Source: Orbicella franksi (lineage: Eukaryota). From it: a stretch of 64,000 nucleotides of DNA. Where the stretch lies: assembly GCA_964199315.1 (NCBI GenBank), contig OZ116712.1, forward strand, positions 18,972,001-19,036,000. The letters are read 5' to 3'. Position 1 is the first letter of the stretch; every line of letters begins with the position of its first letter. The notes under the pieces are model-generated. The model was not told the origin of the DNA. It did not search any database and worked only from the letters and a program-made list of their open reading frames with translations. The position numbers were made by a program, and so were the translations under genes. This document shows positions 1 to 64,000 of this stretch, piece after piece.

Positions 1-3000
1 AACAAAGCAAAATGTCATCAAAAAATATCAAAAATAGACGGCATCATCCCATTGGAGCTTATAAAACTAAACATAATGTTTCAACGAATAACACTGCGCG
101 TAAGAAGAAACCTTGAATTTTTAAATATTTTCTACATTGCGTCACAAACTTGTTCTAACGAGAACTTCTTTAAATAAAGAAGAGAGAAAGAGTTTTGCAT
201 TTAGCTCCACTTTTGGAGAGAGACATAGTTCAAGAAGCTGACGATGTAAGCTTTCATTCGGTTCTGGTTATCTTTTTCAGACCTTAATTTGCTCGTTTTG
301 TTGTTAAACTTCACTTTATCTATTCTCTACATTTCAGTTTTTTGCTGTTTCTGCCCATACAACCAAGTGAAACGTTGTGTTACTTCAGAGGTAATTGATT
401 TAGATATGTTTACATGCGTTTAATGTTCAAATGCTGCGATTTAAATGCCTCTTTAGTTTTAGTGAAGATAGGAATTGTTTAAAACTGTTCCGCTGGTCTA
501 AAACCAATGGAAAGAAACTAAATAATTGGTCATTTGTTCACATTAAATAAATTCTTGTTATAAAGAATGAAATGTTTTCACGAACATGAAAACTAGATCA
601 CTTAAAATACAAGACTACATTATTTAATTCAAGATGGGAAACTGTCGAAAATGAACTGCTCAGTTGTTTGGTGCCCTGAGAATTAATTTACGCCCAAAAT
701 GTAGCTTTATTTTGAGTATTTTGAATAACAAACTGAATAAACTAAATTCGAAACTCGAAAAATAAAAGAACACAACCCTCTCGGCTTAGTTTTCCTTTCT
801 TTACAAAACAGTAAAATCCACTGGGAATGATTTCTACAGAATGAGATCATGCAGTGGATAGATAATGGCTCCGTTTCCTGAGTCATGACATTCTTTAATT
901 TTGTTATGCTTTTGCTCTTGATAGTTCTAGTTTTACAATCATTTCTCTTTGGTTATATCAAAAATCTTAAAAAAAATGCCCGAAGCATATTGTAAGGAAT
1001 TGAACGAAGGCTGAACCTTGTTTTTTTAGCTGGGTCTTATTCTCAACTAGTTTTCAGGCCTAGTTTTTATAGACTGACCCCTTTTTTTTGAACAAAAGAG
1101 GCAGTGATATATTTTATTGCAAGGGACCTAAAGACCACGACTTTGTTTCGCGTATGATATTATCATGTCATCAGCAGTAAGGAAACTAAAGGTGAAAAAA
1201 TACAAGAACGGAAGGCTTCATTCTATTCAACAAATCCGTGTCTAAACAAAAAACAAAGCGTCCTGACTAATAGCATTATACGTGTCAGAATTTACCTTGT
1301 CTCAAAAAACTTGTTCTGACGAGTAACTCATTAAACAAACATAGAAAAACGAGTCTGCAGCTTAGTCTGAAATAAGACGATACAAGAAACTGCGGCAATG
1401 TAAGTTTTCATTTGAGTTCGACATATTTTTATTAATTGTTTCCTCATTTTTAAATTACATCTTACAAACTCTTTTCTTTTCGTTTCTTCCTTTTAGTCTT
1501 TGCTGTTACGCTTTGTTACTTCAGAGGTAAAAAGTTCAGTTTTTTCATTTGACTGAGTTCAGAGTTTAGTAGTTTGATCGCTAAAAATGCGTCTGCAGTT
1601 CAATTAATCAACGAAATACTTTTCTCAATTTTGAAAAACACTTAAGAACGGTAACTTAAATCCATTTTACAGTAAAAGTTCCTTGTGTGTAAATCACTTT
1701 TGGTGTATAGTTTAACAACTTAGGTTTTAACCATTTCAAGAACATTTAAGCGTACTGTATTTCTTTTCTGAGTCAAGCTAAGAACTTCTCGTTTCCATGA
1801 AGATACTATTTTTAAAATGAAAAGTTCCTCTTGTGTGTTAATGATTTGTCACCAACATAAGTTTCAATTGCTAAAGTCCAATTTTCGTCTAGCCATGGGA
1901 ACCTGAGACATGAAACAATTAAGTCCAAAAGTTTTCTATCTATACTTATTAAATTAAGAGTTTCATTAAATTGAACGTCTGGCATTGAACGTAGTTTCGA
2001 AAATTTGTTTTTATTTTCAGTAGATTGTATCCAAAAACTGTGGCGAAATATTGCTGAATTCGTTAGGATAGAATTAATTTAAATAGAGAAAAATTAAGAT
2101 GATAAGCGTGAACTTCCAGGAAAATCGAACGATAAATTCAGGATGTTAAAGGAAGGCCCAACAAAACTACGAGAATTCGAAATTTATGAAAACTTAAGAT
2201 GTTTGCAAGAACGTCGATAAAAAACGAAAAAGACTTTGTTCACACTAATTAACATTGTTGTTTTACAAGGAGTGTTTTTCCATCGAAGTATGTTTGAAAG
2301 TGGATTCCAACGAGTAAATTGTCTTTCCTTCCTTTTCTTGCTAATGCTAAATTTGCAAATTATCATACCACGTGCTTAACTACCTCAAAGGAAAGTAAAT
2401 TTAAAATAAGAATCCATTTCATTGGTCGATTGAGAATAAATATAACCAATGAGACAGCACGTCTTTTTAATTATACTTCGAACGTGTATCAACCCGTTTA
2501 TGATGATAACAAAGAAAAGAGTCCACGCCATTGGTCGATTTAAACTTTATCCAGCCAATAAGGCTGTTGGTCTTATTTTTGCATTTTACAAGTAAACATA
2601 GGCAAACATGTTTTCACGTGAAACTCGCTCACTGTATAGAGATAAAAAGTTCTGTTACATCGCTGATGCGTCATCATCCTTTAGTTGACAGCAACGGGAA
2701 TAAGGTAGGAACTGTATCAAATATGCTTATTTAACCTTAAGAGGATTCCATTTAACAGGCAACAATGTTCAAAACGTGTTCTCAAACGTTTTACTGGAAA
2801 CTCGTTTACTAGAGAGAGAACTAGAGAGAACGTTTTGTTACATTTTCGGAGTGTCATTTTCCTTTAAATGATACCATCTGGAACAACGTAGGAACGTTTA
2901 TTTATAAAAAAGCTTATTTAACTGTGCAAGTAAATTTTGTTATCAAGAGAAAATGATCTCGATCTTTCTCAGTTTATACATTAACTTGCAAAATGTCAAG

Positions 3001-3146
3001 CAAAAAATTGAGCTGAGAATTGTAACCTATCTTTTGATATCGCACTGGGCAAGAAATCATCAAAATTATCTCATCCTGCCGGTTTCTATCGTCAATATTT
3101 ATTGCCTTGATGTTCATATTCCTTACAGATCACAAAATATCTAACG

Positions 3147-4460
3147 ATGTCACAATCCCATACGAAAATTTCGCCGATCATCATGTTGTGTTTACTGATT
3201 TTAACTCTGAGCGCCTTGTGCTATGCAGCTAACAACAACAGCAGTGGTAAAACAACTCCAAACATGGTAAGTTCATTTGCGCCTTCTTCTCTATTTTTCC
3301 CCGTCAATAAATGTTTATGGCAGAATGCAAATAAGAACATGAAATTAGAGGAAAGTTTGATGAATTAAATCGCCCGACAACTACTATAGAATTGTCGGTT
3401 AAGTCAACATATCAATAGATCAGGATAAAATAAAAGCTTTGTTTCCTCTGCACATGTAGGGCACTCACCAGTTTCCACCTCATGGACCTTGTGGTTATGG
3501 TGCCTGTTTTTGCGCGCCGGGAATCCCAGGTATGTCGGGAAACCCTGGACCCTCAGGACCAGCAGGCATTGCTGGTTCACCCGGTCCACAAGGATCCACG
3601 GGACCACGTGGAGACAAAGGCGACGCAGGGAAACCAGGAAGTGAAGGCCTCCAGGGCCCCAAGGGACCACGAGGAACCAAAGGTGACGCAGGCAATAAAG
3701 GAAGTCAGGGCCCTCCAGGCCCGAAGAGCCTTCCAGGCACGTTGGGAAGTAACTGGAAACAATGCGTTTGGAAAAATATAAACGACGGCAAGGATACTGG
3801 ATTGATCAAGGTAAATATTGCAGAAGAATAATCGGAATTTTACTCCTAGGCGTCTCATTAGACATGGTTAGTAGGTTAACCCAGTAGCTATCCAAAGCAA
3901 AAAAAAGACGTTGTTGCAACTTGATTAATCCTGCGACAAAACAAGAGAAACCAACGAATGGAATTTTAAAGCAATAACCTACGTAATCTGTAACATTGAA
4001 GTCTAAAATAGTAATGCCGTACAATTTGAGTGATCATCTAGTTTCTAGGCTCACATCTTTACATTTCTAGTTGACCTTGTTTTTTATTTTATTTCTGTAG
4101 GAATGCGTTTTCAAGAAAAAGTCAGACAACTCAGGCCTGAGGGTGTTTTGGAATGGCAATCTTCGCCTCTATAACTGCCATGGTTGCTGCAGACGATGGT
4201 ACTTCACTTTCAACGGTACCGAGTGCTCTGCTCCAGCAGCGATTGATGGTGTGGTCTACATGGTACATGGAAATGGCGCCAAAAAGAACTTACACCGTCC
4301 ACGACAAATCGAAGGAGTATGTGAAAAAGTCCACAAGGGTGTTGTGCGCGTGGGATTCTGGGTCGGTAACTGTGCTGGTTACGGATCTGCTGACGCCTAC
4401 ACAGGATGGAATTCAGTGTCCCGGATCTATGTGGAAGAAGTACCACCCCCACAGGCCTGA
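3147..4460 (+). CDS. CTHRC1: CTHRC1-like secreted collagen-triple-helix protein, 3 exons join(3147..3266,3460..3810,4101..4460), 276 aa
   Basis: Signal-peptide-like N-terminus (IIMLCLLILTLSALCYA), GT-AG phase-0 introns at 3267-3459 and 3811-4100 that keep the frame, and 23 Gly-X-Y triplets. The C-terminal domain NWKQCVW..ECVFKK..LRVFWNGNLRL..CCRRWYFTFNGTEC..TGWNSVSRIYVEE matches the CTHRC1 C-terminal domain. Confidence 0.92.
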
Positions 4461-5104
4461 AAAACCAGATTCTGAAGCTTTGTTCGTGGGAGGGTTAGAA
4501 CGTAGATTGAGGCGCGTCAGAGTTAAGAGTAATAAGTGTGAAGTCTAAGAAACAGATTTAAAAAACAGTTTTGTGGTTGAAATTGATAAACGATCAAGTC
4601 AATCAAAGTTTTAATGAATTGTGATAATCTAAAGAGATAAGGGCATTTTTAAATACTAAGCAACCTTCTTGAGCCATGTAGAGCACAAAGCTTGTGTTTC
4701 AGTTTGCTGGTGAAGGGATATGGAAATAAATAAGAGGTAGTTGAATACCCAAGAGCCGAAGTTGCAGTCACCAGTTTTGTTTGTTTTGTTATTAAATTAT
4801 CTACATTTTAAAGGAACAGAAAATAAATCTCCTTTATAGCGGTGCTCAGTTACATTGACGAAAGAAGGAAAGTCGCTCAAATTAGGAACCTTAGCTTTCG
4901 TGTTTCATGATAAAAACCAAGAACCTATCTCTTAGCAAAAGAGCCCTAGTCAGCCACACCTTTGTTTTTTGTTGACTATTATATTTTATTCAGAGTATGT
5001 CGAAAAGAGGGAAATGACAAGGAAACTACTGAAGATAATTAAACATACTTTCAGGAACTCAACTTACTATAAAGCATTAAACCTTAAGAGCATTGTAACG
5101 GTTA

Positions 5105-8100
5105 CAGTGCTTTTCGTCATCACTATACTCTCCCATTAGATGCATACGCTAAAGAGAGCCATATCAGTATGGGAAAGGCTAGATGATGTATACAGCAAGC
5201 GAGCAAGAAGCTTGTGGCGCTTGGATTTTCAGCCGAAGCACAAAATAACAAAAAGCGAGCTAGAACGCTTTCCCCGGCTTCAGGTTGAAACATTTGCTTT
5301 AGACTAAGGTATTTATGACATGTTGTTGAGAATTGTTCTTGAATTCAAATTTTGAGTTGGATCGCCGTTTTTCCGCAACATTCTCCATTTTATGTGCTAC
5401 TTATGTGGTCTATGTATTCAATACATGGTACATGCACTCCAGTCTCTCCAGCACTCTGTAGTCTTGCCGTTGTTACTTTCTCTCCTTTCTACCAATAGCA
5501 CCTGTTATTTTTACCAGTAAAATAGGGGTTGACATGGTGTTTCCTTTGACTGGTTCTTCTAGCCAGGGAGGGGAGGTTGTTATACCAAAACTGAGTGGCA
5601 ACTTAGCTTGTTGTGCTGGGAGTTGTTTGTCGCAATGTCCTTGGTGTCTAAGCACTCAAGTAAGCAGGTAATCAAATTACAGTTTACTACCGTACGAGGA
5701 GCCATGTCTGTTTCGGTTTTCTCTGTCTTCTATTTAGTGTTTCAATCAGAATGTATACAGGTAGACATTTCCCTTGTTTTCCCACCAAAGAATAGAATCG
5801 CTTGAACAGTGACGTATGACGGCGCTAGTGTCTCTGCTTTAGTAAGGTATTGTTGGGACGCCCCCTAAGTTGTGTTTATGAGATACAGCGCTCTCGTTTG
5901 AACGCCTTCGAATGAAGGATTAATAAAGCTAACCGGATCGTTTGATGCGAGGCTGTTTAATTTTTCGCGAAATAAGTTTACTTTTTTTCTAAATATCCTG
6001 GGAGAGTATTTGTCCTCTTATCATAGCAACAAGAGGGAAAAAGAAACGGTTGAACGTATCTAGATAATTGCTAGAAGGAGGCAGTGAGAAACACTCCATT
6101 GAAAACATTTGTTTCTTCCTCGATCTTTAACTGAAAAGTTCTTCACTGTTGATCAGTTGACCGGTACACAAGATCCTTGTCAGACCAAAAAACACTTTCA
6201 TCCTACCAATAGAGTAACTACACGTCACATGTATATAACCACGAGCCACAGACGGCCAGATGTCCCCGGTGCAAAGGACCGGGGGGGGGGGGTAGTTAGA
6301 GGAGTCCCAAACAAAAATGTCGAGGATGCTCGTCGGAAAATTTGAATTCAAGTCCTAGAGGAGACCCATCTGGGTGTAACTCTAGCTTTATTTTCAATCC
6401 CTACAAGATACCACTTAAAACGAAAATGACAGCGTTAACGTCATCAGCGTCTTCAAATGCACACTTTGACAGCTAAAAATAGTGGTGTCTTTGTCCTGAA
6501 CACACTGTAAGTGAGACCAGAATCATGGATTTACAACTGGCCCTTAGCGAGACCACGAACATCCATCCCCGACTATTTCATTTGGGCAAGTCCCCCTCCC
6601 CTACCCCTCTTACATTTTACTGTTGTAGTTCCCCTCGTCACACAGGAGTGTATCACTATGCACCAAACTGTTAGAACAAACTAAGAAAATGTTAGGGGGG
6701 AAGTAGGCTGTGTCGAACTAGCATCCAATCCGGGAGGAGCCGCAATGCTATTGACTGCTTTATAACACGCAAGTCAGGATAAGTTCCAGCAGTGTTGGTC
6801 AGTTTGGCTAAAGTGTGACATCACTTCATTATTAACTAAAAATAGTTCACTATTTCAATGAAGTCAGCTGTTACAAATCACAACAGCTCTTAATTCAAAC
6901 TAGACTACGAGTAGTCCCTCTTTCGCTTAGTCCGTCGTGTGTGACGCGAAAGAAAACCGCGAGAAAAAAATGGTCGCGCGATCGCGAAATCCTGGAGGCG
7001 AGGAGCGCACGAAAGGAGGGACTACCGCCTAAGCCCAAGAGTTTGAATTATGCGTTGCTCTCACAACGAAAAAATATGATTGGCTTATGTTAGGAGCGTT
7101 GACAACGTCTTGTCAACATTCGAGATACCTGAGACGTCTTGCAGGAATGTTTTGGAACCGGAGCAAATCGAAGCGGTACCAGAGCAAATCGAAACGTTGC
7201 AATCGAGCTCCGCAAGCCGTGATGTTCTTGCGAATCTGCCAACAGGCTTTGGAAAGATTTAAATTCATCTAGTGTTTGTTTGTTAAAGCTTTCTGCCTCC
7301 AACCCGACTGCGAGCGTGTTAGTGATTTCGCTGCTCAACAACATCGTCTAAGTCAGGGACTATAAATTCACTGAGCTTGGCCTTTTTCTGCCGTCCATTT
7401 GAAAGATTGAACCGGACTCTCACTTGAAACCGGACATTTACCTGAAATTTTCCGCTGCTATCGGGAAACATTTCACCGCAGTTGGATGATCTCCTATGTG
7501 TAATGTATAATGTATCATGTAAATTCTAGGTTGAAACTCTGTTGAAATTTTCGCAATAACTTTTAGACGCAGCGAAAATCGTTACAAAAGGCCTCTTTCG
7601 CCGTCATCTTTTTAAAACTTCTTTGGCAGTTTCGCTGAACGAACACTGACGGCATATGTTTTTGCCTGGCTACTTGAAGAGTAGAGTAGAGCAATTTTAT
7701 TCAGATCTCCTGGGGCTGTTGATAACAGGCGATAATAAAAGGACGTCAAGATGAGAAATCCTACACCGAGAAATCACTCGGCCGTGAAAGGGCAAACTCT
7801 TGGGCTTAGGCGGTAGTCCCTCCTTTCGAGCGCTCCTAGGCCCCAGGATTTCGCGCGGCCATTTTTTTCTAGCGAATTTCTTTCGCGTCACGCACGACGG
7901 ACTAAGCGACAGAGGGACTACTCGTAGTCTAAATTCAAACTGGCCAGTGATTTTCACCGTTCAAAGAAAAAAATCGATATCAAATTCCTTCTTAATGAGT
8001 CACAATATTTCATTAAGTACTTTTGAGATAGTTTGGGTTTTAGTCAAACGTTTTCAACTGTAATGATTGCGTCTTGTATTCCCATTACGTGTCTTCTTAC

Positions 8101-8751
8101 ATTTGCCATAAGATGGTAAGGAGAAATGAGGCTTTCATCACAGGCGCAGATAAAAAGGAAAGATTTAAGAGGATGGATAAGATGTCATTGCCATGTAAAA
8201 ATTACAGTCCATAATGACATAAGTAGTTTTGATCATAACAGACTGCCAAGAAGCATTTTTCCTGCCGTGGGAGATCGACACGTGGCGCGCGAACTGGCTC
8301 ACGAGGGACGCGCGACTCGCAGATAATCGCGAGTCTTCGCGAGTCCGTAAGTTGAAACCATTGCTTGAAGTTCTGACCAACACACCCTAACAAAATGAGC
8401 TGTCCATCGTTTGCGCGTGAACAAAACAAATGAAGTCTATTCAGAGAGAAAGGAATTGATATACAAACTCCAAAGCAGAAGTCTTTATTTCTGATCAATG
8501 TTTTACCGACATCTGATCAACGAGCTTAAGGCGGAGTGCCTCAGGGTCACCTTCTTAGTAATCAGTATGCAAGACAAAATGACAAAGGCTCTTAAAGAAA
8601 CGTTCCATGATTGGTTTGAACAAGCGAAAAGATTAGCATAATAAACAGCCACGATTCCAAGAAGAGCTAAAAAAAGACAGTAACAAGACTTCATTGTTTC
8701 GAGTTGAGTTCCGCGGAAACCTTGCTTTACTCGCTTGTTTCTGAACACGAC
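5105..8751 (+). repeat. Segmental duplication: upstream block of TRIM-NHL unit 1
   Basis: Colinear similarity seen by eye to 61100-64000 and (from about 6550) to 52700-54121. Boundaries approximate. Confidence 0.8.
6901..7931. mobile_element. Non-autonomous TIR DNA transposon (AcademH-like) with RecQ-type helicase remnant
   Basis: About 145-bp TIRs (TAGACTACGAGTAGTCCC...GGGACTACTCGTAGTCTA) and a 9-bp TSD AATTCAAAC (6892-6900, 7932-7940). The element is absent from the paralogous sites near 53190 and 63240. Internal decayed EQIEA..RDVLANLPTGFGK..SVLVISLLNNIV resembles SF2/RecQ motifs I-Ia. The superfamily assignment is inference. Confidence 0.7.
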
Positions 8752-9468
8752 ATGGATATCAAAACGTTGCTCCGTAATCTTCGTGAAGAAGTGTCTTGCT
8801 CGGTGTGTTCCGACATATTTACCGATCCAAAAAATTTGCCATGCTTACACAGTTTCTGTCTGCACTGCTCGAAACAACGGCATAGCACGAGCCATGGCCG
8901 CGACACCATCAGATGCCCGAATTGTCAAGCCGTTAGCAGAGTACCTGAAAGTGGCGATCTGAAAGATCTTCCAACCAGTCTTTATCTGAATGGCTTGATT
9001 GATGTGCTGGCAATCAAAGAGTGCAGAAGTAGTCAAGTAAGATGTGGGAACTGCGAGAAGAAAAGCTTCGAGACTTCTTATTTCACTGTCAAGAGTGCGT
9101 AACTGCACACAACATCATGCGAAGCAATAAAGATCACCGTGTTCTGGCGCTGAAAGACTCTCAAGACAAGGACTATGAGGATGTGCTAAAGCGACCTGTG
9201 TTCTGTACAAAGCAACGGCACGAGAACGAAGAGCTAAAGTAATTTTGTAAGAACTGTGAAATGGCAGTTTGCCAATCTTGTGTTTTGATAGATCATCCTG
9301 GTCATGCTTTGGAGCACATAGAAGACGAAGCTCAAAGACGGAAGATTGAAATCAAATCAATGATTGAAACACAGAAGCGTAATTTACAAGCAAAGCTGAC
9401 TGCTGTTGGTAAACTTGATGAAGACTATGCGAAGATCATATAACGAGGCTAAGAGGTGAAGAGGGACG
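8752..9468 (+). pseudogene. TRIM71-like: TRIM-NHL pseudogene, segment 1 (RING, B-boxes, start of coiled coil)
   Basis: Near-identical to 54122-54850 but with a frameshifting deletion near 9080 and in-frame TAA stops near 9240, 9441 and 9450. Ends at the LTR insertion. Confidence 0.9.
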
Positions 9469-9622
9469 TGTAGAGAACTGGAACTAGTTATTATAGAACG
9501 ATAGGGGACTGGCACTAGAAAAAGAAGAATGTAATCCAAGATAGCGTGAAACGCTACGAGTGCGTATTAAAAAGTTAGATGCTCTGTTGTAATTTGTCGT
9601 TTGTTGGGCGTGTGGACTAACA
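9469..9622 (+). repeat. 5' LTR (154 bp)
   Basis: TGTAGAGAAC...GACTAACA. Differs from the 3' LTR by 2 substitutions and one 1-bp indel. Confidence 0.97.
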
Positions 9623-9626
9623 AAAT

Positions 9627-9643
9627 TGGCGACCCTGCCAGGA
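9627..9643 (+). promoter_or_regulatory. Primer-binding site, tRNA-Arg(ACG)-type
   Basis: TGGCGACCCTGCCAGGA lies 4 nt after the 5' LTR and is complementary to a tRNA 3' end ...TCCTGGCAGGGTCG-CCA, which resembles invertebrate tRNA-Arg(ACG). Confidence 0.8.
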
Positions 9644-9799
9644 CCTAAAACTCAAGGACAATGAAGGACAGTAGGAACCGCTCGTTTCGAACGATTTTGG
9701 TATGTTTTTGAGCTTATCTGTGTTTTCTTGGCGACCACGTGCTTTGTAAGTTGCCCGCCATATTTGTCAACCCGTGTGGAGAAGAGCGAAGGACACACT

Positions 9800-11071
9800 A
9801 TGGCCGAAGACCTTCAACTTGAAATACAGTCTAACATTTATGCCGCGGATTGGAGTTCACTCGAGCGAATTGCAGAGTTCTTAAAAGTCGGAATTGAAGG
9901 GAAAAGCAAACTATTCGTGGCGAAACTTATCGTTCAGCAACTCGAGGAAGGAATTGGCAAGTTAAAAGAAGCCGAAGTTGTTCCTTACCTTGAAGGTGTG
10001 AAAAAGTTGTTGACAGAAAAACCATCTTCTGGCATCAAGGAAGAAGGTAAGAGTGGAAAGATTGTTCAAAGTGATTCCAAACCTCCCACTATAGCGAAGG
10101 AAGACTCGGTCCAAAAACTCTTGGCAACCAGCGCTTTACGTAGACAATTTAAGATCAGTGGTCAAATCGGGGAGCCTGAGCAGAAAGATAAAATTAGCTT
10201 CTCCTCACTGGCGCGTCAAATTCAAACGGGGTTGGCCCAGGGTTATGCTGAAAATGAAATTGTTGATGGTGTTATTCGTTCGATCACACCTGGTATGGTG
10301 CTTAGAAGTTACCTGGAAACTTACAAAGACCTAACATTGGATCGGTTAAAGAAAATTCTCCGTAGCCACTATGGTGCGAAGAATACATCAGAACTCTATC
10401 AAACACTAGCATCATTATGTCAGAGCCCAAAAGAATCACCTCAGGTGTTTTTGATGAATGCCCTAGATCTGAGGCAGCAGATTCTGTTTGCATGTAGTGA
10501 AGAAGATGATGACACATCCCTACATTATGACTCTGGGCACGTACAGCGTCTGTTTCTTCGAACAGTAGAAACTGGTTTGCAGGATGAAAGTATTCGTGCT
10601 AAGATTCACCCATTCCTGAAGGACCCCAATGTATCAGATGAAGTGTTAATGCAACAGATGAGTATGGCAGCCTCAGCAGAAAAGGAGAGGGACAAAAAGC
10701 TAAGGAACAATAGCAAGACCAAACCACCAGCGTTATCAGTATCTGCAGTATCTTCTGATGACTCACCTAACGGAAAGGAAGAAAACAAGAAAAACACCCC
10801 TCAGAATGATCTTCTAACAGCTATCAGTGCAATCAGGTCAGAAGTTGAGGCATTGAAAAGTGAGGTCAGAAAGAAGAGCACCGACCAAAGTGTACCCCAT
10901 GGGAAGTGGCCGGAGAGAAGAAGACCACCTTTGTGTTCAAGCTGCCTTGAAAACAAGAAGGAGTATTGCAATCACTGTTTTAAGTGTGGGAGCGACTCTC
11001 ATTTTGCAACAGGGTGTAGGAAGCAGTTAAACAGGAATCGACTGCTTCCGCGAGACGGGAAACAGTCGTAA
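9800..11071 (+). CDS. gag: Gypsy Gag (423 aa) with C-terminal CCHC zinc knuckle
   Basis: Long ORF after the [17 protein letters not shown] knuckle preceded by CSSC..CNHC. First ATG at 9800. Confidence 0.9.
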
Positions 11072-13146
11072 ATCCACCCAAGTCTCACCAATGTAACAAC
11101 TGCTGTAAAACTGGAGTTGAGCATGGACAGCTTAAGAGATGTAGTCAGTGTCGAAGTGTATGGTATTGTTCCGCAGAATGTCAGAAAGGACACTGGTCTG
11201 AACACAAGGTGTTGTGCCAAGCAATAAGTCATCTCTCTGAGGCAAGTACGAGTAAGTCTAAAGATTTTGTAGACCCAGCCTGTGTTAGCCATTTAACTCC
11301 AAGTGAACATGCCAAAGTTATTGGCCTTGTTGGTAAGAAGTGTATGGTAAAGTGCTTCCTCAATGACTGTGAATGTGACTTGCTATGGGACACTGGTGCC
11401 CAGGTATCCATAATATCAGTCGAATTGCTTCAGCAACACCTAGGACAAGTAGCTATTAGACAGTTGTCAGAGCTCCTGGATGCGAATCTAAATTTAACAG
11501 CAGTAAATGGGACTAAGGTACCCTACGTTGGGTGGGTGGAAGTCAGAGTGAAGTTAACCTCTCTCAGCAGTGATAGTAGTCAAGAAGAAATGTTAGTGCC
11601 TTTCCTTGTAACATCAGAAATGTTAGACTGTCCTATTCTGGGATACAATGTCATTGAACAGCTGGTAAGCCAGGACCAGAATCCCAGGCCAATTATTTAC
11701 AAGAGTTTCCCTGGAAAAGATAAGGCAAAATTAGATGCCTTGGTAAACTTCATTCAGAGTTCAAGTTCAGATGCCATTTGTAAACTGAGAACTGGAAGAA
11801 AAAATGTGGTCATACCTAAGGATAGCACAGTTGCTGTCAGTTGTCGTGCAAATGCAGGACCTGTGTACAAGCAAACACCAGTGTTGTTTGAGCCAGACAA
11901 ACTAGTACAGTTATTGCCAGAGGGCTTGGAAGTTAATGAGACTTTGTTGAACATCAAACCAGGAAAATCATCCCGTGTACAAGTTGCTGTGTACAATGGT
12001 ACAGATCATGTCATCACGCTTAAGAGCCGCACCTCGTTAGGAGTTCTTCAGACAGTGAAATCGGTGACTGCGGCAGACGTGAGGCCGAGTGAATGCAGTA
12101 TCCGGACCGACCAACAACATCTAAGGGAGCACGAGCCTCAAGGGCCGACAAGACCAACTCCTTCTGGGCAACAAGATGGAGAAAGCAAAAACCATCTCCC
12201 GGCAGTTAACCTTAGTGGCTTAAACCAAGATCAGCGAATTGTAGCTGAGAAAATGCTGAGGGAAGAGTATGAGTCATTCTCATCCAGTGAAGAAGATATT
12301 GGTTGCATGCCTGATCTGGAAATGGAGATTAACTTGAAGGATAGCCAGCCAGTGCAGAAGAAGTACACGTCAATCCCTCGACCGTTGTACCCAGAGGTGA
12401 AACAGTACATTGAAGACCTTCTGAACCAGAATTTCATCACTGAATCTAAGTCTCCATATTCCTCTCCAGTTGTCTGTGTCCGAAAGAAAGATGGGTCTCT
12501 GAGACTATGCATCGACTACCGAGAACTTAACCGCAGGACTATTGCTGACAGACATCCTATCCCTAGAGTCCAAGAAACCCTGTATAGTCTTGATGGAAAT
12601 AGTTGGTTCAGTGTTCTCGATCAGGGTAAGGCATACCACCAGAGGTTTGTGAGCAAGGAGAGCAGAGCAGCCACAGCATTCATTACACCATGGGGGCTGT
12701 ACGAATTGATAAGGATCTCATTTGGATTGATGAATGCGCCTGCCAATTTCCAGTGGTGTATGGAACGGTGCTTGGGTGAACTGAGGGACAAAGTGGCCAT
12801 ACCATACCTTGATGACATCATAGTATTTAGCAGGACATTTGAAGAACATGTTGAGCACCTGAGAACCGTGTTAAGAAAGTTGCGTGAACATGGAGTGAAG
12901 TTGAAGCCGCGTAAATGTAGTTTGTTTGAACGTGAGGTCCAGTTTCTAGGAAGAGTTGTGTCAGGGGATGGTTACCGGATGGACCCAGGGTGTGTTAAGG
13001 CTATCGAGAAGTTAAAGGAAGTGTCACCTAGAACTGTTGGTGAAGTCAGACAGCTTGCCGGAATATTAAGTTACTATCGAAGGTACATTAAGAACTTTGC
13101 CAGAATTGCAAAACCAATTTATGATCTCTTAACTAGCACTGGGTAG
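11020..13146 (+). CDS. pol: Gypsy Pol part 1 (-1 frame): MYND zinc finger, aspartic protease, reverse transcriptase; ends at premature TAG
   Basis: Frame is open from 11020. It contains [39 protein letters not shown] and RT motifs ([15 protein letters not shown]). TAG at 13144-13146 is followed by an in-frame RNase H region (TDASKDGLGAVL). Confidence 0.92.
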
Positions 13147-15315
13147 GATGGTCAACCACCCTCAAAGACACCAACCTGTTGGGGTAGGGAACAGCAACTC
13201 GCCCTTCAAGAGTTAGTGAGACACCTCAGTCATTCACCTGTTATGGCTTACCCAGATTTCTCAAAACCATTCACTCTACAAACTGATGCAAGTAAAGACG
13301 GTCTTGGGGCAGTGTTGTACCAAAACCATGATGGGGTCACGAGCACTGTCACCAGCTGAAAAGAAGTACCACCTTCATGCAGGCAAGCTTGAGTTTCTGG
13401 CTCTAAAATGGGCAGTGGCTGACCATTTCCGTGATTACCTTTATTACTCTCCAAAGTTTACTGTTTTCACGGATAACAACCCTTTACATACATTCTAACA
13501 TCAGCAAAGCTCAATGCCACAGGTTTGCGGTGGATTAATGAATTGGCCGATTTCCTCTTTGAAATCAAGTATCGACCAGGAAAAGCCAATGCGGATGCTG
13601 ACACCCTGTCCCGAATGCCAGTCAGCTTTGAGAACTATATGGAAAGTTGTTCAGAAGTAGCTAGTCAAGATGTTCTGGATGCTGTCACTTCCTCAATCCG
13701 TGACACTAACACTGTTCAGACCGCTTGGTTGTCATCACTTATAGCAGTGCCTGATATCTTAAAGGAAGAGTGTGTTAACATTCCAACTATGCTACCTAGT
13801 GAACTTATCGCAGCTCAACAAGAAGATCCCACAATCGGTCGTGTTTTGCACTTTATGCAAGTCGGAAGCCGTCCGACCTATCAGGAGAGACAGGAAGAGT
13901 CAGCTATTGTACGACAGCTCTTACATGAATGGAACAAACTGCTCATTGCTGAAGATGGAATTCTTTGCCACAAATCTGGATCTAGAGACCGAATGGTCTT
14001 ACCCAAGAAATACCACAGAAGGGTGTATGAAGAACTACACGAAAACATGGGGCACCTGGGTACAGACAGAGTAGTGGAACTAGCTAGAGAACGTTTCTAT
14101 TGGCCGTTTATGAGGGCAGACATTACCCATTATGTCACGAAAGTGCGCCATTGCCTAAAGCAACGAAAACCTGGGACTCACGTTAATGCACCACTTCAAC
14201 CTATTGTTTCTACAGCACCTTTCCAACTTGTTTCCATGGATTTTGTTCATCTCGAACCAAGCTCGGGCGGAAACCAGTACATATTGGTGATCATGGATCA
14301 CTACACCAGATTTGCTCAAGCGTATGCTACCCGTGATAAGTCTGCGAAGACTGCTGCTGATAAATTATATAATGACTTTATCATGAGATTTGGATTCCCA
14401 GAAACCATCCATCATGACCAGGGTGGAGAGTTCGAAAACAAGCTCTTCTACAACCTTGAGAAACTCAGTGGGATTAAACATTTACGGACAACACCGTATC
14501 ACCCGCAGGGTAATGGGCAGGTCGAAAGGTTCAACCGGACGCTTTTATCCATGCTGAGAGCCTTACCGGAGAAACAGAAATCCCGCTGGCGTGACCATCT
14601 CAATAAGGTAGTTCATGCATACAACTGTACCCGGCATGACTCTACTGGATTTTCACCTTTCTATCTACTGTTTGGTAGAAACCCGAGACTACCTATTGAC
14701 TTAATGTTTGGCTTGAAACCTCCAGAGGGATTTTCTACATATCCTGAATATGTCAGAAATTGGCGACGAGCAATGAAAGAAGCTTATGATTTGGCCTCTG
14801 CCCATGCAAAGAAAAGTGCAGACGTGGGGAAACAACGGTATGACAAGAAAGTCAGACACACTGCGCTGTGTGAAGGAGATCGTGTTCTTGTACGAAACAT
14901 GACTGAGCGTGGTGGCCCGGGAAAGTTACGACCTTACTGGGAGCAAGAAATCTATCTGGTAACTCAGAAGTGGAAGGATATGCCAGTTTATGAAGTAAAG
15001 CCAGAGAGTGGAAATGGAAAGTCAAAAGTTCTCCATCGCAACATGCTATTACCATGTTCTTACTTGCCAGTTGAGACCCCACTTAAGTCATCAAAGAGTC
15101 GCCGTACAGTATCTAGGAGGGCCAACAGACAGCAGGCTTCACAAGAGGAGACAACCGGAACTACTGATGAGGACATTCTTAGCCTCACACCTGATAAGCT
15201 CCAAGAACTTTACCAGTCTACAAGAAATCAATGTGAGGATCATTGTGGCATTGTTCCAGAGTCACATGTAGTTGAAGAGGACATTGACCCTTGTCAAGTT
15301 GATAGCCCAGACTAA
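13147..15315 (+). pseudogene. pol: Gypsy Pol part 2: frameshifted RNase H and integrase (ORF 13525-15315)
   Basis: RNase H is split by a deletion near 13335 and a 1-nt deletion near 13490. Integrase shows MGHLG, VSMDF, HHDQGGEFEN, GQVERFNRTL and the GPY/F-like KLRPYW. Confidence 0.9.
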
Positions 15316-16037
15316 GAGGGAGAAGAAGAAGACCCAGAGCAACCAGTTGGTACAGTAGATGATGAGGCTGCAGATAGCTTACCCCTTAGACAGTCACAAC
15401 GTATGAGCAGACCACCTCTTAGGATGACCCTCCTTTCAAACCAGTTCTACAGCAGGAGATCAAGGCGTCAGAGTATCGTACCCACAGCAGTTGTGGCAAC
15501 CTGCCACAGTATCATGGATGCTACAACCTGTTCTGCAGCCCTATAGCTATTTTGCACCTTTTCCAGTATCATCACAGCCGATGTACCCTGTGCATATGTG
15601 GTGTTATTAGCAGACCCTTAGAAATTAACGTGAGAAGAAAGGAACTGATTTGCACCTATTGAGGCTACGTTCATCCTAGATAAGACTGTTAAATGTTTCC
15701 TTTTGGTATTGTATAATTTCGTACAATGTTTTGTTTGTGTGTAGAGGTTCAATCTCCTTTCATTAAGAGAATTTTTTTTTTCTCTATCTCGGAATATTCT
15801 TTGTACAAGGAAGTCAAATCGTGTTAGAGATAAAGGCGTTAGGCATTGGAAAGTAATATTGCCCCAAAGATAGAACAGTGACACCTGAGTGCAACCTACG
15901 CTGTTTTTCTGGCCTGATCAACCAGAATACTTTTGTTCACCCCAGGATGAGATACAAGTGTACAAAGAACTGTTATATGAGATAACCTAGAAGAGACTAT
16001 TGTCTATTCGTTCATGTTGAGGACAACATCTTTTTCC

Positions 16038-16050
16038 AGAGAGGGCAAAA
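16038..16050 (+). promoter_or_regulatory. Polypurine tract
   Basis: AGAGAGGGCAAAA immediately precedes the 3' LTR. Confidence 0.75.
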
Positions 16051-16203
16051 TGTAGAGAACTGGAACTAGTTATTATAGAACGATAGGGGACTGGCACTAG
16101 AAAAAGAAGAATGTAATCCAAGATGGCGAGAAACGCTACGAGTGCGTATTAAAAAGTTAGATGCTCTGTTGTAATTTGTCGTTGTTGGGCGTGTGGACTA
16201 ACA
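16051..16203 (+). repeat. 3' LTR (153 bp)
   Basis: Direct repeat of 9469-9622, followed by TSD GACG. Confidence 0.97.
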
Positions 16204-16207
16204 GACG

Positions 16208-16766
16208 TTCAGAGGACTGTTGGCAATTTAATTGCCAATATTGAAGCGAAGAAGCAAACTATTTTTGCAGCAGTGGAAGACCAAACAAAGAAATCACTCG
16301 AAAGTCTAACAACGCAAAAGACCGAGATTGAGCATCAAATAGAGGTGATCAAATCATCGTTGGATAAAGCTGAGAAAGTTTTGACACGAAGTGCAAACGC
16401 TGAAGTCGCTCAAGTGAAAAAGTCATTACAAACAATCTTGGAGGGAGTTGATCAAACTACTAAGCCAACTGAGCGTGACCTGAAAGATCTTCCGACGTTG
16501 GATTTCGTGCCAAATCCAAAGGTGTTGAAAACTGTCAACACCGAAGAAATTGGAACACTGAAAATACTGCAGCAAACTGAAGCTAGTCAGTCTGTCGCTG
16601 AGGGCAAAGGACTTGAAGAAGGAACTGTTGGAGTTGAAGCACAGTTTGTTCTGACCACAAGAAACGCAGAGGGAGAGCAGTGTTACAATAAACATGACCG
16701 TGTAACGGTAGAGATCTGGGACGAAGAAGGACGAGAATGCGCAACGGAAGTGCGAATAAATGACAA
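16208..16766 (+). pseudogene. TRIM71-like: TRIM-NHL pseudogene, segment 2 (coiled coil, filamin domain)
   Basis: Resumes exactly after the TSD and is colinear with 54858-55415 (ASQSVAEGKGLEEGTVGVEAQFVLTTRN). Confidence 0.9.
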
Positions 16767-18412
16767 CAAGAAGATCTGTTAGATCTTATAACCGCGCTTT
16801 TAAAATTTAAGTGTTTGCTTAGCACTACAGTCAAAACGCACTGCACATTCCAAAGCAGTTCTTGATGATTCTTTTGTTACTGTAGACATCACATCACTTG
16901 ATCAACAGACTCTATCACTGCATTGTCAGTCGTAGCCGTTGTGAAATCTCCGATGAAGTAATGATCTTAATCTGGAACTTTCTTTGGGATATGTATGGAC
17001 ATGAACGATATAAACGATACGATAATAACACTATTAACAACAGCTTTCTTTCTTAAAAGTCACGATTAAATTTAATTGGTGTTTTCCACTAGTAAAGGGC
17101 TAGCAAAGTAGTCACACGAGTCACATAATTCAAGACTTCCGTTATCCTTGGCTATCTTTAGTACGGTGGTTATTTCCCTACCAATGACGTAATCGTTGCA
17201 TGTTCTGCCATGGTCTTTGCTTGGCTTGCAAATATTTAATTTTCCTTCCGATCTATGAGCTCGCTGCGATGAAACAGCCAAAGAATTTACTTCATTTGCC
17301 TAATCCACAAGAAATACTAGCAAAACTACAAATAAATTAATGACCGTCGCTTCTGCCGAAATAACCTTGCAAAGTAAACGCGATCTTATTTGTCACCTAC
17401 GGAAAGTGAAAGCTGCAACGTCAACGCATTCGATGGCTGACGTAATACTTTTTTTAGCGTGGTTATTATTTTTTTAATCCAACGCTTCGATAAAACCAAA
17501 AGAAAATATATTTTACCCACATCAAAGAAAACAATATCCGTAAAATTGTCCGTGTATTAATGTTTTAAGAGCTTTTGGCGAACAAACCACACGTTGCGAG
17601 ACTCGAAATTTGTCCGAGCGGAGGTCTGCGTCTGGTCACCGACAAAAAAAAAAAACAGAAGATCTGTTAGGTCTTATAACTGCGCTTTTAAAATTTAACT
17701 GTTTGCTTACCACTACAGTCGCAACGCAGTGCACATTCCAAAGCAGTCCTTGATGATTCTTTTGTTACTGTAGACATCACATCACTTGATCAACACAAAC
17801 TCTATTATTGCACCATCAGTCGTAGCCGTTGTGAAATCTCCGATGACGTAATGATCTTAATCTGGAACTTTCTTCGGGATGTGTATGGGGATGAACGATA
17901 TGAACGATACGATAATAACACTATTAACAACAGCTTTCTTTCGATCTTATTCGTCAGGTAGCGAAAGTGAAAGCTGCAACATCAGCGCATTCCATGGCTG
18001 ACGTAACGCCTTTTTTTAGCGTATTTATTATTTCCCTTCGAATCCAACGCTTCAATAAAACCAAAAGAAAATATATTTTAACCAAAGTAAAGAAAACAAT
18101 ATCCGTAACATTGTCCTTGTATTAATGTTTCAACAGCTTTTGGCGAGTAAACATCACAGGTTGCGTCATTCAAAATTTGGCCGAGTGGAAGTTTGGGTCT
18201 GGTCACCGACAAAACTAAAAAAAAAACAAATATAAAAAAAAAATAAAATAAACCACGGGCAAACCATGAACCGCGCTCGGCCCATGGCCGCGCGGTTAAA
18301 AAAATAAACCACGGGTAGAACATGAAACGCGCTCGGCCCATGGCCGCGCGGTTAAAAAAAATAAAGCTCGGGTAGAACATGAACTGCGCTCGGCCCATGG
18401 CCGCGCGGTTAA
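16767..18412 (-). mobile_element. Helitron-like composite non-autonomous insertion (two head-to-tail units plus three terminal hairpin repeats)
   Basis: Removing it restores tgacaa|taaggatgg of the intact paralogue (A|T site, no clear TSD). The minus-strand end has the hairpin AAGATCT-gtt-AGATCTT then CTTG. 16771-17050 and 17385-17650 are repeated at 17659-18225. Confidence 0.6.
18245..18412. repeat. Three ~57-bp tandem repeats, each with a GC-rich hairpin
   Basis: Unit ATAAACCACGGGTAGAACATGAAnCGCGCTCGGCCCATGGCCGCGCGGTTAAAAA occurs three times. Confidence 0.9.
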
Positions 18413-19152
18413 TAAGGATGGAAGCTACAAAATCACCTATTCACCCAAAGATCAAGGCAGATACAGAGTGACCGTGAAGGTAAACGGGAAACACGTTCTT
18501 GATAGTCCTTTTTCTATTGATGTGAAATTATCTCATTCAAGACTTGCTTTTTCTTTTGGAAAAGAAGGTTCGTCTGTCGGAATGTTTAAGCATCCCTGGG
18601 GGGTGGCAGTGAATGCCAGGGACGAGATAGCTGTAACTGATAGTTTGAACCAGAGTTCAAGCCTTTGATAGTGATGGGAAATACTTAAGATCTTTTTTTC
18701 GGGAAGGTAAGAAAGTGGGCGAATTTAAGGATCCAGCGGGAATAACTTTTCATAAAAATGGAAATATTTTCGTAGTAGACCAGAGTAACCATAGGATCCA
18801 GATTTTCAGTGGGAAGGGTGAATACGTGGGTATGTTTGGTGGAAAAGGAAGCCTTGATAGTCAGCTTTCGGATCCTTGAGGTTTATCTGTAGACAGAGAT
18901 GGAAATATCATTGTTGCTGATACAGGCAACAAACTGATTAAGATCTTTTCTCCTGATGGCAAGTTTCTAACGAAGATAGGTGGGCAGGGTTCTTTTACTT
19001 TTCCTATCCACTGTGTTCAGTGTGATAGATATCTCATAGTGTCAGACCGAGACGAACATTGTCTTGAAGTTTACGACAGGAATGGAAACTTTCAGTACAA
19101 GTTTGGAAAGCAGGGTGGAGGGGACGGAGAGTTAACTTAGCCCCGTTGTTTG
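18413..19152 (+). pseudogene. TRIM71-like: TRIM-NHL pseudogene, segment 3 (end of filamin, NHL blades 1-5, C-terminus deleted)
   Basis: Colinear with 55416-56155 but with stops (e.g. TGA near 18878, TAG 19138) and indels, then jumps to sequence matching about 56565. Confidence 0.88.
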
Positions 19153-19626
19153 ATTAAAAATTTATTTTAACGGGTGGAACGGGTGGGTGGGTGACAAAAA
19201 CAAATGCGTCTCTTGCAGATGGATGGGATGAATAACTACATCTATTAAGTTGTATTGTCTGAATTAGTTTTTAGGAAAAGAAACCGTTTGTTTGTTTGCT
19301 CTACAACTGCGTACATTAATTAGTAGAGTCACTAGCAATTCAAAATAAGAAAGTAATAAAACCACTTTTTTAATTAATTGCTTAATTCTTAATTTAAAGA
19401 AACATATCGTTTCTAAAATGATTCCTATATTCTGACATTTAATTATCTTTATGATGTTTTTATAGCAAGTTTGTTTTAGGGATTAGCAGGTTATTGACGG
19501 TCAGTCATGTACTGGAAAATATGTAGTATAATGAAAATTGCTTCAATGAACTTACTGAGTCACTATTAGCCTTAAAGTTTGTATTTTCCTTATACTCAAT
19601 AACAGTATTTGTTAGCTACAGTGCTA

Positions 19627-19803
19627 CAGTTAAACCCCACTTTACGAATGACCGCTTAATACGGACACCTGGAGATGAAGGAAATTGATTTTAGCTCTTA
19701 GCTCCAACATCTTCTGTTAACTTGACCAGCTTAAGAGAGACGCCTGGATTATATCAACACTTAGAGTGCTCCCGACGTTGTCTGAGAAAACGGGGTTCGA
19801 CTT
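19627..19803. mobile_element. Tc1/mariner-type MITE (paralogue of 57075-57252)
   Basis: TA|CAGTTAAACCCC...GGGGTTCGACTT|TA. Confidence 0.65.
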
Positions 19804-19992
19804 TATCTGTAGGTTAATATATATTTTTAAAGTTTACATCCCTAGCTTTGGTTTATTGGAACTTTAGAGTTAGCTGCTTTAATGGTAAAACGTTTTATAG
19901 AAAGAGCTGTTAGCAATGATGAACAATGGTGAATAGCTTTGGACATAAAATAATTGTAAAACACTACGAGATTCATGAGGATCTGAAATCAT

Positions 19993-20043
19993 GGACCCCT
20001 GCCGATGTTCTACGGTTGAACCGTAGAACATCGGCAGGGGTCC
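19993..20043. repeat. Perfect 25-bp inverted repeat with 1-nt loop abutting the Maverick TSD
   Basis: GGACCCCTGCCGATGTTCTACGGTT-G-AACCGTAGAACATCGGCAGGGGTCC followed by TAGTT. Confidence 0.95.
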
Positions 20044-20048
20044 TAGTT

Positions 20049-20287
20049 AGTAGTATAGGGGAGCGGTTTGAGACCCAACCAATCAGAGCGCGTTATTTGG
20101 GACACGTGACGCGTCTGGACCAATCAGCGTGCAGGATTTTCGGCTCAGGTCAGCGGTTGCACTAATGCTTTTTAGCGAGGTCTGGGGCGAGCTCGGTCAA
20201 AAGGGGACCGCGCGGGGTTGGACGCCAGGACGTGAGGGGCTGGGGACCGGAAGTGACGACAGACCACGTGATCCGTTTTCAAATTTT
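20049..20287 (+). repeat. Left terminal inverted repeat (239 bp)
   Basis: Reverse complement of 42839-43077 with a single mismatch (ggggACCggaag vs ggggAGCggaag). Contains two CCAATCAG, two CACGTG and a CCGGAAGTG motif. Confidence 0.97.
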
Positions 20288-20291
20288 TTAT

Positions 20292-23200
20292 TTACAATTC
20301 TAGTAAATGATTGACATTATCCATGTCGGTATTGTCGATGTGGGCTCGGGTGTATCCGTAAGGATACGAGAGGAAAGTGTCGGGATCCACGACGCGTTTG
20401 TCGAAGACGACTTTGTATCGTTTGGTTTCTTCGACCGTTTCTAATGTTTTGGTTTGAACATTGCGTTTAATCTTGTGTGGATTGTGTACGCTGATTTCCC
20501 GTGGTTCTTCGCGGGGTTCGGTGACTTCCTGGATGACGTTTTCTTTTAACAGGTCAAAGTTCAATTGGGCTTGCCCACGTGTGTTGAGGGTGAAACCGCG
20601 TACCTTGCATTCGACTTTACCGTCGTTGGTTCGGTAACCGTAATTCTTGGGGCCAGCGGCCGCAAACTCCACGATGTGAGTACCTGGTTTCAATTCGCTG
20701 GTGAATTGACCGAGATGATCGCCTAAGGGTGGCATGGGTTGCCCTTCTCGATGCGAGAAGATGATGGAATCCGTGTCGAAGTACAGGACTTGTTGGGGTT
20801 GGAGTCGACTGAGTCCTTCTCGGTAGAGTTTGAGTCTGGCCCAGCAGGTGGTGAAGCAGGCCACGAAAATGTTGATGTTGACTTGAACGGCTTCTTCGTC
20901 TTGAACGTGTTTGTACACCAATTCGATCATCTCATCGTTCATGACACGAAGGGTTTGAATTTCTTGACTGTCATCAATCAGGAGGGTGTGAAGCCTGGCG
21001 TGGGACGAAATGGCTTCGACTTGACTCTTGTTCCCTTGTTGCCCGTACTTGCCCCAGAAGCTGTTGAGCATCATTTTGGCCAGAGACCGCCGACCGGGAT
21101 TTTTTTGAATTTGGTCGACCTCGAGTTGAATGCCTTCTTTGGCCAGGTAGTCGTCGAGGTACTGCTGACGTTTGGTCGCATCGTCACCCACCCAATCGGG
21201 CCAGCCGCTGGCTTCTTGCTTGATCTTGAGAAAGGTGTTCACGTAGGAAGAGAACAAGTCGTTGGAATTGCGTGGGAAGTGCCAAATTTCGTAAACGTAT
21301 TGGATAATGTACCCTTGATGAAGGGCTTCTTGCAATTCTGGGGTGGGCCACGTACCCACCAGGCATCGCTCTTGCTCGTTGTGGACGCAGCGATGACTGC
21401 GTTCGGTCAACGGTTTGGGTTGCTCGGTTTCCATGCACGTTCTGCACAGTGGAAAGGTGAGTTTACCCCCACTGCGGTGGGGTAAGACGGGATGATACAA
21501 CCCAAAGGGTGGTAGGATCTTGCATTTGACCAGACCAAAGTAACTGGAGATGTCGGTGCCTTCGGGTTGACTGATGATGGCAGGATGACCCACGGGGTAG
21601 GGACAGTTTTTGTTGGTCCAGGGGTAGAGGGAGGTGAAATCCAGGTACTGCACCGTTTCTCCCTGTTCCACTTGATGGTAAAGTTTGATGGCATTGGTGC
21701 GACCGCCGTAGAACGCGTCTCTGGGTTTGAGTCTGGGGACCAGGTCGAAAGATTTGACCAGGCTCCGCAGGTATTCATCCTCTTGTTTGAGTTGGTTCCA
21801 TTCGCATTGCCACATGACCACGACATGGTAGCCCGCGGCCAAGAGACTCGCTTCTTTGAGTTGAGTGGCTTCGTAAACGTCGCGCATGGTCTGATCGCAC
21901 ATTTTGTGACGCGTGCGGTCGCGGTCCGGGTAACACTTGGGACACCCGTGCCAGAAGCAACCGTGAAATTCATACACGGTACGAGTGACTTCATCGTACC
22001 CGTCCACGAAGAAGGTTTTGTCTCCGCGTAGGATCACGTGTTCCCCTCCGTTAAGGGCGTGTCGAATGTGGCGATCGGGTTGTCGGTTCATGTAGGTCAA
22101 CCATTCCAGGGACGCGAGGGAATGCAGTTTGCCTTGCCTATGCCATCCACTGATGGGTTCCGAAGCGAGGGTGCGTTCTGGCATGTGTTTGGTGCGGTAG
22201 AAGAGATTGCAGGCGGAGGCGATGGTGAGACAGCGTTGGAGAGGATTGAAGCCGCTGATGGCTTCGAATTCTTGGCAGAACACTTCGCAGGCCCCTTTGA
22301 GGAGCAGTACGTCGGATTCGCAGTAGGCCACGAGTTCAGCTTGGAAATCGAAGATCAAGTCGGGCTCGGCGAGTTGTTGAGCATACCAGCGTTCGAACTC
22401 TTGGGCGCGTTCAGTGGACATGCCTTGGGGGTCGTAATGGTCTTTGTCGGGTAGAGGTCCCACGTAATCCTGATGGTCGGGGGTGTTGAAGAAATGGGGG
22501 AAGAACCCTTTCTTTTGTTCAACCAGTCCGAAGGCTTTGGGAAAATTGGCCAGTGGCATTTGAAAGAAGCAGAGAGAATCTTTGAAAACAATGTCTCCTG
22601 CATTGATGGACAAAGACATAATCTTGGCGCCGTTGACCACTTGTTCGGGCACCACGTATTGTTGGTAGAGTTCATTCAGTATCAAGTAAGAATCGAACCC
22701 TTGGGAATTGTGGGCTAGGACGGTGAGGGTACAATCCTGCGCCAAAGCTCTCAGCCAATCCAGGAAATCTCGAATGCAGGTGGTGCCTTCAAAGTGAAAG
22801 AGTTCCTGGCAGTTGGAGGTGGCGGCGCACACTAGGTTGGGGACGTGGACACCCGTGTCTTGCATGGTTTCGCTGTCCCAGTAGACGAAGAGATGGTCTT
22901 TGGTCTGTACGCTCTGCGAACCGTCCGCTTTGCGTTTTCTGGATTTCAGTAATTTGCGCTTTTCTTCTAACTTGGTGGGATTCTGAATGAAGCATTGGTG
23001 TTGGTAGAGATTGTGATACTCCTTGCAGGAGGGACATTCGGCGGTGCCGCACACGTGACGCGTTTCCATTTCGCGAGGTCGGAGTAATCTGTTGCACCGA
23101 GGACACTTGCGTAGGGAACTGCAGACATTTTTAATTTTTTTGGCGGCATTGGCTTTGGTGCCGTCCATCTTGGAGTAAGTGTGATGATTAGACAAGCACT

Positions 23201-24302
23201 GTTCTCCGAAGAAGGCGCGGTGACAACGAGGGCAGGTGTGTGTGGTGTCGCTGGCGCGACGATAATCTTCACACTGGGTTTGACAGCAGGCGGGACATTT
23301 CTTACCGCGGCAGGGGTGATGATGGATGTCATCGGTCTGGTAGCTTTTCTCGCACTCGATGCAAAAGTTATTTTGTCCTATGAAGGCGGAAATGGAATTG
23401 CAACCGTGGTAATGGTCACCCACTTTGATGAGGATGACTCGTTTCTCACGTGGTGGACCTTTGAAAATGATTTGATAATTATGATCCAGGGAAAGCACCA
23501 CGATCTGATAATCGGTGAGATGGCGTTGGAAGGTGTGGAGTTCGGTGATGCCGCAAGGTCCTTCGGGGACACCCGCAGCTTGATGGAGTGCCTTGGCCTT
23601 TCTGGCTTGAGCGGGTTTACCTCGTCGTAGGTTGACGTAGTGGGGATGTCGACTGCCTAGGTCGCAGTAGGCTTGCATGGTGACCAGGGCCCTTGCACAA
23701 CAGAGTTCATCGTCATTGTTGATTTGGATGACGCACTTTTTGAGATCAAGTAGCTTGTCGAGGGCTAAGCTGGCTTTGCGAAGCCGCTGTTTCCCGCTAC
23801 CTCGTCCGGGATCTCGGATATGTGAAATGTGTAACGAGAAGGTGTCATCCAATCGGAACTGTTCGTTGGAGTTTAACATCTTGGAAATTTGTTGCATGAT
23901 TTCTTGGGCTCTGAGATCATTATCCATCCATTCTCGGACACGCATGCGAGCTGAGTGATAAGAGTGTCTCAATCGGTTGGAATTGATGTTGATGAGAAAG
24001 TGATCGTTGCGATCGACTTCGGGATCTTGGATGATTTGGTCTCGTATGGCGCGTTGGAGGGCTCGTTCGATTTGACGCGGTAAGATTTGTCGTTGGTTGG
24101 TGGAGAGAGGAGCAGCACCACCGCGTTGCATTAACCGTCCCACGTAATTTCGGTGTCGGACGCCTAAATGGCGAACGCGTCGGTCCAAGTGAGGCGTTAA
24201 GAGAAAATCAAAGCCTTGTTCAATGTCATCCAAATGTTGGGCTAAGAGGGCGTTGTCTTCTTCATCGTCCAGGTCGAAATCGTCTCTCGGGAAGCGAAAC
24301 AT
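20292..24302 (-). CDS. polB: Protein-primed family B DNA polymerase (1336 aa) with Vsr-like nuclease insert
   Basis: Exonuclease motifs (YWDSET, AHNSQGFD, YCESD), polymerase motifs (DFTSLYP, KMMLNSFWGK, YFDTDS), and FVDGYD..VYEFHGCFWHGCPKC (Vsr-like, known in a Polinton group). Confidence 0.97.
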   Translation of the reverse strand: MFRFPRDDFDLDDEEDNALLAQHLDDIEQGFDFLLTPHLDRRVRHLGVRHRNYVGRLMQRGGAAPLSTNQRQILPRQIERALQRAIRDQIIQDPEVDRNDHFLININSNRLRHSYHSARMRVREWMDNDLRAQEIMQQISKMLNSNEQFRLDDTFSLHISHIRDPGRGSGKQRLRKASLALDKLLDLKKCVIQINNDDELCCARALVTMQAYCDLGSRHPHYVNLRRGKPAQARKAKALHQAAGVPEGPCGITELHTFQRHLTDYQIVVLSLDHNYQIIFKGPPREKRVILIKVGDHYHGCNSISAFIGQNNFCIECEKSYQTDDIHHHPCRGKKCPACCQTQCEDYRRASDTTHTCPRCHRAFFGEQCLSNHHTYSKMDGTKANAAKKIKNVCSSLRKCPRCNRLLRPREMETRHVCGTAECPSCKEYHNLYQHQCFIQNPTKLEEKRKLLKSRKRKADGSQSVQTKDHLFVYWDSETMQDTGVHVPNLVCAATSNCQELFHFEGTTCIRDFLDWLRALAQDCTLTVLAHNSQGFDSYLILNELYQQYVVPEQVVNGAKIMSLSINAGDIVFKDSLCFFQMPLANFPKAFGLVEQKKGFFPHFFNTPDHQDYVGPLPDKDHYDPQGMSTERAQEFERWYAQQLAEPDLIFDFQAELVAYCESDVLLLKGACEVFCQEFEAISGFNPLQRCLTIASACNLFYRTKHMPERTLASEPISGWHRQGKLHSLASLEWLTYMNRQPDRHIRHALNGGEHVILRGDKTFFVDGYDEVTRTVYEFHGCFWHGCPKCYPDRDRTRHKMCDQTMRDVYEATQLKEASLLAAGYHVVVMWQCEWNQLKQEDEYLRSLVKSFDLVPRLKPRDAFYGGRTNAIKLYHQVEQGETVQYLDFTSLYPWTNKNCPYPVGHPAIISQPEGTDISSYFGLVKCKILPPFGLYHPVLPHRSGGKLTFPLCRTCMETEQPKPLTERSHRCVHNEQERCLVGTWPTPELQEALHQGYIIQYVYEIWHFPRNSNDLFSSYVNTFLKIKQEASGWPDWVGDDATKRQQYLDDYLAKEGIQLEVDQIQKNPGRRSLAKMMLNSFWGKYGQQGNKSQVEAISSHARLHTLLIDDSQEIQTLRVMNDEMIELVYKHVQDEEAVQVNINIFVACFTTCWARLKLYREGLSRLQPQQVLYFDTDSIIFSHREGQPMPPLGDHLGQFTSELKPGTHIVEFAAAGPKNYGYRTNDGKVECKVRGFTLNTRGQAQLNFDLLKENVIQEVTEPREEPREISVHNPHKIKRNVQTKTLETVEETKRYKVVFDKRVVDPDTFLSYPYGYTRAHIDNTDMDNVNHLLEL

Positions 24303-24393
24303 GGTGAGACTGATGGGAGGAGCAAAGTCACATTGGTTTTAATGGTGTGAGTCCACCAATAGTAAAAAAGTACTTTTTCAACACGTGAAAAAT

Positions 24394-24465
24394 TGCCCCG
24401 ACCAGGAATCGAACCTGAGTCTTCGCGGCCACAACGCGACGTCTTCACCACTAGACCATCGAAGC
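24394..24465 (-). tRNA. tRNA-His: tRNA-His (GTG), Maverick-encoded
   Basis: GCTTCGA TG GTCT AGTGGTGA AGAC G TCGCG TTGTGGC CGCGA AGAC TCAGG TTCGATT CCTGG TCGGGGC A. All four stems pair (a few G-U), A- and B-boxes are intact, and TTTTT follows 1 nt downstream. Confidence 0.92.
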
Positions 24466-24530
24466 ATGAGCGGTAGGGAACCACGTTTTATAGAGTAGTG
24501 GTTCCCGCTTTTTTTAATGACGTAGGAGTG

Positions 24531-24565
24531 GGGGGGTACCCCCCATCCCCCCTCTGGTGACGTCA
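24531..24565 (-). promoter_or_regulatory. 35-bp promoter-core motif, copy 1 (CRE + G6ATG6TAC6)
   Basis: Reverse complement is identical to 41909-41943. TATAAAA lies on both sides (24486-24492 minus, about 24590 plus). Confidence 0.7.
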
Positions 24566-24627
24566 CGTCACGTGTCTTGATTCCGCGTGTATAAAAATGG
24601 GACGCCTTGGCGGTGGTGATTCGACTG

Positions 24628-24741
24628 ATGAAGCTGGAAGTGAGTATACCATTGGCGAAGCTTACTTTGGAGGTGGACCTATTTGCGCTGACTGTGATTG
24701 GTATTGTGGTGATTGAAGTTTGTCACCATTTAAAGAAATAG
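24628..24741 (+). CDS. Small hydrophobic protein 1 (37 aa, MKLEV family)
   Basis: MKLEVSIPLAKLTLEVDLFALTVIGIVVIEVCHHLKK. Paralogous to the next ORF and downstream of a TATA box. Confidence 0.6.
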   Translation: MKLEVSIPLAKLTLEVDLFALTVIGIVVIEVCHHLKK

Positions 24742-24750
24742 GTGAGTTTG

Positions 24751-24909
24751 ATGAAGCTTGAAGTGACTTTGTCATTTGTGAAGATTACTTTGGAGTTGGA
24801 TTTGGAATTGCTGTTGCTGATTTTTGCGATTGTTTTCATCGGAGTGGTTTTGATTCATACAAGTGGAGTGAATTGCAAAAATGAATACCTTGAATCGATG
24901 CCGTCGTAA
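24751..24909 (+). CDS. Small hydrophobic protein 2 (52 aa, MKLEV family)
   Basis: MKLEVTLSFVKITLELDLELLLLIFAIVFIGVVLIHTSG..., with a single predicted TM helix. Confidence 0.6.
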   Translation: MKLEVTLSFVKITLELDLELLLLIFAIVFIGVVLIHTSGVNCKNEYLESMPS

Positions 24910-24910
24910 G

Positions 24911-25177
24911 ATGACTACTTTGACTCAGTGGGTGAATGAGTGGAAGGAGCGTGAGAAAGAAAATAGCGCGAGTTTGTTATACAATGACTTGCGTAATCTG
25001 TCTCGTTTCATTGGTGCGGTGCTACGTGACATTGACTGTTTGTTCTCGGAGGAGCAGTTAGGCTTTTTGAGGGAGATGCATTTGAAAGAGTTGCGAATGA
25101 ATGTGAACCGTGCTCTTAAAGGCTATAAACATTTGTTTTTTAGCTATGACCAGTCATTGGGATTATTTACCACCTGA
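24911..25177 (+). CDS. Hypothetical protein (88 aa)
   Basis: ATG 1 nt after the previous stop, tightly packed in the plus-strand block. Confidence 0.6.
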   Translation: MTTLTQWVNEWKEREKENSASLLYNDLRNLSRFIGAVLRDIDCLFSEEQLGFLREMHLKELRMNVNRALKGYKHLFFSYDQSLGLFTT

Positions 25178-25478
25178 AATTCAAACGTACATTATTGATT
25201 TGAAGCTGCGACAGGAGCGATTGGATGTCTTGACGTCAGCACGAAAGGGATTGTGCGAAGAAATGAAATTGTACCATTATTTGAAAGAGAAGTGGAGAAT
25301 AGGTCATTTGAGATGTGAGGCTCACTATTGTCGTTTATGTAAGGCTTTTCATTCGAGAGTGTACGGACAATTTCGCGAATATAGGGTGTTGTTAGGTTAC
25401 TCTTTGAAACAAGCGGCAAGTAACGTGACGTCAGCCAGACGTAAGATGTTGAATGAACCTGCTTTTGTTGTGTTGTAG
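25146..25478 (+). CDS. F-box-like paralogue 1 (110 aa)
   Basis: MTSHWDYLPPEIQTYIIDLKLRQE. Clear paralogy with the next two ORFs. Confidence 0.75.
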   Translation: MTSHWDYLPPEIQTYIIDLKLRQERLDVLTSARKGLCEEMKLYHYLKEKWRIGHLRCEAHYCRLCKAFHSRVYGQFREYRVLLGYSLKQAASNVTSARRKMLNEPAFVVL

Positions 25479-25479
25479 A

Positions 25480-25839
25480 ATGACAAGTTATTGGGATTAT
25501 TTACCACCAGAAATTCAAGCGTACATTCTCGATTTGAGACTGCGACAGGAACGAATGGACAGCGTGTCGAACCAACAAAAAGAGTTGTGTGAAATGATTC
25601 GAATGTATCATCGCGTCAAACGTGATTGGGGTCTGGGTCACGTGCGATGTCAACCTTTTCGGTGTTTTATTTGTAATGAAGTGAATTGGTTGAACGCTAA
25701 GACTTTATCACTCACAGACTTTGTCTATCACGAAAAAGTGTATGGGTATTATAACGGTCGAACGGTCTTAATGGGTAATTGTTTGCAACAAGTGTACATG
25801 CAAGAAGTCAAACAAAATTTATCCCTCTTTTTTCCTTAG
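25480..25839 (+). CDS. F-box-like paralogue 2 (119 aa)
   Basis: MTSYWDYLPPEIQAYILDLRLRQE..LCE..W.LGHVRC..C..C. Confidence 0.75.
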   Translation: MTSYWDYLPPEIQAYILDLRLRQERMDSVSNQQKELCEMIRMYHRVKRDWGLGHVRCQPFRCFICNEVNWLNAKTLSLTDFVYHEKVYGYYNGRTVLMGNCLQQVYMQEVKQNLSLFFP

Positions 25840-25842
25840 ACA

Positions 25843-26208
25843 ATGGATATCAAGACCAAAGTGAAATTAAGTCAAGAAGTTGAAAGTTACTGGGATTTGT
25901 TACCCTGGCACATTGTCTCTAAAATTATGAACTTGAAAATCAGACAAGAGTATTTGGACGAGATTGAGAAAGAAAAAAGAAAGAAATTGTGTGAGGAGAT
26001 TAGGAAGTTTTATGAATTGAAAGTAAGATGGGCGATAGGCTCTGTTATGTGTAAACCTTCAATGATGACATGTGGATGCATGGATGCTAAATGGTATGGT
26101 AATTATGTGGATTTACAAGGTAAACGGAGAAGGGCCTTTTTGGCGTTTAATTTGAATCAGGCCTTTGAACGTTCTGATCATATCAAATCATTTTTATTTC
26201 ATAGTTGA
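25843..26208 (+). CDS. F-box-like paralogue 3 (121 aa)
   Basis: SYWDLLPWHIVSKIMNLKIRQE..LCEEI..W.IGSVMC. Confidence 0.72.
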   Translation: MDIKTKVKLSQEVESYWDLLPWHIVSKIMNLKIRQEYLDEIEKEKRKKLCEEIRKFYELKVRWAIGSVMCKPSMMTCGCMDAKWYGNYVDLQGKRRRAFLAFNLNQAFERSDHIKSFLFHS

Positions 26209-26304
26209 TAGTTGATAGGGCGTCTTCCCACCAGGGGAATGGACACATGTCCCACTTGTAAAAAAAGGTTAAAATGGTTATTAAAATGTTTTTTGCAGAA
26301 CAAA

Positions 26305-27087
26305 ATGGCTGCCTTTAATCCTGTGGATCATTCGATCCAATGTGTAGTGTGCTCCAGTTCTGAGATGAAAGACGGTGAAAAGCTCTTCATGTTGGAATGT
26401 TGCAAAGAGGGGGTGCATAACTCCTGTCTAGCGAGACCACCCAACGGAACGCACTTGGTGTGTCCCAAATGTCGCATTGAGACCTGTGCCCATAATCAAA
26501 TCGTACAGAAGGATCACTTCACGGAGAAGGACATGGATCTCGTGGATCTGTGTTTCCTGAAACATCAAGTGGTCTCGCGCATTCCCATGACCCAACAAGA
26601 GATCCATCAACTACGCGTGGCTAGTAACGTGCCCGGGTTGAACGCCCTACGCCACGTCAGTCATCGCGTCTTTTTGACGGGTCTGGTCTTTTGGGTGCCT
26701 CTGAAGAAAAGCGTGTTCTGCGAGTGGGAGGATGTGGCGGCTCGCTTGTCCCTGGGTCTGACCTACAACAACCTCTCTGAGATGCGTTCCCGCTACGATC
26801 TGCGCGTGGAGAGGGATCAGAAAGGGGATGCCTTTCACCACTTTTTGGATCACTTGCTGGAGTGTGCCATCCAGGATGAGAAAGTGGTCGGTCGGACTTG
26901 TCTGGTCAAGACCTGTCGCTGCCCCCTGTGCCCAGAGTGTCAAGGCTTTGCCTCTATCTTTGGGAAGGAGCGTACGTCCAACATAGTGGCCCTTGCCAAC
27001 CGCAGTTATTTTTACGAGCGCGTGGAGAAAGGGATCTACAATAATTTCAGGATGATTTATAATCGTGCTCATAAGAAGAAACCATAA
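26305..27087 (+). CDS. RING-finger protein (260 aa from ATG 26305; frame open from 26212)
   Basis: CVVC-x14-CCKEGVHNSC-x11-CPKC. AATAAA follows near 27125. Confidence 0.75.
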   Translation: MAAFNPVDHSIQCVVCSSSEMKDGEKLFMLECCKEGVHNSCLARPPNGTHLVCPKCRIETCAHNQIVQKDHFTEKDMDLVDLCFLKHQVVSRIPMTQQEIHQLRVASNVPGLNALRHVSHRVFLTGLVFWVPLKKSVFCEWEDVAARLSLGLTYNNLSEMRSRYDLRVERDQKGDAFHHFLDHLLECAIQDEKVVGRTCLVKTCRCPLCPECQGFASIFGKERTSNIVALANRSYFYERVEKGIYNNFRMIYNRAHKKKP

Positions 27088-27131
27088 GTCAAAACACATG
27101 TATCTTTTAATTTCAACATGATTCAATAAAG

Positions 27132-27488
27132 TTACAGTTTCAAACGTTTCTTGGCTTGCATGATGCGTTTCACCACCCTTTCCGTCATGGTCTTCCTACC
27201 GGGTAACCTGTCAATGGCCTTGATCATCTTGGTGTCAGCCTTCCACTTGTCCTGCAGATTCTTGGCACGACTGTAATCGATGTCGTGTTGTTTGGCGAGT
27301 CGGTCCAAACGATTGATGCCAGGATCTCCTCGGGCCAGTCGTTTTTTCAGTTTGGTGCCCGGTCCCATATACTGATAGCCTGGCCAATGAAATTCGATCC
27401 CCGTCTTGCCCAACAGTTTCTGAATGTCTAAACCGTAACCGCGTTGCTTTTTGCGAGTCCTGGTCCTGTTGGCTCTAGTTCTTGCCAT
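27132..27488 (-). CDS. Parvovirus-VP1-type phospholipase A2 domain protein (PLA2X-like, 118 aa)
   Basis: Ca-loop YQYMGPG, catalytic DRLAKQHDIDY, and a basic N-terminus with QRGYG. Confidence 0.88.
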   Translation of the reverse strand: MARTRANRTRTRKKQRGYGLDIQKLLGKTGIEFHWPGYQYMGPGTKLKKRLARGDPGINRLDRLAKQHDIDYSRAKNLQDKWKADTKMIKAIDRLPGRKTMTERVVKRIMQAKKRLKL

Positions 27489-28185
27489 AGCTGAGACGTC
27501 GTTTGCTGGGGTTTTTCCACTCTTCCCAAGGCTTCAGGCGTTCGGCCGCTGTGGGTTTGCGCTTCTTAGGTTTCTTGGCGACTTTCTTGGGACTGTAACC
27601 ACCCTCGTCGTCGTCGTCTTCAATTGATTTAGGATCCAGACCGATGCTCTTTAAAAAGCCTTTCTTGGCTCCGCTCAACACGCTTTTTTTCAAACCACCC
27701 GATTTAGGCTTCTTAGCGCTGGACGTGGGTCGCGGTATGCGACTCGGTCCAGCACTGGAGGCAGCCTTTTTCACAGTCTTGGGTGTTTCGGGTAAGAGTC
27801 GACGGGGTTTGATCCCAGACGGACCCGCGGGTGTGACTACTTCTTGCTTGATCCTGGCGGGGGTTTGACCTTTAATGACTTGTTTCAATAAGTTTTCCAA
27901 TGGAGAGTCCAGGGCTTCTTCATCCGGTGCTGGACCACCCACGCCAGCCTTCGGGACACCTCCCGTACGAATACGTTTGGTCAATCGAGTCTGTTCACGC
28001 GCCAAGGGTTTGACCATCTTGACGGCAATCCCGTCAGGAATGGTGGGATTCCCCAAGATCAATTGTTTTTCTGCGGCCAATCGCCCTGCTTTGTTCAACA
28101 GGGCGCTTTGTGAAATCTGTCCTTTGTAGTAATCTTGCAAACGTTCGAATTCACTGACCGGTACCATCATGACCTCTTCCGTCAT
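27475..28185 (-). CDS. Maverick hypothetical/virion protein (236 aa)
   Basis: Long ORF in the late block. MMVPVSEFERL N-terminus, Pro/Lys-rich C-terminus. Confidence 0.7.
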   Translation of the reverse strand: MTEEVMMVPVSEFERLQDYYKGQISQSALLNKAGRLAAEKQLILGNPTIPDGIAVKMVKPLAREQTRLTKRIRTGGVPKAGVGGPAPDEEALDSPLENLLKQVIKGQTPARIKQEVVTPAGPSGIKPRRLLPETPKTVKKAASSAGPSRIPRPTSSAKKPKSGGLKKSVLSGAKKGFLKSIGLDPKSIEDDDDEGGYSPKKVAKKPKKRKPTAAERLKPWEEWKNPSKRRLSYGKN

Positions 28186-28594
28186 ACTGCAACGCGGTTT
28201 CAAAACAGTCTTGCCAGTAACTTGCTTCTTGACGGGCTTTTTCCAATTTCAATTGCAGACTCTGGACGGTCTCGTTGGGTTTGGCACAGGTCTGGCAGGG
28301 AATGATCACGTCTTCCACGTCGTCTTGGACTCGTATGCAATCGTCACACCCGTGTCCGTATTTTAAAGCCAAATATTCCTGTTCGAGAGCTCTGTATTTT
28401 CGATGCTGACGCTCTTGAACGAGTTTGAGTTGTTCTTCCCTGCGATTGGCTTCTTGTAACAATCCAATGAGCTTGGTCATGTTGTCTTTGATCTCGGTTA
28501 GTTTTCGGTTCTCGCTCACGCGTTCAGGCACCACGTCGATGCCCTGCAAGGGGTAACCCTCAGCGTCTCGACCCGACATGTTCGTAACACTCAT
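28151..28594 (-). CDS. Coiled-coil protein with two CxxC pairs (147 aa)
   Basis: Heptad-like segments flank CDDC...CQTC. Confidence 0.65.
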   Translation of the reverse strand: MSVTNMSGRDAEGYPLQGIDVVPERVSENRKLTEIKDNMTKLIGLLQEANRREEQLKLVQERQHRKYRALEQEYLALKYGHGCDDCIRVQDDVEDVIIPCQTCAKPNETVQSLQLKLEKARQEASYWQDCFETALQYDGRGHDGTGQ

Positions 28595-28883
28595 TCAAAC
28601 CTCTCCAGAAGCCACTCCCTGTTTGAGCCAACAGATGTTGACGCCTCCTCTTCAGCGAATTTCTGCGCTTCCCCACTTCGCGCAACACGTTCTTATGGCG
28701 TTGAAGTTTTCGAAGCGTCTGAGGCTCGACGGGAATTCTCTTTTTCAACAGATTCAAGACCATTTCACTGACCGCGTTGATCTGGTCGGCGTTGGCATGT
28801 TCCAACATCTCTTGACGTTTGAAACGATTGGCTTCTTGGAGAATGCTGGTCAAGAACGGGCGTTGTCGCCGTAATCGATTCAT
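28560..28883 (-). CDS. Conserved Maverick basic core-type protein (107 aa)
   Basis: INAVSEMVLNLLKKRIPV..KL..HK..LR....QTGSGFW pattern recalled from Polinton small conserved proteins. ATGA overlap with the upstream ORF. Confidence 0.7.
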   Translation of the reverse strand: MNRLRRQRPFLTSILQEANRFKRQEMLEHANADQINAVSEMVLNLLKKRIPVEPQTLRKLQRHKNVLREVGKRRNSLKRRRQHLLAQTGSGFWRGLNECYEHVGSRR

Positions 28884-29176
28884 CGTCTCTTTCTGAGTCG
28901 GTAGGAAGGGGTAAAGTCTTTTATGCCCTGAATCGACTCCACCACTTTGACACCCGCGGGAACACGGAACGGGGTCTTGCGTTTTTTCTTGACGGGTTTG
29001 AGGGTAGATTGAAAGGGTATTTTCCGAATGGCTCGTTCCAACTTGGGTCTGTGCTTTTGAACCTGTTTGTCAAAAAGCTTGGTGAACCAGTTCGCCGCCC
29101 CGAACACTTTGTCTCCACCTCGTTGCAGTATCTTGGCTCGGGAGAGCCTGGACAGCTTACCTCGGCGTCTTGTCAT
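28880..29176 (-). CDS. Basic core-type protein (98 aa)
   Basis: Arg/Lys-rich, LQRGG motif. Confidence 0.65.
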   Translation of the reverse strand: MTRRRGKLSRLSRAKILQRGGDKVFGAANWFTKLFDKQVQKHRPKLERAIRKIPFQSTLKPVKKKRKTPFRVPAGVKVVESIQGIKDFTPSYRLRKRR

Positions 29177-29198
29177 GGTTTTTGAATGGGGGTTGGAG

Positions 29199-29540
29199 TC
29201 AAGACCCCGCTTTTATCATCTTAGCCAAGGGTGTCTTGACGGCTGGGATGCGTTTCAATAAACTCAAGAGGGTGGTTCTACGATTGAAACAGATGGGTTT
29301 TTTCTTGGCTTTCTTTCTACGAGTCTTGGTGAATTTGCTCACATCTCCAAACTTGTCTTCGTACCAATGCCTCTTTTTCATTCTTCTTTTCCTATCTTCT
29401 TTGGCTGAAAGGGTGGGAGCTCTCTTGCGTTTCCTGCGCGTGGTGACAGTGGTCGGTAATTCACCGGTGTCAAGGACAGCCATTGGAGCCGGTTGAAGAG
29501 CGACTCTTCTGGCGGGTACTGCTTGTTTTTTTCGGACCAT
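29199..29540 (-). CDS. Basic protein (113 aa)
   Basis: Arg/Lys-rich ORF in the late block. Confidence 0.55.
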   Translation of the reverse strand: MVRKKQAVPARRVALQPAPMAVLDTGELPTTVTTRRKRKRAPTLSAKEDRKRRMKKRHWYEDKFGDVSKFTKTRRKKAKKKPICFNRRTTLLSLLKRIPAVKTPLAKMIKAGS

Positions 29541-29647
29541 GTTGAAAGCACTCGGTTGAGGCGTTTTTTACCAGGTTTTCCGTAGCGTTTTTCCAAATCG
29601 GCTATGACGTTGTCCAAATAGCGATGCCCTCGAAACTGAAGATCCAT
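29378..29647 (-). CDS. Hypothetical protein (89 aa)
   Basis: ATG-initiated ORF that overlaps the next ORF by 163 nt, so one of the two may be partly spurious. Confidence 0.45.
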   Translation of the reverse strand: MDLQFRGHRYLDNVIADLEKRYGKPGKKRLNRVLSTWSEKNKQYPPEESLFNRLQWLSLTPVNYRPLSPRAGNARELPPFQPKKIGKEE

Positions 29648-29690
29648 GAGGTGTCATAGGTGTGGTGACGAATGACTTGGGGTTTTTCAC

Positions 29691-30077
29691 TCATCGCTTT
29701 TTATAGAGCCAAGGTTGTTTGCGATGACGATAGCTGCTTTGAGCCGCACCGGTCAAACCCATGCGTTGGTAATCCTTACGCTTTCCCAATTTGTACCCCA
29801 TTTTGGCTGCACTGGCAAAGATGTTGCCTCCGCCTTGTCGTTTCTTTCGCTTCTTCTTGGTGACGGCTTGCAAAGCTCGTTTGGCGCCGTAGCTGGCGGC
29901 ACCGGAAGCTGCCCCTAAACCCACGGCTTTACCCAGGGCAATGCCGGCCGGCACGAGCGCAGCCAAAGGTAGGACACCGCCCTTCTGTTTCTTCTTACGA
30001 CGTCGTCTTCTCATCATGAGCGCGAGCCCAGCGGTGGTGAGCATGGACGCAGGTAGGTTACCTCCCTTCTGTTTCAT
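29691..30077 (-). CDS. Adenovirus pX/mu-like basic core protein (128 aa)
   Basis: KQKGG twice, poly-Arg, and GGVLPLAALVPAGIALG resembling adenoviral pX GGFLPALIP. Confidence 0.65.
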   Translation of the reverse strand: MKQKGGNLPASMLTTAGLALMMRRRRRKKKQKGGVLPLAALVPAGIALGKAVGLGAASGAASYGAKRALQAVTKKKRKKRQGGGNIFASAAKMGYKLGKRKDYQRMGLTGAAQSSYRHRKQPWLYKKR

Positions 30078-30093
30078 GGTGAACAATGAACCC

Positions 30094-30627
30094 TCATGGA
30101 CTTGGATCGTCTAATTTATGCTCTTTTTGGTAAGGAATGTAACGAAATTTCAGGTCATACTGTTTGACGTAGGTGTCCTTGATGGGTTGGGTCAAATCCG
30201 TGATGGTGTCGTCTATGGTTTGCAATTTCACCAGGAAGCCTTCGAACTCGTCCAAGGGAAAGCCGCGCACGTAGGTTCTCAATTCGATCAAGGTCTTTTC
30301 ATGGGCAGTGAACGCAAAACGACTCATGTCCATCTTGATGGAAAAATTCTTGAAATCGTTCCAACCCTTGACCAAGGTCCCTAAAGCGGTCAAGATGGCC
30401 ACGATGACATGTTGTTCCCAAAGCACACCGATGATCATGCTCAAGGCCATCATGAGTAAAGCCAGTCCATTGAGAAAACAGAACCACGTTTTGAAATGAT
30501 AAAACATTTGTTTCCGATACCACCATTGTCGATGATAATATTTGTACAATCCATCCAATCGCGACAAGGATTCCTCTTCCACACTGTTTCTGTAAGCCCC
30601 GTTGAGTAAACTCACATCGATGGTCAT
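30094..30627 (-). CDS. Two-transmembrane-helix protein (177 aa)
   Basis: Hydrophobic hairpin FLNGLALLMMALSMIIGVLW / VIVAILTALGTLV flanked by charged helices. Confidence 0.75.
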   Translation of the reverse strand: MTIDVSLLNGAYRNSVEEESLSRLDGLYKYYHRQWWYRKQMFYHFKTWFCFLNGLALLMMALSMIIGVLWEQHVIVAILTALGTLVKGWNDFKNFSIKMDMSRFAFTAHEKTLIELRTYVRGFPLDEFEGFLVKLQTIDDTITDLTQPIKDTYVKQYDLKFRYIPYQKEHKLDDPSP

Positions 30628-30633
30628 GGTTAG

Positions 30634-31434
30634 TCAGTTCGAAACACTGCTCGAATTGCGGCTCACTTGGGGTCTTCCTCCGTCTTTGTAGGTGGTCGTG
30701 ATGGTGTTGGTGGTGGTGATACCGGCGATACGTCGTCCTCGAGCCGTTTGTTGCTGATCGTTCAACAACATTTGCAATTGACGTTGTAAACTGTCTTGAT
30801 CCATGCGTGATCTGGGGGTGGAAACAGCACTGCTTTCATCATCGTCATCATCGTCGTCGTCATCATCATCATCATCTCCACCACCACCGCCTCCAGCACC
30901 GCCTCTACCGCCTCTACCACCTCTACCACCTCTACCACCTCCACCACCTCTACCACCTCGACCCCGTCTGGGTTGCTTGCCACCACGTCCCCGTCTGGGT
31001 TGCTTGCCACCCCTGGTAGCCGGTCTCTTGAATCCAACAGTTCCCACGGTGAACGTACGAGCCAGATACCCCCGTCCAGGCGGTGTCGGAGCTCGTCCGG
31101 GTACGTCTCGACGCGTATCCAGACCCGAAGGCCCCGCTCGGGCTGGGGGAGGACTCGCCCCAACGCCTGCGACACTCCCTGTGGGGCGGGGACTACGTCG
31201 CGGCGTACTGCTAGCCACGGGTCCTGCGGTGCCTGCGCCAGCAGGGGGTGTATTCCGTAGGGGTGACCTAGTGGTCGTACCCACGCCCGGACTCAAACTT
31301 TGAATGTACTGACTCAAAAAGTCGTCGTTGTAAGCGTAGCTCAAGTCGATGTCCTCCAGCGGTGAAAGAGGGGAAGGTAAAGCTTGAGCGATGAGACTGG
31401 GCGAGGTGCCCACGCCAGCTGGAGAGGTGCTCAT
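30634..31434 (-). CDS. Low-complexity protein with RGG repeats and poly-Asp tract (266 aa)
   Basis: S/T/P-rich, (GGKQPRRGR)x2, GGRGG repeats, about 13 Asp. ATGA overlap with the upstream ORF. Confidence 0.7.
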   Translation of the reverse strand: MSTSPAGVGTSPSLIAQALPSPLSPLEDIDLSYAYNDDFLSQYIQSLSPGVGTTTRSPLRNTPPAGAGTAGPVASSTPRRSPRPTGSVAGVGASPPPARAGPSGLDTRRDVPGRAPTPPGRGYLARTFTVGTVGFKRPATRGGKQPRRGRGGKQPRRGRGGRGGGGGRGGRGGRGGRGGAGGGGGGDDDDDDDDDDDDDESSAVSTPRSRMDQDSLQRQLQMLLNDQQQTARGRRIAGITTTNTITTTYKDGGRPQVSRNSSSVSN

Positions 31435-31682
31435 TGTAGAAGGTCGGTGTATTTCTTTTCTCGAGCCACCAATCTTCGTGCCAACAACAGTTTGTATTGA
31501 ATGTGATCGGTCAAATTCTCTTGGTTATATGCGTTTAACACGGTTTGTACCTCGCGTGTACCGCTGCACTGCAAGATTTGTCTCATGGGTTCGCACTCGA
31601 CATTGCGCTCATGCATGTAGTCCAATTGATTTTTGCAAATCGCTAGGAATCGCGGGAACCACTCGACTTCACTGCGCAGCAT
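31431..31682 (-). CDS. Hypothetical protein (83 aa)
   Basis: ATG 2 nt after the ATPase stop. Its own stop overlaps the next ATG. Confidence 0.6.
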   Translation of the reverse strand: MLRSEVEWFPRFLAICKNQLDYMHERNVECEPMRQILQCSGTREVQTVLNAYNQENLTDHIQYKLLLARRLVAREKKYTDLLQ

Positions 31683-31684
31683 CT

Positions 31685-32332
31685 TCACTTCAACTGATGC
31701 ATTCGCATGCAGCCCTCTTCTTTTAGTAGATGACTGAGAATCCGCTCATCGTCGCGGCTTTTAGGGTGTAAATCCAACAAGAGATAGCCAAACGGACGGT
31801 CGGTGACCTTTCGAAAGGTCTCTTGCACATCCTGCCATCGCGACGGAAAGGCTTGCAACAATAAATTTCGCATCCCCAGTTGATCTCGAGGGTTCTTGAA
31901 TCCCACGATGTAATGGGCATTTCTAGAGATGCTCTTGGAAAATTTACCGGGTGGAAACATGTCTTGCGATAAATAGATCACTGTGATGTTGCGATGGTGG
32001 GAATCTTTGGTGAAGAGATCCAAGACCCGTTTGTCGTTCCCTCCTTCTTCCATCAAATCGTCCATCACCAGTAAGCCGCCCTTGGGAAACCAGATGGGTA
32101 AGAGATCCGAGTCGGGAATGCCGTGCTGGAATTTCACGCCATACGCTTTCAGGGGTTTGAATCCGTCTTGCCAGGAACCGTAACAGTAATAAATGCTATT
32201 GGGTGGGGTCTCGAACAGATCGAGATTGTCCATCAATAATTGGGTGGTGAACACCGTTTTCCCCGATCCCGACGGACCCACTACCATCATGCTGGAAGGC
32301 GTGTTGAATCGAAAGGCTTGACGTCGTTCCAT
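31685..32332 (-). CDS. A32/FtsK-family DNA packaging ATPase (215 aa; upstream in-frame ATG at 32374)
   Basis: Walker A GPSGSGKT, Walker B LLVMDD, SHHRNITVIYLSQ, SRNAHY. Confidence 0.95.
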   Translation of the reverse strand: MERRQAFRFNTPSSMMVVGPSGSGKTVFTTQLLMDNLDLFETPPNSIYYCYGSWQDGFKPLKAYGVKFQHGIPDSDLLPIWFPKGGLLVMDDLMEEGGNDKRVLDLFTKDSHHRNITVIYLSQDMFPPGKFSKSISRNAHYIVGFKNPRDQLGMRNLLLQAFPSRWQDVQETFRKVTDRPFGYLLLDLHPKSRDDERILSHLLKEEGCMRMHQLK

Positions 32333-32490
32333 GGTTGAGTCCCATATGGATGAGACAAAAGGAGTGCGTTTCATATATAAACCGCATGGGTCCCTTATGG
32401 AAAAGCGTGAGGTCCGGATAGACAGGTTTATCTGTCCTGGGCGCGGGAGTTAACACGCACTTGTCTTGACACTTGACTTCACATTTTTTA

Positions 32491-33057
32491 TTACAATAAA
32501 TGTCTTACACCGCAACGAGATGTACACGTGTCTTGCTCGTAATCACATCGGCAGACTTGCTCCCAATTTAACTCTTTATGTATCAATTTTTTTAACATTT
32601 GTCCCACTTTATGATCGTTTTGTACGTAATCGTGTGGACTGAAACGACGTAGAAACGTGTTCATGTCATGTCCTTTGGATCGATCGATCAAAAACATCAA
32701 CGCGTAATCGCCGCAACTCTGACTGTACAGCGATTGCAAACTCTTGCCGTTGTGGACATTGAACTTCCAATGGTGATCCAACCACCTCTGTAAAGGTTCC
32801 GTGGTCAGGTAGGTGTCCAAGGGTAGTGCGTAACTGTCCATGATCTCGCAAACGTTATTACACGTCCATAGCGCAATCCAATGCCGACCCGGTTGGCCTT
32901 GAGGGTCCGTGTTGACAATGTAACCCACGGGTCCTTTCTTCTGGGGTTTCTCGGGTAAACGATCGCAAGGCACCGTACCGTAAAAATAGGGTTTCAAACT
33001 GGGTTGACTCCTAGCCAACACGTCCAACTGCACATTGTTCAAACTGACTTTTTCCAT
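32491..33057 (-). CDS. Adenain-like (C5) cysteine maturation protease (188 aa)
   Basis: NTDPQGQPGRHW (His), MDSYA (Asp), LQSLYSQSCG (oxyanion Gln, catalytic Cys). Confidence 0.95.
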   Translation of the reverse strand: MEKVSLNNVQLDVLARSQPSLKPYFYGTVPCDRLPEKPQKKGPVGYIVNTDPQGQPGRHWIALWTCNNVCEIMDSYALPLDTYLTTEPLQRWLDHHWKFNVHNGKSLQSLYSQSCGDYALMFLIDRSKGHDMNTFLRRFSPHDYVQNDHKVGQMLKKLIHKELNWEQVCRCDYEQDTCTSRCGVRHLL

Positions 33058-34439
33058 TACACTTGGTACACGTCGTATTGCACGGTCTTGTTGCTATTGA
33101 TCTCCAAGAGATTTTCAAATTCGGCGTAGAGGATGGCCGTGACGTTGGCACCTTGATCGGCTCCAAAGTCGAACACCAACCGCAACTCACCGCTCAGCTT
33201 GGGGTTCAACACTGGACTGTTGAGGCAACCGTTGGCGGCGTTCTCAAATACAAACAGCGTGCATCCTTTCCCTCGTCCCCAATCTTTGGCTCTCACCATG
33301 TTTCCTTTACTCTTGCACAAACTTCCCGTGGCTTGTAGAAATTGTCTATAGCCTCTCATGTCTCTGCTTCCATTGGTATGGAGCAATTCCAAGACTTCAT
33401 AGGGATAGGCTTCTCCTCTCACCAATTGTTTGATGCTGGTCAGATTAAATTGCTGGAAGGTGAAGGGATACTCATCGTCGGCCCCGTTGAAGGCTGTGGA
33501 AGCCACCAATCCCACCACCAGCATGTTGGGTAGCCGGTTCTGGAACGGATTGGTGATTTCATAGTGTAACTCGTTTTGCGTGATGTTGTAGGTCCGGATC
33601 TCGCTTCTGACCGTGGGATAGCTTACCACATTTCTTCCACTACCCATATCATTCATCAATTCTCGGTAGACAGACGGGTTAAGTCTGACTTGGCAAAGAT
33701 ACAGTTTCACTTTGATGTCTCGTGAATCCATACGGAAGGCCACAGCACCCTCCATTTTCCAACTCCACACAGCCGGTGAATTGAAGTACATCTGAATCCC
33801 AATCTGCACATTGGGTATCAAGAGTTTGCTGAGGTGAAACACTTCAATGTGGGGAACGAAACTGTAAACGCGCGTCTGACTGTCCGTGCCAGTGGCTTGG
33901 GCTCGGAGTTCACGCACCAGGTCTTGTCTATCCGGGGGTAAAGCTCTGAAATCGGCATGTGCCAGATTCAGTTGAGTGGCTGTCAAAGTATCGGGCACAT
34001 CGACCTGATTGAACCAGCCTTGAGGTCTCAAAATGGTGTCTCCATCGTCTCTGTCAAAATTCAGTAAGGTTTCGATGTAGGCTTTGTAATGGTAGGTGTC
34101 CGTCTGAGGACTGATGAGCGTCCCATTGAGTCGCACACTGATCTGTTTGAACAGGGAGTGGGCAATGTTGTTGACCAAAAAGGTGTTTTCGGCGGCCACG
34201 GCATCACCTCCCGCTGCTTTCTGCAATTTCCATTCCAGTTCGAAGTAACTGCGTGACAAATCGATGTAATCTTCTTGAGGATCGATCTGAAAATCGATGG
34301 GGTTGATGCCCGTGGTGAAAGGATGTACGGGTACCATCCGATAACTCGAGATACTCAGATCCGTGGGCGGCACCCGAAACAAATTCAACATGGGGTTCTT
34401 GACCCCCGCCGAACCAGGGAGAGGGACAATGTCCGTCAT
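33057..34439 (-). CDS. Major capsid protein (double jelly-roll, 460 aa)
   Basis: YIDLSRSYFEL, NNIAHSLFKQI..NG, YHYKAYIETLL and LPNMLVVGLV..FNG..PF.FQ.FNL, typical of Polinton MCP. Sits next to the protease. Confidence 0.92.
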   Translation of the reverse strand: MTDIVPLPGSAGVKNPMLNLFRVPPTDLSISSYRMVPVHPFTTGINPIDFQIDPQEDYIDLSRSYFELEWKLQKAAGGDAVAAENTFLVNNIAHSLFKQISVRLNGTLISPQTDTYHYKAYIETLLNFDRDDGDTILRPQGWFNQVDVPDTLTATQLNLAHADFRALPPDRQDLVRELRAQATGTDSQTRVYSFVPHIEVFHLSKLLIPNVQIGIQMYFNSPAVWSWKMEGAVAFRMDSRDIKVKLYLCQVRLNPSVYRELMNDMGSGRNVVSYPTVRSEIRTYNITQNELHYEITNPFQNRLPNMLVVGLVASTAFNGADDEYPFTFQQFNLTSIKQLVRGEAYPYEVLELLHTNGSRDMRGYRQFLQATGSLCKSKGNMVRAKDWGRGKGCTLFVFENAANGCLNSPVLNPKLSGELRLVFDFGADQGANVTAILYAEFENLLEINSNKTVQYDVYQV

Positions 34440-34624
34440 CGTCGTCGTTTAGGTCCTCGTCGGTGTCTTCTCTTGAGAGCGCTCCGCACCCAAGTGGGGT
34501 CTAGACCTCGTCTGCGGTGGGGTAAGAAGGTACCCCCTTTTTGTAGTCTTCTGCCTCGCGTCAACTCACTGACAATGGGTGGAATGCGTCGAACGCGTCT
34601 CGAATAAATGGGATTCATATTCAT
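34436..34624 (-). CDS. Small Arg-rich core-type protein (62 aa)
   Basis: LQKGG motif and ATGA overlaps at both ends. Confidence 0.65.
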   Translation of the reverse strand: MNMNPIYSRRVRRIPPIVSELTRGRRLQKGGTFLPHRRRGLDPTWVRSALKRRHRRGPKRRR

Positions 34625-34872
34625 TTTCCAAAAATGTCGTCCAACTTGCGTTTGGCCGCTCGGTTGATTTCGCTCAAGGCTTTGCGTTTAATGGCTCGTC
34701 TCCCGCCGGACTTCACGCCTCGAATACCACCTGCAATGTTAGGTAATCCCATGGGTCCACCCTTTTTTAAACCTTGCCATCCTTCTCGTAAACTGGATCC
34801 CGAAAAGTCTCGCAAGAAACCTCGTCCCATTTGACCGTCGGGTTTGAAACGCGTCAAAGCGCCGCCTCTCAT
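34621..34872 (-). CDS. Small basic core-type protein (83 aa)
   Basis: MRGG, QMGRG, and ATGA overlaps at both ends. Confidence 0.65.
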   Translation of the reverse strand: MRGGALTRFKPDGQMGRGFLRDFSGSSLREGWQGLKKGGPMGLPNIAGGIRGVKSGGRRAIKRKALSEINRAAKRKLDDIFGK

Positions 34873-35894
34873 TCTTGTTTGAAGTGTAGCGTGACGATGG
34901 TATTGCCTGCTCCGAATTTCGTCAATTCCCCAGTGGTCTCCGCGACTTGTGTCTCGATAATGTCGATGTAATCTTTGCGTACCGGAATATATTGAACATG
35001 GAGGGGTTCAAAATACTGGAAGCCTTTGCCTTCTCGTTGGTAATTGACTTCTCGTAACAGATCCGTGACTTGATTCCCCACCACCCCGCTGGTCCCCACA
35101 TCCGAATACACCATCAGCGAACGCGAGGTGGAGCCCGTCACGTTCTTGAACGAGGTGTTGAGGTTGATGAACCGCCAGTTAAGGAAGGTGGTCAACTTCA
35201 CTCTCTTGCCATTTCCGTGCAATTCCCAATAGGGTTCACCTGTTCTGGGGTTGATGTCAGCGGCCGCTGGCACTTTCAGTTCTTCGGTGTTCAGTTCCAT
35301 GGACAGATTGGGACCAATCTCCACATTACTACCATTCTTCTTGAACCATCCCATGTCAATACCCAGTTCCAGGTTGACATAGAATTGGGGGTAAGAATGA
35401 CCATTGTAGAGCCTCCTGTGGATATCCGTGTTATCGAAGACAAAATCGTCGCCTTCGAATCGGAAATTCAACAGATTGCTTTTCTTGGTGGTTGGATCCG
35501 AGAAGAGGTAACCCGCTCGAAGCCTCTTTTCTATCACGGTTGTGTCAAAAAAGGTCTTGACGGTCTTCATGAACTCCACTCCTGTCAGATTCGACAAATC
35601 GTCCGCGCGAAGGTGTTCGGGCTTGAAATCACCCCCATCGATATTGTGTCGATTTAGCAATTGTATGGTGTCTCTCACATACCAATACCCTTCAAACATG
35701 ACCTCGTCCCCTTGCAACAAGGGAGGGACTTGACTCTTGGGGTCTGGTAACGAGATACTGCTGAGACCCACTTTCCAATTGGCGCCTTCCATTTTCAAAG
35801 GATGAGGGAGTCGAATCTTGAAATGATTGGATTTGTTCTCGGGATACTCGGTCTTGCTACTGTGGCTCGGTAGACTCACGTAAAAATCCGTCAT
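34869..35894 (-). CDS. Minor capsid protein/penton, copy A (341 aa)
   Basis: FYVSLPS.SS..YPEN....F...L....W.VGL and LMVYSD..VGNQVTDLLREV..Y.PV....IETQV....G..F....VTLHF. Confidence 0.9.
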   Translation of the reverse strand: MTDFYVSLPSHSSKTEYPENKSNHFKIRLPHPLKMEGANWKVGLSSISLPDPKSQVPPLLQGDEVMFEGYWYVRDTIQLLNRHNIDGGDFKPEHLRADDLSNLTGVEFMKTVKTFFDTTVIEKRLRAGYLFSDPTTKKSNLLNFRFEGDDFVFDNTDIHRRLYNGHSYPQFYVNLELGIDMGWFKKNGSNVEIGPNLSMELNTEELKVPAAADINPRTGEPYWELHGNGKRVKLTTFLNWRFINLNTSFKNVTGSTSRSLMVYSDVGTSGVVGNQVTDLLREVNYQREGKGFQYFEPLHVQYIPVRKDYIDIIETQVAETTGELTKFGAGNTIVTLHFKQE

Positions 35895-36972
35895 GTTTAA
35901 AATGCAAAGTGACCGTCGTCACTCCCTCAGGAAAGTTCACCAATGCTCCGTCGTTCTCGGCCACCTGCGTCTCGATAATGTCAAACACGTCGCTGCGCAC
36001 CGGTAAATATTGGATGTGGTGGGGTTCAAAGGTCATGCGGTTCGGATCGTGCGGCACTTCTCTCAAGAGATCGGTGACTTGATTCCCCATGACGGTACTT
36101 TGCGCCACGTTGCAATAGACATACAGGGGAGTTCGAAGCGTCTCAGGGACAGTCACGTTACCACCATAGTGCTGATCGTAGAGCTCGTCCAGATAGTCGA
36201 AGCGCCAATTGCAGTAGGGACTGAGCTGTAAGGATCCATCGTCCGTGATGTTCCAAAAATTCGTGGAATGAGCGTTGCCTTGATCCTTCCAATCGAGTTT
36301 GAAAGTGGGTACCACATCGTCTTTGAAGTATTTAATCACGTGATGACTCAATTTGTAATCGGCAATGCCCGTCTTTTCCACCCACATGAGTTTCCTGACC
36401 AATTCAGGACCAAACCAGATTTTAGGACGCAATCGCACTGTGTCACTAGGATTTTCATTGAGGAAGGTATCGCTCTTGTCGATGATTAAGGAATCCCCTT
36501 CCCAACGAAAGACAACGTAGTACTTCTTCCCGTCAGGAGTGCGTAGACTTTCTTTTTCTTTTTCCATGAAGTGCGTCAGACGATCTTGGTAACGCGCCAC
36601 CAAGTATTTCATGAGCGATTTCCCACTCGTGACTTTGACTCGGTCCTCGTGCAGATCAGACCCCTTGACGGTAAAAGTGTTACGGTAGGCATTAGGAATC
36701 CATCTACCATCGGACAAAAGTATGAAACTTTCCATACTCCATTTAAATTGTATCAGTATCTCATCGTCTTCGAAGAGGTGGGGTCGATGCGTCGACTGTT
36801 CATAACGTCGTAAAGGTGGGGGTGGGTAAGAAATACTGCTCAAACCCACTTTCCAGCCTTCCTCTTTCAATTGGATCTGGTAAGGCAAACGGTTCTTGAA
36901 ACTGTTGGGATTATTGAAGGGGAATTCCGTGGTACTGGAACCGCTGATCAATTGGACGTAAAACTCCTTCAT
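35857..36972 (-). CDS. Minor capsid protein/penton, copy B (371 aa)
   Basis: Same N- and C-terminal penton motifs as copy A, with a different central insert. Confidence 0.9.
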   Translation of the reverse strand: MKEFYVQLISGSSTTEFPFNNPNSFKNRLPYQIQLKEEGWKVGLSSISYPPPPLRRYEQSTHRPHLFEDDEILIQFKWSMESFILLSDGRWIPNAYRNTFTVKGSDLHEDRVKVTSGKSLMKYLVARYQDRLTHFMEKEKESLRTPDGKKYYVVFRWEGDSLIIDKSDTFLNENPSDTVRLRPKIWFGPELVRKLMWVEKTGIADYKLSHHVIKYFKDDVVPTFKLDWKDQGNAHSTNFWNITDDGSLQLSPYCNWRFDYLDELYDQHYGGNVTVPETLRTPLYVYCNVAQSTVMGNQVTDLLREVPHDPNRMTFEPHHIQYLPVRSDVFDIIETQVAENDGALVNFPEGVTTVTLHFKHDGFLRESTEPQ

Positions 36973-38051
36973 CTCGTCTTGACCAAGGCTCCTTTCTCAA
37001 TCCACGTGTCGTATTTGTTTGGCCACCCTTTCCACCGAACCAAGACTTTATTCCCTTTGCGTTTGACGATCTTTTCCACACGAAACAGATCGTCGCTCTT
37101 CACCGTCACTTTCTGCAAATCCTGCGCGTAAAACGTACCACTCAAAGGCGTACCGTCCCACTCCTTGATCTTATAGGTAGGTATCACACCCGACACCACA
37201 CGTGCCACCACAAACACTTCTTCGGTCCAACCGGGTAAATACCCTTTCTTGAACAGGCGGTATTTCTTATTCAATCGCACCCGATCCCCCACTTTCAACT
37301 CGGGCCGTACGCGTTTGGCTTGCAGACGATCCGCGTACAGCGTCTTCCACACTTGCTCTTCGTTCCCCAGGTCGACTTTCTCGGGTGCCATCTTGATACT
37401 GCGGTGGTAGGAACGGTTGTATCCCGTCACCAAATCCTTCAAGACGGGTAAATAACTGAACGTGTTCTTGATCGTAAAATAGCGGTACATGCGTTTCTTC
37501 AACGTGCGATTGAATCGTTCGATCACACTGGCTTTGGTATCGCCGCTGGTGGAAAAATGACGAATGTCTTTTCGCGTCATCAAGGCTTGAAAGGTCCTGT
37601 TGTAAAATTCTTTCCCGTCGTCGGTCTGCAACTTGCGAGGGATCCGACCCCCACTGCGTTTCAAAATTTTTTCGAAGGCGGCTGTCACGTCCTTACCCGT
37701 CTTGGACTTGACCGGTTCCACCCAAGCGTACTTGGACAACACGTCCAACACCGTCAACAGGTACTTGTACCCTCGATTCGATTTGGCAATGTTCCCCACT
37801 TCGATGAGATCCGCCACCCATTGTTCGTCCATACCGTAGACCATGACCGGTACCGTACGAAAACGACGGCGGGTGGGTTTGTGAAGCGTGTAGCCCAAAC
37901 TGGCTTCCAACCGCTGGCGTACCGGTCCAATGGGTAAGCCTCGGGCTTTGGCGAAACGCGTCACGCCACCCAGACTTCCCGGGACACTGGGATCCTCGTA
38001 GGCCCGCAGCAAATTGGCATACCGATCCACCTTCTTCTTTTTCTTACTCAT
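36969..38051 (-). CDS. int: Retroviral-like (c-clade) integrase with C-terminal chromodomain (360 aa)
   Basis: YEDPSVPGSLGG, DDE triad (WVADL, LQTDDGKEF, IERFNRTLK), chromodomain-like VEKIV...VLVRWKGWPNKYDTWI. Confidence 0.95.
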   Translation of the reverse strand: MSKKKKKVDRYANLLRAYEDPSVPGSLGGVTRFAKARGLPIGPVRQRLEASLGYTLHKPTRRRFRTVPVMVYGMDEQWVADLIEVGNIAKSNRGYKYLLTVLDVLSKYAWVEPVKSKTGKDVTAAFEKILKRSGGRIPRKLQTDDGKEFYNRTFQALMTRKDIRHFSTSGDTKASVIERFNRTLKKRMYRYFTIKNTFSYLPVLKDLVTGYNRSYHRSIKMAPEKVDLGNEEQVWKTLYADRLQAKRVRPELKVGDRVRLNKKYRLFKKGYLPGWTEEVFVVARVVSGVIPTYKIKEWDGTPLSGTFYAQDLQKVTVKSDDLFRVEKIVKRKGNKVLVRWKGWPNKYDTWIEKGALVKTR

Positions 38052-38311
38052 AATGTCGACAATCGACACAGCGCTTGTCTAATCAGCTCGGGGTGTTTTC
38101 GTCTTATGATAGAGTACCAGACGAGTGACAGGGGTTGTCGTTTCAACCACAATATGAAGACCACGAAACGCCAGACGTTCTCTTCGACATGCGTCTCCAA
38201 AAACACCTGTTCGGGGTCAAACGCCATCAACGAAGGAATGGGATCGTTCCTTTCATACTGGGCATATAAAAGCTCGCAGCGCTCGCACAGACTATACCAC
38301 GCACTCGCCAT
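38048..38311 (-). CDS. Hypothetical protein (87 aa)
   Basis: ATG at 38311. Its stop overlaps the integrase ATG (ATGA). Confidence 0.6.
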   Translation of the reverse strand: MASAWYSLCERCELLYAQYERNDPIPSLMAFDPEQVFLETHVEENVWRFVVFILWLKRQPLSLVWYSIIRRKHPELIRQALCRLSTL

Positions 38312-38363
38312 GCTGACCAAAAATGATTTTTTATTTTTCACATGACTGTTCTTATACAAAAAA

Positions 38364-38436
38364 GGACTAAACCAGGATTCGAACCTGGGACCTTTGGGTT
38401 ATGAGCCCAACGCGCTAACCACTACACCATTTAGTC
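38364..38436 (-). tRNA. tRNA-Met: tRNA-Met (CAT), Maverick-encoded
   Basis: GACTAAA TG GTGT AGTGGTTA GCGC G TTGGG CTCATAA CCCAA AGGTC CCAGG TTCGAAT CCTGG TTTAGTC C. Perfect acceptor, anticodon and T stems, A/B boxes, and TTTTTT directly after. Confidence 0.93.
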
Positions 38437-39027
38437 ATCCTCGTTCATCAAACAGTGATTCAAACTATTTACTAGGTCTCTCTCCGTCATCAGTTCCACC
38501 AGTAAGTCCTCCATTTTTTCAATCAGTTCTCTGAAATACGAAGGCGTCCCCAATGAAATCGGGCGGTTCAGTTTGTCGCTCAGTCTCACAGCGATATCTC
38601 GGGCGTAGGTCAGGGGCTCCACCATCTTCTTGATCTTCTGTCTCATCATGAAGGTCAAACAAGACGTGGCCATCAGACAGAACCGGTTCTTCATTCGGGT
38701 CGGGGGAACGATGGCTGGCACAAAACGAATGACATCCAATTCCTTGATGTAGACCATGGAGTACCAATCGATGGTGAATAGAAAGGTTCGACGCACTTGA
38801 GATTTCAGTAAAGGGAGAATCTGCCATCCCCATTCAGGACGTCGACGGAGGAGTTCAGGAATGGTCCACTCGTGCTCGGGTTTACCGTAAAACAAAATGT
38901 CAAACACCAACATATCATGGACCCCTTCGTCTTCATCGAGGCAACCCAAAGGCGAGACCTGAAAGCCGCACACCGACCCGATCAATTCCACGATCTCGTT
39001 GCTGTTACTGTACAACACGGTCAACAT
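38431..39027 (-). CDS. Hypothetical protein (198 aa)
   Basis: ATG 39027 downstream of CCAAT- and TATA-like motifs (about 39060-39100). Confidence 0.7.
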   Translation of the reverse strand: MLTVLYSNSNEIVELIGSVCGFQVSPLGCLDEDEGVHDMLVFDILFYGKPEHEWTIPELLRRRPEWGWQILPLLKSQVRRTFLFTIDWYSMVYIKELDVIRFVPAIVPPTRMKNRFCLMATSCLTFMMRQKIKKMVEPLTYARDIAVRLSDKLNRPISLGTPSYFRELIEKMEDLLVELMTERDLVNSLNHCLMNEDD

Positions 39028-39128
39028 CTCGAATCAAATGATCGAAGCACTGCCACGCAAAGTTTTATAGTAAAAAAACGCCAAACGCTCATTGGTCAAT
39101 AGCACAACACACCACCCAACGTACTGAA

Positions 39129-39581
39129 TCACGAGGTAAACCAGTGTTCGTTGTCCATGGCTCTCATGAAGGTGTCAAGGGTCGCTTTCTCGTCGCCAGT
39201 CGCCTTCCACTCTTTCCACCCTGTTCGCAAACCATCCACCAGCTTAGGCAACTTGACGCGACTTCCCGCGGCATCCATCTTGTCTGCCACTTTCAAAATA
39301 CCTCCAGACAAAACGCCACGGTACTTATCCATCTTGGTCCCTATTGCAACGGCTTCCTCCAACATGATGGTATCAATGGTCTTTTTGATCAACAAAAGCA
39401 AAGCATCAGTTTCTTCTTTCTTCTCTTCTTTATTCTCTTCTTCCATCTCCATCTTCACAACCGGGATCTTGGTAGGTGGTTTGGTTTTCCTCCTTTTCTT
39501 CAAGGTGGTCTTGTCTTCAACAAGGGGAGTCTCTTCGCTGCAATCCATCGTGTCAAATGAACTCCCAACAGCCAAGCGCAT
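39129..39581 (-). CDS. Hypothetical protein (150 aa)
   Basis: Charged helical ORF downstream of a TATAAAA near 39590. Confidence 0.65.
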   Translation of the reverse strand: MRLAVGSSFDTMDCSEETPLVEDKTTLKKRRKTKPPTKIPVVKMEMEEENKEEKKEETDALLLLIKKTIDTIMLEEAVAIGTKMDKYRGVLSGGILKVADKMDAAGSRVKLPKLVDGLRTGWKEWKATGDEKATLDTFMRAMDNEHWFTS

Positions 39582-39769
39582 TTTTTATACACCCAGACCC
39601 GTCCATCAAGTAAAATTACTTTCGTGATGGAAACGTACTGCGCACGTGATGGGAAAAGTACGGACCACGTCATGGGAAAGTACTGGCTCTTGATTGGTCC
39701 AAAGTAGAACCCATAAATACAAGGATAGTCTTTGATTTCCCATCAGTCGCGATTAAGCATCGGAAGCAA

Positions 39770-40378
39770 ATGGAGCCACCGCCAACCAGTCCAGAGGAAT
39801 CCCCCACGCGCTATAGGTTACCAGACCAGGAGGAAGAGGGTAAAGGTTTGGTCGATTATAGTCTCAATCCTCATTCGCCCGCCAAATATCCCCTTCGTAC
39901 CAAGAAGAGAAAGAAAACGGACAAAAATAAGAAGAACAAGAAACTCAAACAGGAACCAGGTAAACGAGTTCATTTCCATACTAAAGTCACGGTCAAACTC
40001 ATTCAGGATAAAAGGCACTACTCCATGCAAGAAGTAGCATTAAGCTGCGAAGATGATTATCCCTTAAGAAACAGTGACTTCGCTTTAAAACGACAAGAAC
40101 AAAAACTCATCCTCAAACTTCAACACCAACGTCGCCCTTTCGGTCCTAGACGTAGGCGTATACTCGAGCGGTTAGAAAAAGAAAATAACTTGTCCTCTGT
40201 TTCTCAGACACAGACAAACTCCCCGCCATCCACACCTTCTGGGAAGTCAAAGAAGAAGACAAGCCCAACGAATTTGATCCCGACGCTTTCCTCGATGGTA
40301 TGCAACAAGCCTGGAACTACAGGAACCCTTCACCACCCCACACCCTTCCTTGCCCTAGACACCCCAAGCAAGAATTAA
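39770..40378 (+). CDS. Basic low-complexity protein (202 aa, unspliced reading)
   Basis: ATG 39770, Lys/Arg clusters. Confidence 0.6.
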   Translation: MEPPPTSPEESPTRYRLPDQEEEGKGLVDYSLNPHSPAKYPLRTKKRKKTDKNKKNKKLKQEPGKRVHFHTKVTVKLIQDKRHYSMQEVALSCEDDYPLRNSDFALKRQEQKLILKLQHQRRPFGPRRRRILERLEKENNLSSVSQTQTNSPPSTPSGKSKKKTSPTNLIPTLSSMVCNKPGTTGTLHHPTPFLALDTPSKN

Positions 40379-40938
40379 AGAAGCGGGAGACCACCACGGC
40401 CTACGGACCTTGGTCCTATTACAAATGCCCTGTGCCCGAATGTTTTGCTTGTGTAGGCACTGACAACATCCAATGTTATGTGACTTCAGGCCAACGTATG
40501 TTGAACGACTACTATGTCCAACTACCCGTGGAAAAAATGAAATGCTATTGTGAAAGACCTCTCATCATGAGCATGTCCAAATCAAAAAAGAACCCGGGCA
40601 AGTTTTACTTCAGGTGTGTCAGGCGCCAATGCGACCTCTTTCAATGGGCTGATGAATATCCTCAAAACAAGGTCAGAATCTGGCTAGAAGAGGGTCGAAA
40701 AGTTTGGTTGGAACCCCACTCCCTTCAACCCACCATACCAAGTCTACATCCACTTGAATTGAAGTGGCCCAGAGCTGATTTGAGCCCGCGGACCAAGTTC
40801 AACCTAGACCGACTACTCCGAGAGAACTCACCCCGACGATTTCATGACCAGTACCTCTACGACGAATTCACCCCCAAAGAACGTTTGTACCTGGAACAAA
40901 GAGGTTTACCTCCTCCATCTATAACAGACAGCGCATAA
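40300..40938 (+). CDS. GRF-type zinc-finger protein (probably spliced to 39770-39959)
   Basis: CYCERPLIMSMSKSKKNPGKFYFRCVRRQCDLFQWAD fits the zf-GRF consensus. A second CPRH..YYKCPVPEC finger lies upstream. Frame open from 40189. Confidence 0.82.
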   Translation: MQQAWNYRNPSPPHTLPCPRHPKQELKKRETTTAYGPWSYYKCPVPECFACVGTDNIQCYVTSGQRMLNDYYVQLPVEKMKCYCERPLIMSMSKSKKNPGKFYFRCVRRQCDLFQWADEYPQNKVRIWLEEGRKVWLEPHSLQPTIPSLHPLELKWPRADLSPRTKFNLDRLLRENSPRRFHDQYLYDEFTPKERLYLEQRGLPPPSITDSA

Positions 40939-40960
40939 AAAAATTCATTCAGTTTCAAAC

Positions 40961-41497
40961 ATGGAAGGGTGTCAGCACAAACTTTGCTTCATTTTGGATT
41001 TAGAAGGTTTTTTCATCAACAAGACCTTTCAAGTCAGAGAACTGGGTTATTACACTTGGAACCGAGAACATGGTAGACACGCCTTCAGCATCCCCATCCC
41101 TTACAAAGCATTGAGCGACAAAGACAAACGAACCGTGCATTTCGTGATAAAGAAGATCCACGGATTGAGCTATCAACCCCTCAAGGCTGAATACTACCAC
41201 AAACCCGAAGAACTCAAAGACATTGTCCTGAACCTCTACGCCAGGTACAAACAAGGGCAGAGAACCGTGGTGGGTTACAAGGGAGGACACGTGGAAAAAC
41301 ATTTGTTAAAGGCACTGAACATTCCCTCGATCGATCTCGAAACATTGGGTTGTCCCAAATACGACAAACTCAGACACATTATTTCAAACGAACGTTTATT
41401 ACCTAGTTGTGGATTTCACACAGATGAGAGCATACATCATTGTCCAGTCACAGAATGTCACGCTTTCTGGTTTTGGTTGACAAACATTGTTCAATAA
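40961..41497 (+). CDS. DnaQ/DEDD-like nuclease with C-terminal Cys/His cluster (178 aa)
   Basis: ILDLEGF..VRELG (ExoI), IHGL, CGFH..HHCPVTEC. Confidence 0.7.
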   Translation: MEGCQHKLCFILDLEGFFINKTFQVRELGYYTWNREHGRHAFSIPIPYKALSDKDKRTVHFVIKKIHGLSYQPLKAEYYHKPEELKDIVLNLYARYKQGQRTVVGYKGGHVEKHLLKALNIPSIDLETLGCPKYDKLRHIISNERLLPSCGFHTDESIHHCPVTECHAFWFWLTNIVQ

Positions 41498-41528
41498 AAA
41501 AAAGTTTTTTTCACACATTTTGTCTCTT

Positions 41529-41837
41529 TCAAAATTGACTGATGTACTCAAACAACTTGTCCATGCCTGCCAGCCGCACTTCCATGTCTTCTTTGGCCTT
41601 CTGTCTCTCTACACTATTGCCATATTCCTCATCAATCTTGATCAAACGCCCTCGACACTTTTGCAATCTCAGGATCACCCTCACTATAAGCTTCATCTTT
41701 CTATTTAACAATTCCCGCGCATCCTCAGTCCTAGCGCGTCGCCTCTTGGATTGCACGCGTTCCCACTCGTCACTTAAATGTTCCAACGTCATGTCCACTT
41801 CTGCCACGATGGTGAGGAAACCTCGCGTAATCGTCAT
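41529..41837 (-). CDS. Coiled-coil protein (102 aa)
   Basis: ATG-initiated charged helical ORF, convergent with the nuclease gene. Confidence 0.55.
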   Translation of the reverse strand: MTITRGFLTIVAEVDMTLEHLSDEWERVQSKRRRARTEDARELLNRKMKLIVRVILRLQKCRGRLIKIDEEYGNSVERQKAKEDMEVRLAGMDKLFEYISQF

Positions 41838-41908
41838 TTTGAAACAAAACCAAGCATCGCGCGCCCTCCTCTTTTAATACTCACCTCCACCAATCAACGC
41901 CTTTCTCA

Positions 41909-41943
41909 TGACGTCACCAGAGGGGGGATGGGGGGTACCCCCC
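41909..41943 (+). promoter_or_regulatory. 35-bp promoter-core motif, copy 2
   Basis: TGACGTCACCAGAGGGGGGATGGGGGGTACCCCCC, identical to the reverse complement of 24531-24565. TATTTAAAA lies 37 nt downstream. Confidence 0.7.
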
Positions 41944-42019
41944 TCTACCGGACCCATAAAAAATCACATGACCCGCTCCTATTTAAAAGAAGCGAGCCAT
42001 AGACCATGCTGTAATTATC

Positions 42020-42832
42020 ATGGCTTCCCGACAAAGTCTACGATTGCAAGGTATGGGACCCGAACTCTCTCCGTTCAAAGATGCCTGCTTCATCTGTTTA
42101 TTGGAATTAGACATCCAATCCATCACACGTTGTCGCGTCATGTCCTGTTGCGGCAAATTCTTGCACAAACGCTGCTTCAAAAAGGCCAACGAGCGAAGCT
42201 TCCAATGCGGTCATTGTCGTCGTCCCTGCCTCGAGGATAGTAACGACACCGTCAGCGTTGATGATGATGATCTCCGAGCCAACGAACAGTTGGCGGTCAG
42301 TCCCGACAATCCACCGATTTGGAGGTTACCCGCAGAACTCGAAGGTATCACGCCCTTGGAACATGCCCGAAATGCTATCGCTGATACACGAGCCAGCGCC
42401 ATGGCTCACAACATTCACCAAGAAGGGAGCAGCTCCTGGGACACGCTACCTTTTCGCATTGATCCTCTTGTGTGGTACGTCTTCTGGGTCCAACTGGATT
42501 GGTTCATCTCCACTTCGCCCGATGGTAGAAACCCCATGTTCATTCACGCCTCCGTCAACACCCCCAACGAGCCCACCCCAGAAGTCAGAAAAACCTTTTA
42601 CCAATTGATCAACAGAATCATTCCCGGCGCCGTGTATTGCTGTCTGCAGGAAGTCGTGCACCGAGAACACTTTACTCACATTGCCGACTACGAACGGGAA
42701 GGACGAAGGTACGCTTTTGACAGAAACGAAGTCACCGTCACGAACATTCGTATCACGCGATTTTGGTCACCCGAATACTACCCAGACGCACCCTACACCA
42801 GCGGATTAACCTGGACACAATCTGGATTGTAA
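42020..42832 (+). CDS. RING-finger protein (270 aa)
   Basis: CFIC-x15-CCGKFLHKRC-x10-CGHC. Stop and AATAAA abut the right TIR. Confidence 0.8.
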   Translation: MASRQSLRLQGMGPELSPFKDACFICLLELDIQSITRCRVMSCCGKFLHKRCFKKANERSFQCGHCRRPCLEDSNDTVSVDDDDLRANEQLAVSPDNPPIWRLPAELEGITPLEHARNAIADTRASAMAHNIHQEGSSSWDTLPFRIDPLVWYVFWVQLDWFISTSPDGRNPMFIHASVNTPNEPTPEVRKTFYQLINRIIPGAVYCCLQEVVHREHFTHIADYEREGRRYAFDRNEVTVTNIRITRFWSPEYYPDAPYTSGLTWTQSGL

Positions 42833-42838
42833 ACAAAT

Positions 42839-43077
42839 AAAATTTGAAAACGGATCACGTGGTCTGTCGTCACTTCCGCTCCCCAGCCCCTCACGTCCTG
42901 GCGTCCAACCCCGCGCGGTCCCCTTTTGACCGAGCTCGCCCCAGACCTCGCTAAAAAGCATTAGTGCAACCGCTGACCTGAGCCGAAAATCCTGCACGCT
43001 GATTGGTCCAGACGCGTCACGTGTCCCAAATAACGCGCTCTGATTGGTTGGGTCTCAAACCGCTCCCCTATACTACT
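42839..43077 (-). repeat. Right terminal inverted repeat (239 bp)
   Basis: Ends in ACTACT and is followed by TSD CTAGTT. Confidence 0.97.
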
Positions 43078-44655
43078 CTAGTTTATTCGACACGTAGCTT
43101 AACAGTGGGAATGAAATTCTTTGACGCCTCTTCGCAAGAGACGTGTTAAGAAATCAATTTAATCAGACCGCGATCTGACAACAGAAACACGAACCCGTCA
43201 AGTTGATCGAATGAATACAGGCTCAGAAACAAGGGCACAAACAGACATTTTCATTTTTCTCATTTATCTGCGAAGACAAAACACTGAGATTATTCAGCGG
43301 ATAAATTGAAAAACCGGCCGCTTCAGATGCCGGTAAATGTATTTGTTAATAGAGGACGCTTCTTCGCTGTAAACAAAACAACACGGTGTCCTTGGGCATC
43401 GCAGGAATTAAATTCGGTGTTCAATTAATGTTTGATTGGTCAGGAGTGAGTTTTTTTGCAATCGCTTTTTTCCATGCAAAACAACTCGCAAAATATGGCA
43501 CACGAACCGCTCGAAATAAAGTAAGAACAAGAATTTCAACAGGTATTTTTACCAAGTATAACGGCGTACTATTCTATTCACAAATTTAAACAATAGCCTT
43601 TAAATCTGGCCGGAACTCTGGGTAGACTGATCACTTAATGGACATTACAAACCTTTCTAAAGCGGTAAATACTGCTCCTACGGCTCAGTCCCCTTTCACC
43701 AGTTAAGATCTCTGGTGCGAAGATTTGTACGGAGTTTCTTAGTTTCGACAGCAAGAGATTTTCGTTTGGAGAAGTGACGAAATCATAAGTTTGGCTCTAC
43801 TTGTTCTTAGATCTACGTGACATGTCCCCTTTGTTAAAAGGAATCTAAAATAAGGAAGTCATTAGAGAAACATTTCGACACAAAGCAACCTGGAAATGAT
43901 ACACCAAGCAGAACTGAGTTTTCGTTACCAAATAAAACAGCTCCGAAAGTTCATCCTCGCCTTCTAAAAGAGCATGATCTGCAGTATTTGGAACGGCTGA
44001 CAGAAATAGCGTAGGGAATCGGCTTTACGCACAATCCCAATGCTCCCGGTAAGTACTTTTAAGTACTTGAATTGTGCCGCAAATTTTTAGAAAATTGCCG
44101 CACAATGAGTTGACACCATCACGTTCTAATTACCAGGGCCGAGAAATGTAGAACTTTTAAATTATCTTGACAAAGAGACAGTCAACATGGTCAAGCGCGA
44201 GGTGAGCAAAAAGCGCGAGTTGCGTGTGATGATATAAGAAAAAAGAGGGACTGTCAAGCCTCGTATCCCCTTTAAGTCGCTTGCACTCGAACGAGAAAAG
44301 GGTCGTCTCCTCAACTGTGAGGTCGTGCTGCCCTGGAAGCTACAAAGAAAAAGAAAAGTACAAAGCAAACCTCTCTTCACTCTCTGAAATAATAATTGGT
44401 GAGAAGGGCAAGGTAGAGAAACTTGGGAGTGTTGCGAACTAATAAATTATGGTGTCCCGTGTTGGACACTTTCACTTATGGATACTAACTGTGGGACTCT
44501 ACGTTGGAAAAGTACATCGTCAGACAGCATAAAAGATATTAAAGGGACTAATGGTACACTAATCTCTCAGTTCCCTGGATTTTTCTTCTGCTCAGCTCAG
44601 ATAAATCACATTTAATAATAACAACTGTATTTCATTATTCCAGGCAAACTATTAA

Positions 44656-47600
44656 GAATGGCTGACTGTTAGGATCGAGAAACGCCGGTCAACGTCCCAT
44701 TTGGCAAATCGCTCATATTTTGCCCAAAGATACCCTAAAGTGACCTAATTCTAAAAATCATATTTAAAGGTTCCAGCGAATTTTTATTTTTCAGAAATTC
44801 GCGAAAATTTGAAAGCGCGGTCAAAGTGCGGTTTTTGGTGTAATAAAATGACCGAAACAAGGTGCGAGGACGAAGCGCTGCTAAAGTCTTAAAATAATTT
44901 CAATTGACTTCAAACTTCACACAAATGTGGAACAACCACTCTAATTTATTCCTCGTTTTAAACTAATCTCAGAGATGTCGATATAGTGGTTTTCCGAATC
45001 ATTTTAAAAACACCTATGAAGCGTGTGAAAAATAACGGCAAAATATAGGTCATGTTTAACAGCATCAAAATGCATCTGGTACCTCACTTTCCGATTATTT
45101 TACTTTACAGCCTTAAAATATCATTATTAAGCATATACTATGCCAAGTTTCATGCTCGAACTCGCAGTAGTTCCCTTTGAGAAAAACGAAAATCTATGTC
45201 AATGTGTTGGGCGCAAATAACACAATCATTATACACGAACAAGAGACAAATCAATTTCAACGGTGAAAGTAAAAGGCTGTCATTAATTAAAATCCCGTCA
45301 ATTCACTGCTATCAGTAGAAACATAATGTCCACTACATAAACACTGTTTTTAGACGTTTTAGGAACATTGCGCGTTAACTTTCTTTGATTTCCTGTCCGC
45401 CGTCATGTCTAGTTTGTCATCGCGTGTATTTCGTGTAAACAACACTGTGAATGGTTGTCATAACAAACGCAAGAGATTTCCTGGAACATTAATATTTCGA
45501 TTCAGCAAAACGCTTTAAGTTCGTTAAGACACAATAATGGGCCAACTTGGAATGCTGTTTAGCATTAAGGACGTTAAAGGACTGTAAATTAATCGAGTTG
45601 AAATATCTTGAAGCAAATCAAAATCAAGCCCTTATTCTAATTTGGTAAACAGCCGATCTCTGTTCAAGTTCAAGAAGTCGAGAGGTTAATCCGGCAATGT
45701 ATCACCGGTGCAACAACAAAATCAAACCGAGGTCATCAAAAGTGTAAGTTTAAAAGTGTAGTGGCAAGTTTCAAATAAATTTCGCCTATACAAATTGGAA
45801 GCAAGAAGTGAAACGGTCTGACCCGAAACAAATAAACAAAGTATTAATACGACTAATTTAATCCGAAAATGTTACAGAAAACATACCTAAAAGCCGTCGA
45901 TTCCCCTCAATACCACTCCACATTGCCTTAAAGAGCCCAAGCTTTCTGCTGTAAGAATCATGGGCCTCATGAATCTGTTTTTACTATATCGGCAACCATG
46001 CTTCGGGGCTGATATTCGAGACTTAGTAAAAGTTGTCACACAACCGTACGAGCAGCCCAATCACGCTTTCACTGCTCTTGCGCAAATGTTCAACATTTCG
46101 CGATTTACATAAACGGATTACAAGTTTAAAGTAGTGACAGTAGATTGAAATGTGCTTTTTAAAGCTGTCCTACCCAGGAGCAATTATTTGTTGTTCTTGA
46201 ATGGCTCTTAGGTGTACCTACAGTCCGGCGGAGAGGGGGGAGGGGGTATTCCGGGAAAGGTCGGATATCAGTATGCCGTGGAAGATTAAGTGGTCTCCAA
46301 CTCTTAACGCCAACACTGAAACACCAGATGATTCTCGAAGTATCACAGGGATCACTAAGCTAAATAATTTTGAGTTTAGCTCCGCTGAGTCAATTACCTG
46401 TTGGCGAGCATATTGCATTGACCGTGGACAGGTGGGAAAACAGTTCAAGCGGAAAAGCCCGTTGCACATTGTAATTTAGCGTTGTCCAACACGCAATCGG
46501 TCTGGTTGTAATGCTAATCGTATTTGATAAAATCTCAAGTTTTCTTTCGACACATACTGGGGTGGCATACTACTAGATGGGCGTGGCAGGGAGCCACGAG
46601 TCAAGTCAGTCAACTCCCAAAGCTTAACAGAAGAGTGATAGTGAACCACTGGTGGAGGGACTGCAGATTGTCCCCACGCTTTACCCTGATAGGCCTCTGT
46701 GTTATTCTAATGAACTGATGCTGTTATAATGATACTATCATGATGTAGCTTTATGATCATGCTAATGGTTAAGGTTTCTTTTGCTATTTAGTCAGACATC
46801 GCTCTTTCTGTATTTCTGCTGAAAGCATCGTTCTCTGAAGGAGACTTAAGGTCATTTTCTAAAAAGGTACGAACACTGCAACCTTAACATCAGTGCCATT
46901 GTCAACGGGTGTGACCGAGGAAGCGTCTGCTGATGTTTCCCTGGATAGAGGATAGAAACTATGTACGGCAGGGATGTATTAATGTCTTCAAGGCGGCTGC
47001 ATTCGTGTCTTTCATATGCTGTCTACTTTAGAGAGGCACTTGTCTCTGGAGAAATGTACTCAGTCCGTGGAGAGACATTCCCTTATGACCATAGCCAAAA
47101 TGTGCTACAAACCCTGCTTGGAGCAAGCGTTGGCGCTTAACTCAAAGCCACAATAGGTCACCAAGAAGTCATTGTTGCTCTAAAAGAGGGTTAGGCTTTC
47201 AGGACAGTCAGTGACCAGCAGAAATCGTATCTTATAGCAAAATTCCGCATTGGCCTAAAGAACCTGAAACTGCCTTTGCTACGGTGCGGTTGCGAAGACA
47301 TGGAACTAGATATACCTCTCTCACTCGTGCGCGGAAAAACTCCATCCTCGGCGCTTCTGAAGTATTTTACTAACAACTGCACTTGCCGGAAGTATTCTTA
47401 GGAACTGTCGGTGTTTGGTTTCTTCGATATTTAGCAACATCTCTTGCGGCGGGGGGGTGGGGGGGGGGGGGAGGATCGTTAAATTTTTGTAGGGCGGGAG
47501 CGGGAGTAGAGGAGGAAGACCCTTTAGAGGAAAAACTAACGGCCGAATCGTCTCAACCTCTCTGGAAATGAGGTTGGAATCGTCACCCTTTCCAAATTCG

Positions 47601-49927
47601 CTGAAGCGGTTAATTTACCTTTATCAACTTAAAAACAGATGATCTAATGTAGTTTGTTTCCGACACTGCGTGCAGACGCAGCGCAACAGTGCGTTAACAA
47701 ACTAATCATTCTAGAACATTGGAAAACATAGATATTGCGAACAGCCTCCTTTCCTTAAAATAGCTTTTCACAAAGAACTACTGATTTATGATTCTTTTAC
47801 ACTGAAAAAGAAACCCTTGACCATTAGCGTGTTCATAAAGCTACATAGTATCATTGTAACAGCATCAGTTCATTAGAATAACACAGAGGCCTATCAGGGT
47901 AAAGCGTGGGGACAATCTGCAGTCCCTCCACCAGTGGTTCACTATCACTCTTCTGTTAAGCTTTGGGAGTTGACTGACTTGACTCGTGGCTCCCTGCCAC
48001 GCCCATCTAGTAGTACGTCACCCCAGCACGTGTCGAAAGAAACCTTGAGATTTTATCAGATACGACTAGCATTACAACCAGACCGATTGCGTGTTGGACA
48101 ACGCTAAATTACAATGTGCAACGGGCTTTTCCGCTTGAACTGTTTTCCCACCTGTCCACGGTCAATGCAATATGCTCGCCAACAGGTAATTGACTCAGCG
48201 GAGCTAAACTCAAAATTATTTAGCTTAGTGATCCCTGTGATACTTCGAGAATCATCTGGTGTTTCAGTGTTGGCGTTAAGAGTTGGAGACCACTTAATCT
48301 TCCACGGCATACTGATATCCGACCTTTCCCGGAGTACCCCCTCCCCCCTCTCCGCCGGACTGTAGGTACACCTAAGAGCCATTCAAGAACAACAAATAAT
48401 TGCTCCTGGGTAGGACAGCTTTAAAAAGCACATTTCAATCTACTGTCACTACTTTAAACTTGTAATCCGTTTATGTAAATCGCGAAATGTTGAACATTTG
48501 CGCAAGAGCAGTGAAAGCGTGATTGGGCTGCTCGTACGGTTGTGTGACAACTTTTACTAAGTCTCGAATATCAGCCCCGAAGCATGGTTGCCGATATAGT
48601 AAAAACAGATTCATGAGGCCCATGATTCTTACAGCAGAAAGCTTGGGCTCTTTAAGGCAATGTGGAGTGGTATTGAGGGGTATCGACGGCTTTTAGGTAT
48701 GTTTTCTGTAACATTTTCGGATTAAATTAGTCGTATTAATACTTTGTTTATTTGTTTCGGGTCAGACCGTTTCACTTCTTGCTTCCAATTTGTATAGGCG
48801 AAATTTATTTGAAACTTGCCACTACACTTTTAAACTTACACTTTTGATGACCTCGGTTTGATTTTGTTGTTGCACCGGTGATACATTGCCGGATTAACCT
48901 CTCGACTTCTTGAACTTGAACAGAGATCGGCTGTTTACCAAATTAGAATAAGGGCTTGATTTTGATTTGCTTCAAGATATTTCAACTCGATTAATTTACA
49001 GTCCTTTAACGTCCTTAATGCTAAACAGCATTCCAAGTTGGCCCATTATTGTGTCTTAACGAACTTAAAGCGTTTTGCTGAATCGAAATATTAATGTTCC
49101 AGGAAATCTCTTGCGTTTGTTATGACAACCATTCACAGTGTTGTTTACACGAAATACACGCGATGACAAACTAGACATGACGGCGGACAGGAAATCAAAG
49201 AAAGTTAACGCGCAATGTTCCTAAAACGTCTAAAAACAGTGTTTATGTAGTGGACTTTATGTTTCTACTGATAGCAGTGAATTGACGGGATTTTAATTAA
49301 TGACAGCCTTTTACTTTCACCGTTGAAATTGATTTGTCTCTTGTTCGTGTATAATGATTGTGTTATTTGCGCCCAACACATTGACATAGATTTTCGTTTT
49401 TCTCAAAGGGAACTACTGCGAGTTCGAGCATGAAACTTGGCATAGTATATGCTTAATAATGATATTTTAAGGCTGTAAAGTAAAATAATCGGAAAGTGAG
49501 GTACCAGATGCATTTTGATGCTGTTAAACATGACCTATATTTTGCCGTTATTTTTCACACGCTTCATAGGTGTTTTTAAAATGATTCGGAAAACCACTAT
49601 ATCGACATCTCTGAGATTAGTTTAAAACGAGGAATAAATTAGAGTGGTTGTTCCACATTTGTGTGAAGTTTGAAGTCAATTGAAATTATTTTAAGACTTT
49701 AGCAGCGCTTCGTCCTCGCACCTTGTTTCGGTCATTTTATTACACCAAAAACCGCACTTTGACCGCGCTTTCAAATTTTCGCGAATTTCTGAAAAATAAA
49801 AATTCGCTGGAACCTTTAAATATGATTTTTAGAATTAGGTCACTTTAGGGTATCTTTGGGCAAAATATGAGCGATTTGCCAAATGGGACGTTGACCGGCG
49901 TTTCTCGATCCTTACAGTCAGCCATTC
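44656..49927. mobile_element. Foldback-type DNA element, about 2.1-kb inverted arms, TTAA-flanked (Kolobok-like by termini)
   Basis: TTAA|GAATGGCTGACTG ... CAGTCAGCCATTC|TTAA. Arms 44656-~46780 and ~47807-49927 are near-identical reverse complements around a ~1-kb spacer. No intact transposase. Confidence 0.8.
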
Positions 49928-50990
49928 TTAAGATTTAAATCCTCAAAATTATGCATGAAAGTATAATTTAATGAGCTTGACTGTTAGTTCCCAATGAAAC
50001 ACCCGGAGAGTAAATTCTCACAGAACCACAGCCTAAAGAGGCTAAGCTGCTCTGCTGCTTCAGGGATTAAACCAAACAATGTCATTTGGGTGTCAATACA
50101 ATTAAGATTTAAAACCTCAAAATTATGCATGAAAGTATATTTAAATAAGCTTGACTGTTAGTTCCCAAAGAAACACCCGGAGAATGAATTCTCACAGAAC
50201 CACAGCCTGAAGAGGCTAAGCTGCTCTGCTGCTTCAGGGATTGAGCCAAACAATATCATTTGGGTGTCAATTAAATAATTTAAGATTTAAATCCTCAAAA
50301 TTATGCATAAAAGTATAATTTAATGAGCTTGACTGTTAGTTCCCAGTGAAACACCCGGAGAATAAATTCTCACAGAACCACAGCCTAAAGAGGCTAAGCT
50401 GCTCTGCTGCTTCAGGGATTGAGCCAAACAATATCATTTGGGTGTCAATACAATTACTGTAAGATTTAAATCCTCAACTTTATGCATGAAAGTATATTTA
50501 AATGAGCTTGACTGTTAGTTCCCAATGAAACACCCGGAGAATAAATTCTCACAGAACCACAGCCTAAAGAGGCTAAGCTGCTCTGCTGCTTCAGGGATTA
50601 AGCTAAACAATATTGTTTTGGTATCGAAACAATTAAGATTTAAATCATTGATCAAAAATTATGTATTAATGTTTAATTTCAGTAAGCCTGACTTTTTCTT
50701 CCCAATGAAACACCCGGAGAATGAATTCTCACAGAACCACAGCCTAAAGAGGCTAAGCTGCTCTGCTGCTTCAGGGATTAAGCCAAACCAATATCATTTA
50801 GGTGTCAACACAATTAAAATTTAAATCCTCAAAATTATGCCTGAAAGTATATTTAAATAAGCTTGACGGTTTGTTCCACATGAAACAGACGGAGAATAAA
50901 TTCTCACAGAACCACAGCCTAGAGAGGCTAAGCTGCTCTCTTGCTTCAGGGATGAGGCTTAACAATATTTGGTGCCAAATCAAAATTAAA
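49928..50990. repeat. Tandem satellite, 6 units of about 173-181 bp
   Basis: Units start at about 49928, 50102, 50280, 50460, 50633 and 50814 (TTAAGATTTAAATCCTC...CACAGAACCACAGCCTAAAGAGGCTAAGCTGCTC...). Confidence 0.93.
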
Positions 50991-52029
50991 TTCTCAAGTT
51001 TAGTAATATTTCAATAATCAATTAGTAATCAATTAGTAATAAAATGAACATTTAAGATATTTTTAAGTGTATCTAGTGGTCAAAATTCAATGGATGTGTA
51101 ACCTTGAATAGGCAGGGCAAAAAAAAATGCTTAATTTAGCCATTACGTAGTGTTTGAAACTACACTCGCTGTGACACTTGTGTTTTAGTGACAATGACAT
51201 CAATAGACTTACTCGCTGTGATGCAATGAGGATTTACACTCACTTCATTTTTAGCTGAGGATCGATCCTAGGACCATTTAGCATTTTTCAAACTCTTTCA
51301 AGGCTTCCAACGCTTGTTTAACCAGACTTGCTTCGACATTGCAGGACTTGAACACGCTTTATATTTTCTGGTGAAGGTGGCGGCGTCTCGAGCAAGTAGG
51401 CGGAAATCTCACCAGTTCCCGCCATTTCATCGATTGGAAGGGAATTTATCAAAGTTTGATTATTTTGAACTCCACTGAAACGATCATTCATCGCCTTGTA
51501 GATTTTTACCGTCGAATTGGGTTAGCAAGAATGTCAGAACTAGTGGAAACCGACCGTATACCTTTCCTTTCCGAGCCAAACCATCGAGGTCCATCGACCT
51601 TGGCGCCAAATGTGATCGATTTGGTAAGGTCGGTGCGAACTTCAACAATACCATGGATAAACTGTTCTTGCTACGGTAGTTATAGGATTCGGTCTGTAAG
51701 ACAATTCACTCGAAATTGCGTCCGGTTTGCGTAGTATCCGAACACTTGTGAATACGGATAATAGTTCACATACGACCATTCTCTCCGGCGCTCAATCTTA
51801 AATGCTATTATCGCTGTCATAATAATTAACCATTCGCAATGCATGACTATTTTTTGTCCGGTCTTCTTCTTTTACTCTTGCGTTGAGATGCGTGACAGGT
51901 CGATTACCGCAAACTACAAAGCGATGACAGAATTTTCGATCTCGTAACACAACCCACCGGAAATTATAACCCATACCCTGCTGCGAATTTCAGAATCGCA
52001 TGAATCTCGTCATGTTCATTTACTTTCAC

Positions 52030-54121
52030 GATGTGAGAAACTGAAATAAAGTGTAAGTTAAGTGAAACTGTAATATGCCTTCAGTTATCACTGTTGCTCG
52101 AGGAGCGAATTGTTTTGTTTACTTTTAAGAGAAATTTGCGAGCCAAAGGTGAAATCCATAAACTAATAACAACAGAACGAAAGCAATGTTTCCTTTGTAC
52201 TGAGCAAACAATAATCTTTGTTGTATTTGTTCCTTTACAACTTCGCTCATAGATCTTACAAACATGGTTTTTATTTTCGGCTCATGAACTCGAGTAATGA
52301 CCGGAAGGAGTGCACCAAAGCGAGAACACCCTCGCGGGTTACTACAAGCGAGGAAAAGGAAAGAGCGCCTGCAAGAGAGGGACAGGGAAATTCATTTCCT
52401 TCCCCGAACATCGCTCAAACTCGCGCCATATTATTCCTCAAGCGCTTGCTATGCAGATAATGAAAACGGAGAAACTAACAAACTGTTAATTAACGAATGA
52501 AGACCTTATCGAAGAGCATAACATGAACCTTGGTTTGATTTCTCTCGTTCTTCTGTTTACTTGCGTTTCCGGGATGGAAACGTGTATCGTTGTAAGGATT
52601 GTAGACGAGTATAGCTTACTACTAAAGTAACCTATAAATAACAAGCCACAAGGCAAGACACAAAAGTATATTTGACGGCTAGCGGCTAAAAATAGTGAGG
52701 TTTTGTCCCTTAGTGAGGCCAGAAGCATGGATTTACGCCCCTTAGCGAGCCGACGAGCATCCATCCCCGACTATTTCACATGAAAGCCCCCTCCGATCCA
52801 CCACGCGGAAAGCGAGCCAAACTCCAGATTAAGCAGTCCGGTATAAGCAGTGGGCAATGACAGTGTGGACAATTGATGGGGAAGTTCCCCCACCCCCCCC
52901 CCCCGACATTTTACTGTTGTAGTGCCTCTCGTCACACAGGAGTGTACCACCATGCACCAAACTGTTGGGACAAACTAAGAAAATGTTGGGAGGAAAGTAA
53001 CCTGTGTTGGACTAGCATCCAATCCGGGGGAAGCCGCAATACTCTTGACTGCTTTATACCACGCAAGTCAGGATAAGTTCCAGCAGTGTTGGTCAGTTTG
53101 GCTAAAGTGTGACATCACTCCATTATTAACTGAAAATAGCTCACTATTTCAGTGTGGTCAGCTGTTACAAATCACAACAGCTCTTAATTCAAACTTGCTA
53201 CTGATTTTCACCGTCCAAAGAAAAAGATCGATATCAAATTTCTTCTTAATGAGTCACAATATTTCTTTAAATAATTTTGAGAGAATCTGGGTTTTAGTCA
53301 AACGCTTTTAACTGTGATGATTGAGTCTTGTATTCCCATAACGTGTCTTCTTACATTTGCCATAAGATGGTAAGGAGAAATGAGGCTTTCATCACAGGCA
53401 GAGATAAAACGGAAAGATTTTAGAGGATGTATAACATGCCATTGCCATATGAAAATTACAGTCCATAATGACATAAGTTGGTAAGGAGAAATGAGGCTTT
53501 CATCACAGCCGGAGATGAAACGGAGGATGGATAAGATGTCATTGCAATATAAAAATTACAGTCCATAATGACATAAGTAGTTTTGATCATAATAGACTGC
53601 CCAGCAGCATTTTTCCTCTCGTGAGAGATCGACGCGCGGCGTGCGAACCAGCTCACGAGGGACGCGTGACTCGCAGATAATCGCGAGTCTTCGCGAGTCC
53701 GTGAAAGATTGTAAGTTCAAACCATTGCTTGAAGTTCTGTCTGACCAACAGACCCTAACAAAATGAGCTGTCCATCGTTTGCGCGTGATCAAAACAAATG
53801 AAGCCTATTCGGACAGAAAGGAATTGAAAGACAGACTCCAAAGAATTTCTCTTTTGCTCTGATCAGTGTTTTAGTGACATATCTGATCAACGAGCTTAAA
53901 CGGAGTGCCTCAGGGTCACATTCTTAGGAATCAGTATCCAAGACAAAATGACAAAGGCTCTTTAAAGCAACGTTCCATGATTGGTTTGAACAATGGAAAA
54001 GATTAGCATGACAAACAGCCACGTTTCCAAGAAGAGCTAAAAAAAGAAAGTCACAAGACTTCATTGTTTCGAGTTGAGTTCCGCGAAAACCTTGCTTTAC
54101 TCGCTTCTTGCTGAACACGAC
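52030..54121 (+). repeat. Segmental duplication: upstream block of TRIM-NHL unit 2
   Basis: Similar to 57425-59420, 6550-8751 and 62815-64000. Boundaries approximate. Confidence 0.78.
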
Positions 54122-56368
54122 ATGGATATCAAAACGTTGCTCCATAATCTCCGTGAAGAAGTGTCTTGCTCGGTGTGTTCCGATATATTTACCGATCCAA
54201 AACATCTGCCATGCTTACACAGTTTCTGTCTGCACTGCTTGAAACAATGGCATAGGACGAGTCATGGCCGCGACACCATCAGATGCCCAAATTGTCAAGC
54301 CGTTAGCAGAGTACCTGAAAGTGGCGATCTTAAAGATCTTCCAACCACTTTTTATCTGAATGGCTTGATTGATGTGCTGGCAATCAAAGAGTGCAGAAGT
54401 AGTCAAGTAAGATGTGGGAACTGCGAGAAGAAAAGCTCTGCCACTTCTTATTGTTTCCAGTGTTGCATATTTCACTGTCAAGAGTGCGTAACTGCACACA
54501 ACATCATGCGAAGCAATAAAGATCATCGTGTTCTGGCGCTGAAAGACTTTGAAGACAAGGACTATGAGGATGTGCTCAAGCGACCTGTGTTCTGTGCAAA
54601 GCAACGGCACGAGAAAGAAGAGCTAAAGTACTTTTGTAAGAACTGTGAAATGGCGGTCTGCCAAACTTGTGTCACTCTAAGCCACAGTGGTCATGCTTTG
54701 GAGCACATAGAAGACGAAGCTGAAAGACAAAAGATTGAAATGAAATCAATGATTGAAACACAGAAGCGTAATTTACAAGCAAAGCTGACTGCTGTTAGTA
54801 AACTTGATGAAGACTACGCGAAGATCATACAACGAGGCGAAGAGGTGAAGAGGGACGTTCAGAGGACTGTTGACAATTTAATTGCCAATATTGAAGCGAA
54901 GAAACAGACTATTTTTGCAGCGGTGGAAGACCAAACAAAGAAATCACTGGAAAGTCTAACAACCCAGAAGACCGAGATCGAGAATCAAATAGAGGTGATC
55001 AAATCAACGTTGGATAAAGCTGATAAAGTTTTGACGCGAAGTGTAAACGCTGAAGTCGTTCAAGTGAAAAAGTCATTACAAACAATCTTGGAGGGAGTTG
55101 ATCAAACTACTAAGCCAACTGAGCGTGACCTGAAAGATCTTCCCACGTTGGTTTTCGTGCCAAATGTAAAGATGTTGAAGACTGTCAACACCGAAGAAAT
55201 TGGAACACTGAAAATACTGCAGCAAACTGAGGCTAGTCAATCTGTCGTTCAGGGCAAAGGACTCGAAGAAGGAACTGTTGGAGTTGAAGCACAGTTTGTT
55301 CTGACCACTAGAAACGCAGAGGGAGAGCAGTGTTACAATAAACATGACCGTGTAACGGTAGAGATTAGGGACGAAAAAGGACGAGAATGCGCGACGGAAG
55401 TGCGAATAAATGACAATAAGGATGGAAGCTACAAAATCAGCTATTCACCCAAAGATCAAGGCAAATACAAAGTGACAGTAAAGGTAAACGGAGGACACGT
55501 TCTTGATAGTCCTTTTTCTATTGATGTGAAATTATCTCAGTTAAGACCTGCTTTTTCTTTTGGAGAATATGGTTCGTCTGTCGGAATGTTTAAGAATCCC
55601 TGGGGGGTGGCAGTGAATGCCAGGGACGAGATAGCTGTAACTGATTTTGGGAACCACAGAGTTCAAATCTTCAAGAGTGATGGAAAATACTTAAGATCGT
55701 TTGGTCGGGAAGGTAACAAAGCGGGCGAATTTAAGTATCCTTTGGGAATAACGTTTCATACAAATGGAAATATTTTCGTAGCAGACCAGCATAACCATAG
55801 GATCCAGATTTTCAGTGGGGAGGGTGAGTACGTGGGTATGTTTGGTGGGGAAGGAAGCCTTGATAGTCATCTCTCTGATCCTTGTGGTTTATCTGTAGAC
55901 AGTAATGGAAACATCATTGTTGCTGATAAAGGTAACAACATGATTAAGATCTTTTCTCCTGATGGCAAGTTTCTAACGAAGATAGGTGGGCGGGGTTCTT
56001 TTACTTTTCCTGTCCACTGTGTTCAGTGTGATAGATATCTCATAGTGTCAGACTACAGTGAACACTGTATAAAGGTTTTTAATTGTAATGGAGACTTTCA
56101 GTACAAGTTTGGAAAGAAGGGTGGAGGGGACGGGGAGTTAACTTATCCCTGTTGTTTGTCAGTGAACAAGTCAGGCCACCTGATGGTCTGTGATTCAGGT
56201 AATAATAGAATACAAGTATTTCAACTCAGTGGAAAGTTTGTTGGCAAGTTTGGAACAAAGGGCAGTAATTTAGGAGAATTCAATTGCCCACGGTCTGTAG
56301 CAGTTCTCAGTAATGGCCGAATTGTTGTGAGCGACTCGGGTAACCATCGCATCCAGATACTGGAGTGA
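54122..56368 (+). CDS. TRIM71-like: Intronless TRIM-NHL E3 ubiquitin ligase (RING, 2 B-boxes, coiled coil, filamin, 6 NHL repeats; 748 aa)
   Basis: CSVC..LPCLHSFC..CPNC RING; CGNC..CFQC and C..H..CKNC..C..C..H B-boxes; filamin ASQSVVQGKGL; six F..P.G/VAV..D..NHRIQ blades. First ATG at 54122. Confidence 0.95.
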   Translation: MDIKTLLHNLREEVSCSVCSDIFTDPKHLPCLHSFCLHCLKQWHRTSHGRDTIRCPNCQAVSRVPESGDLKDLPTTFYLNGLIDVLAIKECRSSQVRCGNCEKKSSATSYCFQCCIFHCQECVTAHNIMRSNKDHRVLALKDFEDKDYEDVLKRPVFCAKQRHEKEELKYFCKNCEMAVCQTCVTLSHSGHALEHIEDEAERQKIEMKSMIETQKRNLQAKLTAVSKLDEDYAKIIQRGEEVKRDVQRTVDNLIANIEAKKQTIFAAVEDQTKKSLESLTTQKTEIENQIEVIKSTLDKADKVLTRSVNAEVVQVKKSLQTILEGVDQTTKPTERDLKDLPTLVFVPNVKMLKTVNTEEIGTLKILQQTEASQSVVQGKGLEEGTVGVEAQFVLTTRNAEGEQCYNKHDRVTVEIRDEKGRECATEVRINDNKDGSYKISYSPKDQGKYKVTVKVNGGHVLDSPFSIDVKLSQLRPAFSFGEYGSSVGMFKNPWGVAVNARDEIAVTDFGNHRVQIFKSDGKYLRSFGREGNKAGEFKYPLGITFHTNGNIFVADQHNHRIQIFSGEGEYVGMFGGEGSLDSHLSDPCGLSVDSNGNIIVADKGNNMIKIFSPDGKFLTKIGGRGSFTFPVHCVQCDRYLIVSDYSEHCIKVFNCNGDFQYKFGKKGGGDGELTYPCCLSVNKSGHLMVCDSGNNRIQVFQLSGKFVGKFGTKGSNLGEFNCPRSVAVLSNGRIVVSDSGNHRIQILE

Positions 56369-57074
56369 GCACTGTACTTTATGAAAAAAGAGAAACTCCA
56401 GGACATTAATTCAAAATTCAAAATTCAAAATTTATTTTAGTTTTCAGTTTGTTTAATATGTGGAATTATTTTCTGTGATAAAACGTTAGAGATGCAGTGT
56501 TCACCCAATTGCTTGTGGTGTGGCTCTGTATCGGTTGAACTGTTCTATAATTGTTTTGGGGTTAGGTGGGACGGGTGGGTGGGTGACAAAAACAAATTTG
56601 TGTGTCTTGCAGTTGGATGGGAATAATACGTACATCTCTTAAGTTGTATTGTATGAATTATTTTGAAGGACAAGAAAAAAACCTTTTTTTTTTGTTTACT
56701 TTACCAGTGGTTATATTATATAATAGAGTGACTAGCAAAATAAGAAAGTTATAAAACCACTTTATGGATTAATTGTTGTAATAAGAACCTCCACTATAGG
56801 AGAAAAGGCTGTTTAGAGGATTTGCCTTTTCTTAATTTAAAGAAGAAACATTTTGTTTCTCAAATTATTACTATACTCTTTGACATTTAATTGTCTTTAT
56901 GATATTTTTATAGCAAGTTTGTTTTAGGGATTAGCAGGTTATTGACAGTCAGGTATGTACTGGAAAATATGTAGTACAATGAACATTGCTTCAATGAACT
57001 TACCGAGTTACTAATTGCCTTGAAGTTTGTATTTTCCTTATACTCAATAGCAGTATTTGTTACCTGCAGTGCTA

Positions 57075-57252
57075 CAGTTAAACCCCACTTTACGAATGAC
57101 CGCTTAATACGGACGCCTTGAGCCTTATGGAAATTGATTTTAGTTCCTAGCTCCAAGATTTTCTGTTAGCTTGACCAGCTTAAGACTGACACCTGGATTA
57201 TAGGAACACTTAGTGTACTTCTGACGGTGTTTGAGAAAACGGGGTTCGACTG
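57075..57252. mobile_element. Tc1/mariner-type MITE
   Basis: TA|CAGTTAAACCCC...GGGGTTCGACTG|TA. Confidence 0.7.
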
Positions 57253-57424
57253 TATCCCTAGGTTAATATATATATTTTCAAAGTTTGTATTTTTAGCTTT
57301 AGTTTATTGGAACTTTAAGGTTAGCTGCTTTAATGAAGATACGTTTTGTAGAAAGAGCTGTTAGCAATGATGAACAGTAGTGAACAGCTTTTTGTATGAG
57401 ATTATTGTTAAATCATCATTAACT

Positions 57425-59420
57425 TGATGTGAGAAACTGAAATAAAGTGTAAGTTAAGTGAAGTTGTTATATGCATCCAGTTTTAACTGTTTCTTGAGAA
57501 GGGAATTGTTTGGTTTACTTTTGAGAAAAGTTAGCAAGCCAAATGTGAGAACCTGTAACAACAGAACGAGAGCAATATTTCCTCGTTATAAAATAACTGA
57601 GATACTACGCGCGCTCTTATTGGCCGATAGGTGTGTTTAGATGAGAGTATGTAAACTGGGTTGTGACGTTTTAGATTCGCGCTATTTTTGAGAATTATTT
57701 TATAAAGCGAAAGAACGCTTTTTCCGTGTTTACATAACCTCATCTAAACACTCGGGGGGTGAGAGAATTCTCGAAAGTTACGCAAACCCGAGACGTAGTC
57801 GAGGGCTTGCATAACTGTCTCGAATTCTCCGAACCCTCCTCTTGTTAAGATGAGGCCATGTAAACACGGAAAAATTGTTCTATATCTTAAGTACTGAGCA
57901 AACAATTATTTAAACAAAGTTGCTCTTTTACAACTTCGCTTATGAATCTTACAAACATGGTTTTTATTTCCGGCCCATGAACTCGAGTAATAACAGGAAG
58001 CGACGTACAAAAGCGAGAACACGCGCACGGGTCGCCACACGCCAGGAAACGAAAAGAGCGCTGCAAGCCGAAGGCAATTCAATTCCTTCCCCGAACACCC
58101 CTCACACTCGCCCCATATTATTCTTCAAACGCGTGCTATGCAGATAATGAAAACGGAGAAACTAACAAGATGCATAAAATCTTAAAAGTTGTTGTCACTG
58201 ACTTAAAAATCTTAAAATAGACGTTTCGGCTAAAATACTATAACCTTCAGTGATGAAATGAATGTTAATGGCGTCTAAATGTAAATGAGATGTTTATAAG
58301 AATGTGAGGAACTCGCTAGGGATTAATTTAGCATTTTGTAAATGTCTGGAATATGCGCGTGGTCATTAATTGAGTTCGGTTCGCGAATGGAATGCCACGC
58401 TTCCAAGAACAATCTACGCGACCACAAGGGACAGCGGTCTATGACCTTGACATTATTAAAATCAAATTCGTGGTTGTTTTTCATACAGTGTTGCGCCAAA
58501 AGAGAGTTCTTGTCACATGTGAGGACGGCTCTTTTATGTTCTTTTGTTCTAGATCTCAGTGCTCTGGATGTTTGACCGATGTTAAGTTTTTCACAGTTTT
58601 TACAATTGATTTTATACACGACACCAGTTGACAGGTCTTGATCGAATTTATCCTTCGGTTTCTTCAGGATCGAACCAACCGTCTTGACGGGTTTATGAGC
58701 AACATTTACGTCGAATTGTCCTAAAGTTCTTGCAATTTTTTCAGAGATTCCTTGAAAATATGGCAAAGTAACAAAGCCTCTGTGGCTTTGAAGCTGATTA
58801 TTTTGGGGCTGATTTGATGCTTTAGGTGGTTTGGTTCTTTGGCAGCTTTTTAACAAGATGCATGTTCATTGATGAACGGGTCCCTTATCAATGAGCATAA
58901 CATGAGCCTTGGTTTAATTTCTCCCGTTCTTCTGTTCAGTGGCCTTTCCGAGATGGAAAAGTGTATCGTTATAAGAATTGCAGACAAACAGCTTACTACT
59001 AGTAAGCTATAATTAACAGGCCACACGACAAGACACAGAAAGTATATTTGACGGCTAGTGGCTAAAAATAGTGAGGTTTTTGTTTTGAACACCGTAAGCG
59101 AGACCAGAAGCATGGATTCACACCCCTTTGCGAGACGACAAGCATCCATCCCACGCAGATAGGGAGCTAAATTCCAGATTAAACAGTCCGGGAATAAGCA
59201 GTGGGCAGTGACTGTGTGGACAATTGATGGGGAAGCTCCCCCCCCCCCCGCCCCGCCCCGACATTTTACTGTTGTAGTGCCTCTCGTCACACAGAAGTGT
59301 ACCACCATGCACCACACTGTTAGGACAAACTAAGAAACCTGTGTTGGACTAGCAGCCCATCCGGGGGAGGCAGCAATTCCCTTGACTGCTTTATACCACG
59401 CAATTCAGGATAAGTTCTGC
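57425..59420 (+). repeat. Partial extra copy of the TRIM upstream block (52030-53075) with insertions
   Basis: Shared segments such as GATGTGAGAAACTGAAATAAAG, CAACTTCGCT..CTTACAAACATGG and CCACGCAA.TCAGGATAAGTTC. Confidence 0.72.
58176..58850 (-). mobile_element. 5'-truncated Penelope-like element (GIY-YIG endonuclease region)
   Basis: ORF 58323-58856 contains FVTLPYFQGISEKI and GVVYKINCKNCEKLNIGQTSRALRSRTKEH..RRLFLEAW. Flanked by the 13-bp direct repeat TAACAAGATGCAT and absent from the paralogous site near 52485. Confidence 0.9.
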
Positions 59421-59605
59421 TGGGCACGCTTCGACCGAACGGACTGAATATTAAATTCAATTTCTTGTGACTGTGGGTCTAGCGCGTATTACACTTACGC
59501 GCACTAAAACAATGGTTTTCCCCTTTGTTTACTTTGTACTTCATGCGCGCGCTTTTCGTGCGTGCTTACGCGTACAGTTTTTTTGTATGGCGTGGCTAAA
59601 TCCAC

Positions 59606-59638
59606 CTACTGAAGAAGGGCTAAGTCCGAAACGTTTAG
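59606..59638 (+). ncRNA. Minimal type I hammerhead ribozyme motif (PLE-type)
   Basis: CTA-CTGAAGA-A-GGGC(TAA)GTCC-GAA-ACGT-T-TAG: conserved core, stem II, palindromic stem III and GUU cleavage triplet. Confidence 0.6.
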
Positions 59639-60251
59639 TTTCTCAGAACAAATTCGACAATTTTCAGAGCATTTCAGCCTTAAATACAACTTTTCGGCAG
59701 TGTCACACATCCTTTGAGTGTTTTGCTCATTCCTACTGAATTTAAGTTTTCGCGGTCCTGCCTGTTGATGTACTCCGCCCGTTGTATGTTCGATGGCGAA
59801 GTGTTTGTTTTGTTTCGTCTGGTGACTCGGCAGAATTTTGATTATTTTAAAACTGCTTAGATGGTCTGAAGAAGTAAATCTCGAGTATAATCCGCCGCTT
59901 TTCTTTGTGCTAGAAGGGTTTTGGTCTTCGTGTAAAGATTGAAAGTCACACATGGAGTCTTCCACACAGTACACGCTCCATTGCTAGACTTCGTTACGTC
60001 GTCTGCTGATAAACCAAGTTTTTGATGTAGAAATGACTCAAAAAGTTCAACCGAGCCATTCCATTTAAACTGAATTTTAGCATTAACAAATACCGTAAAT
60101 CCTCGAATTAGCACCCGGGGCGCTTATTTCAAATTAGGAGAAGACGGGGGGGGGGGGGGGGGGGCGCTTATTTAATTTTGATGTTCTTTCGTGACTTGGC
60201 GATATAAATCGAACAAAGTTGACTTTGTTTTGGAGCCAAGAAAACGGAATA

Positions 60252-60736
60252 CAGTCGAACCACTCGTAACCAACTATCCAAAATGTCAAGCGTACGTGTC
60301 CTAGGTGGTCGGTTTCGGCAGAATGCCGCTTACGAGAGCTTAGACCATACTTGGTCAAAAGTTTGCCTCAGTAGCATATCTGGTAACTGTATAGACCACA
60401 TGTTTTAAATGTTTTATTCATGTCATCAAAAACTCAATATCGAGAAAAAATCCTGTACTTCCCATTGAAAAAAAAAATCAGTCTCTTGTGCTACCTAGGA
60501 ATTTGCGATAATGTCTTGTTACCAAATCTCCACTCTATTATCTGTCCAATGGTCGATTACGGGAGGCTAAAAAAAAAAAGAAAATTTCAAACTTTGAGCG
60601 TCAAAAGTTGTCGCGATCGCTTACGAGAGGTGGTCGCTTACAAGGGGTTCTAAATATAATGATTTGACTTCAAAACTTTTAGTATTTTAGAAAACTGGTC
60701 ACTTACGAGAGGCGGTCGCAACCGGAGATTCGAGTG
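60252..60736. mobile_element. Tc1/mariner-type MITE
   Basis: TA|CAGTCGAACC...GATTCGAGTG|TA with internal GGTGGTCGCTTACGAGAG repeats. Confidence 0.65.
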
Positions 60737-61099
60737 TATCTGATAAGTCACTTGATCATTTGATTCATGATTACTTACTTTTCAGCTTCCTGTTAACTAC
60801 AGAAGACACACTTCAAAGCAGTTACGTTTCCCTCCAAATAAGATTTCTACAGATCTCTTGCACGCTACTCTTAGCTGGGTCGGCAAGGCGAGTGAGCCTT
60901 ATCTTCATATTCTGCCGGAGGGTTTCTTTTTTTCCGGTTGCGTTAAATTCATAATTGGAGAACTAAACTCTCAAATGGGTCAAATGGAAATTGCCAATTG
61001 GTAAGATGAACTGGCGTAGTTCTTGAAGCGTTTTATGTTCCTCTCTTTTTGGCTGGGTGAGGTGCTCTGCTAGGTTTTCCTTTAGCTAGTAATGTTTCA

Positions 61100-64000
61100 A
61101 TGCTTTTCGTCATCACTATACTCTTCCATTAGACGTAAACGCTAAAAAGAGCCACATATGGGAAAGGCTATATGATGTATACAGCAAGCGAGCAAAAAGC
61201 GTGTGTTGCTTGGATTTTCAACTGAAACACAGAATAACAAAACGCGAGCCAGAACGTTTTTCCCCGGCTTCATGTCGAAACATTTGCTTTAGACTAAGGT
61301 ATTTATGATCTGAATTCTTCTTGAACTCAAATTTTGAGTTGGATCGCCGTTTTTCCGCAATATTTTCCATTTTATGTTGTACTTTTTTGGTCTGCGTAGA
61401 CAATACATAACTTCACGGCCTGTCGGAGCACAATGTACTCCAGTCTCTCCAACCCTCTGTGGTCTTGCAGTTGTTAATTTCTCTCCCTTCGACCAATAGC
61501 ACGTGTTATTATTTCTACCGATAAATTAGGGGTTGACATCGTGTTTCCTTTGACTGGTTCTTCTAGCCAGGGAGGGGAGGTTGTTATGCCGAAACTGAGT
61601 TTGATGTGCTGGGAGCTGTTTGTCGCAATGTCTTTGGTTTCTAAGCACTCAAGTAAGCAGGTAACCAAATTACAGGTCATGTTATACAAAAACTACAAAA
61701 CTCAAAACCACTTCCATCTCTCGATAGCTACTCAAATTCACTGTGGAAGATAAACTTAAGCGTAGCAGGTTAAGAACAATGAGGAATAACACAATACAGT
61801 GTATAAATGTTAGCTTGCTGATAATTGGTCCTGTATATTGTATTGTTAAAGCGACGTGTGTTCTGGTCTTCTTTTGTCACGTATAAGAACCTTCGTCTTC
61901 TAAAAAGTTATCGATTTCTGTCAAGGCTGAATTGCTGATTTAAGAATGAGTATCGTTTCATCTGATCAGTACCGTACGAGGAGCCGTGTCTGTTTCGGTT
62001 TCTCTGTCTTGTCTTCAGTGTTTCAATCAGACATTTCCCTTGTTTTCCTGCCAAAGAATAGAATCGCTTGAACAGTGACGTATGACGGTGCTAGTGCCCT
62101 TGCTTTAGTAAGGTATTCTTGGGACGCCCCTAAGTTGTGTCTATGAGATAAAGCGCTTTCGTTTGCAACGCCTTCGAATGAAGGATTAATAAAGCTAACC
62201 AGATCGTTTGATGCGAGGCTGCTTAATTTTACGTGACATGAGTTTACGTTCTTACTAATTGTCATGGAAGAGTATCTGTCTTCTCCTTATAGCAACAAGA
62301 CAGAAAAAAGGTTGAACGTATCTAGATAATTGCTAGTAGGACGCAACGAGAAACACTACATTGAAAACATTTGTTCCTTCCTCGATCTTTAATTAAAAAT
62401 TCTTCACTGCTGATAAGTTGACCGGTACACAAGACCCTTGTCAGACCAAAAATCGCTTTTCTTTCCATCAATAGAATAACTACACGTCTCATGTATATAA
62501 GCATGAGGCACAGACGGCCAGCAAGCCCCGGTGCGGGGTGGGGGTAAGGGAGGGGTGGTGTTACGGGAGTCCCATACAAAAATGTCGGGGATGCTCGTCG
62601 AAAAATTTGAATAAAAGTTCTAGAGGAGAGCCTGATTCTGGGTGTAACTCTAACTTTATTTTCAATCCCGACAAAATACCAATTAAAACGAAAATCACAG
62701 CGTTAACGTCTTCAGGGTCTTCAAATGCACACTTCGACAGCTAAAACTAATGGGGATTTTGTCCTGAACACCCTATAAGTGAGACCAGAATCATTGATTT
62801 ACACCAGCTTCTTAGCGAGACCACGAGCATCAATCCCCGACTATTTCATTTGGTCGCCTTCTCCCAAGTAGTGAGCTAAACTCCAGATTAAACAGTCCGG
62901 GAATAAGCAGTGGGCAGTCACTTTTCAATAATTGACGGGCAAACCCCTCCTTCCCTCGCCCCCCTCTGACATTTTACTGTTGTAGTGCCTCTTGCCACAC
63001 AGGAGTGTACCACCATGTTAGAAGAACCTAATGAAAGGTTACGAGGGAAGTAATCTGTGTTGGGCTAGCATCCAATCTGAGGGGAGCCGCAATGCTCTTG
63101 GCTGTTTTATACCACGCAAGCCAGGATAAGTTCCAGCAGTGTTGGTCAGTTTGGCTAAAGTGTGACATCACTCCATTGTTAACTTAAAATAGTTCACTAT
63201 TTCAGTGAGGTCAGCTGTTTCAAATCACAGCAGCTCTTAATTCAAACTTGCCACTGATTTTCACCGTCTAAAGAAAAAGATCCATATCAAATTTCTCCTT
63301 ACTTAGTCACAATATTTCTGTAAATAATTTGGAGAGAATTTGGGTTTTAGTCAAACGTTTTCAACTGTGATGGTTGCGTCTTGTATTTCCATAACGTGTC
63401 TTCTTACATTTGCCATAAGATGGTAAGGAGAAATGAGGCTTTCATCACAGGCGCAGGTGAAACAGAAAGATTTTAGAGGATGAATAAGATGCTATTGCCA
63501 TATGAAAATTACAGTCCACCGCGTTACTCGCAGATTATCGCGAGTCTTCGCGAGTCCGTAGAGATTGTAAGTTCAGACCATTGCTTGAAGTTTTGCCTGA
63601 CCAACACACCCTAACAAAATGAGCTGTCCATCTTTTGCGCGTGAACAAAACAAATGAAGTCTACTCAGACAGAAAGGAATTGAAATACAGACTCCAAAGC
63701 ACTAATGTTTTATTCTGATCAATGTGTTAGTGACATCTGATCAACGAGCCCTAAGAGTCACATTAAGAATCAGTATCCAAACCAAAATGACAAAGGCTCT
63801 TGAAGCAACGTTTATTGATTGGTTTCAACAAGGGAAAAGATTAGCATAATTTGGTTTCAAGAAAGGAAAAGATTAGCATAATAAACGTAAACAGCCACGA
63901 TTCAAAGAAGAGCTAAAGAAAAGAAAGTCACAAGACTTCATTGTTTCGAGTTGAGTTCCGCCGAAACCTTGCTTTACTCGGTTGTTGCTGAACACGACAT
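61100..64000 (+). repeat. Segmental duplication: upstream block of TRIM-NHL unit 3; window ends in the AT of the probable start codon
   Basis: Colinear with 5105-8751. Ends ...GCTGAACACGACAT, as in copies 1 and 2 (AACACGAC-ATG-GAT). Confidence 0.82.

Follow-up and report, generated by a model that had tools for sequence, protein, structure and literature searches.

The chromodomain of chromoviruses is the classic accessory domain of Ty3/Gypsy elements; in betaretroviruses, the nucleocapsid-dUTPase transframe protein (MMTV p30, M-PMV) carries an extra domain that follows a -1 frameshift and lies between nucleocapsid and protease, and in HIV-1 the p6*/transframe region, a disordered peptide, modulates activation of the protease. 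Accessory domains of this kind show how retroelements engage their hosts. Only a few are recognised in LTR elements, including the chromodomain, dUTPase, an extra RNase H and a few others, and a review of accessory domains names the chromodomain as well as an exonuclease domain without mentioning MYND (PMC6338049). Here, we describe a MYND zinc finger at the start of Pol in a Ty3/Gypsy element of the coral Orbicella franksi, located in a window of 64,000 nucleotides (the whole stretch of DNA that was analysed; assembly GCA_964199315.1, contig OZ116712.1, positions 18,972,001 to 19,036,000, forward strand).

Like the chromodomain, the finger is a small host-type recognition module fixed clade-wide in a Gypsy Pol (PMC6338049), but the chromodomain resides at the integrase C-terminus and directs integration, whereas the finger is found at the Pol N-terminus, before the protease. 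By analogy with the betaretroviral dUTPase, it would be present in the frameshift product only and may stay fused to nucleocapsid, although the dUTPase is an enzyme and MYND a docking module. With HIV-1 p6* it has in common that it follows the gag-pol frameshift and precedes the protease, but in place of a disordered peptide there is a predicted folded zinc finger with a conserved ligand-binding face. Host MYND domains, such as those of ETO/CBFA2T1, DEAF-1, SMYD1-3 and ZMYND10, have the same C4-C2HC spacing, predicted fold and contact positions, but these are linked to SET, SAND, NHR or PHD/Bromo/PWWP domains, whereas the finger of the element is a stand-alone Gag-Pol module of ~45 residues.

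The sequence-only reading that drew attention to this locus named chromodomains and PHD fingers, but not MYND, as known retroelement add-ons, and in agreement with this we found no published MYND finger in an LTR-retroelement polyprotein in the full-text literature (a scope that leaves out Repbase Reports and subscription journals), where MYND and Gypsy occur together only as incidental co-mentions, for example a fungal MYND gene near a Gypsy insertion. We therefore treat the finger as an apparently new accessory domain in an unusual place for a Gypsy clade, with an earlier description still conceivable. As the finger is clade-wide, under purifying selection and apparently restricted to the frameshift product, it represents a tractable handle on a host factor that may be used or disarmed by retrotransposons in early-branching animals.

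The element and its MYND finger

The stretch from 9469 to 16203 is a structurally complete but defective Ty3/Gypsy (Metaviridae) LTR retrotransposon insertion (Table 1). The features that place it there are direct TG..CA LTRs, a short target-site duplication, a primer-binding site, a polypurine tract, a CCHC gag and the order protease, RT, RNase H and integrase. Pfam domains in the window pol come in the order zf-MYND, RVT_1, Integrase_H2C2 and rve, while the gag ORF had no Pfam match, its N-terminus matching a gene model of Oculina (P0001). RNase H is degraded in the window copy, which is therefore uninformative on the activity of the element; Pfam RT_RNaseH is present in the relatives P0023 and P0032. 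The chromodomain that would mark a chromovirus gave no Pfam match in the integrase ORF or in full-length relatives. Among named sequences, the element is closest to gene models from the stony coral Oculina patagonica (94% identity).

Table 1. Features of the MYND-bearing Gypsy element, in window coordinates.
Feature	Position	Strand	Basis or remark
Target-site duplication GACG, 5' copy	9465..9468	+	identical 4 bases at 16204-16207
5' LTR, 154 bp, TG...CA	9469..9622	+	98% identity to 16051-16203
Candidate primer-binding site TGGCGACCCTGCCAGGAC, TGG-starting, 4 nt past 5' LTR	9627..9644	+	sequence reading
gag ORF, 423 aa, ATG at 9800, stop 11069-11071	9800..11071	+	
gag CCHC knuckle, near gag C-terminus	10976-11017	+	just upstream of MYND, other frame
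Candidate -1 frameshift slippery heptamer G_UUA_AAC	11026..11032	+	gag register
Stem-loop, 7-bp stem, 11039-11045 with 11062-11068	11039..11068	+	starts 6 nt past heptamer
pol open frame, first part: MYND, linker, protease, spacer, RT	11020..13143	+	
MYND zinc finger, pol residues 25-66	11092..11217	+	Pfam E=2.2e-10, ligand conservation, predicted fold
Linker: SHLTP motif, low-confidence flexible stretch, then helix into protease	11218..11316	+	
Retropepsin-type protease	11317..11664	+	DTGA 11389-11400, Foldseek, weak Pfam gag-asp_proteas match
Reverse transcriptase RVT_1	12478..12951	+	Pfam E=9.6e-30
RNase H region, degraded, with sequence loss and five in-frame stops	13144..13476	+	translation
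pol second part: integrase H2C2 14002-14169, core 14212-14505, C-terminal tail	13477..15315	+	Pfam
Polypurine tract AGAGAGGGCAAAA, abuts 3' LTR	16038..16050	+	
3' LTR, 153 bp, TG...CA	16051..16203	+	98% identity to 5' LTR
Target-site duplication GACG, 3' copy	16204..16207	+	

The element lies inside an apparent TRIM-NHL-type host gene of the same orientation (window 8671-9099, 16153-16779 and 18300-18665), with flanking host ORFs encoding a RING finger upstream and TTC3-helical/Filamin and Filamin plus NHL downstream. The insertion is probably intronic, since the empty site is not covered by any long ORF. Immediately past the element, window 16758-18157 contains direct repeats of ~150 bp that are 888-890 bp apart, as well as 130 bp repeats 565 bp apart, with 85-92% identity; these may have arisen from duplication of Filamin-repeat exons in the host gene.

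The finger claimed by the sequence-only reading is a genuine and complete MYND zinc finger. The 42-residue peptide is the exact translation of the + strand, in a frame that is preceded by TAG at 11017-11019 and remains open as stated. The frame had been called -1, which is correct relative to gag; a minus-strand meaning of that label can be ruled out, as the minus strand there is full of stops. The spacing was also as claimed (C-x2-C-x12-C-x2-C-x5-C-x3-C-x7-H-x3-C), with C25, C28, C41, C44, C50, C54, H62 and C66 as the putative zinc ligands in the C4-C2HC arrangement, and the position at the N-terminus of a Gypsy Pol was borne out by the protease motif DTGA 58 residues past the finger. The Pfam scan proposed with the claim returned 40.8 bits against the cut-off of 22.7 for zf-MYND (PF01753), covering profile positions 1-39 of 39, and the fingers of relatives also exceed this cut-off. 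A MYND regular expression matched the six-frame translation of the window once, and had no match in 200 shuffles.

A profile built from 28 element fingers matched solely MYND domains in the PDB, including SMYD1 and DEAF-1 (both 2e-10) and ETO (1.5e-8). The AF2 model of the MYND-linker-protease segment has a mean pLDDT of 77, with residues 78-89 below 50, and its protease half matches the Ddi1 RVP and the EIAV and M-PMV proteases in Foldseek. As the Foldseek matches of this two-domain model were to protease only, the finger was modelled separately. This finger-alone model (pLDDT 83) has the predicted beta-beta-alpha cross-brace fold, and its top 47 PDB matches in Foldseek are all MYND domains, including those of SMYD3, SMYD2, SMYD1, AML1-ETO, ZMYND10, ETO2 and DEAF-1, with an rmsd of 1.2-2.6 A and a TM(query) of 0.5-0.7. 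Among the structure and profile matches, no host paralogue stands out as the donor.

Candidate frameshift signal and selection on the finger

The pol frame is -1 relative to gag and the two overlap by 49 nt. The sequence around the overlap has the features of a -1 frameshift site, with an in-register heptamer, a 6-nt spacer (5-9 nt expected) and a putatively stable downstream structure. The heptamer G_UUA_AAC also occurs in gag register in a second family of the same genome (family B, L051) and at the equivalent site in close relatives from other assemblies (L055, L056 and L058), while distant families have GGGAAAC, in register in family D, or TTTAAAC at the equivalent site; altogether, a slippery heptamer in gag register was found in the three families checked. 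A GGGAAAC at 11057-11063 was also considered as the slip site of the window copy and rejected, because it is out of gag register, although its homologue in family D is in register. The stem-loop of the window folds with z=-3.5. In an alignment of the signal from ten diverged elements, which share the 6-nt spacer, 94% of cells in the 7-bp stem are paired and compensatory change is seen at three pairs, compared to 17-57% pairing in a control where the partner was slid by 1-3 columns. Further, dS in the gag/pol overlap is ~0.12 vs ~0.6 elsewhere in pol, which is consistent with double coding and RNA structure. The first cysteine of the finger is encoded 20 codons past the slip site and would lie ~27 residues past the CCHC knuckle in the predicted frameshift product. 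As the finger is encoded after the slip site and in the pol frame, we infer that its production is confined to the minor Gag-Pol product, via -1 frameshifting.

Aligning 31 sequences with 34-89% identity to the window shows no variation in the eight ligands, Y49 and Q55, at least 90% conservation of W59, and Ser or Thr at the position of S42 in most rows; in the linker, H91 is nearly invariant and P94 invariant. The dN/dS analysis that had been suggested for the finger (Nei-Gojobori; pairs window-L055, window-L058 and L055-L058) gave 0.12-0.18, similar to the protease (0.15-0.21), with 0.04-0.11 for RT, and by this measure the finger is under purifying selection. In the MYND domains of ETO and DEAF-1, the Gln that follows the sixth ligand forms a hydrogen bond with the SMRT/N-CoR peptide, the Trp four residues past this Gln packs on a proline of the peptide, and a Ser/Thr between the third and fourth ligands is also important (PMC3555993). 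Judging from the alignment, contact positions of this ETO/DEAF-1 type are present in the element fingers, as Q55, W59 and mostly S/T42.

Copies and relatives carrying the finger

The sequence-only reading had named absence of the finger from other family members as the observation that would speak against it; instead, the finger is present in other copies as well as in diverged relatives. A DNA search of the 497 Mb O. franksi assembly found eight loci of the family, 96-100% identical. The finger locus is present in all seven full-length copies, although in three it contains a stop or a ligand mutation, and the eighth has kept the finger but is missing part of the protease. The flanks of five copies are unrelated. 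In two (L010 and L011), located on the same contig 177 kb and 224 kb away, the flanks are 98-99% identical to those of the window copy, and these are therefore segmental duplicates of a host block and not transpositions. A protein search of the genome with MYND and protease gave at least 75 matches, including at least four diverged families with the finger, at 48-52%, about 45% and 43-44% identity. In the 43-44% family at least 25 copies have open frames of 1582 aa, and a representative copy has 171-bp LTRs and the same layout of gag, slip site, MYND and protease.

For relatives in public data, the RT-integrase part of a full-length relative was used as the first query, and the best 120 proteins (58-93% identity) were inspected. 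Because gene callers place the start of pol at its first ATG, the beginning of many ORFs falls within or past the finger, and ORFs were judged on the finger only if they reached at least 75 aa upstream of DTG. Among the qualifying ORFs of these best 120, the full finger is present in 26 and a start-truncated one in 21, several more have the last ligands only, and the exceptions are two visibly decayed copies. A second search with a deep-branching member as the query returned 62 proteins, 36 of which carry the finger; the remaining 26 include 23 that are too short N-terminally, two distant lineages that are finger-less and also without the SHLTP motif, and one gene model with a splice artefact. 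Overall, in more than 180 relatives the finger is found in every far-reaching ORF except the two decayed copies, the splice artefact and three lineages lacking it.

Named taxa with the finger include Oculina and Acropora, with Nematostella, Actinostola and the jellyfish Sanderia represented by N-terminally truncated sequences, and the taxonomic range is based on a small number of named sequences. In the ESM Atlas, the closest cluster is 96% zf-MYND, with Cnidaria as its main source. The survey for MYND-protease fusions proposed by the sequence-only reading thus finds a fusion that is clade-wide and not peculiar to the window element. On the sequences compared, the finger is an old, selected trait of a large, mostly cnidarian Gypsy clade and not a recent exon capture. 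As a side observation, in the gene models P0001, P0021 and P0023 (Oculina) and P0252 (Acropora) a false intron bridges the gag-pol frameshift, and they are annotated as hypothetical host proteins; in P0001 gag is fused to the finger, while in P0252 gag is spliced to the post-finger linker and the finger is skipped.

The finger-less relatives include P0013, a Logan contig protein, and a fish family with members in Merluccius polli (P0014) and Engraulis encrasicolus (P0019), which are 79% identical in their overlapping part. Like the coral elements, these have the same protease and the linker with SH(L/I)(T/S)P and LVGxKC, with 45-49% identity to the coral elements in RT (PR-RT), but they differ in having a cysteine-free spacer of ~45-70 residues instead of the finger between knuckle and linker. 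In quick ML trees, MYND-bearing rows occur on both sides of the deepest ingroup splits, and the finger-less rows nest with MYND-bearing rows with 98% SH-aLRT, albeit with long branches. This nesting suggests that the finger was lost in P0013 and in the fish family, and the teleost Gypsy family was possibly acquired by transfer between phyla.

Possible roles of the finger

The Ser/Thr, Gln and Trp contact positions of ETO/DEAF-1 are kept in the element fingers, and for this reason we infer a peptide-docking role, with the finger as a small docking module within Gag-Pol. Gag-Pol itself, or a nucleocapsid-MYND or MYND-protease processing product, would recruit a partner with a proline motif, which would be brought into the assembling particle or onto the nucleoprotein. 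A ligand within the element itself was considered and rejected: there is no PxLxP in the Gag or Pol of the window, and relatives show only scattered, unconserved ones in integrase tails. As a conserved PxLxP is thus missing from the element's own proteins, the partner would most likely be a host protein. MYND domains differ in specificity and some are without a known ligand. With this in mind, we consider it reasonably probable that this selected, frameshift-only MYND of a Gypsy clade docks a partner with a proline motif. A more specific version, that a metazoan Gypsy lineage uses a frameshift-only co-repressor-docking finger to capture or neutralise a proline-motif host factor, such as a co-repressor or a chaperone, is conceivable and put forward tentatively. 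If true, it would represent a new class of retroelement-host interface, in a clade whose finger-bearing members would be abundant in corals and anemones and which has finger-less offshoots in fish.

Docking of an external partner has to be weighed against a role confined to the polyprotein, in which the finger acts as a regulatory pro-domain for the protease, i.e. a zinc-stabilised N-terminal extension that times Gag-Pol dimerisation and protease release with no external ligand, comparable to the restraint of HIV-1 protease by its p6*/transframe segment. The finger is placed directly upstream of the protease via a conserved linker (SHLTP, LVGxKC) and restricted to the frameshift product, and the MYND of DEAF-1 self-associates in vitro (PMC3555993), all of which would fit. 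However, the AF2 model has two independent domains joined by the low-confidence linker, with no predicted contact, a purely steric role does not require the invariance of Q55 or the near-invariance of W59, and the finger-less P0013 and P0014/P0019 keep the same linker and protease. We thus regard a pro-domain as unlikely.

It had also been proposed that the finger could tether the integration complex or counter silencing. In favour of tethering the pre-integration complex to chromatin, or of disarming silencing, through a host co-repressor or chromatin factor, host MYND proteins, for example ETO, DEAF-1 and BS69, bind co-repressors such as SMRT and N-CoR (PMC3555993), the co-repressor-binding residues are conserved in the element fingers, and the finger could travel with the cDNA if it is still fused to nucleocapsid after processing. 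Direct tethering of integrase, however, is unlikely because the finger and integrase are at opposite ends of Pol, with ~1000 residues and the protease between them, and protease processing would separate the two; known targeting modules, such as chromodomains, are instead attached to the C-terminus of integrase. The finger may still counter silencing through a bound host co-repressor, and such a silencing antagonist is a special case of host docking; as a whole, this proposal seems to us quite unlikely.

The finger could alternatively be a second nucleic-acid-binding zinc module that extends the single CCHC knuckle and helps in handling genomic RNA or primer tRNA. Its closeness to the knuckle in the predicted frameshift product, and the presence of only one canonical knuckle in these Gags, agree with this, but MYND is known for binding protein and not nucleic acids (PMC3555993), and the conserved surface residues are of the peptide-recognition type, which makes such a role improbable. 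Lastly, the finger could be a chance arrangement of cysteines, or a host MYND exon picked up by accident in one element and without function. This is favoured solely by how often retroelements are expected a priori to capture exons, and it has a negligible chance of being correct, given the finger in family copies, diverged families and other species, the invariant ligands, the low dN/dS and the shuffle result.

Irrespective of its role, the finger affects how MYND domains are counted in these genomes. In the O. franksi assembly, ~59 of 99 zf-MYND matches, both counts being lower bounds, coincide with MYND-protease Gypsy matches, so transposons are likely to inflate counts of MYND genes in the genomes of cnidarians; in this coral, more than half of the MYND fingers counted would be transposon-borne. 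Several other MYND matches are located within open frames of 750-1400 aa, for example in clusters at C13:18.63-18.65 Mb and C15:20.66-20.69 Mb.

Follow-up and report, generated by a model that had tools for sequence, protein, structure and literature searches.

A young integrated Maverick in the coral Orbicella franksi: eight core genes open, a conserved gene frameshifted, and a conserved pair of tRNA genes

A Maverick/polintovirus lies in the 64,000-nucleotide stretch of Orbicella franksi DNA analyzed here (contig OZ116712.1 of assembly GCA_964199315.1; "the window"), and a first-pass annotation had taken it for a very recent, apparently fully intact element and a candidate active coral virus. 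The locus raises two questions: whether this copy is exceptional in its integrity and activity, and what two tRNA genes may be doing inside it. The element, its terminal inverted repeats (TIRs), its target-site duplications (TSDs) and its setting are as follows:

19960..52016: carrier repeat with 30-nt inverted ends (a likely DNA transposon), hosting the Maverick and a 5.3-kb long-armed element, both nested
20043..20048, unstranded: left TSD, CTAGTT
20049..43077: Maverick/polintovirus element, 23,029 bp, ends AGTAGT...ACTACT
20049..20287, plus strand: left TIR, 239 nt, starting AGTAGT
24531..24582, unstranded: internal repeat containing TGACGTCA words; its inverted copy lies at 41892-41943
42839..43077, minus strand: right TIR, terminating ACTACT
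43078..43083, unstranded: right TSD, CTAGTT

The ends are as the first-pass annotation had claimed. Repeat comparison of the window confirms a single mismatch in the 239 nt of the TIR pair (at TIR position 199), and the 6-bp TSD is perfect, with CTAGTT on both sides of the element and present once in 6/6 empty sites examined in other carrier-repeat copies. Matched 6-bp TSDs flank 12 of 12 other two-ended copies of the family; when eight end pairs elsewhere in the genome were checked, one was without a usable TSD. The (AGT)2//(ACT)2 TIR ends and 6-bp TSD characteristic of the Maverick class are present, the end motif being as defined for Mavericks in PMC8097293. The carrier repeat is missing from tandem paralogues that are ~98% alike, and the internal repeat would likely represent a duplicated promoter.

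Eight core genes were identified, each in one open frame:

20292..24302, minus strand: protein-primed family B DNA polymerase (pPolB), 1336 aa; Pfam DNA_pol_B_2 (PF03175), 138.5 bits
27132..27488, minus strand: parvovirus-type phospholipase A2 (PLA2), 118 aa; Pfam Phospholip_A2_4, 45.1 bits
31685..32374, minus strand: 229-aa packaging ATPase, A32/FtsK-like; Walker A and Walker B words; best Pfam match Pox_A32, below cut-off, E 0.00046
32491..33057, minus strand: adenain-like cysteine protease, 188 aa; best Pfam match Peptidase_C5, below cut-off, E 0.006
33057..34439, minus strand: double jelly-roll major capsid protein (MCP), 460 aa; predicted model pLDDT 88.8
34869..35894, minus strand: penton / minor capsid protein 1, 341 aa; predicted model pLDDT 76.3
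35857..36972, minus strand: penton paralogue 2, 371 aa; hhalign against the penton-1 alignment, probability 100, E 1e-62 (homology only)
36969..38051, minus strand: 360-aa integrase of retroviral type with a chromodomain; Pfam matches rve at 54.9 bits and, slightly below cut-off, Chromo at 24.6 bits

The claim that the core genes lack stops and frameshifts stands for all eight, and every gene of the claimed virion toolkit (capsid, two pentons, ATPase, protease, PLA2) was identified, some by below-cut-off matches. Exonuclease and polymerase motifs were located in pPolB, and the protease contains His, Asp, Gln and Cys catalytic words. In Foldseek the MCP model matched PBCV-1 (E 4e-15), mavirus MCP (E 1.7e-14) and also iridovirus MCP, and the penton 1 model matched adenovirus penton base (E 4e-6) and mavirus penton (E 1e-5), at a low TM of ~0.3-0.35; a PDB sequence search gave no match for MCP or protease. 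The capsid and penton 1 folds are thus confirmed at the level of predicted structure. pPolB, integrase, protease, MCP and PLA2 have the same lengths as in the two nearest copies. These results support the description of the window element as a young Maverick/polintovirus of coral with a virion toolkit.

The remaining protein-coding content is smaller and more varied:

24881..27087, plus strand: fast-evolving accessory block: a 98-aa ORF, a 282-aa Cys-rich ORF and a tandem trio of paralogues, 110-128 aa each
27475..29176, minus strand: four small conserved ORFs, 236, 147, 107 and 98 aa
29199..29647, minus strand: conserved K/R-rich gene, frameshifted here into two overlapping part-frames of 89 and 113 aa
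29691..31682, minus strand: 128-aa basic ORF, SLATT-like 177-aa ORF (SLATT_1 match below cut-off, E 0.002), 266-aa low-complexity ORF and 83-aa ORF
34621..34872, minus strand: 83-aa basic conserved ORF
38048..42832, unstranded: accessory ORFs, including the following two
40300-40938, plus strand: GRF zinc-finger protein
42020-42832, plus strand: RING-like protein

In an Atlas look-up with low recognition, the 128-aa paralogue of the accessory block scored 0.95 against unnamed viral clusters and a lower 0.81 against F-box clusters. Q-x-G-x/G-G words occur in two of the four small conserved ORFs and could possibly be maturation-protease sites. The K/R-rich gene is where the claim of a fully intact element gives way, since it is conserved and is frameshifted in the assembly. 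It is unbroken, at 150-155 aa, in 6/11 other near-full-length family copies, and 11/12 distant elements fetched have a frame of 118-185 aa. K and R make up 27% of a 152-aa sibling, a composition that suggests a DNA-condensing core protein as its likely product; an Atlas look-up, itself weak, found no named relative. Because the frame break sits in a short homopolymer near 29,565, it may have arisen in assembly, and it is not shared by a polyA contig covering that gene.

How recently has this family moved, and under what constraint? At least 92 capsid loci occur in the genome, and the nearest full-length copies are 2.85% and 3.07% away (among the 14 best-scoring copies compared), so that near-identical copies, whose absence was one part of what the first-pass annotation said would refute it, are indeed missing among the assembly copies scored. 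All eight core frames are open in two other family copies too (3/12). Another Maverick group in the same genome contains independent insertions only 0.2-0.3% apart and has multiplied more recently than the family of the window element. The one TIR mismatch gives an insertion age of 0.21% per branch with a 95% range of 0.005-1.2% and dates the insertion only loosely; TIR identity was rejected as proof of present activity. Set against the 3% between nearest full-length copies, a TIR difference of 0.4% implies that the copies diverged while replicating. Values of dN/dS are 0.16-0.24 against 11 copies, and 0.05 for MCP against the two nearest; changes private to the window copy comprise 28 synonymous and 14 non-synonymous ones (pN/pS 0.12), with no stops. 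On these codon comparisons the capsid, penton, polymerase and integrase genes were evidently under purifying selection up to the branch leading to the window copy. Two metagenome contigs (L184, L229) are 98.1-98.5% alike to the element, against at most 94% for genome siblings in the same stretch. The first-pass annotation set the element apart from all the other mobile elements of the window. This holds for the LTR retrotransposon, whose pol is in two pieces, and fails for the 5.3-kb element at 44647-49936, whose 2,092-nt arms are 99% alike.

The two tRNA genes of the element, overlooked in the first-pass annotation, are the only ones in the 64 kb:

24394..24465, minus strand: tRNA-His(GUG) gene (ARAGORN; Rfam RF00005, 61.7 bits)
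38364..38436, minus strand: tRNA-Met(CAU) gene (ARAGORN; Rfam RF00005, 68.3 bits)

Both have a cloverleaf, A and B boxes and a T-run terminator directly behind the gene, with a TATA-like word upstream of the His gene. The His slot and the Met slot are each filled in 10/11 other near-full-length copies, where mismatch to the window gene is 2.9% against 11.6% in the flanks for His and 2.1% against 7.7% for Met; conservation of either gene is 3-4 times that of its flanks. In one of the two siblings closest to the window copy, part of the His gene is gone. A lineage whose pPolB and MCP identities are 44% and 60% has a His gene that differs from the window gene at 7/72 bases (90% identity), compared with 15/72 for the host His gene. 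Across 15 element-borne His variants 98.4% of cells pair, with two anticodon-stem pairs changed on both sides; the covariation score was reached by 0/500 shuffles, in a control that takes no account of relatedness. Doubly changed pairs, counted by themselves, were no more frequent than in shuffles (376/500). The element-type His pattern has 73 exact matches in the genome, 59 of which have a listed capsid locus within 13 kb (~0.5% expected by chance for each), and 49 of 65 metagenome loci carrying it match a window protein. A tRNA pattern lies near 63/92 capsid loci and neither pattern near the other 29, and 4/12 distant elements fetched have no passing His or Met tRNA (low-score ARAGORN calls of Arg, Phe, Ser, pseudo-His and pseudo-Asp were left uncounted), so the genes are dispensable for some lineages. 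Position and orientation vary between lineages with a constant anticodon, which fits an RNA acting in trans; ARAGORN-called element-type His bodies with a changed anticodon occur in one genome copy and one metagenome copy.

The Met gene is less conventional. Eukaryotic initiator tRNA-Met has A1:U72, A54/A60 and three anticodon-stem G-C pairs, all of which are seen in the host initiator gene (L153). The window gene keeps only the three G-C pairs, with G1:C72 and T54, and looks initiator-derived from its sequence. A distant Met type retains the three G-C pairs and the initiator T loop, but has G1:C72, and differs from the host initiator at 10/72 bases. The last base is C73 in both Met types but A73 in the host initiator, and under tRNA identity rules this may impair charging. 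These comparisons were with the host initiator alone (one locus); two patterns turned up no host elongator tRNA-Met. Two things speak against a translational role: the codon need for element tRNAs is weak, with His at 2.8% and Met at 2.6% of element protein (though pPolB and protease are at 4.6-4.8% His), and at least 26 His genes belong to the host itself.

The account we favor, at slightly better than an even chance, is of a young integrated coral Maverick, one of at least 92, whose two conserved tRNA genes are likely transcribed by Pol III and may top up the His/Met pool while element proteins are translated. The lineage would replicate by protein-primed synthesis, package its DNA into double jelly-roll particles and re-enter the germ line via its integrase, and each genomic copy would then sample a circulating population. 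The tRNA genes would be transcribed, processed and charged, and may be kept because infection or host defense makes His/Met tRNAs limiting; the host has six Schlafen-type domains above cut-off, two of them in frames of ~1,600 aa. A bolder and rather unlikely reading is that the altered tRNA-His and initiator-derived tRNA-Met could be a counter-defense that replaces, or shields against the loss of, host tRNAs cut by Schlafen/SAMD9-like nucleases during infection.

It is also conceivable, if doubtful, that the tRNA genes yield decoy RNAs which, like adenovirus VA RNA, bind a host sensor, kinase or nuclease and do not decode. Both Met types have arrived at the loss of A1:U72 and at C73 through wholly different acceptor stems, with the initiator T loop kept in the distant type; G-U pairs in the His acceptor stem are likewise retained across lineages, and the weak codon need also suits a decoy. 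However, a decoy need not keep its anticodon, and the anticodons are kept across lineages within full cloverleaves of 62-68 bits.

That this very copy is a currently active virus, making particles and new insertions, seems unlikely. Such a reading draws on the eight open core frames, the near-identical TIRs, the freedom from private stops, the possible assembly origin of the frameshift (a downstream ATG leaves the 113-aa frame) and the close relatives in other samples, including relatives 1-4% away in polyA contigs over capsid-module genes (run X18). Against it stand the distance of ~2.9% to the nearest of the best-scoring assembly copies, the split K/R-rich gene, the polyA contig that lacks the window's break there, and four DNA runs from four studies that, at several covered positions, do not show the window's letter (TIR base 20117 in 4/4). 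Flank letters also differ in these runs, which may come from sibling species. The insertion flank lies in tandem paralogues without the carrier repeat, and one of these may account for the flank contig of run X9 that departs from the window near 43123.

RNA coverage in runs X9 and X15 extends over all 30 bins and the non-coding flank, making DNA carry-over likely. In a raw polyA run (X23) of a species not known to match, 2 of 10.09 million reads matched, both partially, which is no evidence of silence. A contig of the distant-lineage His gene in X18 has a depth of 1737 against 15 for the window family's region, contig depth being a poor measure that is given no weight; the corresponding ratios in X9 and X15 are lower, at ~12-14. 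IMG/VR held no relatives by MCP, MCP alignment or tRNA pattern, and because near-genome records may be left out of it, this is uninformative on free virions. Taken with the younger group elsewhere in the genome, the frameshift and the missing near-identical copy leave the "candidate active" status unexceptional: as a candidate for activity the window copy is weak, and it is probably a recent dead-end or helper-dependent insertion and not the source of a current burst. Intact Mavericks of corals and fish are, moreover, already on record.

An improbable role in cis would have the tRNA genes bind TFIIIC and serve as barriers or promoters that protect the provirus against silencing. Both genes do lie between gene blocks in the window lineage with intact A and B boxes, and the pPolB start follows the His gene by 91 bases on the same strand; but place and orientation change between lineages, and a barrier needs neither the conserved anticodon arm nor the conserved pairing. 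A passenger origin, whether by capture of host genes or as leftovers of integration at tRNA loci, is very improbable: some lineages lack the genes and the distant Met type is close to the host initiator, yet the genes lie 4.3-4.7 kb inside the ends and are far more conserved than their flanks, and the His genes of distant element lineages resemble one another more than they resemble the host's.

How much of the favored account of a tRNA-bearing coral Maverick is new? Stony-coral polintoviruses are described as endogenous, with pPolB, integrase, ATPase, MCP and mCP, at tens to thousands per genome, and in Stylophora pistillata core genes are expressed in about half of 49 elements, with virions not yet seen (PMC11131425); the main text of that paper, as available, lacks "tRNA," "intact" and "target site" and gives no copy-level dating. 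Alpha-type adintoviruses (PMC8502044) share adenain, hexon, penton, integrase, pPolB and a parvovirus-like PLA2 gene with the window element, whose PLA2 domain makes it a candidate for that class (PLA2X), one marked by a PLA2 with a pX-like tail and an Alpha-clade pPolB; in the accessible text tRNA genes are flagged only in the Fig. 6 legend, on MELD viruses with other replicases. Intact vertebrate Mavericks (PMC8097293) have the same ends, 6-bp TSDs and intronless core genes under purifying selection, and the 134 intact elements in 17 species mean that intact copies are not rare; unlike the window element, they have another gene order and, in the portion of the paper available, no PLA2 in the gene list and no mention of "tRNA."

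The closest precedents are in protists, where Met(CAT) makes up 57% of clade-14 virophage tRNAs and His 8/10 of cryptophyte PLV tRNAs, and codon compensation or the countering of tRNA depletion has been proposed (PMC6905037, PMC12220804). The same two identities thus recur, but in the accessible parts of those reports they are rare and untested for selection; the window family differs in being animal Mavericks, with tRNA patterns near most capsid loci, covariation and an altered initiator-type body. In humans SAMD9 is a virus-activated anticodon nuclease that cuts tRNA-Phe (PMC10246899), so animals do cut tRNA in antiviral defense, and the coral has Schlafen-type domains. Our literature search found no report of tRNA genes in animal Mavericks. 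Coral polintoviruses and their expression are already published; the tRNA pair in animal Mavericks appears to be new.

For the family, these copies add copy-level evidence of capsid-gene selection right up to integration, which bears on whether animal Mavericks make virions. A 23-kb element with little spare room keeps two tRNA identities known from protist virophages and PLVs, in bodies unlike the host's, and element tRNAs can be told from host tRNAs by sequence, so that they can directly mark the activity of Mavericks in coral tissue. Element-type His genes (the 73 pattern matches) outnumber the host-type genes found (at least 26), and proviruses could feed the coral's own tRNA pool. Translation-level conflict between host and virus in corals becomes testable through the element tRNAs; if counter-defense were true, it would be an animal counterpart of phage tRNA counter-defense and indirect proof of real infections.

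The Maverick (polintovirus) lies among the following features of the window.

Features of the window
9665-15312, LTR retrotransposon whose RT is preceded by a MYND finger; pol split in two pieces
16153-16779 and 54041-56365, 775-codon RING/B-box/filamin/NHL (TRIM-NHL-like) frame and a filamin fragment
19993-20043, perfect hairpin of 25 bp within the carrier repeat; its last base is the first of the target site
20049-43077, Maverick element, 23,029 bp, with terminal inverted repeats (TIRs) and a target-site duplication (TSD) at both ends
24531-24582 / 41892-41943, inverted internal repeat with TGACGTCA words ahead of two accessory blocks (internal inverted repeats, 100-180 nt long, also occur in distant elements)
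44647-49936, second element (5.3 kb), inside the carrier repeat that also contains the Maverick; its inverted arms (2,092 nt) are 99% alike, and it has no stop-free frame of 150 codons

GC content is about 49% within the Maverick versus 32-47% outside it. Comparison of the two ends confirms the TIR mismatch reported in the first-pass annotation (1 of 239 nt) and its perfect 6-bp TSD: CTAGTT lies at either flank, and the duplication is real because 6/6 other carrier-repeat copies examined hold CTAGTT once, as empty sites. The insertion point is 87-89 bases inside the carrier repeat, which shares 96-97% identity with two further copies across 1.6 kb, and tandem paralogues about 98% alike lack the carrier. 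Together with a TIR-based divergence since insertion of 0.21% per branch (95% range 0.005-1.2%), these comparisons mark the insertion as young, though a contemporary age does not necessarily follow. The site lies where related units are repeated in tandem at least 25 times (G000:C15:18.90-19.25 Mb).

Thirty-two ORFs were annotated. Pfam cut-offs were passed by pPolB, integrase and PLA2; ATPase (Pox_A32) and protease (Peptidase_C5) matched below cut-off, and both carry the catalytic words expected of them. The predicted model of a 460-aa protein is a double jelly-roll (pLDDT 88.8) that matches PBCV-1 (E 4e-15) and mavirus (E 1.7e-14) structures, while a 341-aa protein gives weak but consistent matches to adenovirus and mavirus pentons and has a 371-aa paralogue. 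The capsid, two pentons, ATPase, protease and PLA2 first read from the sequence are upheld by Pfam matches, catalytic words, predicted folds and paralogy. The host is a coral: of 120 MCP relatives listed, the only one with a name comes from Oculina patagonica (59%), and 9/20 runs containing the DNA are labelled coral metagenome.

The element had also been called apparently fully intact, its core genes free of stops and frameshifts. All eight core frames (pPolB, integrase, ATPase, protease, MCP, two pentons and PLA2) are indeed open, but a conserved gene at 29199-29647 is split into two part-frames, and the element as assembled is not fully intact. The same slot holds a single 150-155 aa frame in 6/11 other near-full-length family copies and a 118-185 aa frame in 11/12 distant elements; because its protein is 27% Lys+Arg, it likely encodes a core protein. 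The break falls at a short homopolymer near 29,565, where 7/7 contig runs compared include contigs differing from the window by an indel; it either occurs in this copy alone or stems from misassembly.

Copies of the element are numerous. Its left end was matched at 34 places, and matched TSDs flank 12/12 other two-ended family copies, two of which share one site via duplication and two of which are internally deleted. Loci L049 (7.7 kb, G000:C2:675418-683093; integrase, one penton and the tRNA-Met gene retained) and L050 (2.6 kb, G000:C4:2561240-2563857) are internally deleted derivatives with both TIRs and a matched TSD, possibly moved by helpers. Near the ends of G000:C1, C2, C3 and C7, several Mavericks occupy one and the same repeat and, as their common TSD and flanks show, were copied along with it. 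Copy number and divergence, among the checks proposed for a candidate active virus, did not single the element out: there are at least 92 capsid loci (scored in an MCP search out of 206 candidates), all eight core frames are open in 3/12 near-full-length family copies, window copy included, and the closest full-length copies among the 14 compared differ from it by 2.85% and 3.07%. At about 60% identity lie 81 of the 92 MCP loci, mostly stop-free. One distant group of five copies with four distinct TSDs is only 0.18-0.34% apart over ~8 kb, and expanded more recently than the window family. Several distant lineages (L078, L095, L098 and other distant elements) carry three penton paralogues; distant PLA2 is ~90% identical to the window's, versus 60% for MCP and 44% for pPolB, reflecting either unusual conservation or module exchange.

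Against 11 copies, dN/dS is 0.16-0.24 (MCP 0.05-0.18). Changes private to the window copy comprise 28 synonymous and 14 non-synonymous (pN/pS 0.12) and no stops, while the two most decayed copies tested give 0.23-0.31, with stops. The differences, in capsid genes among others, therefore arose during replication under selection. Two metagenome contigs are 98.1-98.5% identical to the window versus 94% for the best sibling over the same stretch, which fits repeated entry from a circulating population, as proposed for fish Mavericks (PMC8097293). Four DNA runs of four studies contain relatives across 30/30 bins; the window's letter is absent at several covered places (TIR base 20117 in 4/4), and such runs may come from other species. 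The polyA contig set X18 covers 29/30 bins, and its listed pieces, over PLA2, core, ATPase, protease and capsid genes, are ~1-4% different from the window, which shows relatives of the element in an RNA library rather than the window copy itself. This agrees with published coral polintoviruses and their expression (PMC11131425); intact vertebrate Mavericks are likewise published (PMC8097293).

The only tRNA genes in the 64-kb window, tRNA-His(GUG) and tRNA-Met(CAU), lie in the element and score 61.7 and 68.3 bits with Rfam; A box, B box and T-run are present in both. Each slot is filled in 10/11 other near-full-length copies, one His-slot gene having a changed anticodon. Family copies differ from the window gene by 2.9% for His (flanks 11.6%) and 2.1% for Met (flanks 7.7%). 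Among 12 distant elements fetched, three of them chosen for a nearby tRNA match, His occurs in 8 and Met in 6; counted without tRNA-based picking, 59/92 capsid loci have the His pattern within 13 kb, 33/92 Met and 63/92 either. As exact-match lower bounds, there are 73 element-type His loci (59 near a listed capsid, 5 more within Mavericks) and 26 host-type ones. In metagenomes, 49/65 His-pattern loci match a window protein. Further Maverick lineages on metagenome contigs (L205, L236, L185) have other gene orders, pPolB at 46-79% and the same tRNA-His body, which in L219 adjoins a tRNA-Ala(UGC) call. Another tRNA-like element, called as Ser or Phe at low score, lies between PLA2 and the small paralogue cluster in distant lineages (L099:4409-4485, L077:4486-4562).

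The element His gene differs at 7/72 positions from that of the distant lineage and 15/72 from the host's, with two anticodon-stem pairs changed on both sides. The distant Met type, 10/72 from the host initiator, has retained the initiator's T loop, whereas that of the window type is elongator-like; the two types are 18/72 apart. Both Met types have three G-C pairs in the anticodon stem, G1:C72 and C73. Because sequence, pairing and anticodon are conserved while position changes, the genes appear to yield RNAs acting in trans. Most likely they would supply His and Met tRNA during element expression. The main rival is that they make decoy RNAs, above all in the case of Met with its C73. If supply is the role, simple codon need is a weak reason for it (His is 2.8% and Met 2.6% of element proteins), so the likelier one would be that infection or host defence makes these tRNAs scarce; the host has six Schlafen-type domains.

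Genes for tRNA have been reported in virophages (PMC6905037; in clade 14 mainly Met) and Polinton-like viruses (His 8/10 in cryptophytes; PMC12220804), and are flagged in Fig. 6 of PMC8502044. Literature searches over titles and abstract starts, with subscription papers mostly outside, returned no report of them in animal Mavericks, and "tRNA" is absent from the main texts of the coral (PMC11131425) and vertebrate (PMC8097293) papers. The first-pass observation is confirmed in part, and its interpretation gains partial support. Within a large population of coral Mavericks the element is young but unexceptional, and its notable feature is the conserved His/Met tRNA pair.

Follow-up and report, generated by a model that had tools for sequence, protein, structure and literature searches.

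A tRNA-His and a tRNA-Met gene in a Maverick element of Orbicella franksi, and the case for their maintenance by the virus lineage

Introduction

The closest described counterparts of the genes reported here are found in polinton-like viruses (PLVs) and virophages, in which 558 tRNA calls were made in about 8,300 genomes (PMC12220804). A tRNA-His gene was reported in the PLVs of Rhodomonas lacustris and Storeatula, and a role in codon compensation was suggested, without a test of synteny, constraint or compensatory change (PMC12220804). Like the present element, PLVs and virophages are small dsDNA elements (~20 kb) that integrate and belong to the same broad assemblage of viruses, and they too have few tRNA genes each, sometimes a single one, as sporadic and lineage-specific cargo with histidine prominent. 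They differ in that their hosts are protists and most of them lack the pair of protein-primed family B DNA polymerase (pPolB) and rve integrase, whereas the element described here is an animal-type Maverick, for which conserved synteny, constraint and compensatory change are shown below.

The tRNA genes of phages and giant viruses (Nucleocytoviricota, chloroviruses) are likewise accessory and patchy, are often placed at module junctions, and depend on the processing and charging enzymes of the host. Theirs are usually clusters that match differences in codon usage; the Maverick has only His and Met, with one anticodon each, and both belong to the eukaryotic, Pol III-transcribed type of gene. 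Small-RNA genes transcribed by Pol III from internal A and B boxes are also present in murid gammaherpesvirus 68 (TMERs) and in adenoviruses (VA RNAs). The tRNA-like parts of TMERs are joined to pre-miRNA hairpins and are not known to be aminoacylated, and VA RNAs do not have the cloverleaf form. In contrast, the Maverick genes specify complete canonical cloverleafs followed immediately by a T run, with no hairpin before the terminator.

An earlier note on this DNA had presented such cargo as out of the ordinary for a Maverick. It is less unusual than was implied, as PLVs and virophages are reported to have hundreds of tRNA genes, histidine among them (PMC12220804); the other half of the statement holds, in that most Maverick relatives have no tRNA gene.

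The Maverick element

The window, that is the whole stretch of 64,000 nucleotides of O. franksi DNA that was analysed (GCA_964199315.1 OZ116712.1:18972001-19036000), contains a complete Maverick/Polinton, recognized by its terminal inverted repeats (TIRs), composition, gene content and target-site duplication (TSD). Its main features, numbered from the first letter of the window, are:

20049-43077, minus strand: complete Maverick/Polinton, 23 kb
20049-20287, no strand assigned: left TIR, 239 nt, 100% complementary to 42839-43077
20292-24302, minus strand: pPolB, 1336 aa, single open frame (Pfam PF03175, E 4.2e-40)
24881-25177, plus strand: p98, a 98-aa ORF divergent from tRNA-His/pPolB, which adjoins His-family tRNAs in relatives too
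31685-32374, minus strand: candidate A32-like packaging ATPase, 229 aa (weak PF04665 match, below the curated cut-off; kept in relatives)
32491-33057, minus strand: candidate adenovirus-type cysteine protease, 188 aa (weak PF00770 match, below the curated cut-off; kept in relatives)
33057-34439, minus strand: candidate major capsid protein, 460 aa, identified by homologs
36969-38069, minus strand: integrase, 366 aa, rve core and C-terminal chromodomain (PF00665, E 1.1e-14; PF00385, 2.1e-05; homologs)
38048-38311, minus strand: o87/o103, an 87-aa ORF (ATG 38311; 103 aa if from TTG 38359) between tRNA-Met and the integrase
38431-39027, minus strand: o198, a 198-aa ORF whose TAA stop (38431-38433) forms bases 4-6 of tRNA-Met
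42839-43077, no strand assigned: right TIR, 239 nt, 100% complementary to 20049-20287

The identification as a Maverick, made in the earlier note, is borne out by the protein-primed family B polymerase, the rve-chromo integrase, the TIRs and a perfect 6-bp TSD, CTAGTT, at 20043-20048 and 43078-43083; candidates for the capsid, ATPase and protease genes are also present. The capsid candidate is without a Pfam match; its homologs number in the hundreds, 'F54H12.2-like' proteins of Oculina patagonica among them. Most of the genes, both tRNA genes among them, lie on the minus strand, and G+C is ~0.50 in the element compared to ~0.40 in the flanks. With TIRs 100% identical, a perfect TSD and open hallmark ORFs, the Maverick is young and whole. 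Both tRNA genes lie between its TIRs.

The two tRNA genes

ARAGORN called two tRNA genes, and no more, in the 64-kb window. Both are on the minus strand, tRNA-His (gtg) spanning 24393-24466 and tRNA-Met (cat) 38364-38436. Infernal matched the same two genes to RF00005 over the full length of the model (1-71), with 61.7 bits (E 5.9e-11) for 24394-24465 and 68.3 bits (E 9.1e-13) for 38364-38436; no family other than RF00005 matched in the Infernal/Rfam search. The agreement of the two programs, at scores far above the RF00005 gathering score of 29, confirms the earlier reading of two complete tRNA genes. The genes and the signals beside them are:

24388-24392, minus strand: T5 run resembling a Pol III terminator, one base past tRNA-His; L107-L109 and L073 likewise have a T run after the tRNA
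24394-24465, minus strand: tRNA-His, anticodon GTG 24430-24432, A box 24448-24458, B box 24405-24415
24486-24492, minus strand: TATAAAA box, 21-27 nt upstream of tRNA-His; TATAAA in sisters L107-L109
38358-38363, minus strand: T6 run directly after the tRNA-Met discriminator
38364-38436, minus strand: tRNA-Met, anticodon CAT 38401-38403, A box 38419-38429, B box 38375-38385

As read from the sequence, these are eukaryotic tRNA genes of the Pol III type, having internal A and B boxes, oligo-T just 3′ and no encoded CCA in either gene. U8, A14, G18-G19, G15:C48, G53, T54, C56 and C61 are present in both. The discriminator of tRNA-His is A73 (base 24394) and position -1 is T (base 24466); with its GUG anticodon, this tRNA is of the eukaryotic type, in which G-1 is not encoded but added post-transcriptionally by Thg1. 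The pPolB ATG lies 91 nt downstream of it. A 9-bp inverted repeat surrounds its TATA box and, unlike the box, is not conserved.

Beyond the T6 run of tRNA-Met are TATAAG (38351-38356; TATAAAA in sisters) and then AATAAA (38330-38335). At the other end of the gene the o198 stop codon falls within the 5′ acceptor strand of the tRNA, an overlap that was missed in the earlier note and is kept in 5/5 sisters.

The character of tRNA-Met is atypical, an initiator-type anticodon stem being set on an otherwise elongator-like body. The gene has G1:C72, three G:C pairs in the anticodon stem, a T54-type T loop, an A-U-rich acceptor stem and a D stem with two G-U pairs. Its discriminator is C73, and that of its L039/L098 relatives is U73; A73 is the usual base. 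At the base of its anticodon stem are three successive G:C pairs (29-31 with 39-41), as in eukaryotic initiator tRNA-Met, which differs in having A1:U72, A54 and A60 in place of G1:C72, T54 and U60, and from which the C73 discriminator also sets this gene apart. Eukaryotic initiator identity was considered and rejected on account of G1:C72 and the T loop, TTCGAAT. The tRNA-Met genes of 16 IMG/VR contigs share its 25-nt anticodon arm letter for letter, several of them with an A54/A60 T loop or a bacterial-initiator acceptor end, and A54 and A60 are present in the second tRNA-Met of L069, a distant element. Because of the atypical features, the charging and use of tRNA-Met are uncertain.

Distribution in relatives

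All relatives were retrieved through Maverick proteins, and the sampling covers Maverick contexts only; the sister elements are metagenome-derived. The search for syntenic tRNAs that the earlier note proposed had a positive outcome. Between o198 and o103/integrase, tRNA-Met is present in 5/5 sisters covering the slot (L027, L028, L029, L030, L080), whose integrases are 86-96% identical, compared to 1/33 other loci, and tRNA-His lies between p98 and pPolB in 3/3 sisters (L107-L109). Since the flanking genes of the sisters have diverged by 7-16% and the slots hold the same tRNAs, the tRNAs predate that divergence. Most relatives are without any tRNA gene, including 65/80 integrase-selected loci, the Logan relative L018 and the Oculina patagonica locus L113; it was rightly supposed that these genes are not standard Maverick cargo.

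In other lineages the same tRNA families occupy other slots. They are found in the protease/ATPase gap (L039/L098) and, in L073, between o198-like and o103-like genes on the opposite strand. In L052, L063 and L069 a His-family tRNA fills an intron of ~107 nt, which has a GTAAGC donor, a pyrimidine tract and an AG acceptor and is in phase in 3/3. The His and Met pair recurs in L069, whose integrase is 63% identical. Homology among differently placed copies stops at the tRNA borders, and the flanks are unrelated. A tRNA-derived SINE, which would join a tRNA-related head to an unrelated body and tail in many dispersed copies, was rejected on this ground, because the T run follows immediately, and because no further tRNA copies outside Maverick gene contexts were found in the 64-kb window or in ~600 kb of related loci. 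Several copies are altered, with CAT changed to CCT in L030, GTG to GTT in L052/L053, and changes at G53 or C56 in L063 and L069.

The importance that the earlier note attached to the siting of each gene upstream of a genome-maintenance block is weakened by this variety of slot, strand and context. As the slot relative to the gene blocks differs from lineage to lineage, a role that depends on position is less likely. What is retained is the RNA and not its location.

Constraint and compensatory change

Among six clade-A copies, 7/73 columns of tRNA-Met are variable (0.096). In the adjacent spacer the variable fraction is 0.32, and at the third positions of codons in o198 and the integrase it is 0.29. 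The tRNA-His gene is identical to those of L107-L109 at 71/72 positions; identity elsewhere in these sisters is 0.89-0.93 in the spacer and the pPolB 5′ end and 0.56 in the upstream intergenic DNA. Where the tRNA sits in an intron, by contrast, it is less well conserved than the exon next to it.

Pairing is retained in 98.4% of cells in the Met family (nine sequences), compared to 25-51% in slid controls, and five pairs have changed on both sides, a number reached by 1/500 shuffles. In the His family (five sequences) the paired fraction is 98.1%, and the pairs 7:66, 28:42 and 30:40 show compensatory changes. Preservation of the stems by compensatory change can be stated with moderate confidence, the sets being small (9 and 5) and their sequences related. 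The anticodon arm is almost invariant. U3-G70 and U4-G69 occur in 5/5 His-family members, across distant Mavericks, and the first five acceptor bases are the same in Met clades A and B. The compensatory changes that the earlier note suggested looking for were found in both families, and its proposal of long maintenance in the virus lineage gains direct support from the common slots in sisters, the slower change than in the flanks and the compensatory stem changes between lineages.

Discussion

It is somewhat more probable than not, at about 55%, that the two genes are accessory tRNA genes maintained by the virus lineage and transcribed by host Pol III, with products that act in trans. This reading is based on the eukaryotic-type anatomy, the intact young element, slot conservation with fewer substitutions, and compensatory changes elsewhere. 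Host RNA polymerase III would begin from the internal A and B boxes and end at the T5 and T6 runs. The transcripts would be matured by host RNase P, RNase Z and the CCA-adding enzyme, G-1 of tRNA-His would come from host Thg1, and host HisRS and MetRS would charge the products, which may top up or replace the tRNA-His and tRNA-Met pools of the cell while the genes of the element are expressed. As Met and His are each read by one anticodon, the benefit would be one of supply or resistance to depletion, not correction of codon bias. His (2.9%) and Met (2.6%) are unremarkable overall in the element ORFs; pPolB has 4.6% His. This unremarkable use, the lack of the usual codon-bias rationale for viral tRNAs, the patchy distribution, the mutated anticodons or core in some copies, the lower conservation of the intron-hosted tRNA and the atypical tRNA-Met are points against accessory tRNAs. 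The list of roles offered in the earlier note, which ran from translation support to decoys, chromatin barriers and RNA processing signals, is speculative.

The genes may instead be neutral passengers, host tRNA-His and tRNA-Met captured by recombination, perhaps repeatedly, in which case their conservation would reflect young copies or gene conversion with the host. Independent captures predict a unit common to different slots that is exactly the tRNA, with unrelated flanks, as is found, and the patchiness, the copies with anticodon or core mutations and the faster evolution of the intron-hosted tRNA relative to the neighbouring exon agree with it. This explanation is nevertheless unlikely, because the same slots are filled in 5/5 and 3/3 sisters whose flanking genes are 7-16% different in nucleotides, and tRNA-Met varies at about one-third of the third-codon and spacer rate. 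Moreover, distant Mavericks have lineage signatures in common (U3-G70/U4-G69 in His, the acceptor bases in Met), and His is paired with Met again in L069. A cis-acting role for the DNA, in which TFIIIC/Pol III sites would serve as chromatin barriers or insulators, or aid neighbouring Pol II promoters, and the RNA would be irrelevant, is suggested by the position of both tRNAs at transcription-unit junctions. A conserved TATA box for the o87/integrase unit lies no more than 2 nt past the tRNA-Met T run, the divergent promoter region of p98 and pPolB contains tRNA-His and its conserved TATAAA, and clade A has kept its A and B boxes intact. This role is quite improbable, as lineages differ in the position and orientation of the tRNA but keep its sequence, anticodon arm included, and the same gene junctions exist in the tRNA-free relatives L018, L032 and L113. 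A near-invariant anticodon arm is unnecessary for an insulator or promoter; a barrier requires the A and B boxes only, yet the stems are kept through compensatory changes.

Finally, the tRNA structures may act within Pol II transcripts as RNase P/Z processing points, small-RNA sources or sensor decoys, and not in decoding. They would be embedded in the o198 3′ UTR, the pPolB 5′ region and, in relatives, the intron that a His-family tRNA fills, and a tRNA-Met with C73 and an initiator/elongator hybrid structure fits an RNA that needs no charging. With its stop codon within tRNA-Met and no AATAAA nearer than the one beyond the tRNA, the o198 mRNA must enter the tRNA and probably traverses it. 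However, an RNase P cut at the 5′ end of tRNA-Met would strip the o198 stop, so that processing would harm this mRNA, not mature it. With A and B boxes intact and a T run right after each, the tRNA genes look like self-contained Pol III units; the neighbouring genes all have TATA boxes of their own, and the anticodons are conserved in clade A. Signals or decoys of this kind are accordingly very unlikely.

A literature search found no report of tRNA genes in animal Mavericks. Viruses with tRNA genes of their own have been described among phages, giant viruses and protist PLVs; if the present pair is maintained as accessory tRNA genes, an animal Maverick would join them.

The two tRNA genes

Exactly two tRNA genes were called by ARAGORN in the 64-kb window. 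Both are minus-strand genes: tRNA-His(gtg) occupies 24393-24466 and tRNA-Met(cat) 38364-38436. With Infernal, 24394-24465 and 38364-38436 gave full-length matches to RF00005, at 61.7 bits (E 5.9e-11) and 68.3 bits (E 9.1e-13), respectively, where the gathering score is 29; a search of the window against all Rfam families returned no third match. An earlier note had described two complete tRNA genes here from the sequence alone, and its coordinates and description were right, as ARAGORN, Infernal and the sequence features agree. The internal promoter boxes, located in the sequence, are as follows.

Internal promoter elements of the two tRNA genes
24448-24458, minus strand, A box of tRNA-His
24405-24415, minus strand, B box of tRNA-His
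38419-38429, minus strand, A box of tRNA-Met
38375-38385, minus strand, B box of tRNA-Met

A run of five T lies one base past tRNA-His and a run of six T immediately 3′ of tRNA-Met. CCA is encoded by neither gene. The tRNA-His has T at position -1 and A as discriminator, which fits the eukaryotic arrangement, in which G-1 is added by Thg1. Minimum-free-energy folding produced a cloverleaf for tRNA-Met and an alternative fold for tRNA-His; since such folds are usual for unmodified tRNA sequences, this was not counted against the tRNA-His call. Judged by sequence, both are built like autonomous Pol III genes.

The tRNA-Met gene is situated between a 198-aa ORF (o198) and an 87-aa ORF, which is followed by the integrase. 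The TAA stop codon of o198 (38431-38433) forms bases 4-6 of the tRNA. Past the T6 run there is a TATAAG, which is TATAAAA in the sister elements, the closest relatives, and then AATAAA. The tRNA-His gene lies in the divergent region between p98, a 98-aa ORF on the plus strand, and the gene for the protein-primed family B DNA polymerase (pPolB), whose ATG is 91 nt downstream. A TATAAAA box is found 21-27 nt upstream of tRNA-His; the 9-bp inverted repeat that surrounds this box shows no conservation in the sisters and is not counted among the features. The same divergent promoter region has a G6-TA-C7 palindrome at 24530-24544 and a TGACGTGACGTCA motif at 24558-24570, and about 50 nt upstream of tRNA-His the sister loci L107-L109 keep a CRE-like ACGTCA with an A-rich run after it. 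Small plus-strand ORFs in this neighborhood (p122, p128 and p121; window 25110-26208 and L107:945-1644) give cross-hits among themselves in relatives, suggesting that tandem paralogs of one family lie beside p98.

The Maverick and its surroundings

The element that carries the tRNA genes has the following parts.

Features of the element
20049-43077, Maverick element of 23 kb, with 239-nt terminal inverted repeats (TIRs) that are 100% complementary and a perfect 6-bp duplication, CTAGTT
Protein-primed DNA polymerase of 1336 aa (PF03175, E 4e-40)
Integrase (rve) with a chromodomain
A32-ATPase and adenovirus-protease candidates, both weak matches
ORFs with GRF and RING zinc fingers

The G+C content is about 0.50 in the element and about 0.40 in the flanks. 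The hallmark genes are single open frames which align end to end with those of relatives, so that no stops and no frameshifts were counted in them. A 460-aa capsid candidate has hundreds of homologs, the named ones being ‘F54H12.2-like’ proteins of the stony coral Oculina patagonica; no relative of it was found in IMG/VR. The element is a young, apparently intact Maverick/Polinton and, to judge from its relatives, probably resides in the genome of a hexacoral. Downstream of the integrase, ORFs of 341 and 371 aa (34869-36972, minus strand) are mutual paralogs with approximately 33% identity in cross-hits, and two relative loci, L052 and L069, apparently have three such genes in tandem.

Just to the right of the Maverick, at 44647-49936, is a second repeat structure with 2092-nt inverted arms, 99% complementary and 1106 nt apart, probably another transposable element. 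Two adjacent inverted-repeat pairs at 6894-7938, one of 88 nt (90%) and the other of 63 nt (94%), which surround about 750-870 nt, may represent a small MITE-like TIR element.

Distribution among relatives

Relatives were obtained as 80 loci from a metagenome scan with the integrase as query, to which were added the Logan-assembled L018-L026, L107-L109 with the p98/pPolB junction, and L113 from Oculina patagonica. All were retrieved by way of Maverick proteins, and the sample is thus one of Maverick contexts; the window is the single contig spanning both tRNA slots, that is, the places of the tRNAs relative to flanking genes.

A member of the tRNA-Met family occupies the identical place, with the same stop-codon overlap, in all five sisters that cover the slot (L027, L028, L029, L030 and L080; integrase 86-96% identical to that of the window). 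Similarly, tRNA-His is upstream of pPolB in three of three slot-covering sisters (L107-L109; pPolB N-terminus 91-97%, ATPase 92%), with one difference in the D loop. The earlier note had treated both genes as belonging to the virus, and their syntenic recurrence in sister Mavericks is in keeping with this. Outside the window’s clade a tRNA was present at the tRNA-Met slot in 1 of 33 slot-covering loci, and none was seen at the slot upstream of pPolB in the other lineages that cover it (the L018 type, L092 and the Oculina L113). The gene order of L018 (1-8240; integrase 69%) is different: pPolB and the integrase module share a strand, pPolB being the upstream one. The promoter of this pPolB includes no tRNA; CCAAT-type boxes recur in it, and a TATAAAA precedes the ATG by 45 nt.

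Members of the two families occur elsewhere in more distant elements. In L039/L098 (integrase 69%) a Met-family tRNA lies between protease and ATPase, in L073 a His-family tRNA is on the opposite strand between o198-like and o103-like genes, the latter corresponding to the ORF between tRNA-Met and integrase, and in L052/L053, L063 and L069 His-family genes adjoin a p98 homolog. These tRNA genes score 47.7-72.1 bits on RF00005, and homology between different slots stops at the tRNA borders. The distant L069 (integrase 63% identical) also carries a His and Met pair (200-271 and 2069-2140, minus strand). No tRNA was called in 65 of the 80 loci, many of them short, and short-word BLASTN, together with Rfam for L018 and L032, revealed no degraded tRNA remnants in loci without an ARAGORN call. 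A tRNA-Asp(GTC) at L059:3801-3872 (minus strand) is about 700 nt beyond the last recognizable Maverick gene of its contig; it was ruled out as an occupant of the His-family intron slot described below, because the homologous exon is about 700 nt away.

Intron-hosted copies

One Maverick lineage has a putative spliceosomal intron of about 106-108 nt that is taken up by the His-family tRNA.

Putative tRNA-bearing introns
L052:1592-1730, minus strand
L053, same as L052
L063:3222-3360, minus strand
L069:172-310, minus strand

The order is exon 1 (ATG and nine codons), a GTAAGC donor, the tRNA, a pyrimidine tract of 27-29 nt, and AG. The second exon, of about 98 aa, is in phase in all three distinct copies; its homologs in L041, L059, L070, L091 and L102 have no tRNA upstream.

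Constraint, covariation and decay

Across six copies of the window’s clade, 7 of the 73 columns of tRNA-Met are variable (0.096), compared with 0.16-0.17 in neighboring coding sequence, 0.29 at third codon positions and 0.32 in spacer; at the third-position rate approximately 21 would be expected. The tRNA-His of the window is identical to those of its sisters at 71 of 72 positions, while identity is 0.89-0.91 in the spacer, 0.93 where pPolB begins and 0.56 in upstream intergenic DNA.

On the cloverleaf, standard pairs fill 98.4% of cells in the Met family (nine sequences) and 98.1% in the His family (five sequences), compared with 25-58% in a slid-partner control. Five pairs have changed on both sides in the Met family, among them 6:67 (A-U to G-C) and 50:64 (C-G to U-A) within the family proper, and three in the His family (7:66, 28:42 and 30:40). 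The G-U pairs U3-G70 and U4-G69 do not vary among the five aligned His-family genes and are also present in the L107-L109 copies. Coming from small sets of related sequences, this is moderate evidence rather than proof; the compensatory changes support the preserved pairing that the earlier note had claimed.

There are also signs of change. The anticodon of the syntenic Met-family member L030:2829-2901 has gone from CAT to CCT by a single base and reads as Arg; in the His-family member of L052/L053 (1622-1694) a single base converts GTG to GTT, which reads as Asn. Either these endogenous copies are decaying or their anticodons have shifted. L027 and L028 have one stem mismatch each, L063 has lost G53-C61, and C56 is changed in L069. 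In the L052/L063/L069 lineage the exon next to the tRNA is better conserved (identity 0.94-0.97) than the tRNA itself (0.875-0.93). Because of these anticodon and core changes and the lower conservation in other lineages, selection on the tRNAs is best supported in the window’s own clade; elsewhere, or in individual endogenous copies, it may have lapsed.

Identity of the tRNA-Met

The anticodon stem of tRNA-Met has the three G:C pairs typical of initiators. It departs, however, from the eukaryotic initiator in two of three sequence criteria, having G1:C72 and a T loop with T54 and U60. Its discriminator, C73, is not usual in cytosolic tRNA-Met of any kind; together with an A-U-rich acceptor stem it serves as a signature of the Met gene, as U3-G70 and U4-G69 do for His. 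In L069 the second tRNA-Met, which resembles initiators, has an A54/A60 T loop and three G:C pairs, but also G1:C72 and one acceptor mismatch. Its D arm is nearly that of the L039/L098 tRNA-Met, which hints at descent of the tRNA-Met from an initiator. The 25-nt anticodon arm was rejected as a family marker, since it is a generic initiator-type arm with exact matches in 16 unrelated IMG/VR tRNA-Met genes on giant-virus and phage contigs, several of which have a eukaryotic-initiator T loop or a bacterial-initiator acceptor end. The anticodon arm of tRNA-His had no match in IMG/VR.

Possible functions

Across lineages the sequence of the RNA has been kept, and with it the anticodon arm and the pairing of the stems; position and orientation have not been kept. 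For this reason a trans-acting RNA product is favored over a cis-acting role of the DNA, and TFIIIC/Pol III sites that act on chromatin or neighboring promoters, for which the A and B boxes would suffice, seem improbable. Since both genes are built as autonomous Pol III units, a supply of tRNA-His and tRNA-Met while the element is expressed would be the simplest mechanism. The gain to the element would lie in quantity, or in resistance to depletion, rather than in codon matching, as His and Met each use one anticodon. An argument from codon or amino acid demand was not adopted, because the His and Met content of the element’s ORFs is ordinary overall.

That the genes are neutral passengers captured from the host is unlikely, though somewhat less so than a chromatin role; the altered anticodons and the lower conservation in some lineages would suit passengers, and the constraint within the window’s clade speaks for supply. 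From the stop-codon overlap and the intron-hosted copies, the tRNA sequences are predicted to lie within Pol II transcripts as well, and on this basis signals or decoys at the RNA level could be imagined. At tRNA-Met, however, a role in RNA maturation would entail an RNase P cut that takes off the stop codon of o198, and we consider such signals or decoys slightly more doubtful still than the chromatin sites. Equally doubtful is a specific counter-measure in place of general supply, in which an initiator-descended tRNA-Met and the tRNA-His would sustain translation of the element’s mRNAs against host restriction or cleavage of these tRNAs in the course of infection, or in which both RNAs would be decoys; the intron-core tRNA of one lineage could then be delivered by a Pol II transcript.

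Significance

Phages and giant viruses are well known to encode tRNAs. Mavericks are usually viewed as giant transposons or fossil viruses of animals. A 2025 survey reported 558 tRNA calls in about 8,300 genomes of polinton-like viruses and virophages, including histidine tRNAs in cryptophyte elements (PMC12220804), and predicted tRNAs were noted in some mid-size dsDNA viruses with other replicases in the adintovirus paper (PMC8502044). A survey of vertebrate Mavericks nowhere mentions tRNA, and nothing on tRNA genes in animal Mavericks/Polintons turned up in a full-text literature search.

The restriction to His and Met, with one anticodon each, makes the usual codon-bias explanation of viral tRNAs unlikely and directs attention to whether the pools of tRNA-His and tRNA-Met are limiting, or are targeted, in cnidarian cells. 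The two tRNAs also offer an easy way to recognize recently active Maverick lineages by sequence. A coral Maverick lineage with its own tRNA genes under constraint has a further trait in common with free-living viruses; in an animal lineage whose virus-host biology is hardly known, this points to contact with the host translation system.

Follow-up and report, generated by a model that had tools for sequence, protein, structure and literature searches.

Three small paralogous proteins of a coral Maverick as likely F-box-like, one-helix SKP1 binders

What three adjacent small open reading frames (ORF1–3) contribute to the Maverick element that carries them is the question raised by this locus of the coral Orbicella franksi. 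The window—the whole 64,000-nucleotide stretch that was analysed (contig OZ116712.1 of assembly GCA_964199315.1, positions 18,972,001 to 19,036,000, forward strand)—had been given a first-pass annotation in which the three ORFs were read as a tandem trio of F-box-like viral paralogues, possibly serving as adaptors of SCF ligases. The coordinates of the relevant features are collected in Table 1.

Table 1. Features in and around the trio, in positions of the window.
Feature	Position	Strand	Remarks
Maverick/polinton holding the ORF1–3 trio	20049..43077	.	TIRs, AGTAGT ends, TSD
Protein-primed DNA polymerase B	20292..24302	-	PF03175, E 4e-40; transcribed away from trio
TATA box (24590) and putative leader exon	24590..24747	+	GTGAGT donors 24640, 24742; start site inferred
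Hydrophobic ORF of 37 codons in leader exon	24628..24741	+	Stop ends at donor
88-aa ORF ahead of trio	24911..25177	+	Kept in 11/11 close copies; no Pfam match
ORF1, 110 aa	25146..25478	+	WDxLP motif at 25158; acceptor-like TAG ends 25143
ORF2, 119 aa	25480..25839	+	Start = second ATG (inferred); motif at 25492
ORF3, 121 aa	25843..26208	+	Additional helix at N-terminus; motif at 25891
Predicted SKP1-binding loop and extended helix, ORF3 residues 14–39	25882..25959	+	ESMFold2 interface; conservation
Downstream ORF with C4HC3 RING/PHD-like Cys-His pattern	26305..27087	+	Pattern by eye; no Pfam match

The Maverick context that had been proposed was borne out. Terminal inverted repeats (TIRs), a 6-bp target-site duplication (TSD), AGT-repeat ends, a protein-primed polymerase (pPolB), and a retroviral-type integrase are all present. 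The TIRs are 239 nt long (20049–20287 and 42839–43077) and 100% complementary; the TSD (20043–20048 and 43078–43083) and the AGTAGT ends were read directly, and the end motif agrees with that given in PMC8097293. In a Pfam search, pPolB, the integrase (E 1e-14), and a PLA2-like domain exceeded the Pfam cut-off, and a Pox_A32 ATPase (E 5e-4) and a Peptidase_C5 protease (E 6e-3) gave weak matches below it. The candidate ORFs for the major and minor capsid proteins have no Pfam match and were picked for their length and location. Two tRNA genes, His(GTG) at 24393–24466 (-) and Met(CAT) at 38364–38436 (-), lie within the element; a tRNA is called at the His position in 10 of 11 close Maverick copies (9 GTG, 1 GTC), and tRNA-Met occurs in 2 of the 49 scanned loci of the second Maverick lineage described below. 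They could aid translation or act as a Pol III insulator or VA-RNA-like element. Elsewhere in the window, a 2.1-kb inverted repeat (99%) flanks 1.1 kb at 44647–49936 and adjoins a 177-nt tandem array (49928–50990), and a repeat at 6369–19674, ahead of the Maverick, recurs at 52887–57122 (88%–95% in several pieces).

ORF1–3 are 34%–43% identical to one another, with values of 35%–43% in pairwise BLASTP (E from 1e-16 to 1e-32). The pattern W-D-x-L-P-x-[EH]-I-x3-I-x2-L has exactly three matches in the six frames of the window, at the motif positions of Table 1, and none in 30 mononucleotide shuffles of it, which upholds the description of a trio of adjacent small ORFs with a common motif. Of the two possible ATGs of ORF2, at 25453 and 25480, the second is most likely the start: it is aligned with the ORF1 start, and an acceptor-like TAG immediately precedes it. 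The shared downstream module described earlier also exists, but across 86 family representatives it is conserved only in part: Q, L, W-x-x-G, G-x-Y, L-G/A, and a final K are kept at 72%–99%, and the Cys of its 'LCEE' at 43%. No LxCxE motif was seen in ORF1–3 when the sequences were read by eye. A SOCS/Cul2-box reading was dropped because ORF1 and ORF2 leave no room for a BC box before the motif.

The trio belongs to a large family. A search of the coral's own genome with ORF1 gave at least 150 matches (150 of 277 candidates were scored), and an iterative search gave at least 229 domain matches, with 157 full-length sequences and 86 representatives below 88% identity. Among global protein clusters (50% identity), 278 match at E<=0.001; the 150 listed are all 51–243 aa long, and of the 149 examined, 93 reach the motif, 51 begin too late to contain it, and 5 are without it. 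None of the 10 global relatives looked up carries a usable name. A metagenome scan yielded 11 loci, all short, among 242 stretches, and tandem copies are found in metagenome contigs as well; a long ORF in one such locus (L117), considered as another virus, proved to be a LINE. In IMG/VR, none of 15 pattern matches was confirmed.

Some 71 more distant family places were picked by eye from the match list of the genome, and 60 of them were examined. PolB lies within the same 10 kb as a family member at 59 of these 60 loci and is 37%–52% identical to the window PolB; the distant loci are therefore taken mostly to form a second Maverick lineage, in which the family cluster is co-oriented with PolB. 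ORF1–3 are thus members of a family without a name whose genes accompany Maverick PolB. The sole member found without Maverick genes within 10 kb (L073:4704-5204) lies near a reverse-transcriptase-like element. Of 21 second-lineage frames that share the motif only, 20 place it N-terminally on an unrelated C-terminus; these (L021:4771-5067 and 19 similar frames) make up a fourth class, in which the tail is Pro-rich and the frame overlaps the next member in another frame. A further ORF with the C4HC3 RING/PHD-like pattern, at 42020–42832 (+), matches zf-RING_2 at E 0.004; in the second lineage, 46 of 60 loci have its homologue next to the family cluster.

The trio had been taken for an expansion of substrate adaptors; the family tree shows that it is not a local expansion. 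In a quick tree—whose careful search is unfinished and which carries a long-branch warning—sequences group by position, with seven ORF1-type rows (support 97), five ORF2-type rows (93), and seven ORF3-type rows (98); ORF1 and ORF2 types group together (12 rows, support 97), and the second-lineage classes fall outside. Given three position-specific clades, the trio is an old, kept cassette of a large family. A dN/dS check that had been suggested for the paralogues gave values below 1 in 25 of 25 comparisons with the window copies, ranging over 0.17–0.61: 0.17–0.61 for ORF1 (8 copies), 0.37–0.58 for ORF2 (9 copies), and 0.22–0.60 for ORF3 (8 copies), obtained by counting from pairs that are not independent. 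The self match, L007 as a near-duplicate, and copies in which the gene was missing, interrupted by a stop, or broken at its start were left out. By region (three values each), dN/dS is lowest at the motif, which comprises 17 codons only (0.26, 0.29, 0.11), with 0.39, 0.73, and 0.29 for the helix and 0.63, 0.48, and 0.66 for the C-terminal part. The family is under purifying selection, with constraint strongest at the motif.

How the three proteins would be expressed is suggested by the upstream region. In 11 of 12 window-lineage copies, splice donors lie at +50 and +148–162 from the TATA box, and a pyrimidine tract and YAG stand 1–6 nt before 29 of 33 family start codons in this lineage; the stop codon of ORF1 doubles as the acceptor-like TAG of ORF2, and that of ORF2 serves ORF3 in the same way. 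In a single RNA contig, from run X17, position 24741 is followed directly by 26299 across a GT..AG joint, so that donor 24742 is used and the trio skipped; this joint has a depth of 8, with 44 letters on its short side, and occurs in 1 of 8 runs. As it reaches the downstream RING/PHD-like ORF, the latter likely begins at 26305 and not at 26239. RNA joints into the trio's own acceptors were not seen in the 8 runs, and expression of the trio is for this reason presumed. In polyA data from organism B, 2 and 0 reads aligned. Six metatranscriptome runs cover the region evenly with contigs, but this was rejected as a sign of expression because the cover includes the spacers and may be DNA. ORF1–3 have the appearance of alternative 3′ exons that belong to a single spliced unit. 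Two small paralogous hydrophobic ORFs head this unit, at 24628–24741 (37 aa) and 24751–24909 (52 aa), both on the plus strand, and are possibly membrane peptides. An internal 52-nt inverted repeat (85%; 24531–24582 and 41892–41943), with a G/C palindrome and TGACGTCA in it, precedes both accessory-gene units of the Maverick and is likely a promoter element common to them.

The second lineage presents a related arrangement. An in-frame ATG lies within 14 codons for only 11 of 169 motifs, and 121 of the 169 stand directly behind an acceptor, with another 22 six bases behind one, against a background of 331 in 10100 positions. At 48 of 60 loci, a TATA box is followed by a leader exon that stays open for about 19 codons and ends in a phase-0 donor; this leader, seen upstream of the family cluster among loci L021–L080, is acidic, and its unit is duplicated in some copies. 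Among 67 database relatives, five carry an acidic peptide like this leader in one frame with the motif. The acidic leader exon likely supplies the start for all second-lineage family genes. In the 14 second-lineage PolB frames shown, the conserved start comes after a pyrimidine-rich stretch whose last codon is for Gln, and this PolB may be spliced to the same leader.

The putative unit of the trio resembles the adenovirus E3 and E4 early units, in which one promoter serves several small host-modulating ORFs through alternative 3′ splice sites; the likeness lies in the single promoter and the alternative 3′ splice sites, and homology is not claimed. Adenoviral ligase hijackers use Elongin BC/CUL5 and are not known to use SKP1.

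Whether the motif is an F-box was examined by several routes. No Pfam F-box family matches any of ORF1–3 at E<=1 or any of 89 family members at E<=0.1 (PF00646/PF12937), and no F-box is among 25 of the 34 Pfam families matched by 85 members. The only Pfam family matched repeatedly is PRANC (PF09372; 20 of 89 and 40 of 85 members), and its matches fall on the motif wherever the stretch was shown; they all lie below the cut-off, with 16.6 bits for ORF2 and 14 bits for ORF1 against a curated 25.8, and a best E of 0.00023 among the 85. Against 29 host F-boxes (from 30 genome loci, one having been dropped as mis-cut), the family profile matched over 17–23 columns with 5%–6% probability, and a pairwise match covered 17 aligned columns (E 0.006, probability 6%). 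The host F-box HMM scores the trio at -0.6 to 0.8 bits and the family at a median of -0.9, versus -3.8 bits for reversed members, a slight excess that stems from roughly positions 1 to 19.

The loop and helix 1 pattern of F-boxes, hydrophobic-x-x-L-P-x-E-hydrophobic-x3-I, is present. From position 6, however, the register departs from that of F-boxes, with polar Q/K where these are hydrophobic; the family Leu stands at +12 and not at the F-box +13 (79 of 85 members versus 10 of 30 host F-boxes anchored), and the helix 2 and 3 signature D-L...V-C-x-x-W is absent from the family sequences. None of 90 host F-box-like matches in the genome, compared by eye, lies at a listed family position. Four of the F-box-like matches, of identical score and in 250-aa frames (G000 C1:35401729, C3:15313912, C4:7550104, and C10:21992998), represent an F-box inside another repeat. 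A PDB sequence search returned a single match (E 0.36), which was ignored. In the ESM Atlas, the clusters nearest to ORF3 are unnamed viral proteins (0.88–0.89), with F-box clusters at 0.76—values that serve as leads only—and P0142 gave no usable match there. Judged by sequence, the F-box likeness of the family is confined to about 17 residues, the loop and helix 1.

Two AlphaFold2 models of ORF3 (pLDDT 89.3 and 95.5) agree. They predict a helix at residues 3–12, a short helix at 16–19, one helix at 22–63, three strands, and a helix at 104–120; helix 1 of the motif would run unbroken for 42 residues into a small alpha/beta domain and would not fold back to form F-box helices 2 and 3. A Foldseek comparison with PDB and BFVD brought no match at E<=0.001, and VIA-align gave no match of Z>=8 and no F-box chain among the 50 rows listed, which mostly cover residues 46–121. 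The best structural neighbours of the C-terminal domain, with HPF/RaiA and dsRBD folds, reach Z 5.8 (rmsd 3.7, 73 aligned) and Z 5.0 (rmsd 2.9, 57 aligned), and a further row reaches Z 5.2 (rmsd 3.2, 68 aligned), at identities of 3%–16%; a best match of Z 7–8 is expected by chance, so the modelled dsRBD/HPF-like topology is within chance level. Nor does the lack of VIA-align and Foldseek matches make the fold new. Profile, register, and model together rule out a canonical F-box protein.

Binding to SKP1 was modelled with ESMFold2 for ORF3 alone of the trio (residues 10–121), without alignments and with SKP1 from another coral (P0046, residues 10–171). Three runs gave 0.62, 0.64, and 0.64, with at least 92% of contacts in common and a partner pLDDT of at least 57; the best of three controls gave 0.02. 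In calibration, 51 of 78 solved complexes came up to the mark applied, as did 2 of 108 mismatched pairs; in eukaryotes it was attained by 39 of 65 pairs without a like complex and 2 of 126 unrelated ones, host–pathogen pairs lying outside this eukaryote calibration. Over residues 73–162, which include all interface residues, the SKP1 used does not differ from the protein encoded by the SKP1 exons of the window's genome. Of the named single-domain matches to the exon, those that score best are Pocillopora and Stylophora proteins (92%).

In the predicted complex, ORF3 residues 14–39 face SKP1 87–91, 105–116, 124, 128–137, 147–151, 157, and 161, a surface that we take to be the F-box groove of the Skp1–Skp2 structure. 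L20, I24, and I28 would contact SKP1 F109, I112, N116, L124, and C128, and L31, K32, and Q35 would contact K129–K136 and T90. Interface residues are more conserved than residues 40–120 (mean entropy 1.71 versus 2.64 bits), and S15, W17, L20, P21, and Q35 are kept at 93%–95% across the family. L31 and Q35 are family hallmarks without an F-box counterpart, and their place in the modelled interface would account for their being conserved. At a position that is Glu in 89% of the family, ORF3 carries His; this Glu position, like the L-P-x-E residues, presumably corresponds to a CUL1 contact in SKP2.

Modelling of the kind proposed in the first-pass annotation gave a prediction of ORF3–SKP1 binding, but the pass may reflect memory, since F-box/SKP1 complexes are already solved. 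Of the two negatives that together were to count against the F-box reading, the lack of an F-box profile match was found and the lack of SKP1 binding was not, the prediction standing at 0.64 versus 0.02. What falls is the name F-box protein, there being no profile match and no helices 2 and 3; what survives, as a prediction, is an F-box-like SKP1 binder. ORF1–3 are likely F-box-like, one-helix SKP1 binders and not members of the F-box family.

Such binders have parallels. According to PMC4353913, most Skp1 contacts come from helix 1 and the preceding loop, and for cowpox CP77 helix 1 by itself is reported to suffice for Skp1 binding. Like the trio, the poxvirus ANK/F-box (PRANC) proteins, especially CP77, have a truncated F-box-like motif and are multi-copy paralogous accessory genes. 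They combine a C-terminal F-box with N-terminal ankyrin repeats, however, whereas the family has an N-terminal motif, no ankyrin match, a length of 110–150 aa, a ~42-residue helix 1 leading into an unnamed alpha/beta domain, and PRANC scores below the cut-off. Cellular F-box proteins (PF00646, PF12937) share the hydrophobic-x-x-L-P-x-E-hydrophobic start, N-terminal to a putative substrate domain, and the same SKP1 surface is predicted for the family, but the latter is without helix 2/3 sequence and differs in register after position 5. Nanovirus Clink and polerovirus P0 appear in PMC3588083 as small viral SKP1 binders without LRR/WD40 repeats; the trio is likewise small and free of such repeats, but no sequence match to them was found, LxCxE is absent, and the host is an animal. 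The adintovirus Oncoid genes, defined by LxCxE/CR1 Rb-binding motifs in PMC8502044, are also small, Cys-containing accessory ORFs upstream of PolB; the trio differs in having no LxCxE. The accessible text of PMC8502044 and of the Maverick papers PMC11131425 and PMC8097293 does not contain the term 'F-box', and a literature search, with most subscription papers outside its reach, found no report of F-box-like or SKP1-binding polinton/Maverick proteins.

The explanation that we prefer, and rate at somewhat better than an even chance, is that the N-terminal loop and helix of ORF1–3 bind host SKP1 at the F-box site and that the proteins act as SCF substrate adaptors. The loop and helix 1 would dock on the F-box-binding helices of SKP1, and helix 1 would then run on along SKP1 instead of folding back into F-box helices 2 and 3, with the near-invariant Leu31 and Gln35 providing contacts in their place. 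The long helix may hold a variable C-terminal alpha/beta domain at a distance from SKP1, and there this domain could catch a host protein (of defence, silencing, or the cell cycle) or a viral one for ubiquitylation; each paralogue may target a different protein, and all three would be produced from one early-type promoter via alternative 3′ splice sites. The adaptor role and the distinct substrates are suggested by the fixed motif joined to a variable domain, the 20 motif frames with an unrelated tail, and the RING-like neighbour genes. More tentative, and below an even chance in our estimate, is the fuller picture of an adenovirus-like spliced early unit, whose products would be SCF-hijacking adaptors with a new SKP1 mode—one helix and an invariant Gln—and exchangeable C-termini that send host defence or silencing proteins to the proteasome.

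The same SKP1 prediction would serve equally if the proteins were decoys, which bind SKP1 without delivering substrates, compete with host F-box proteins, and so damp SCF. Their small size without a known substrate-binding repeat, an extended helix that also covers SKP1 87–91, and the loss of the family's Glu from ORF3 would suit this role; yet a confidently modelled, folded C-terminal domain with invariant residues of its own is retained, and three divergent classes are kept side by side, beyond what a decoy needs, and the idea is rated as improbable. Rather unlikely, though to be taken more seriously, is that the WDxLP helix merely looks like the start of an F-box and that the proteins have another partner: each other by way of the long helix, another cullin system, or, by way of the C-terminal domain, a nucleic acid or an RNAi protein. 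The missing profile match and the differing register favour this, a 42-residue helix suits coiled coils, three co-expressed paralogues could form heteromers, and the nearest folds, HPF/RaiA and dsRBD (alpha-beta-beta-beta-alpha), would accord with it. Those folds, however, have Z values below the chance level, and the controlled SKP1 prediction passes with the family-specific Leu31 and Gln35 in the interface.

It is barely credible that the ORFs are no more than transposon frames that arose by chance or are falling into decay. Some copies do have stops or frameshifts, and RNA evidence of the trio itself is lacking; but selection in every comparison, the many global clusters, the higher pLDDT of the ORF3 models, and the absence of the pattern from the shuffles all speak against it, and the selection and family data already contradict it.

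A survey of coral Mavericks (PMC11131425) describes frequent proteins of no known function and treats what they do as a question still to be answered. The accessory genes of animal Mavericks are mostly unassigned, and a widespread family of predicted SKP1 binders would offer a direct way to study how these elements deal with their host cell. The findings support the view of Mavericks as active viruses with an early programme and suggest that there are many SKP1 binders which F-box profiles do not detect. If true, the family would be a new class of SKP1 binder that F-box profiles have missed, and an adenovirus-like SCF-hijacking unit would be the first defined host-control mechanism for animal polintoviruses.
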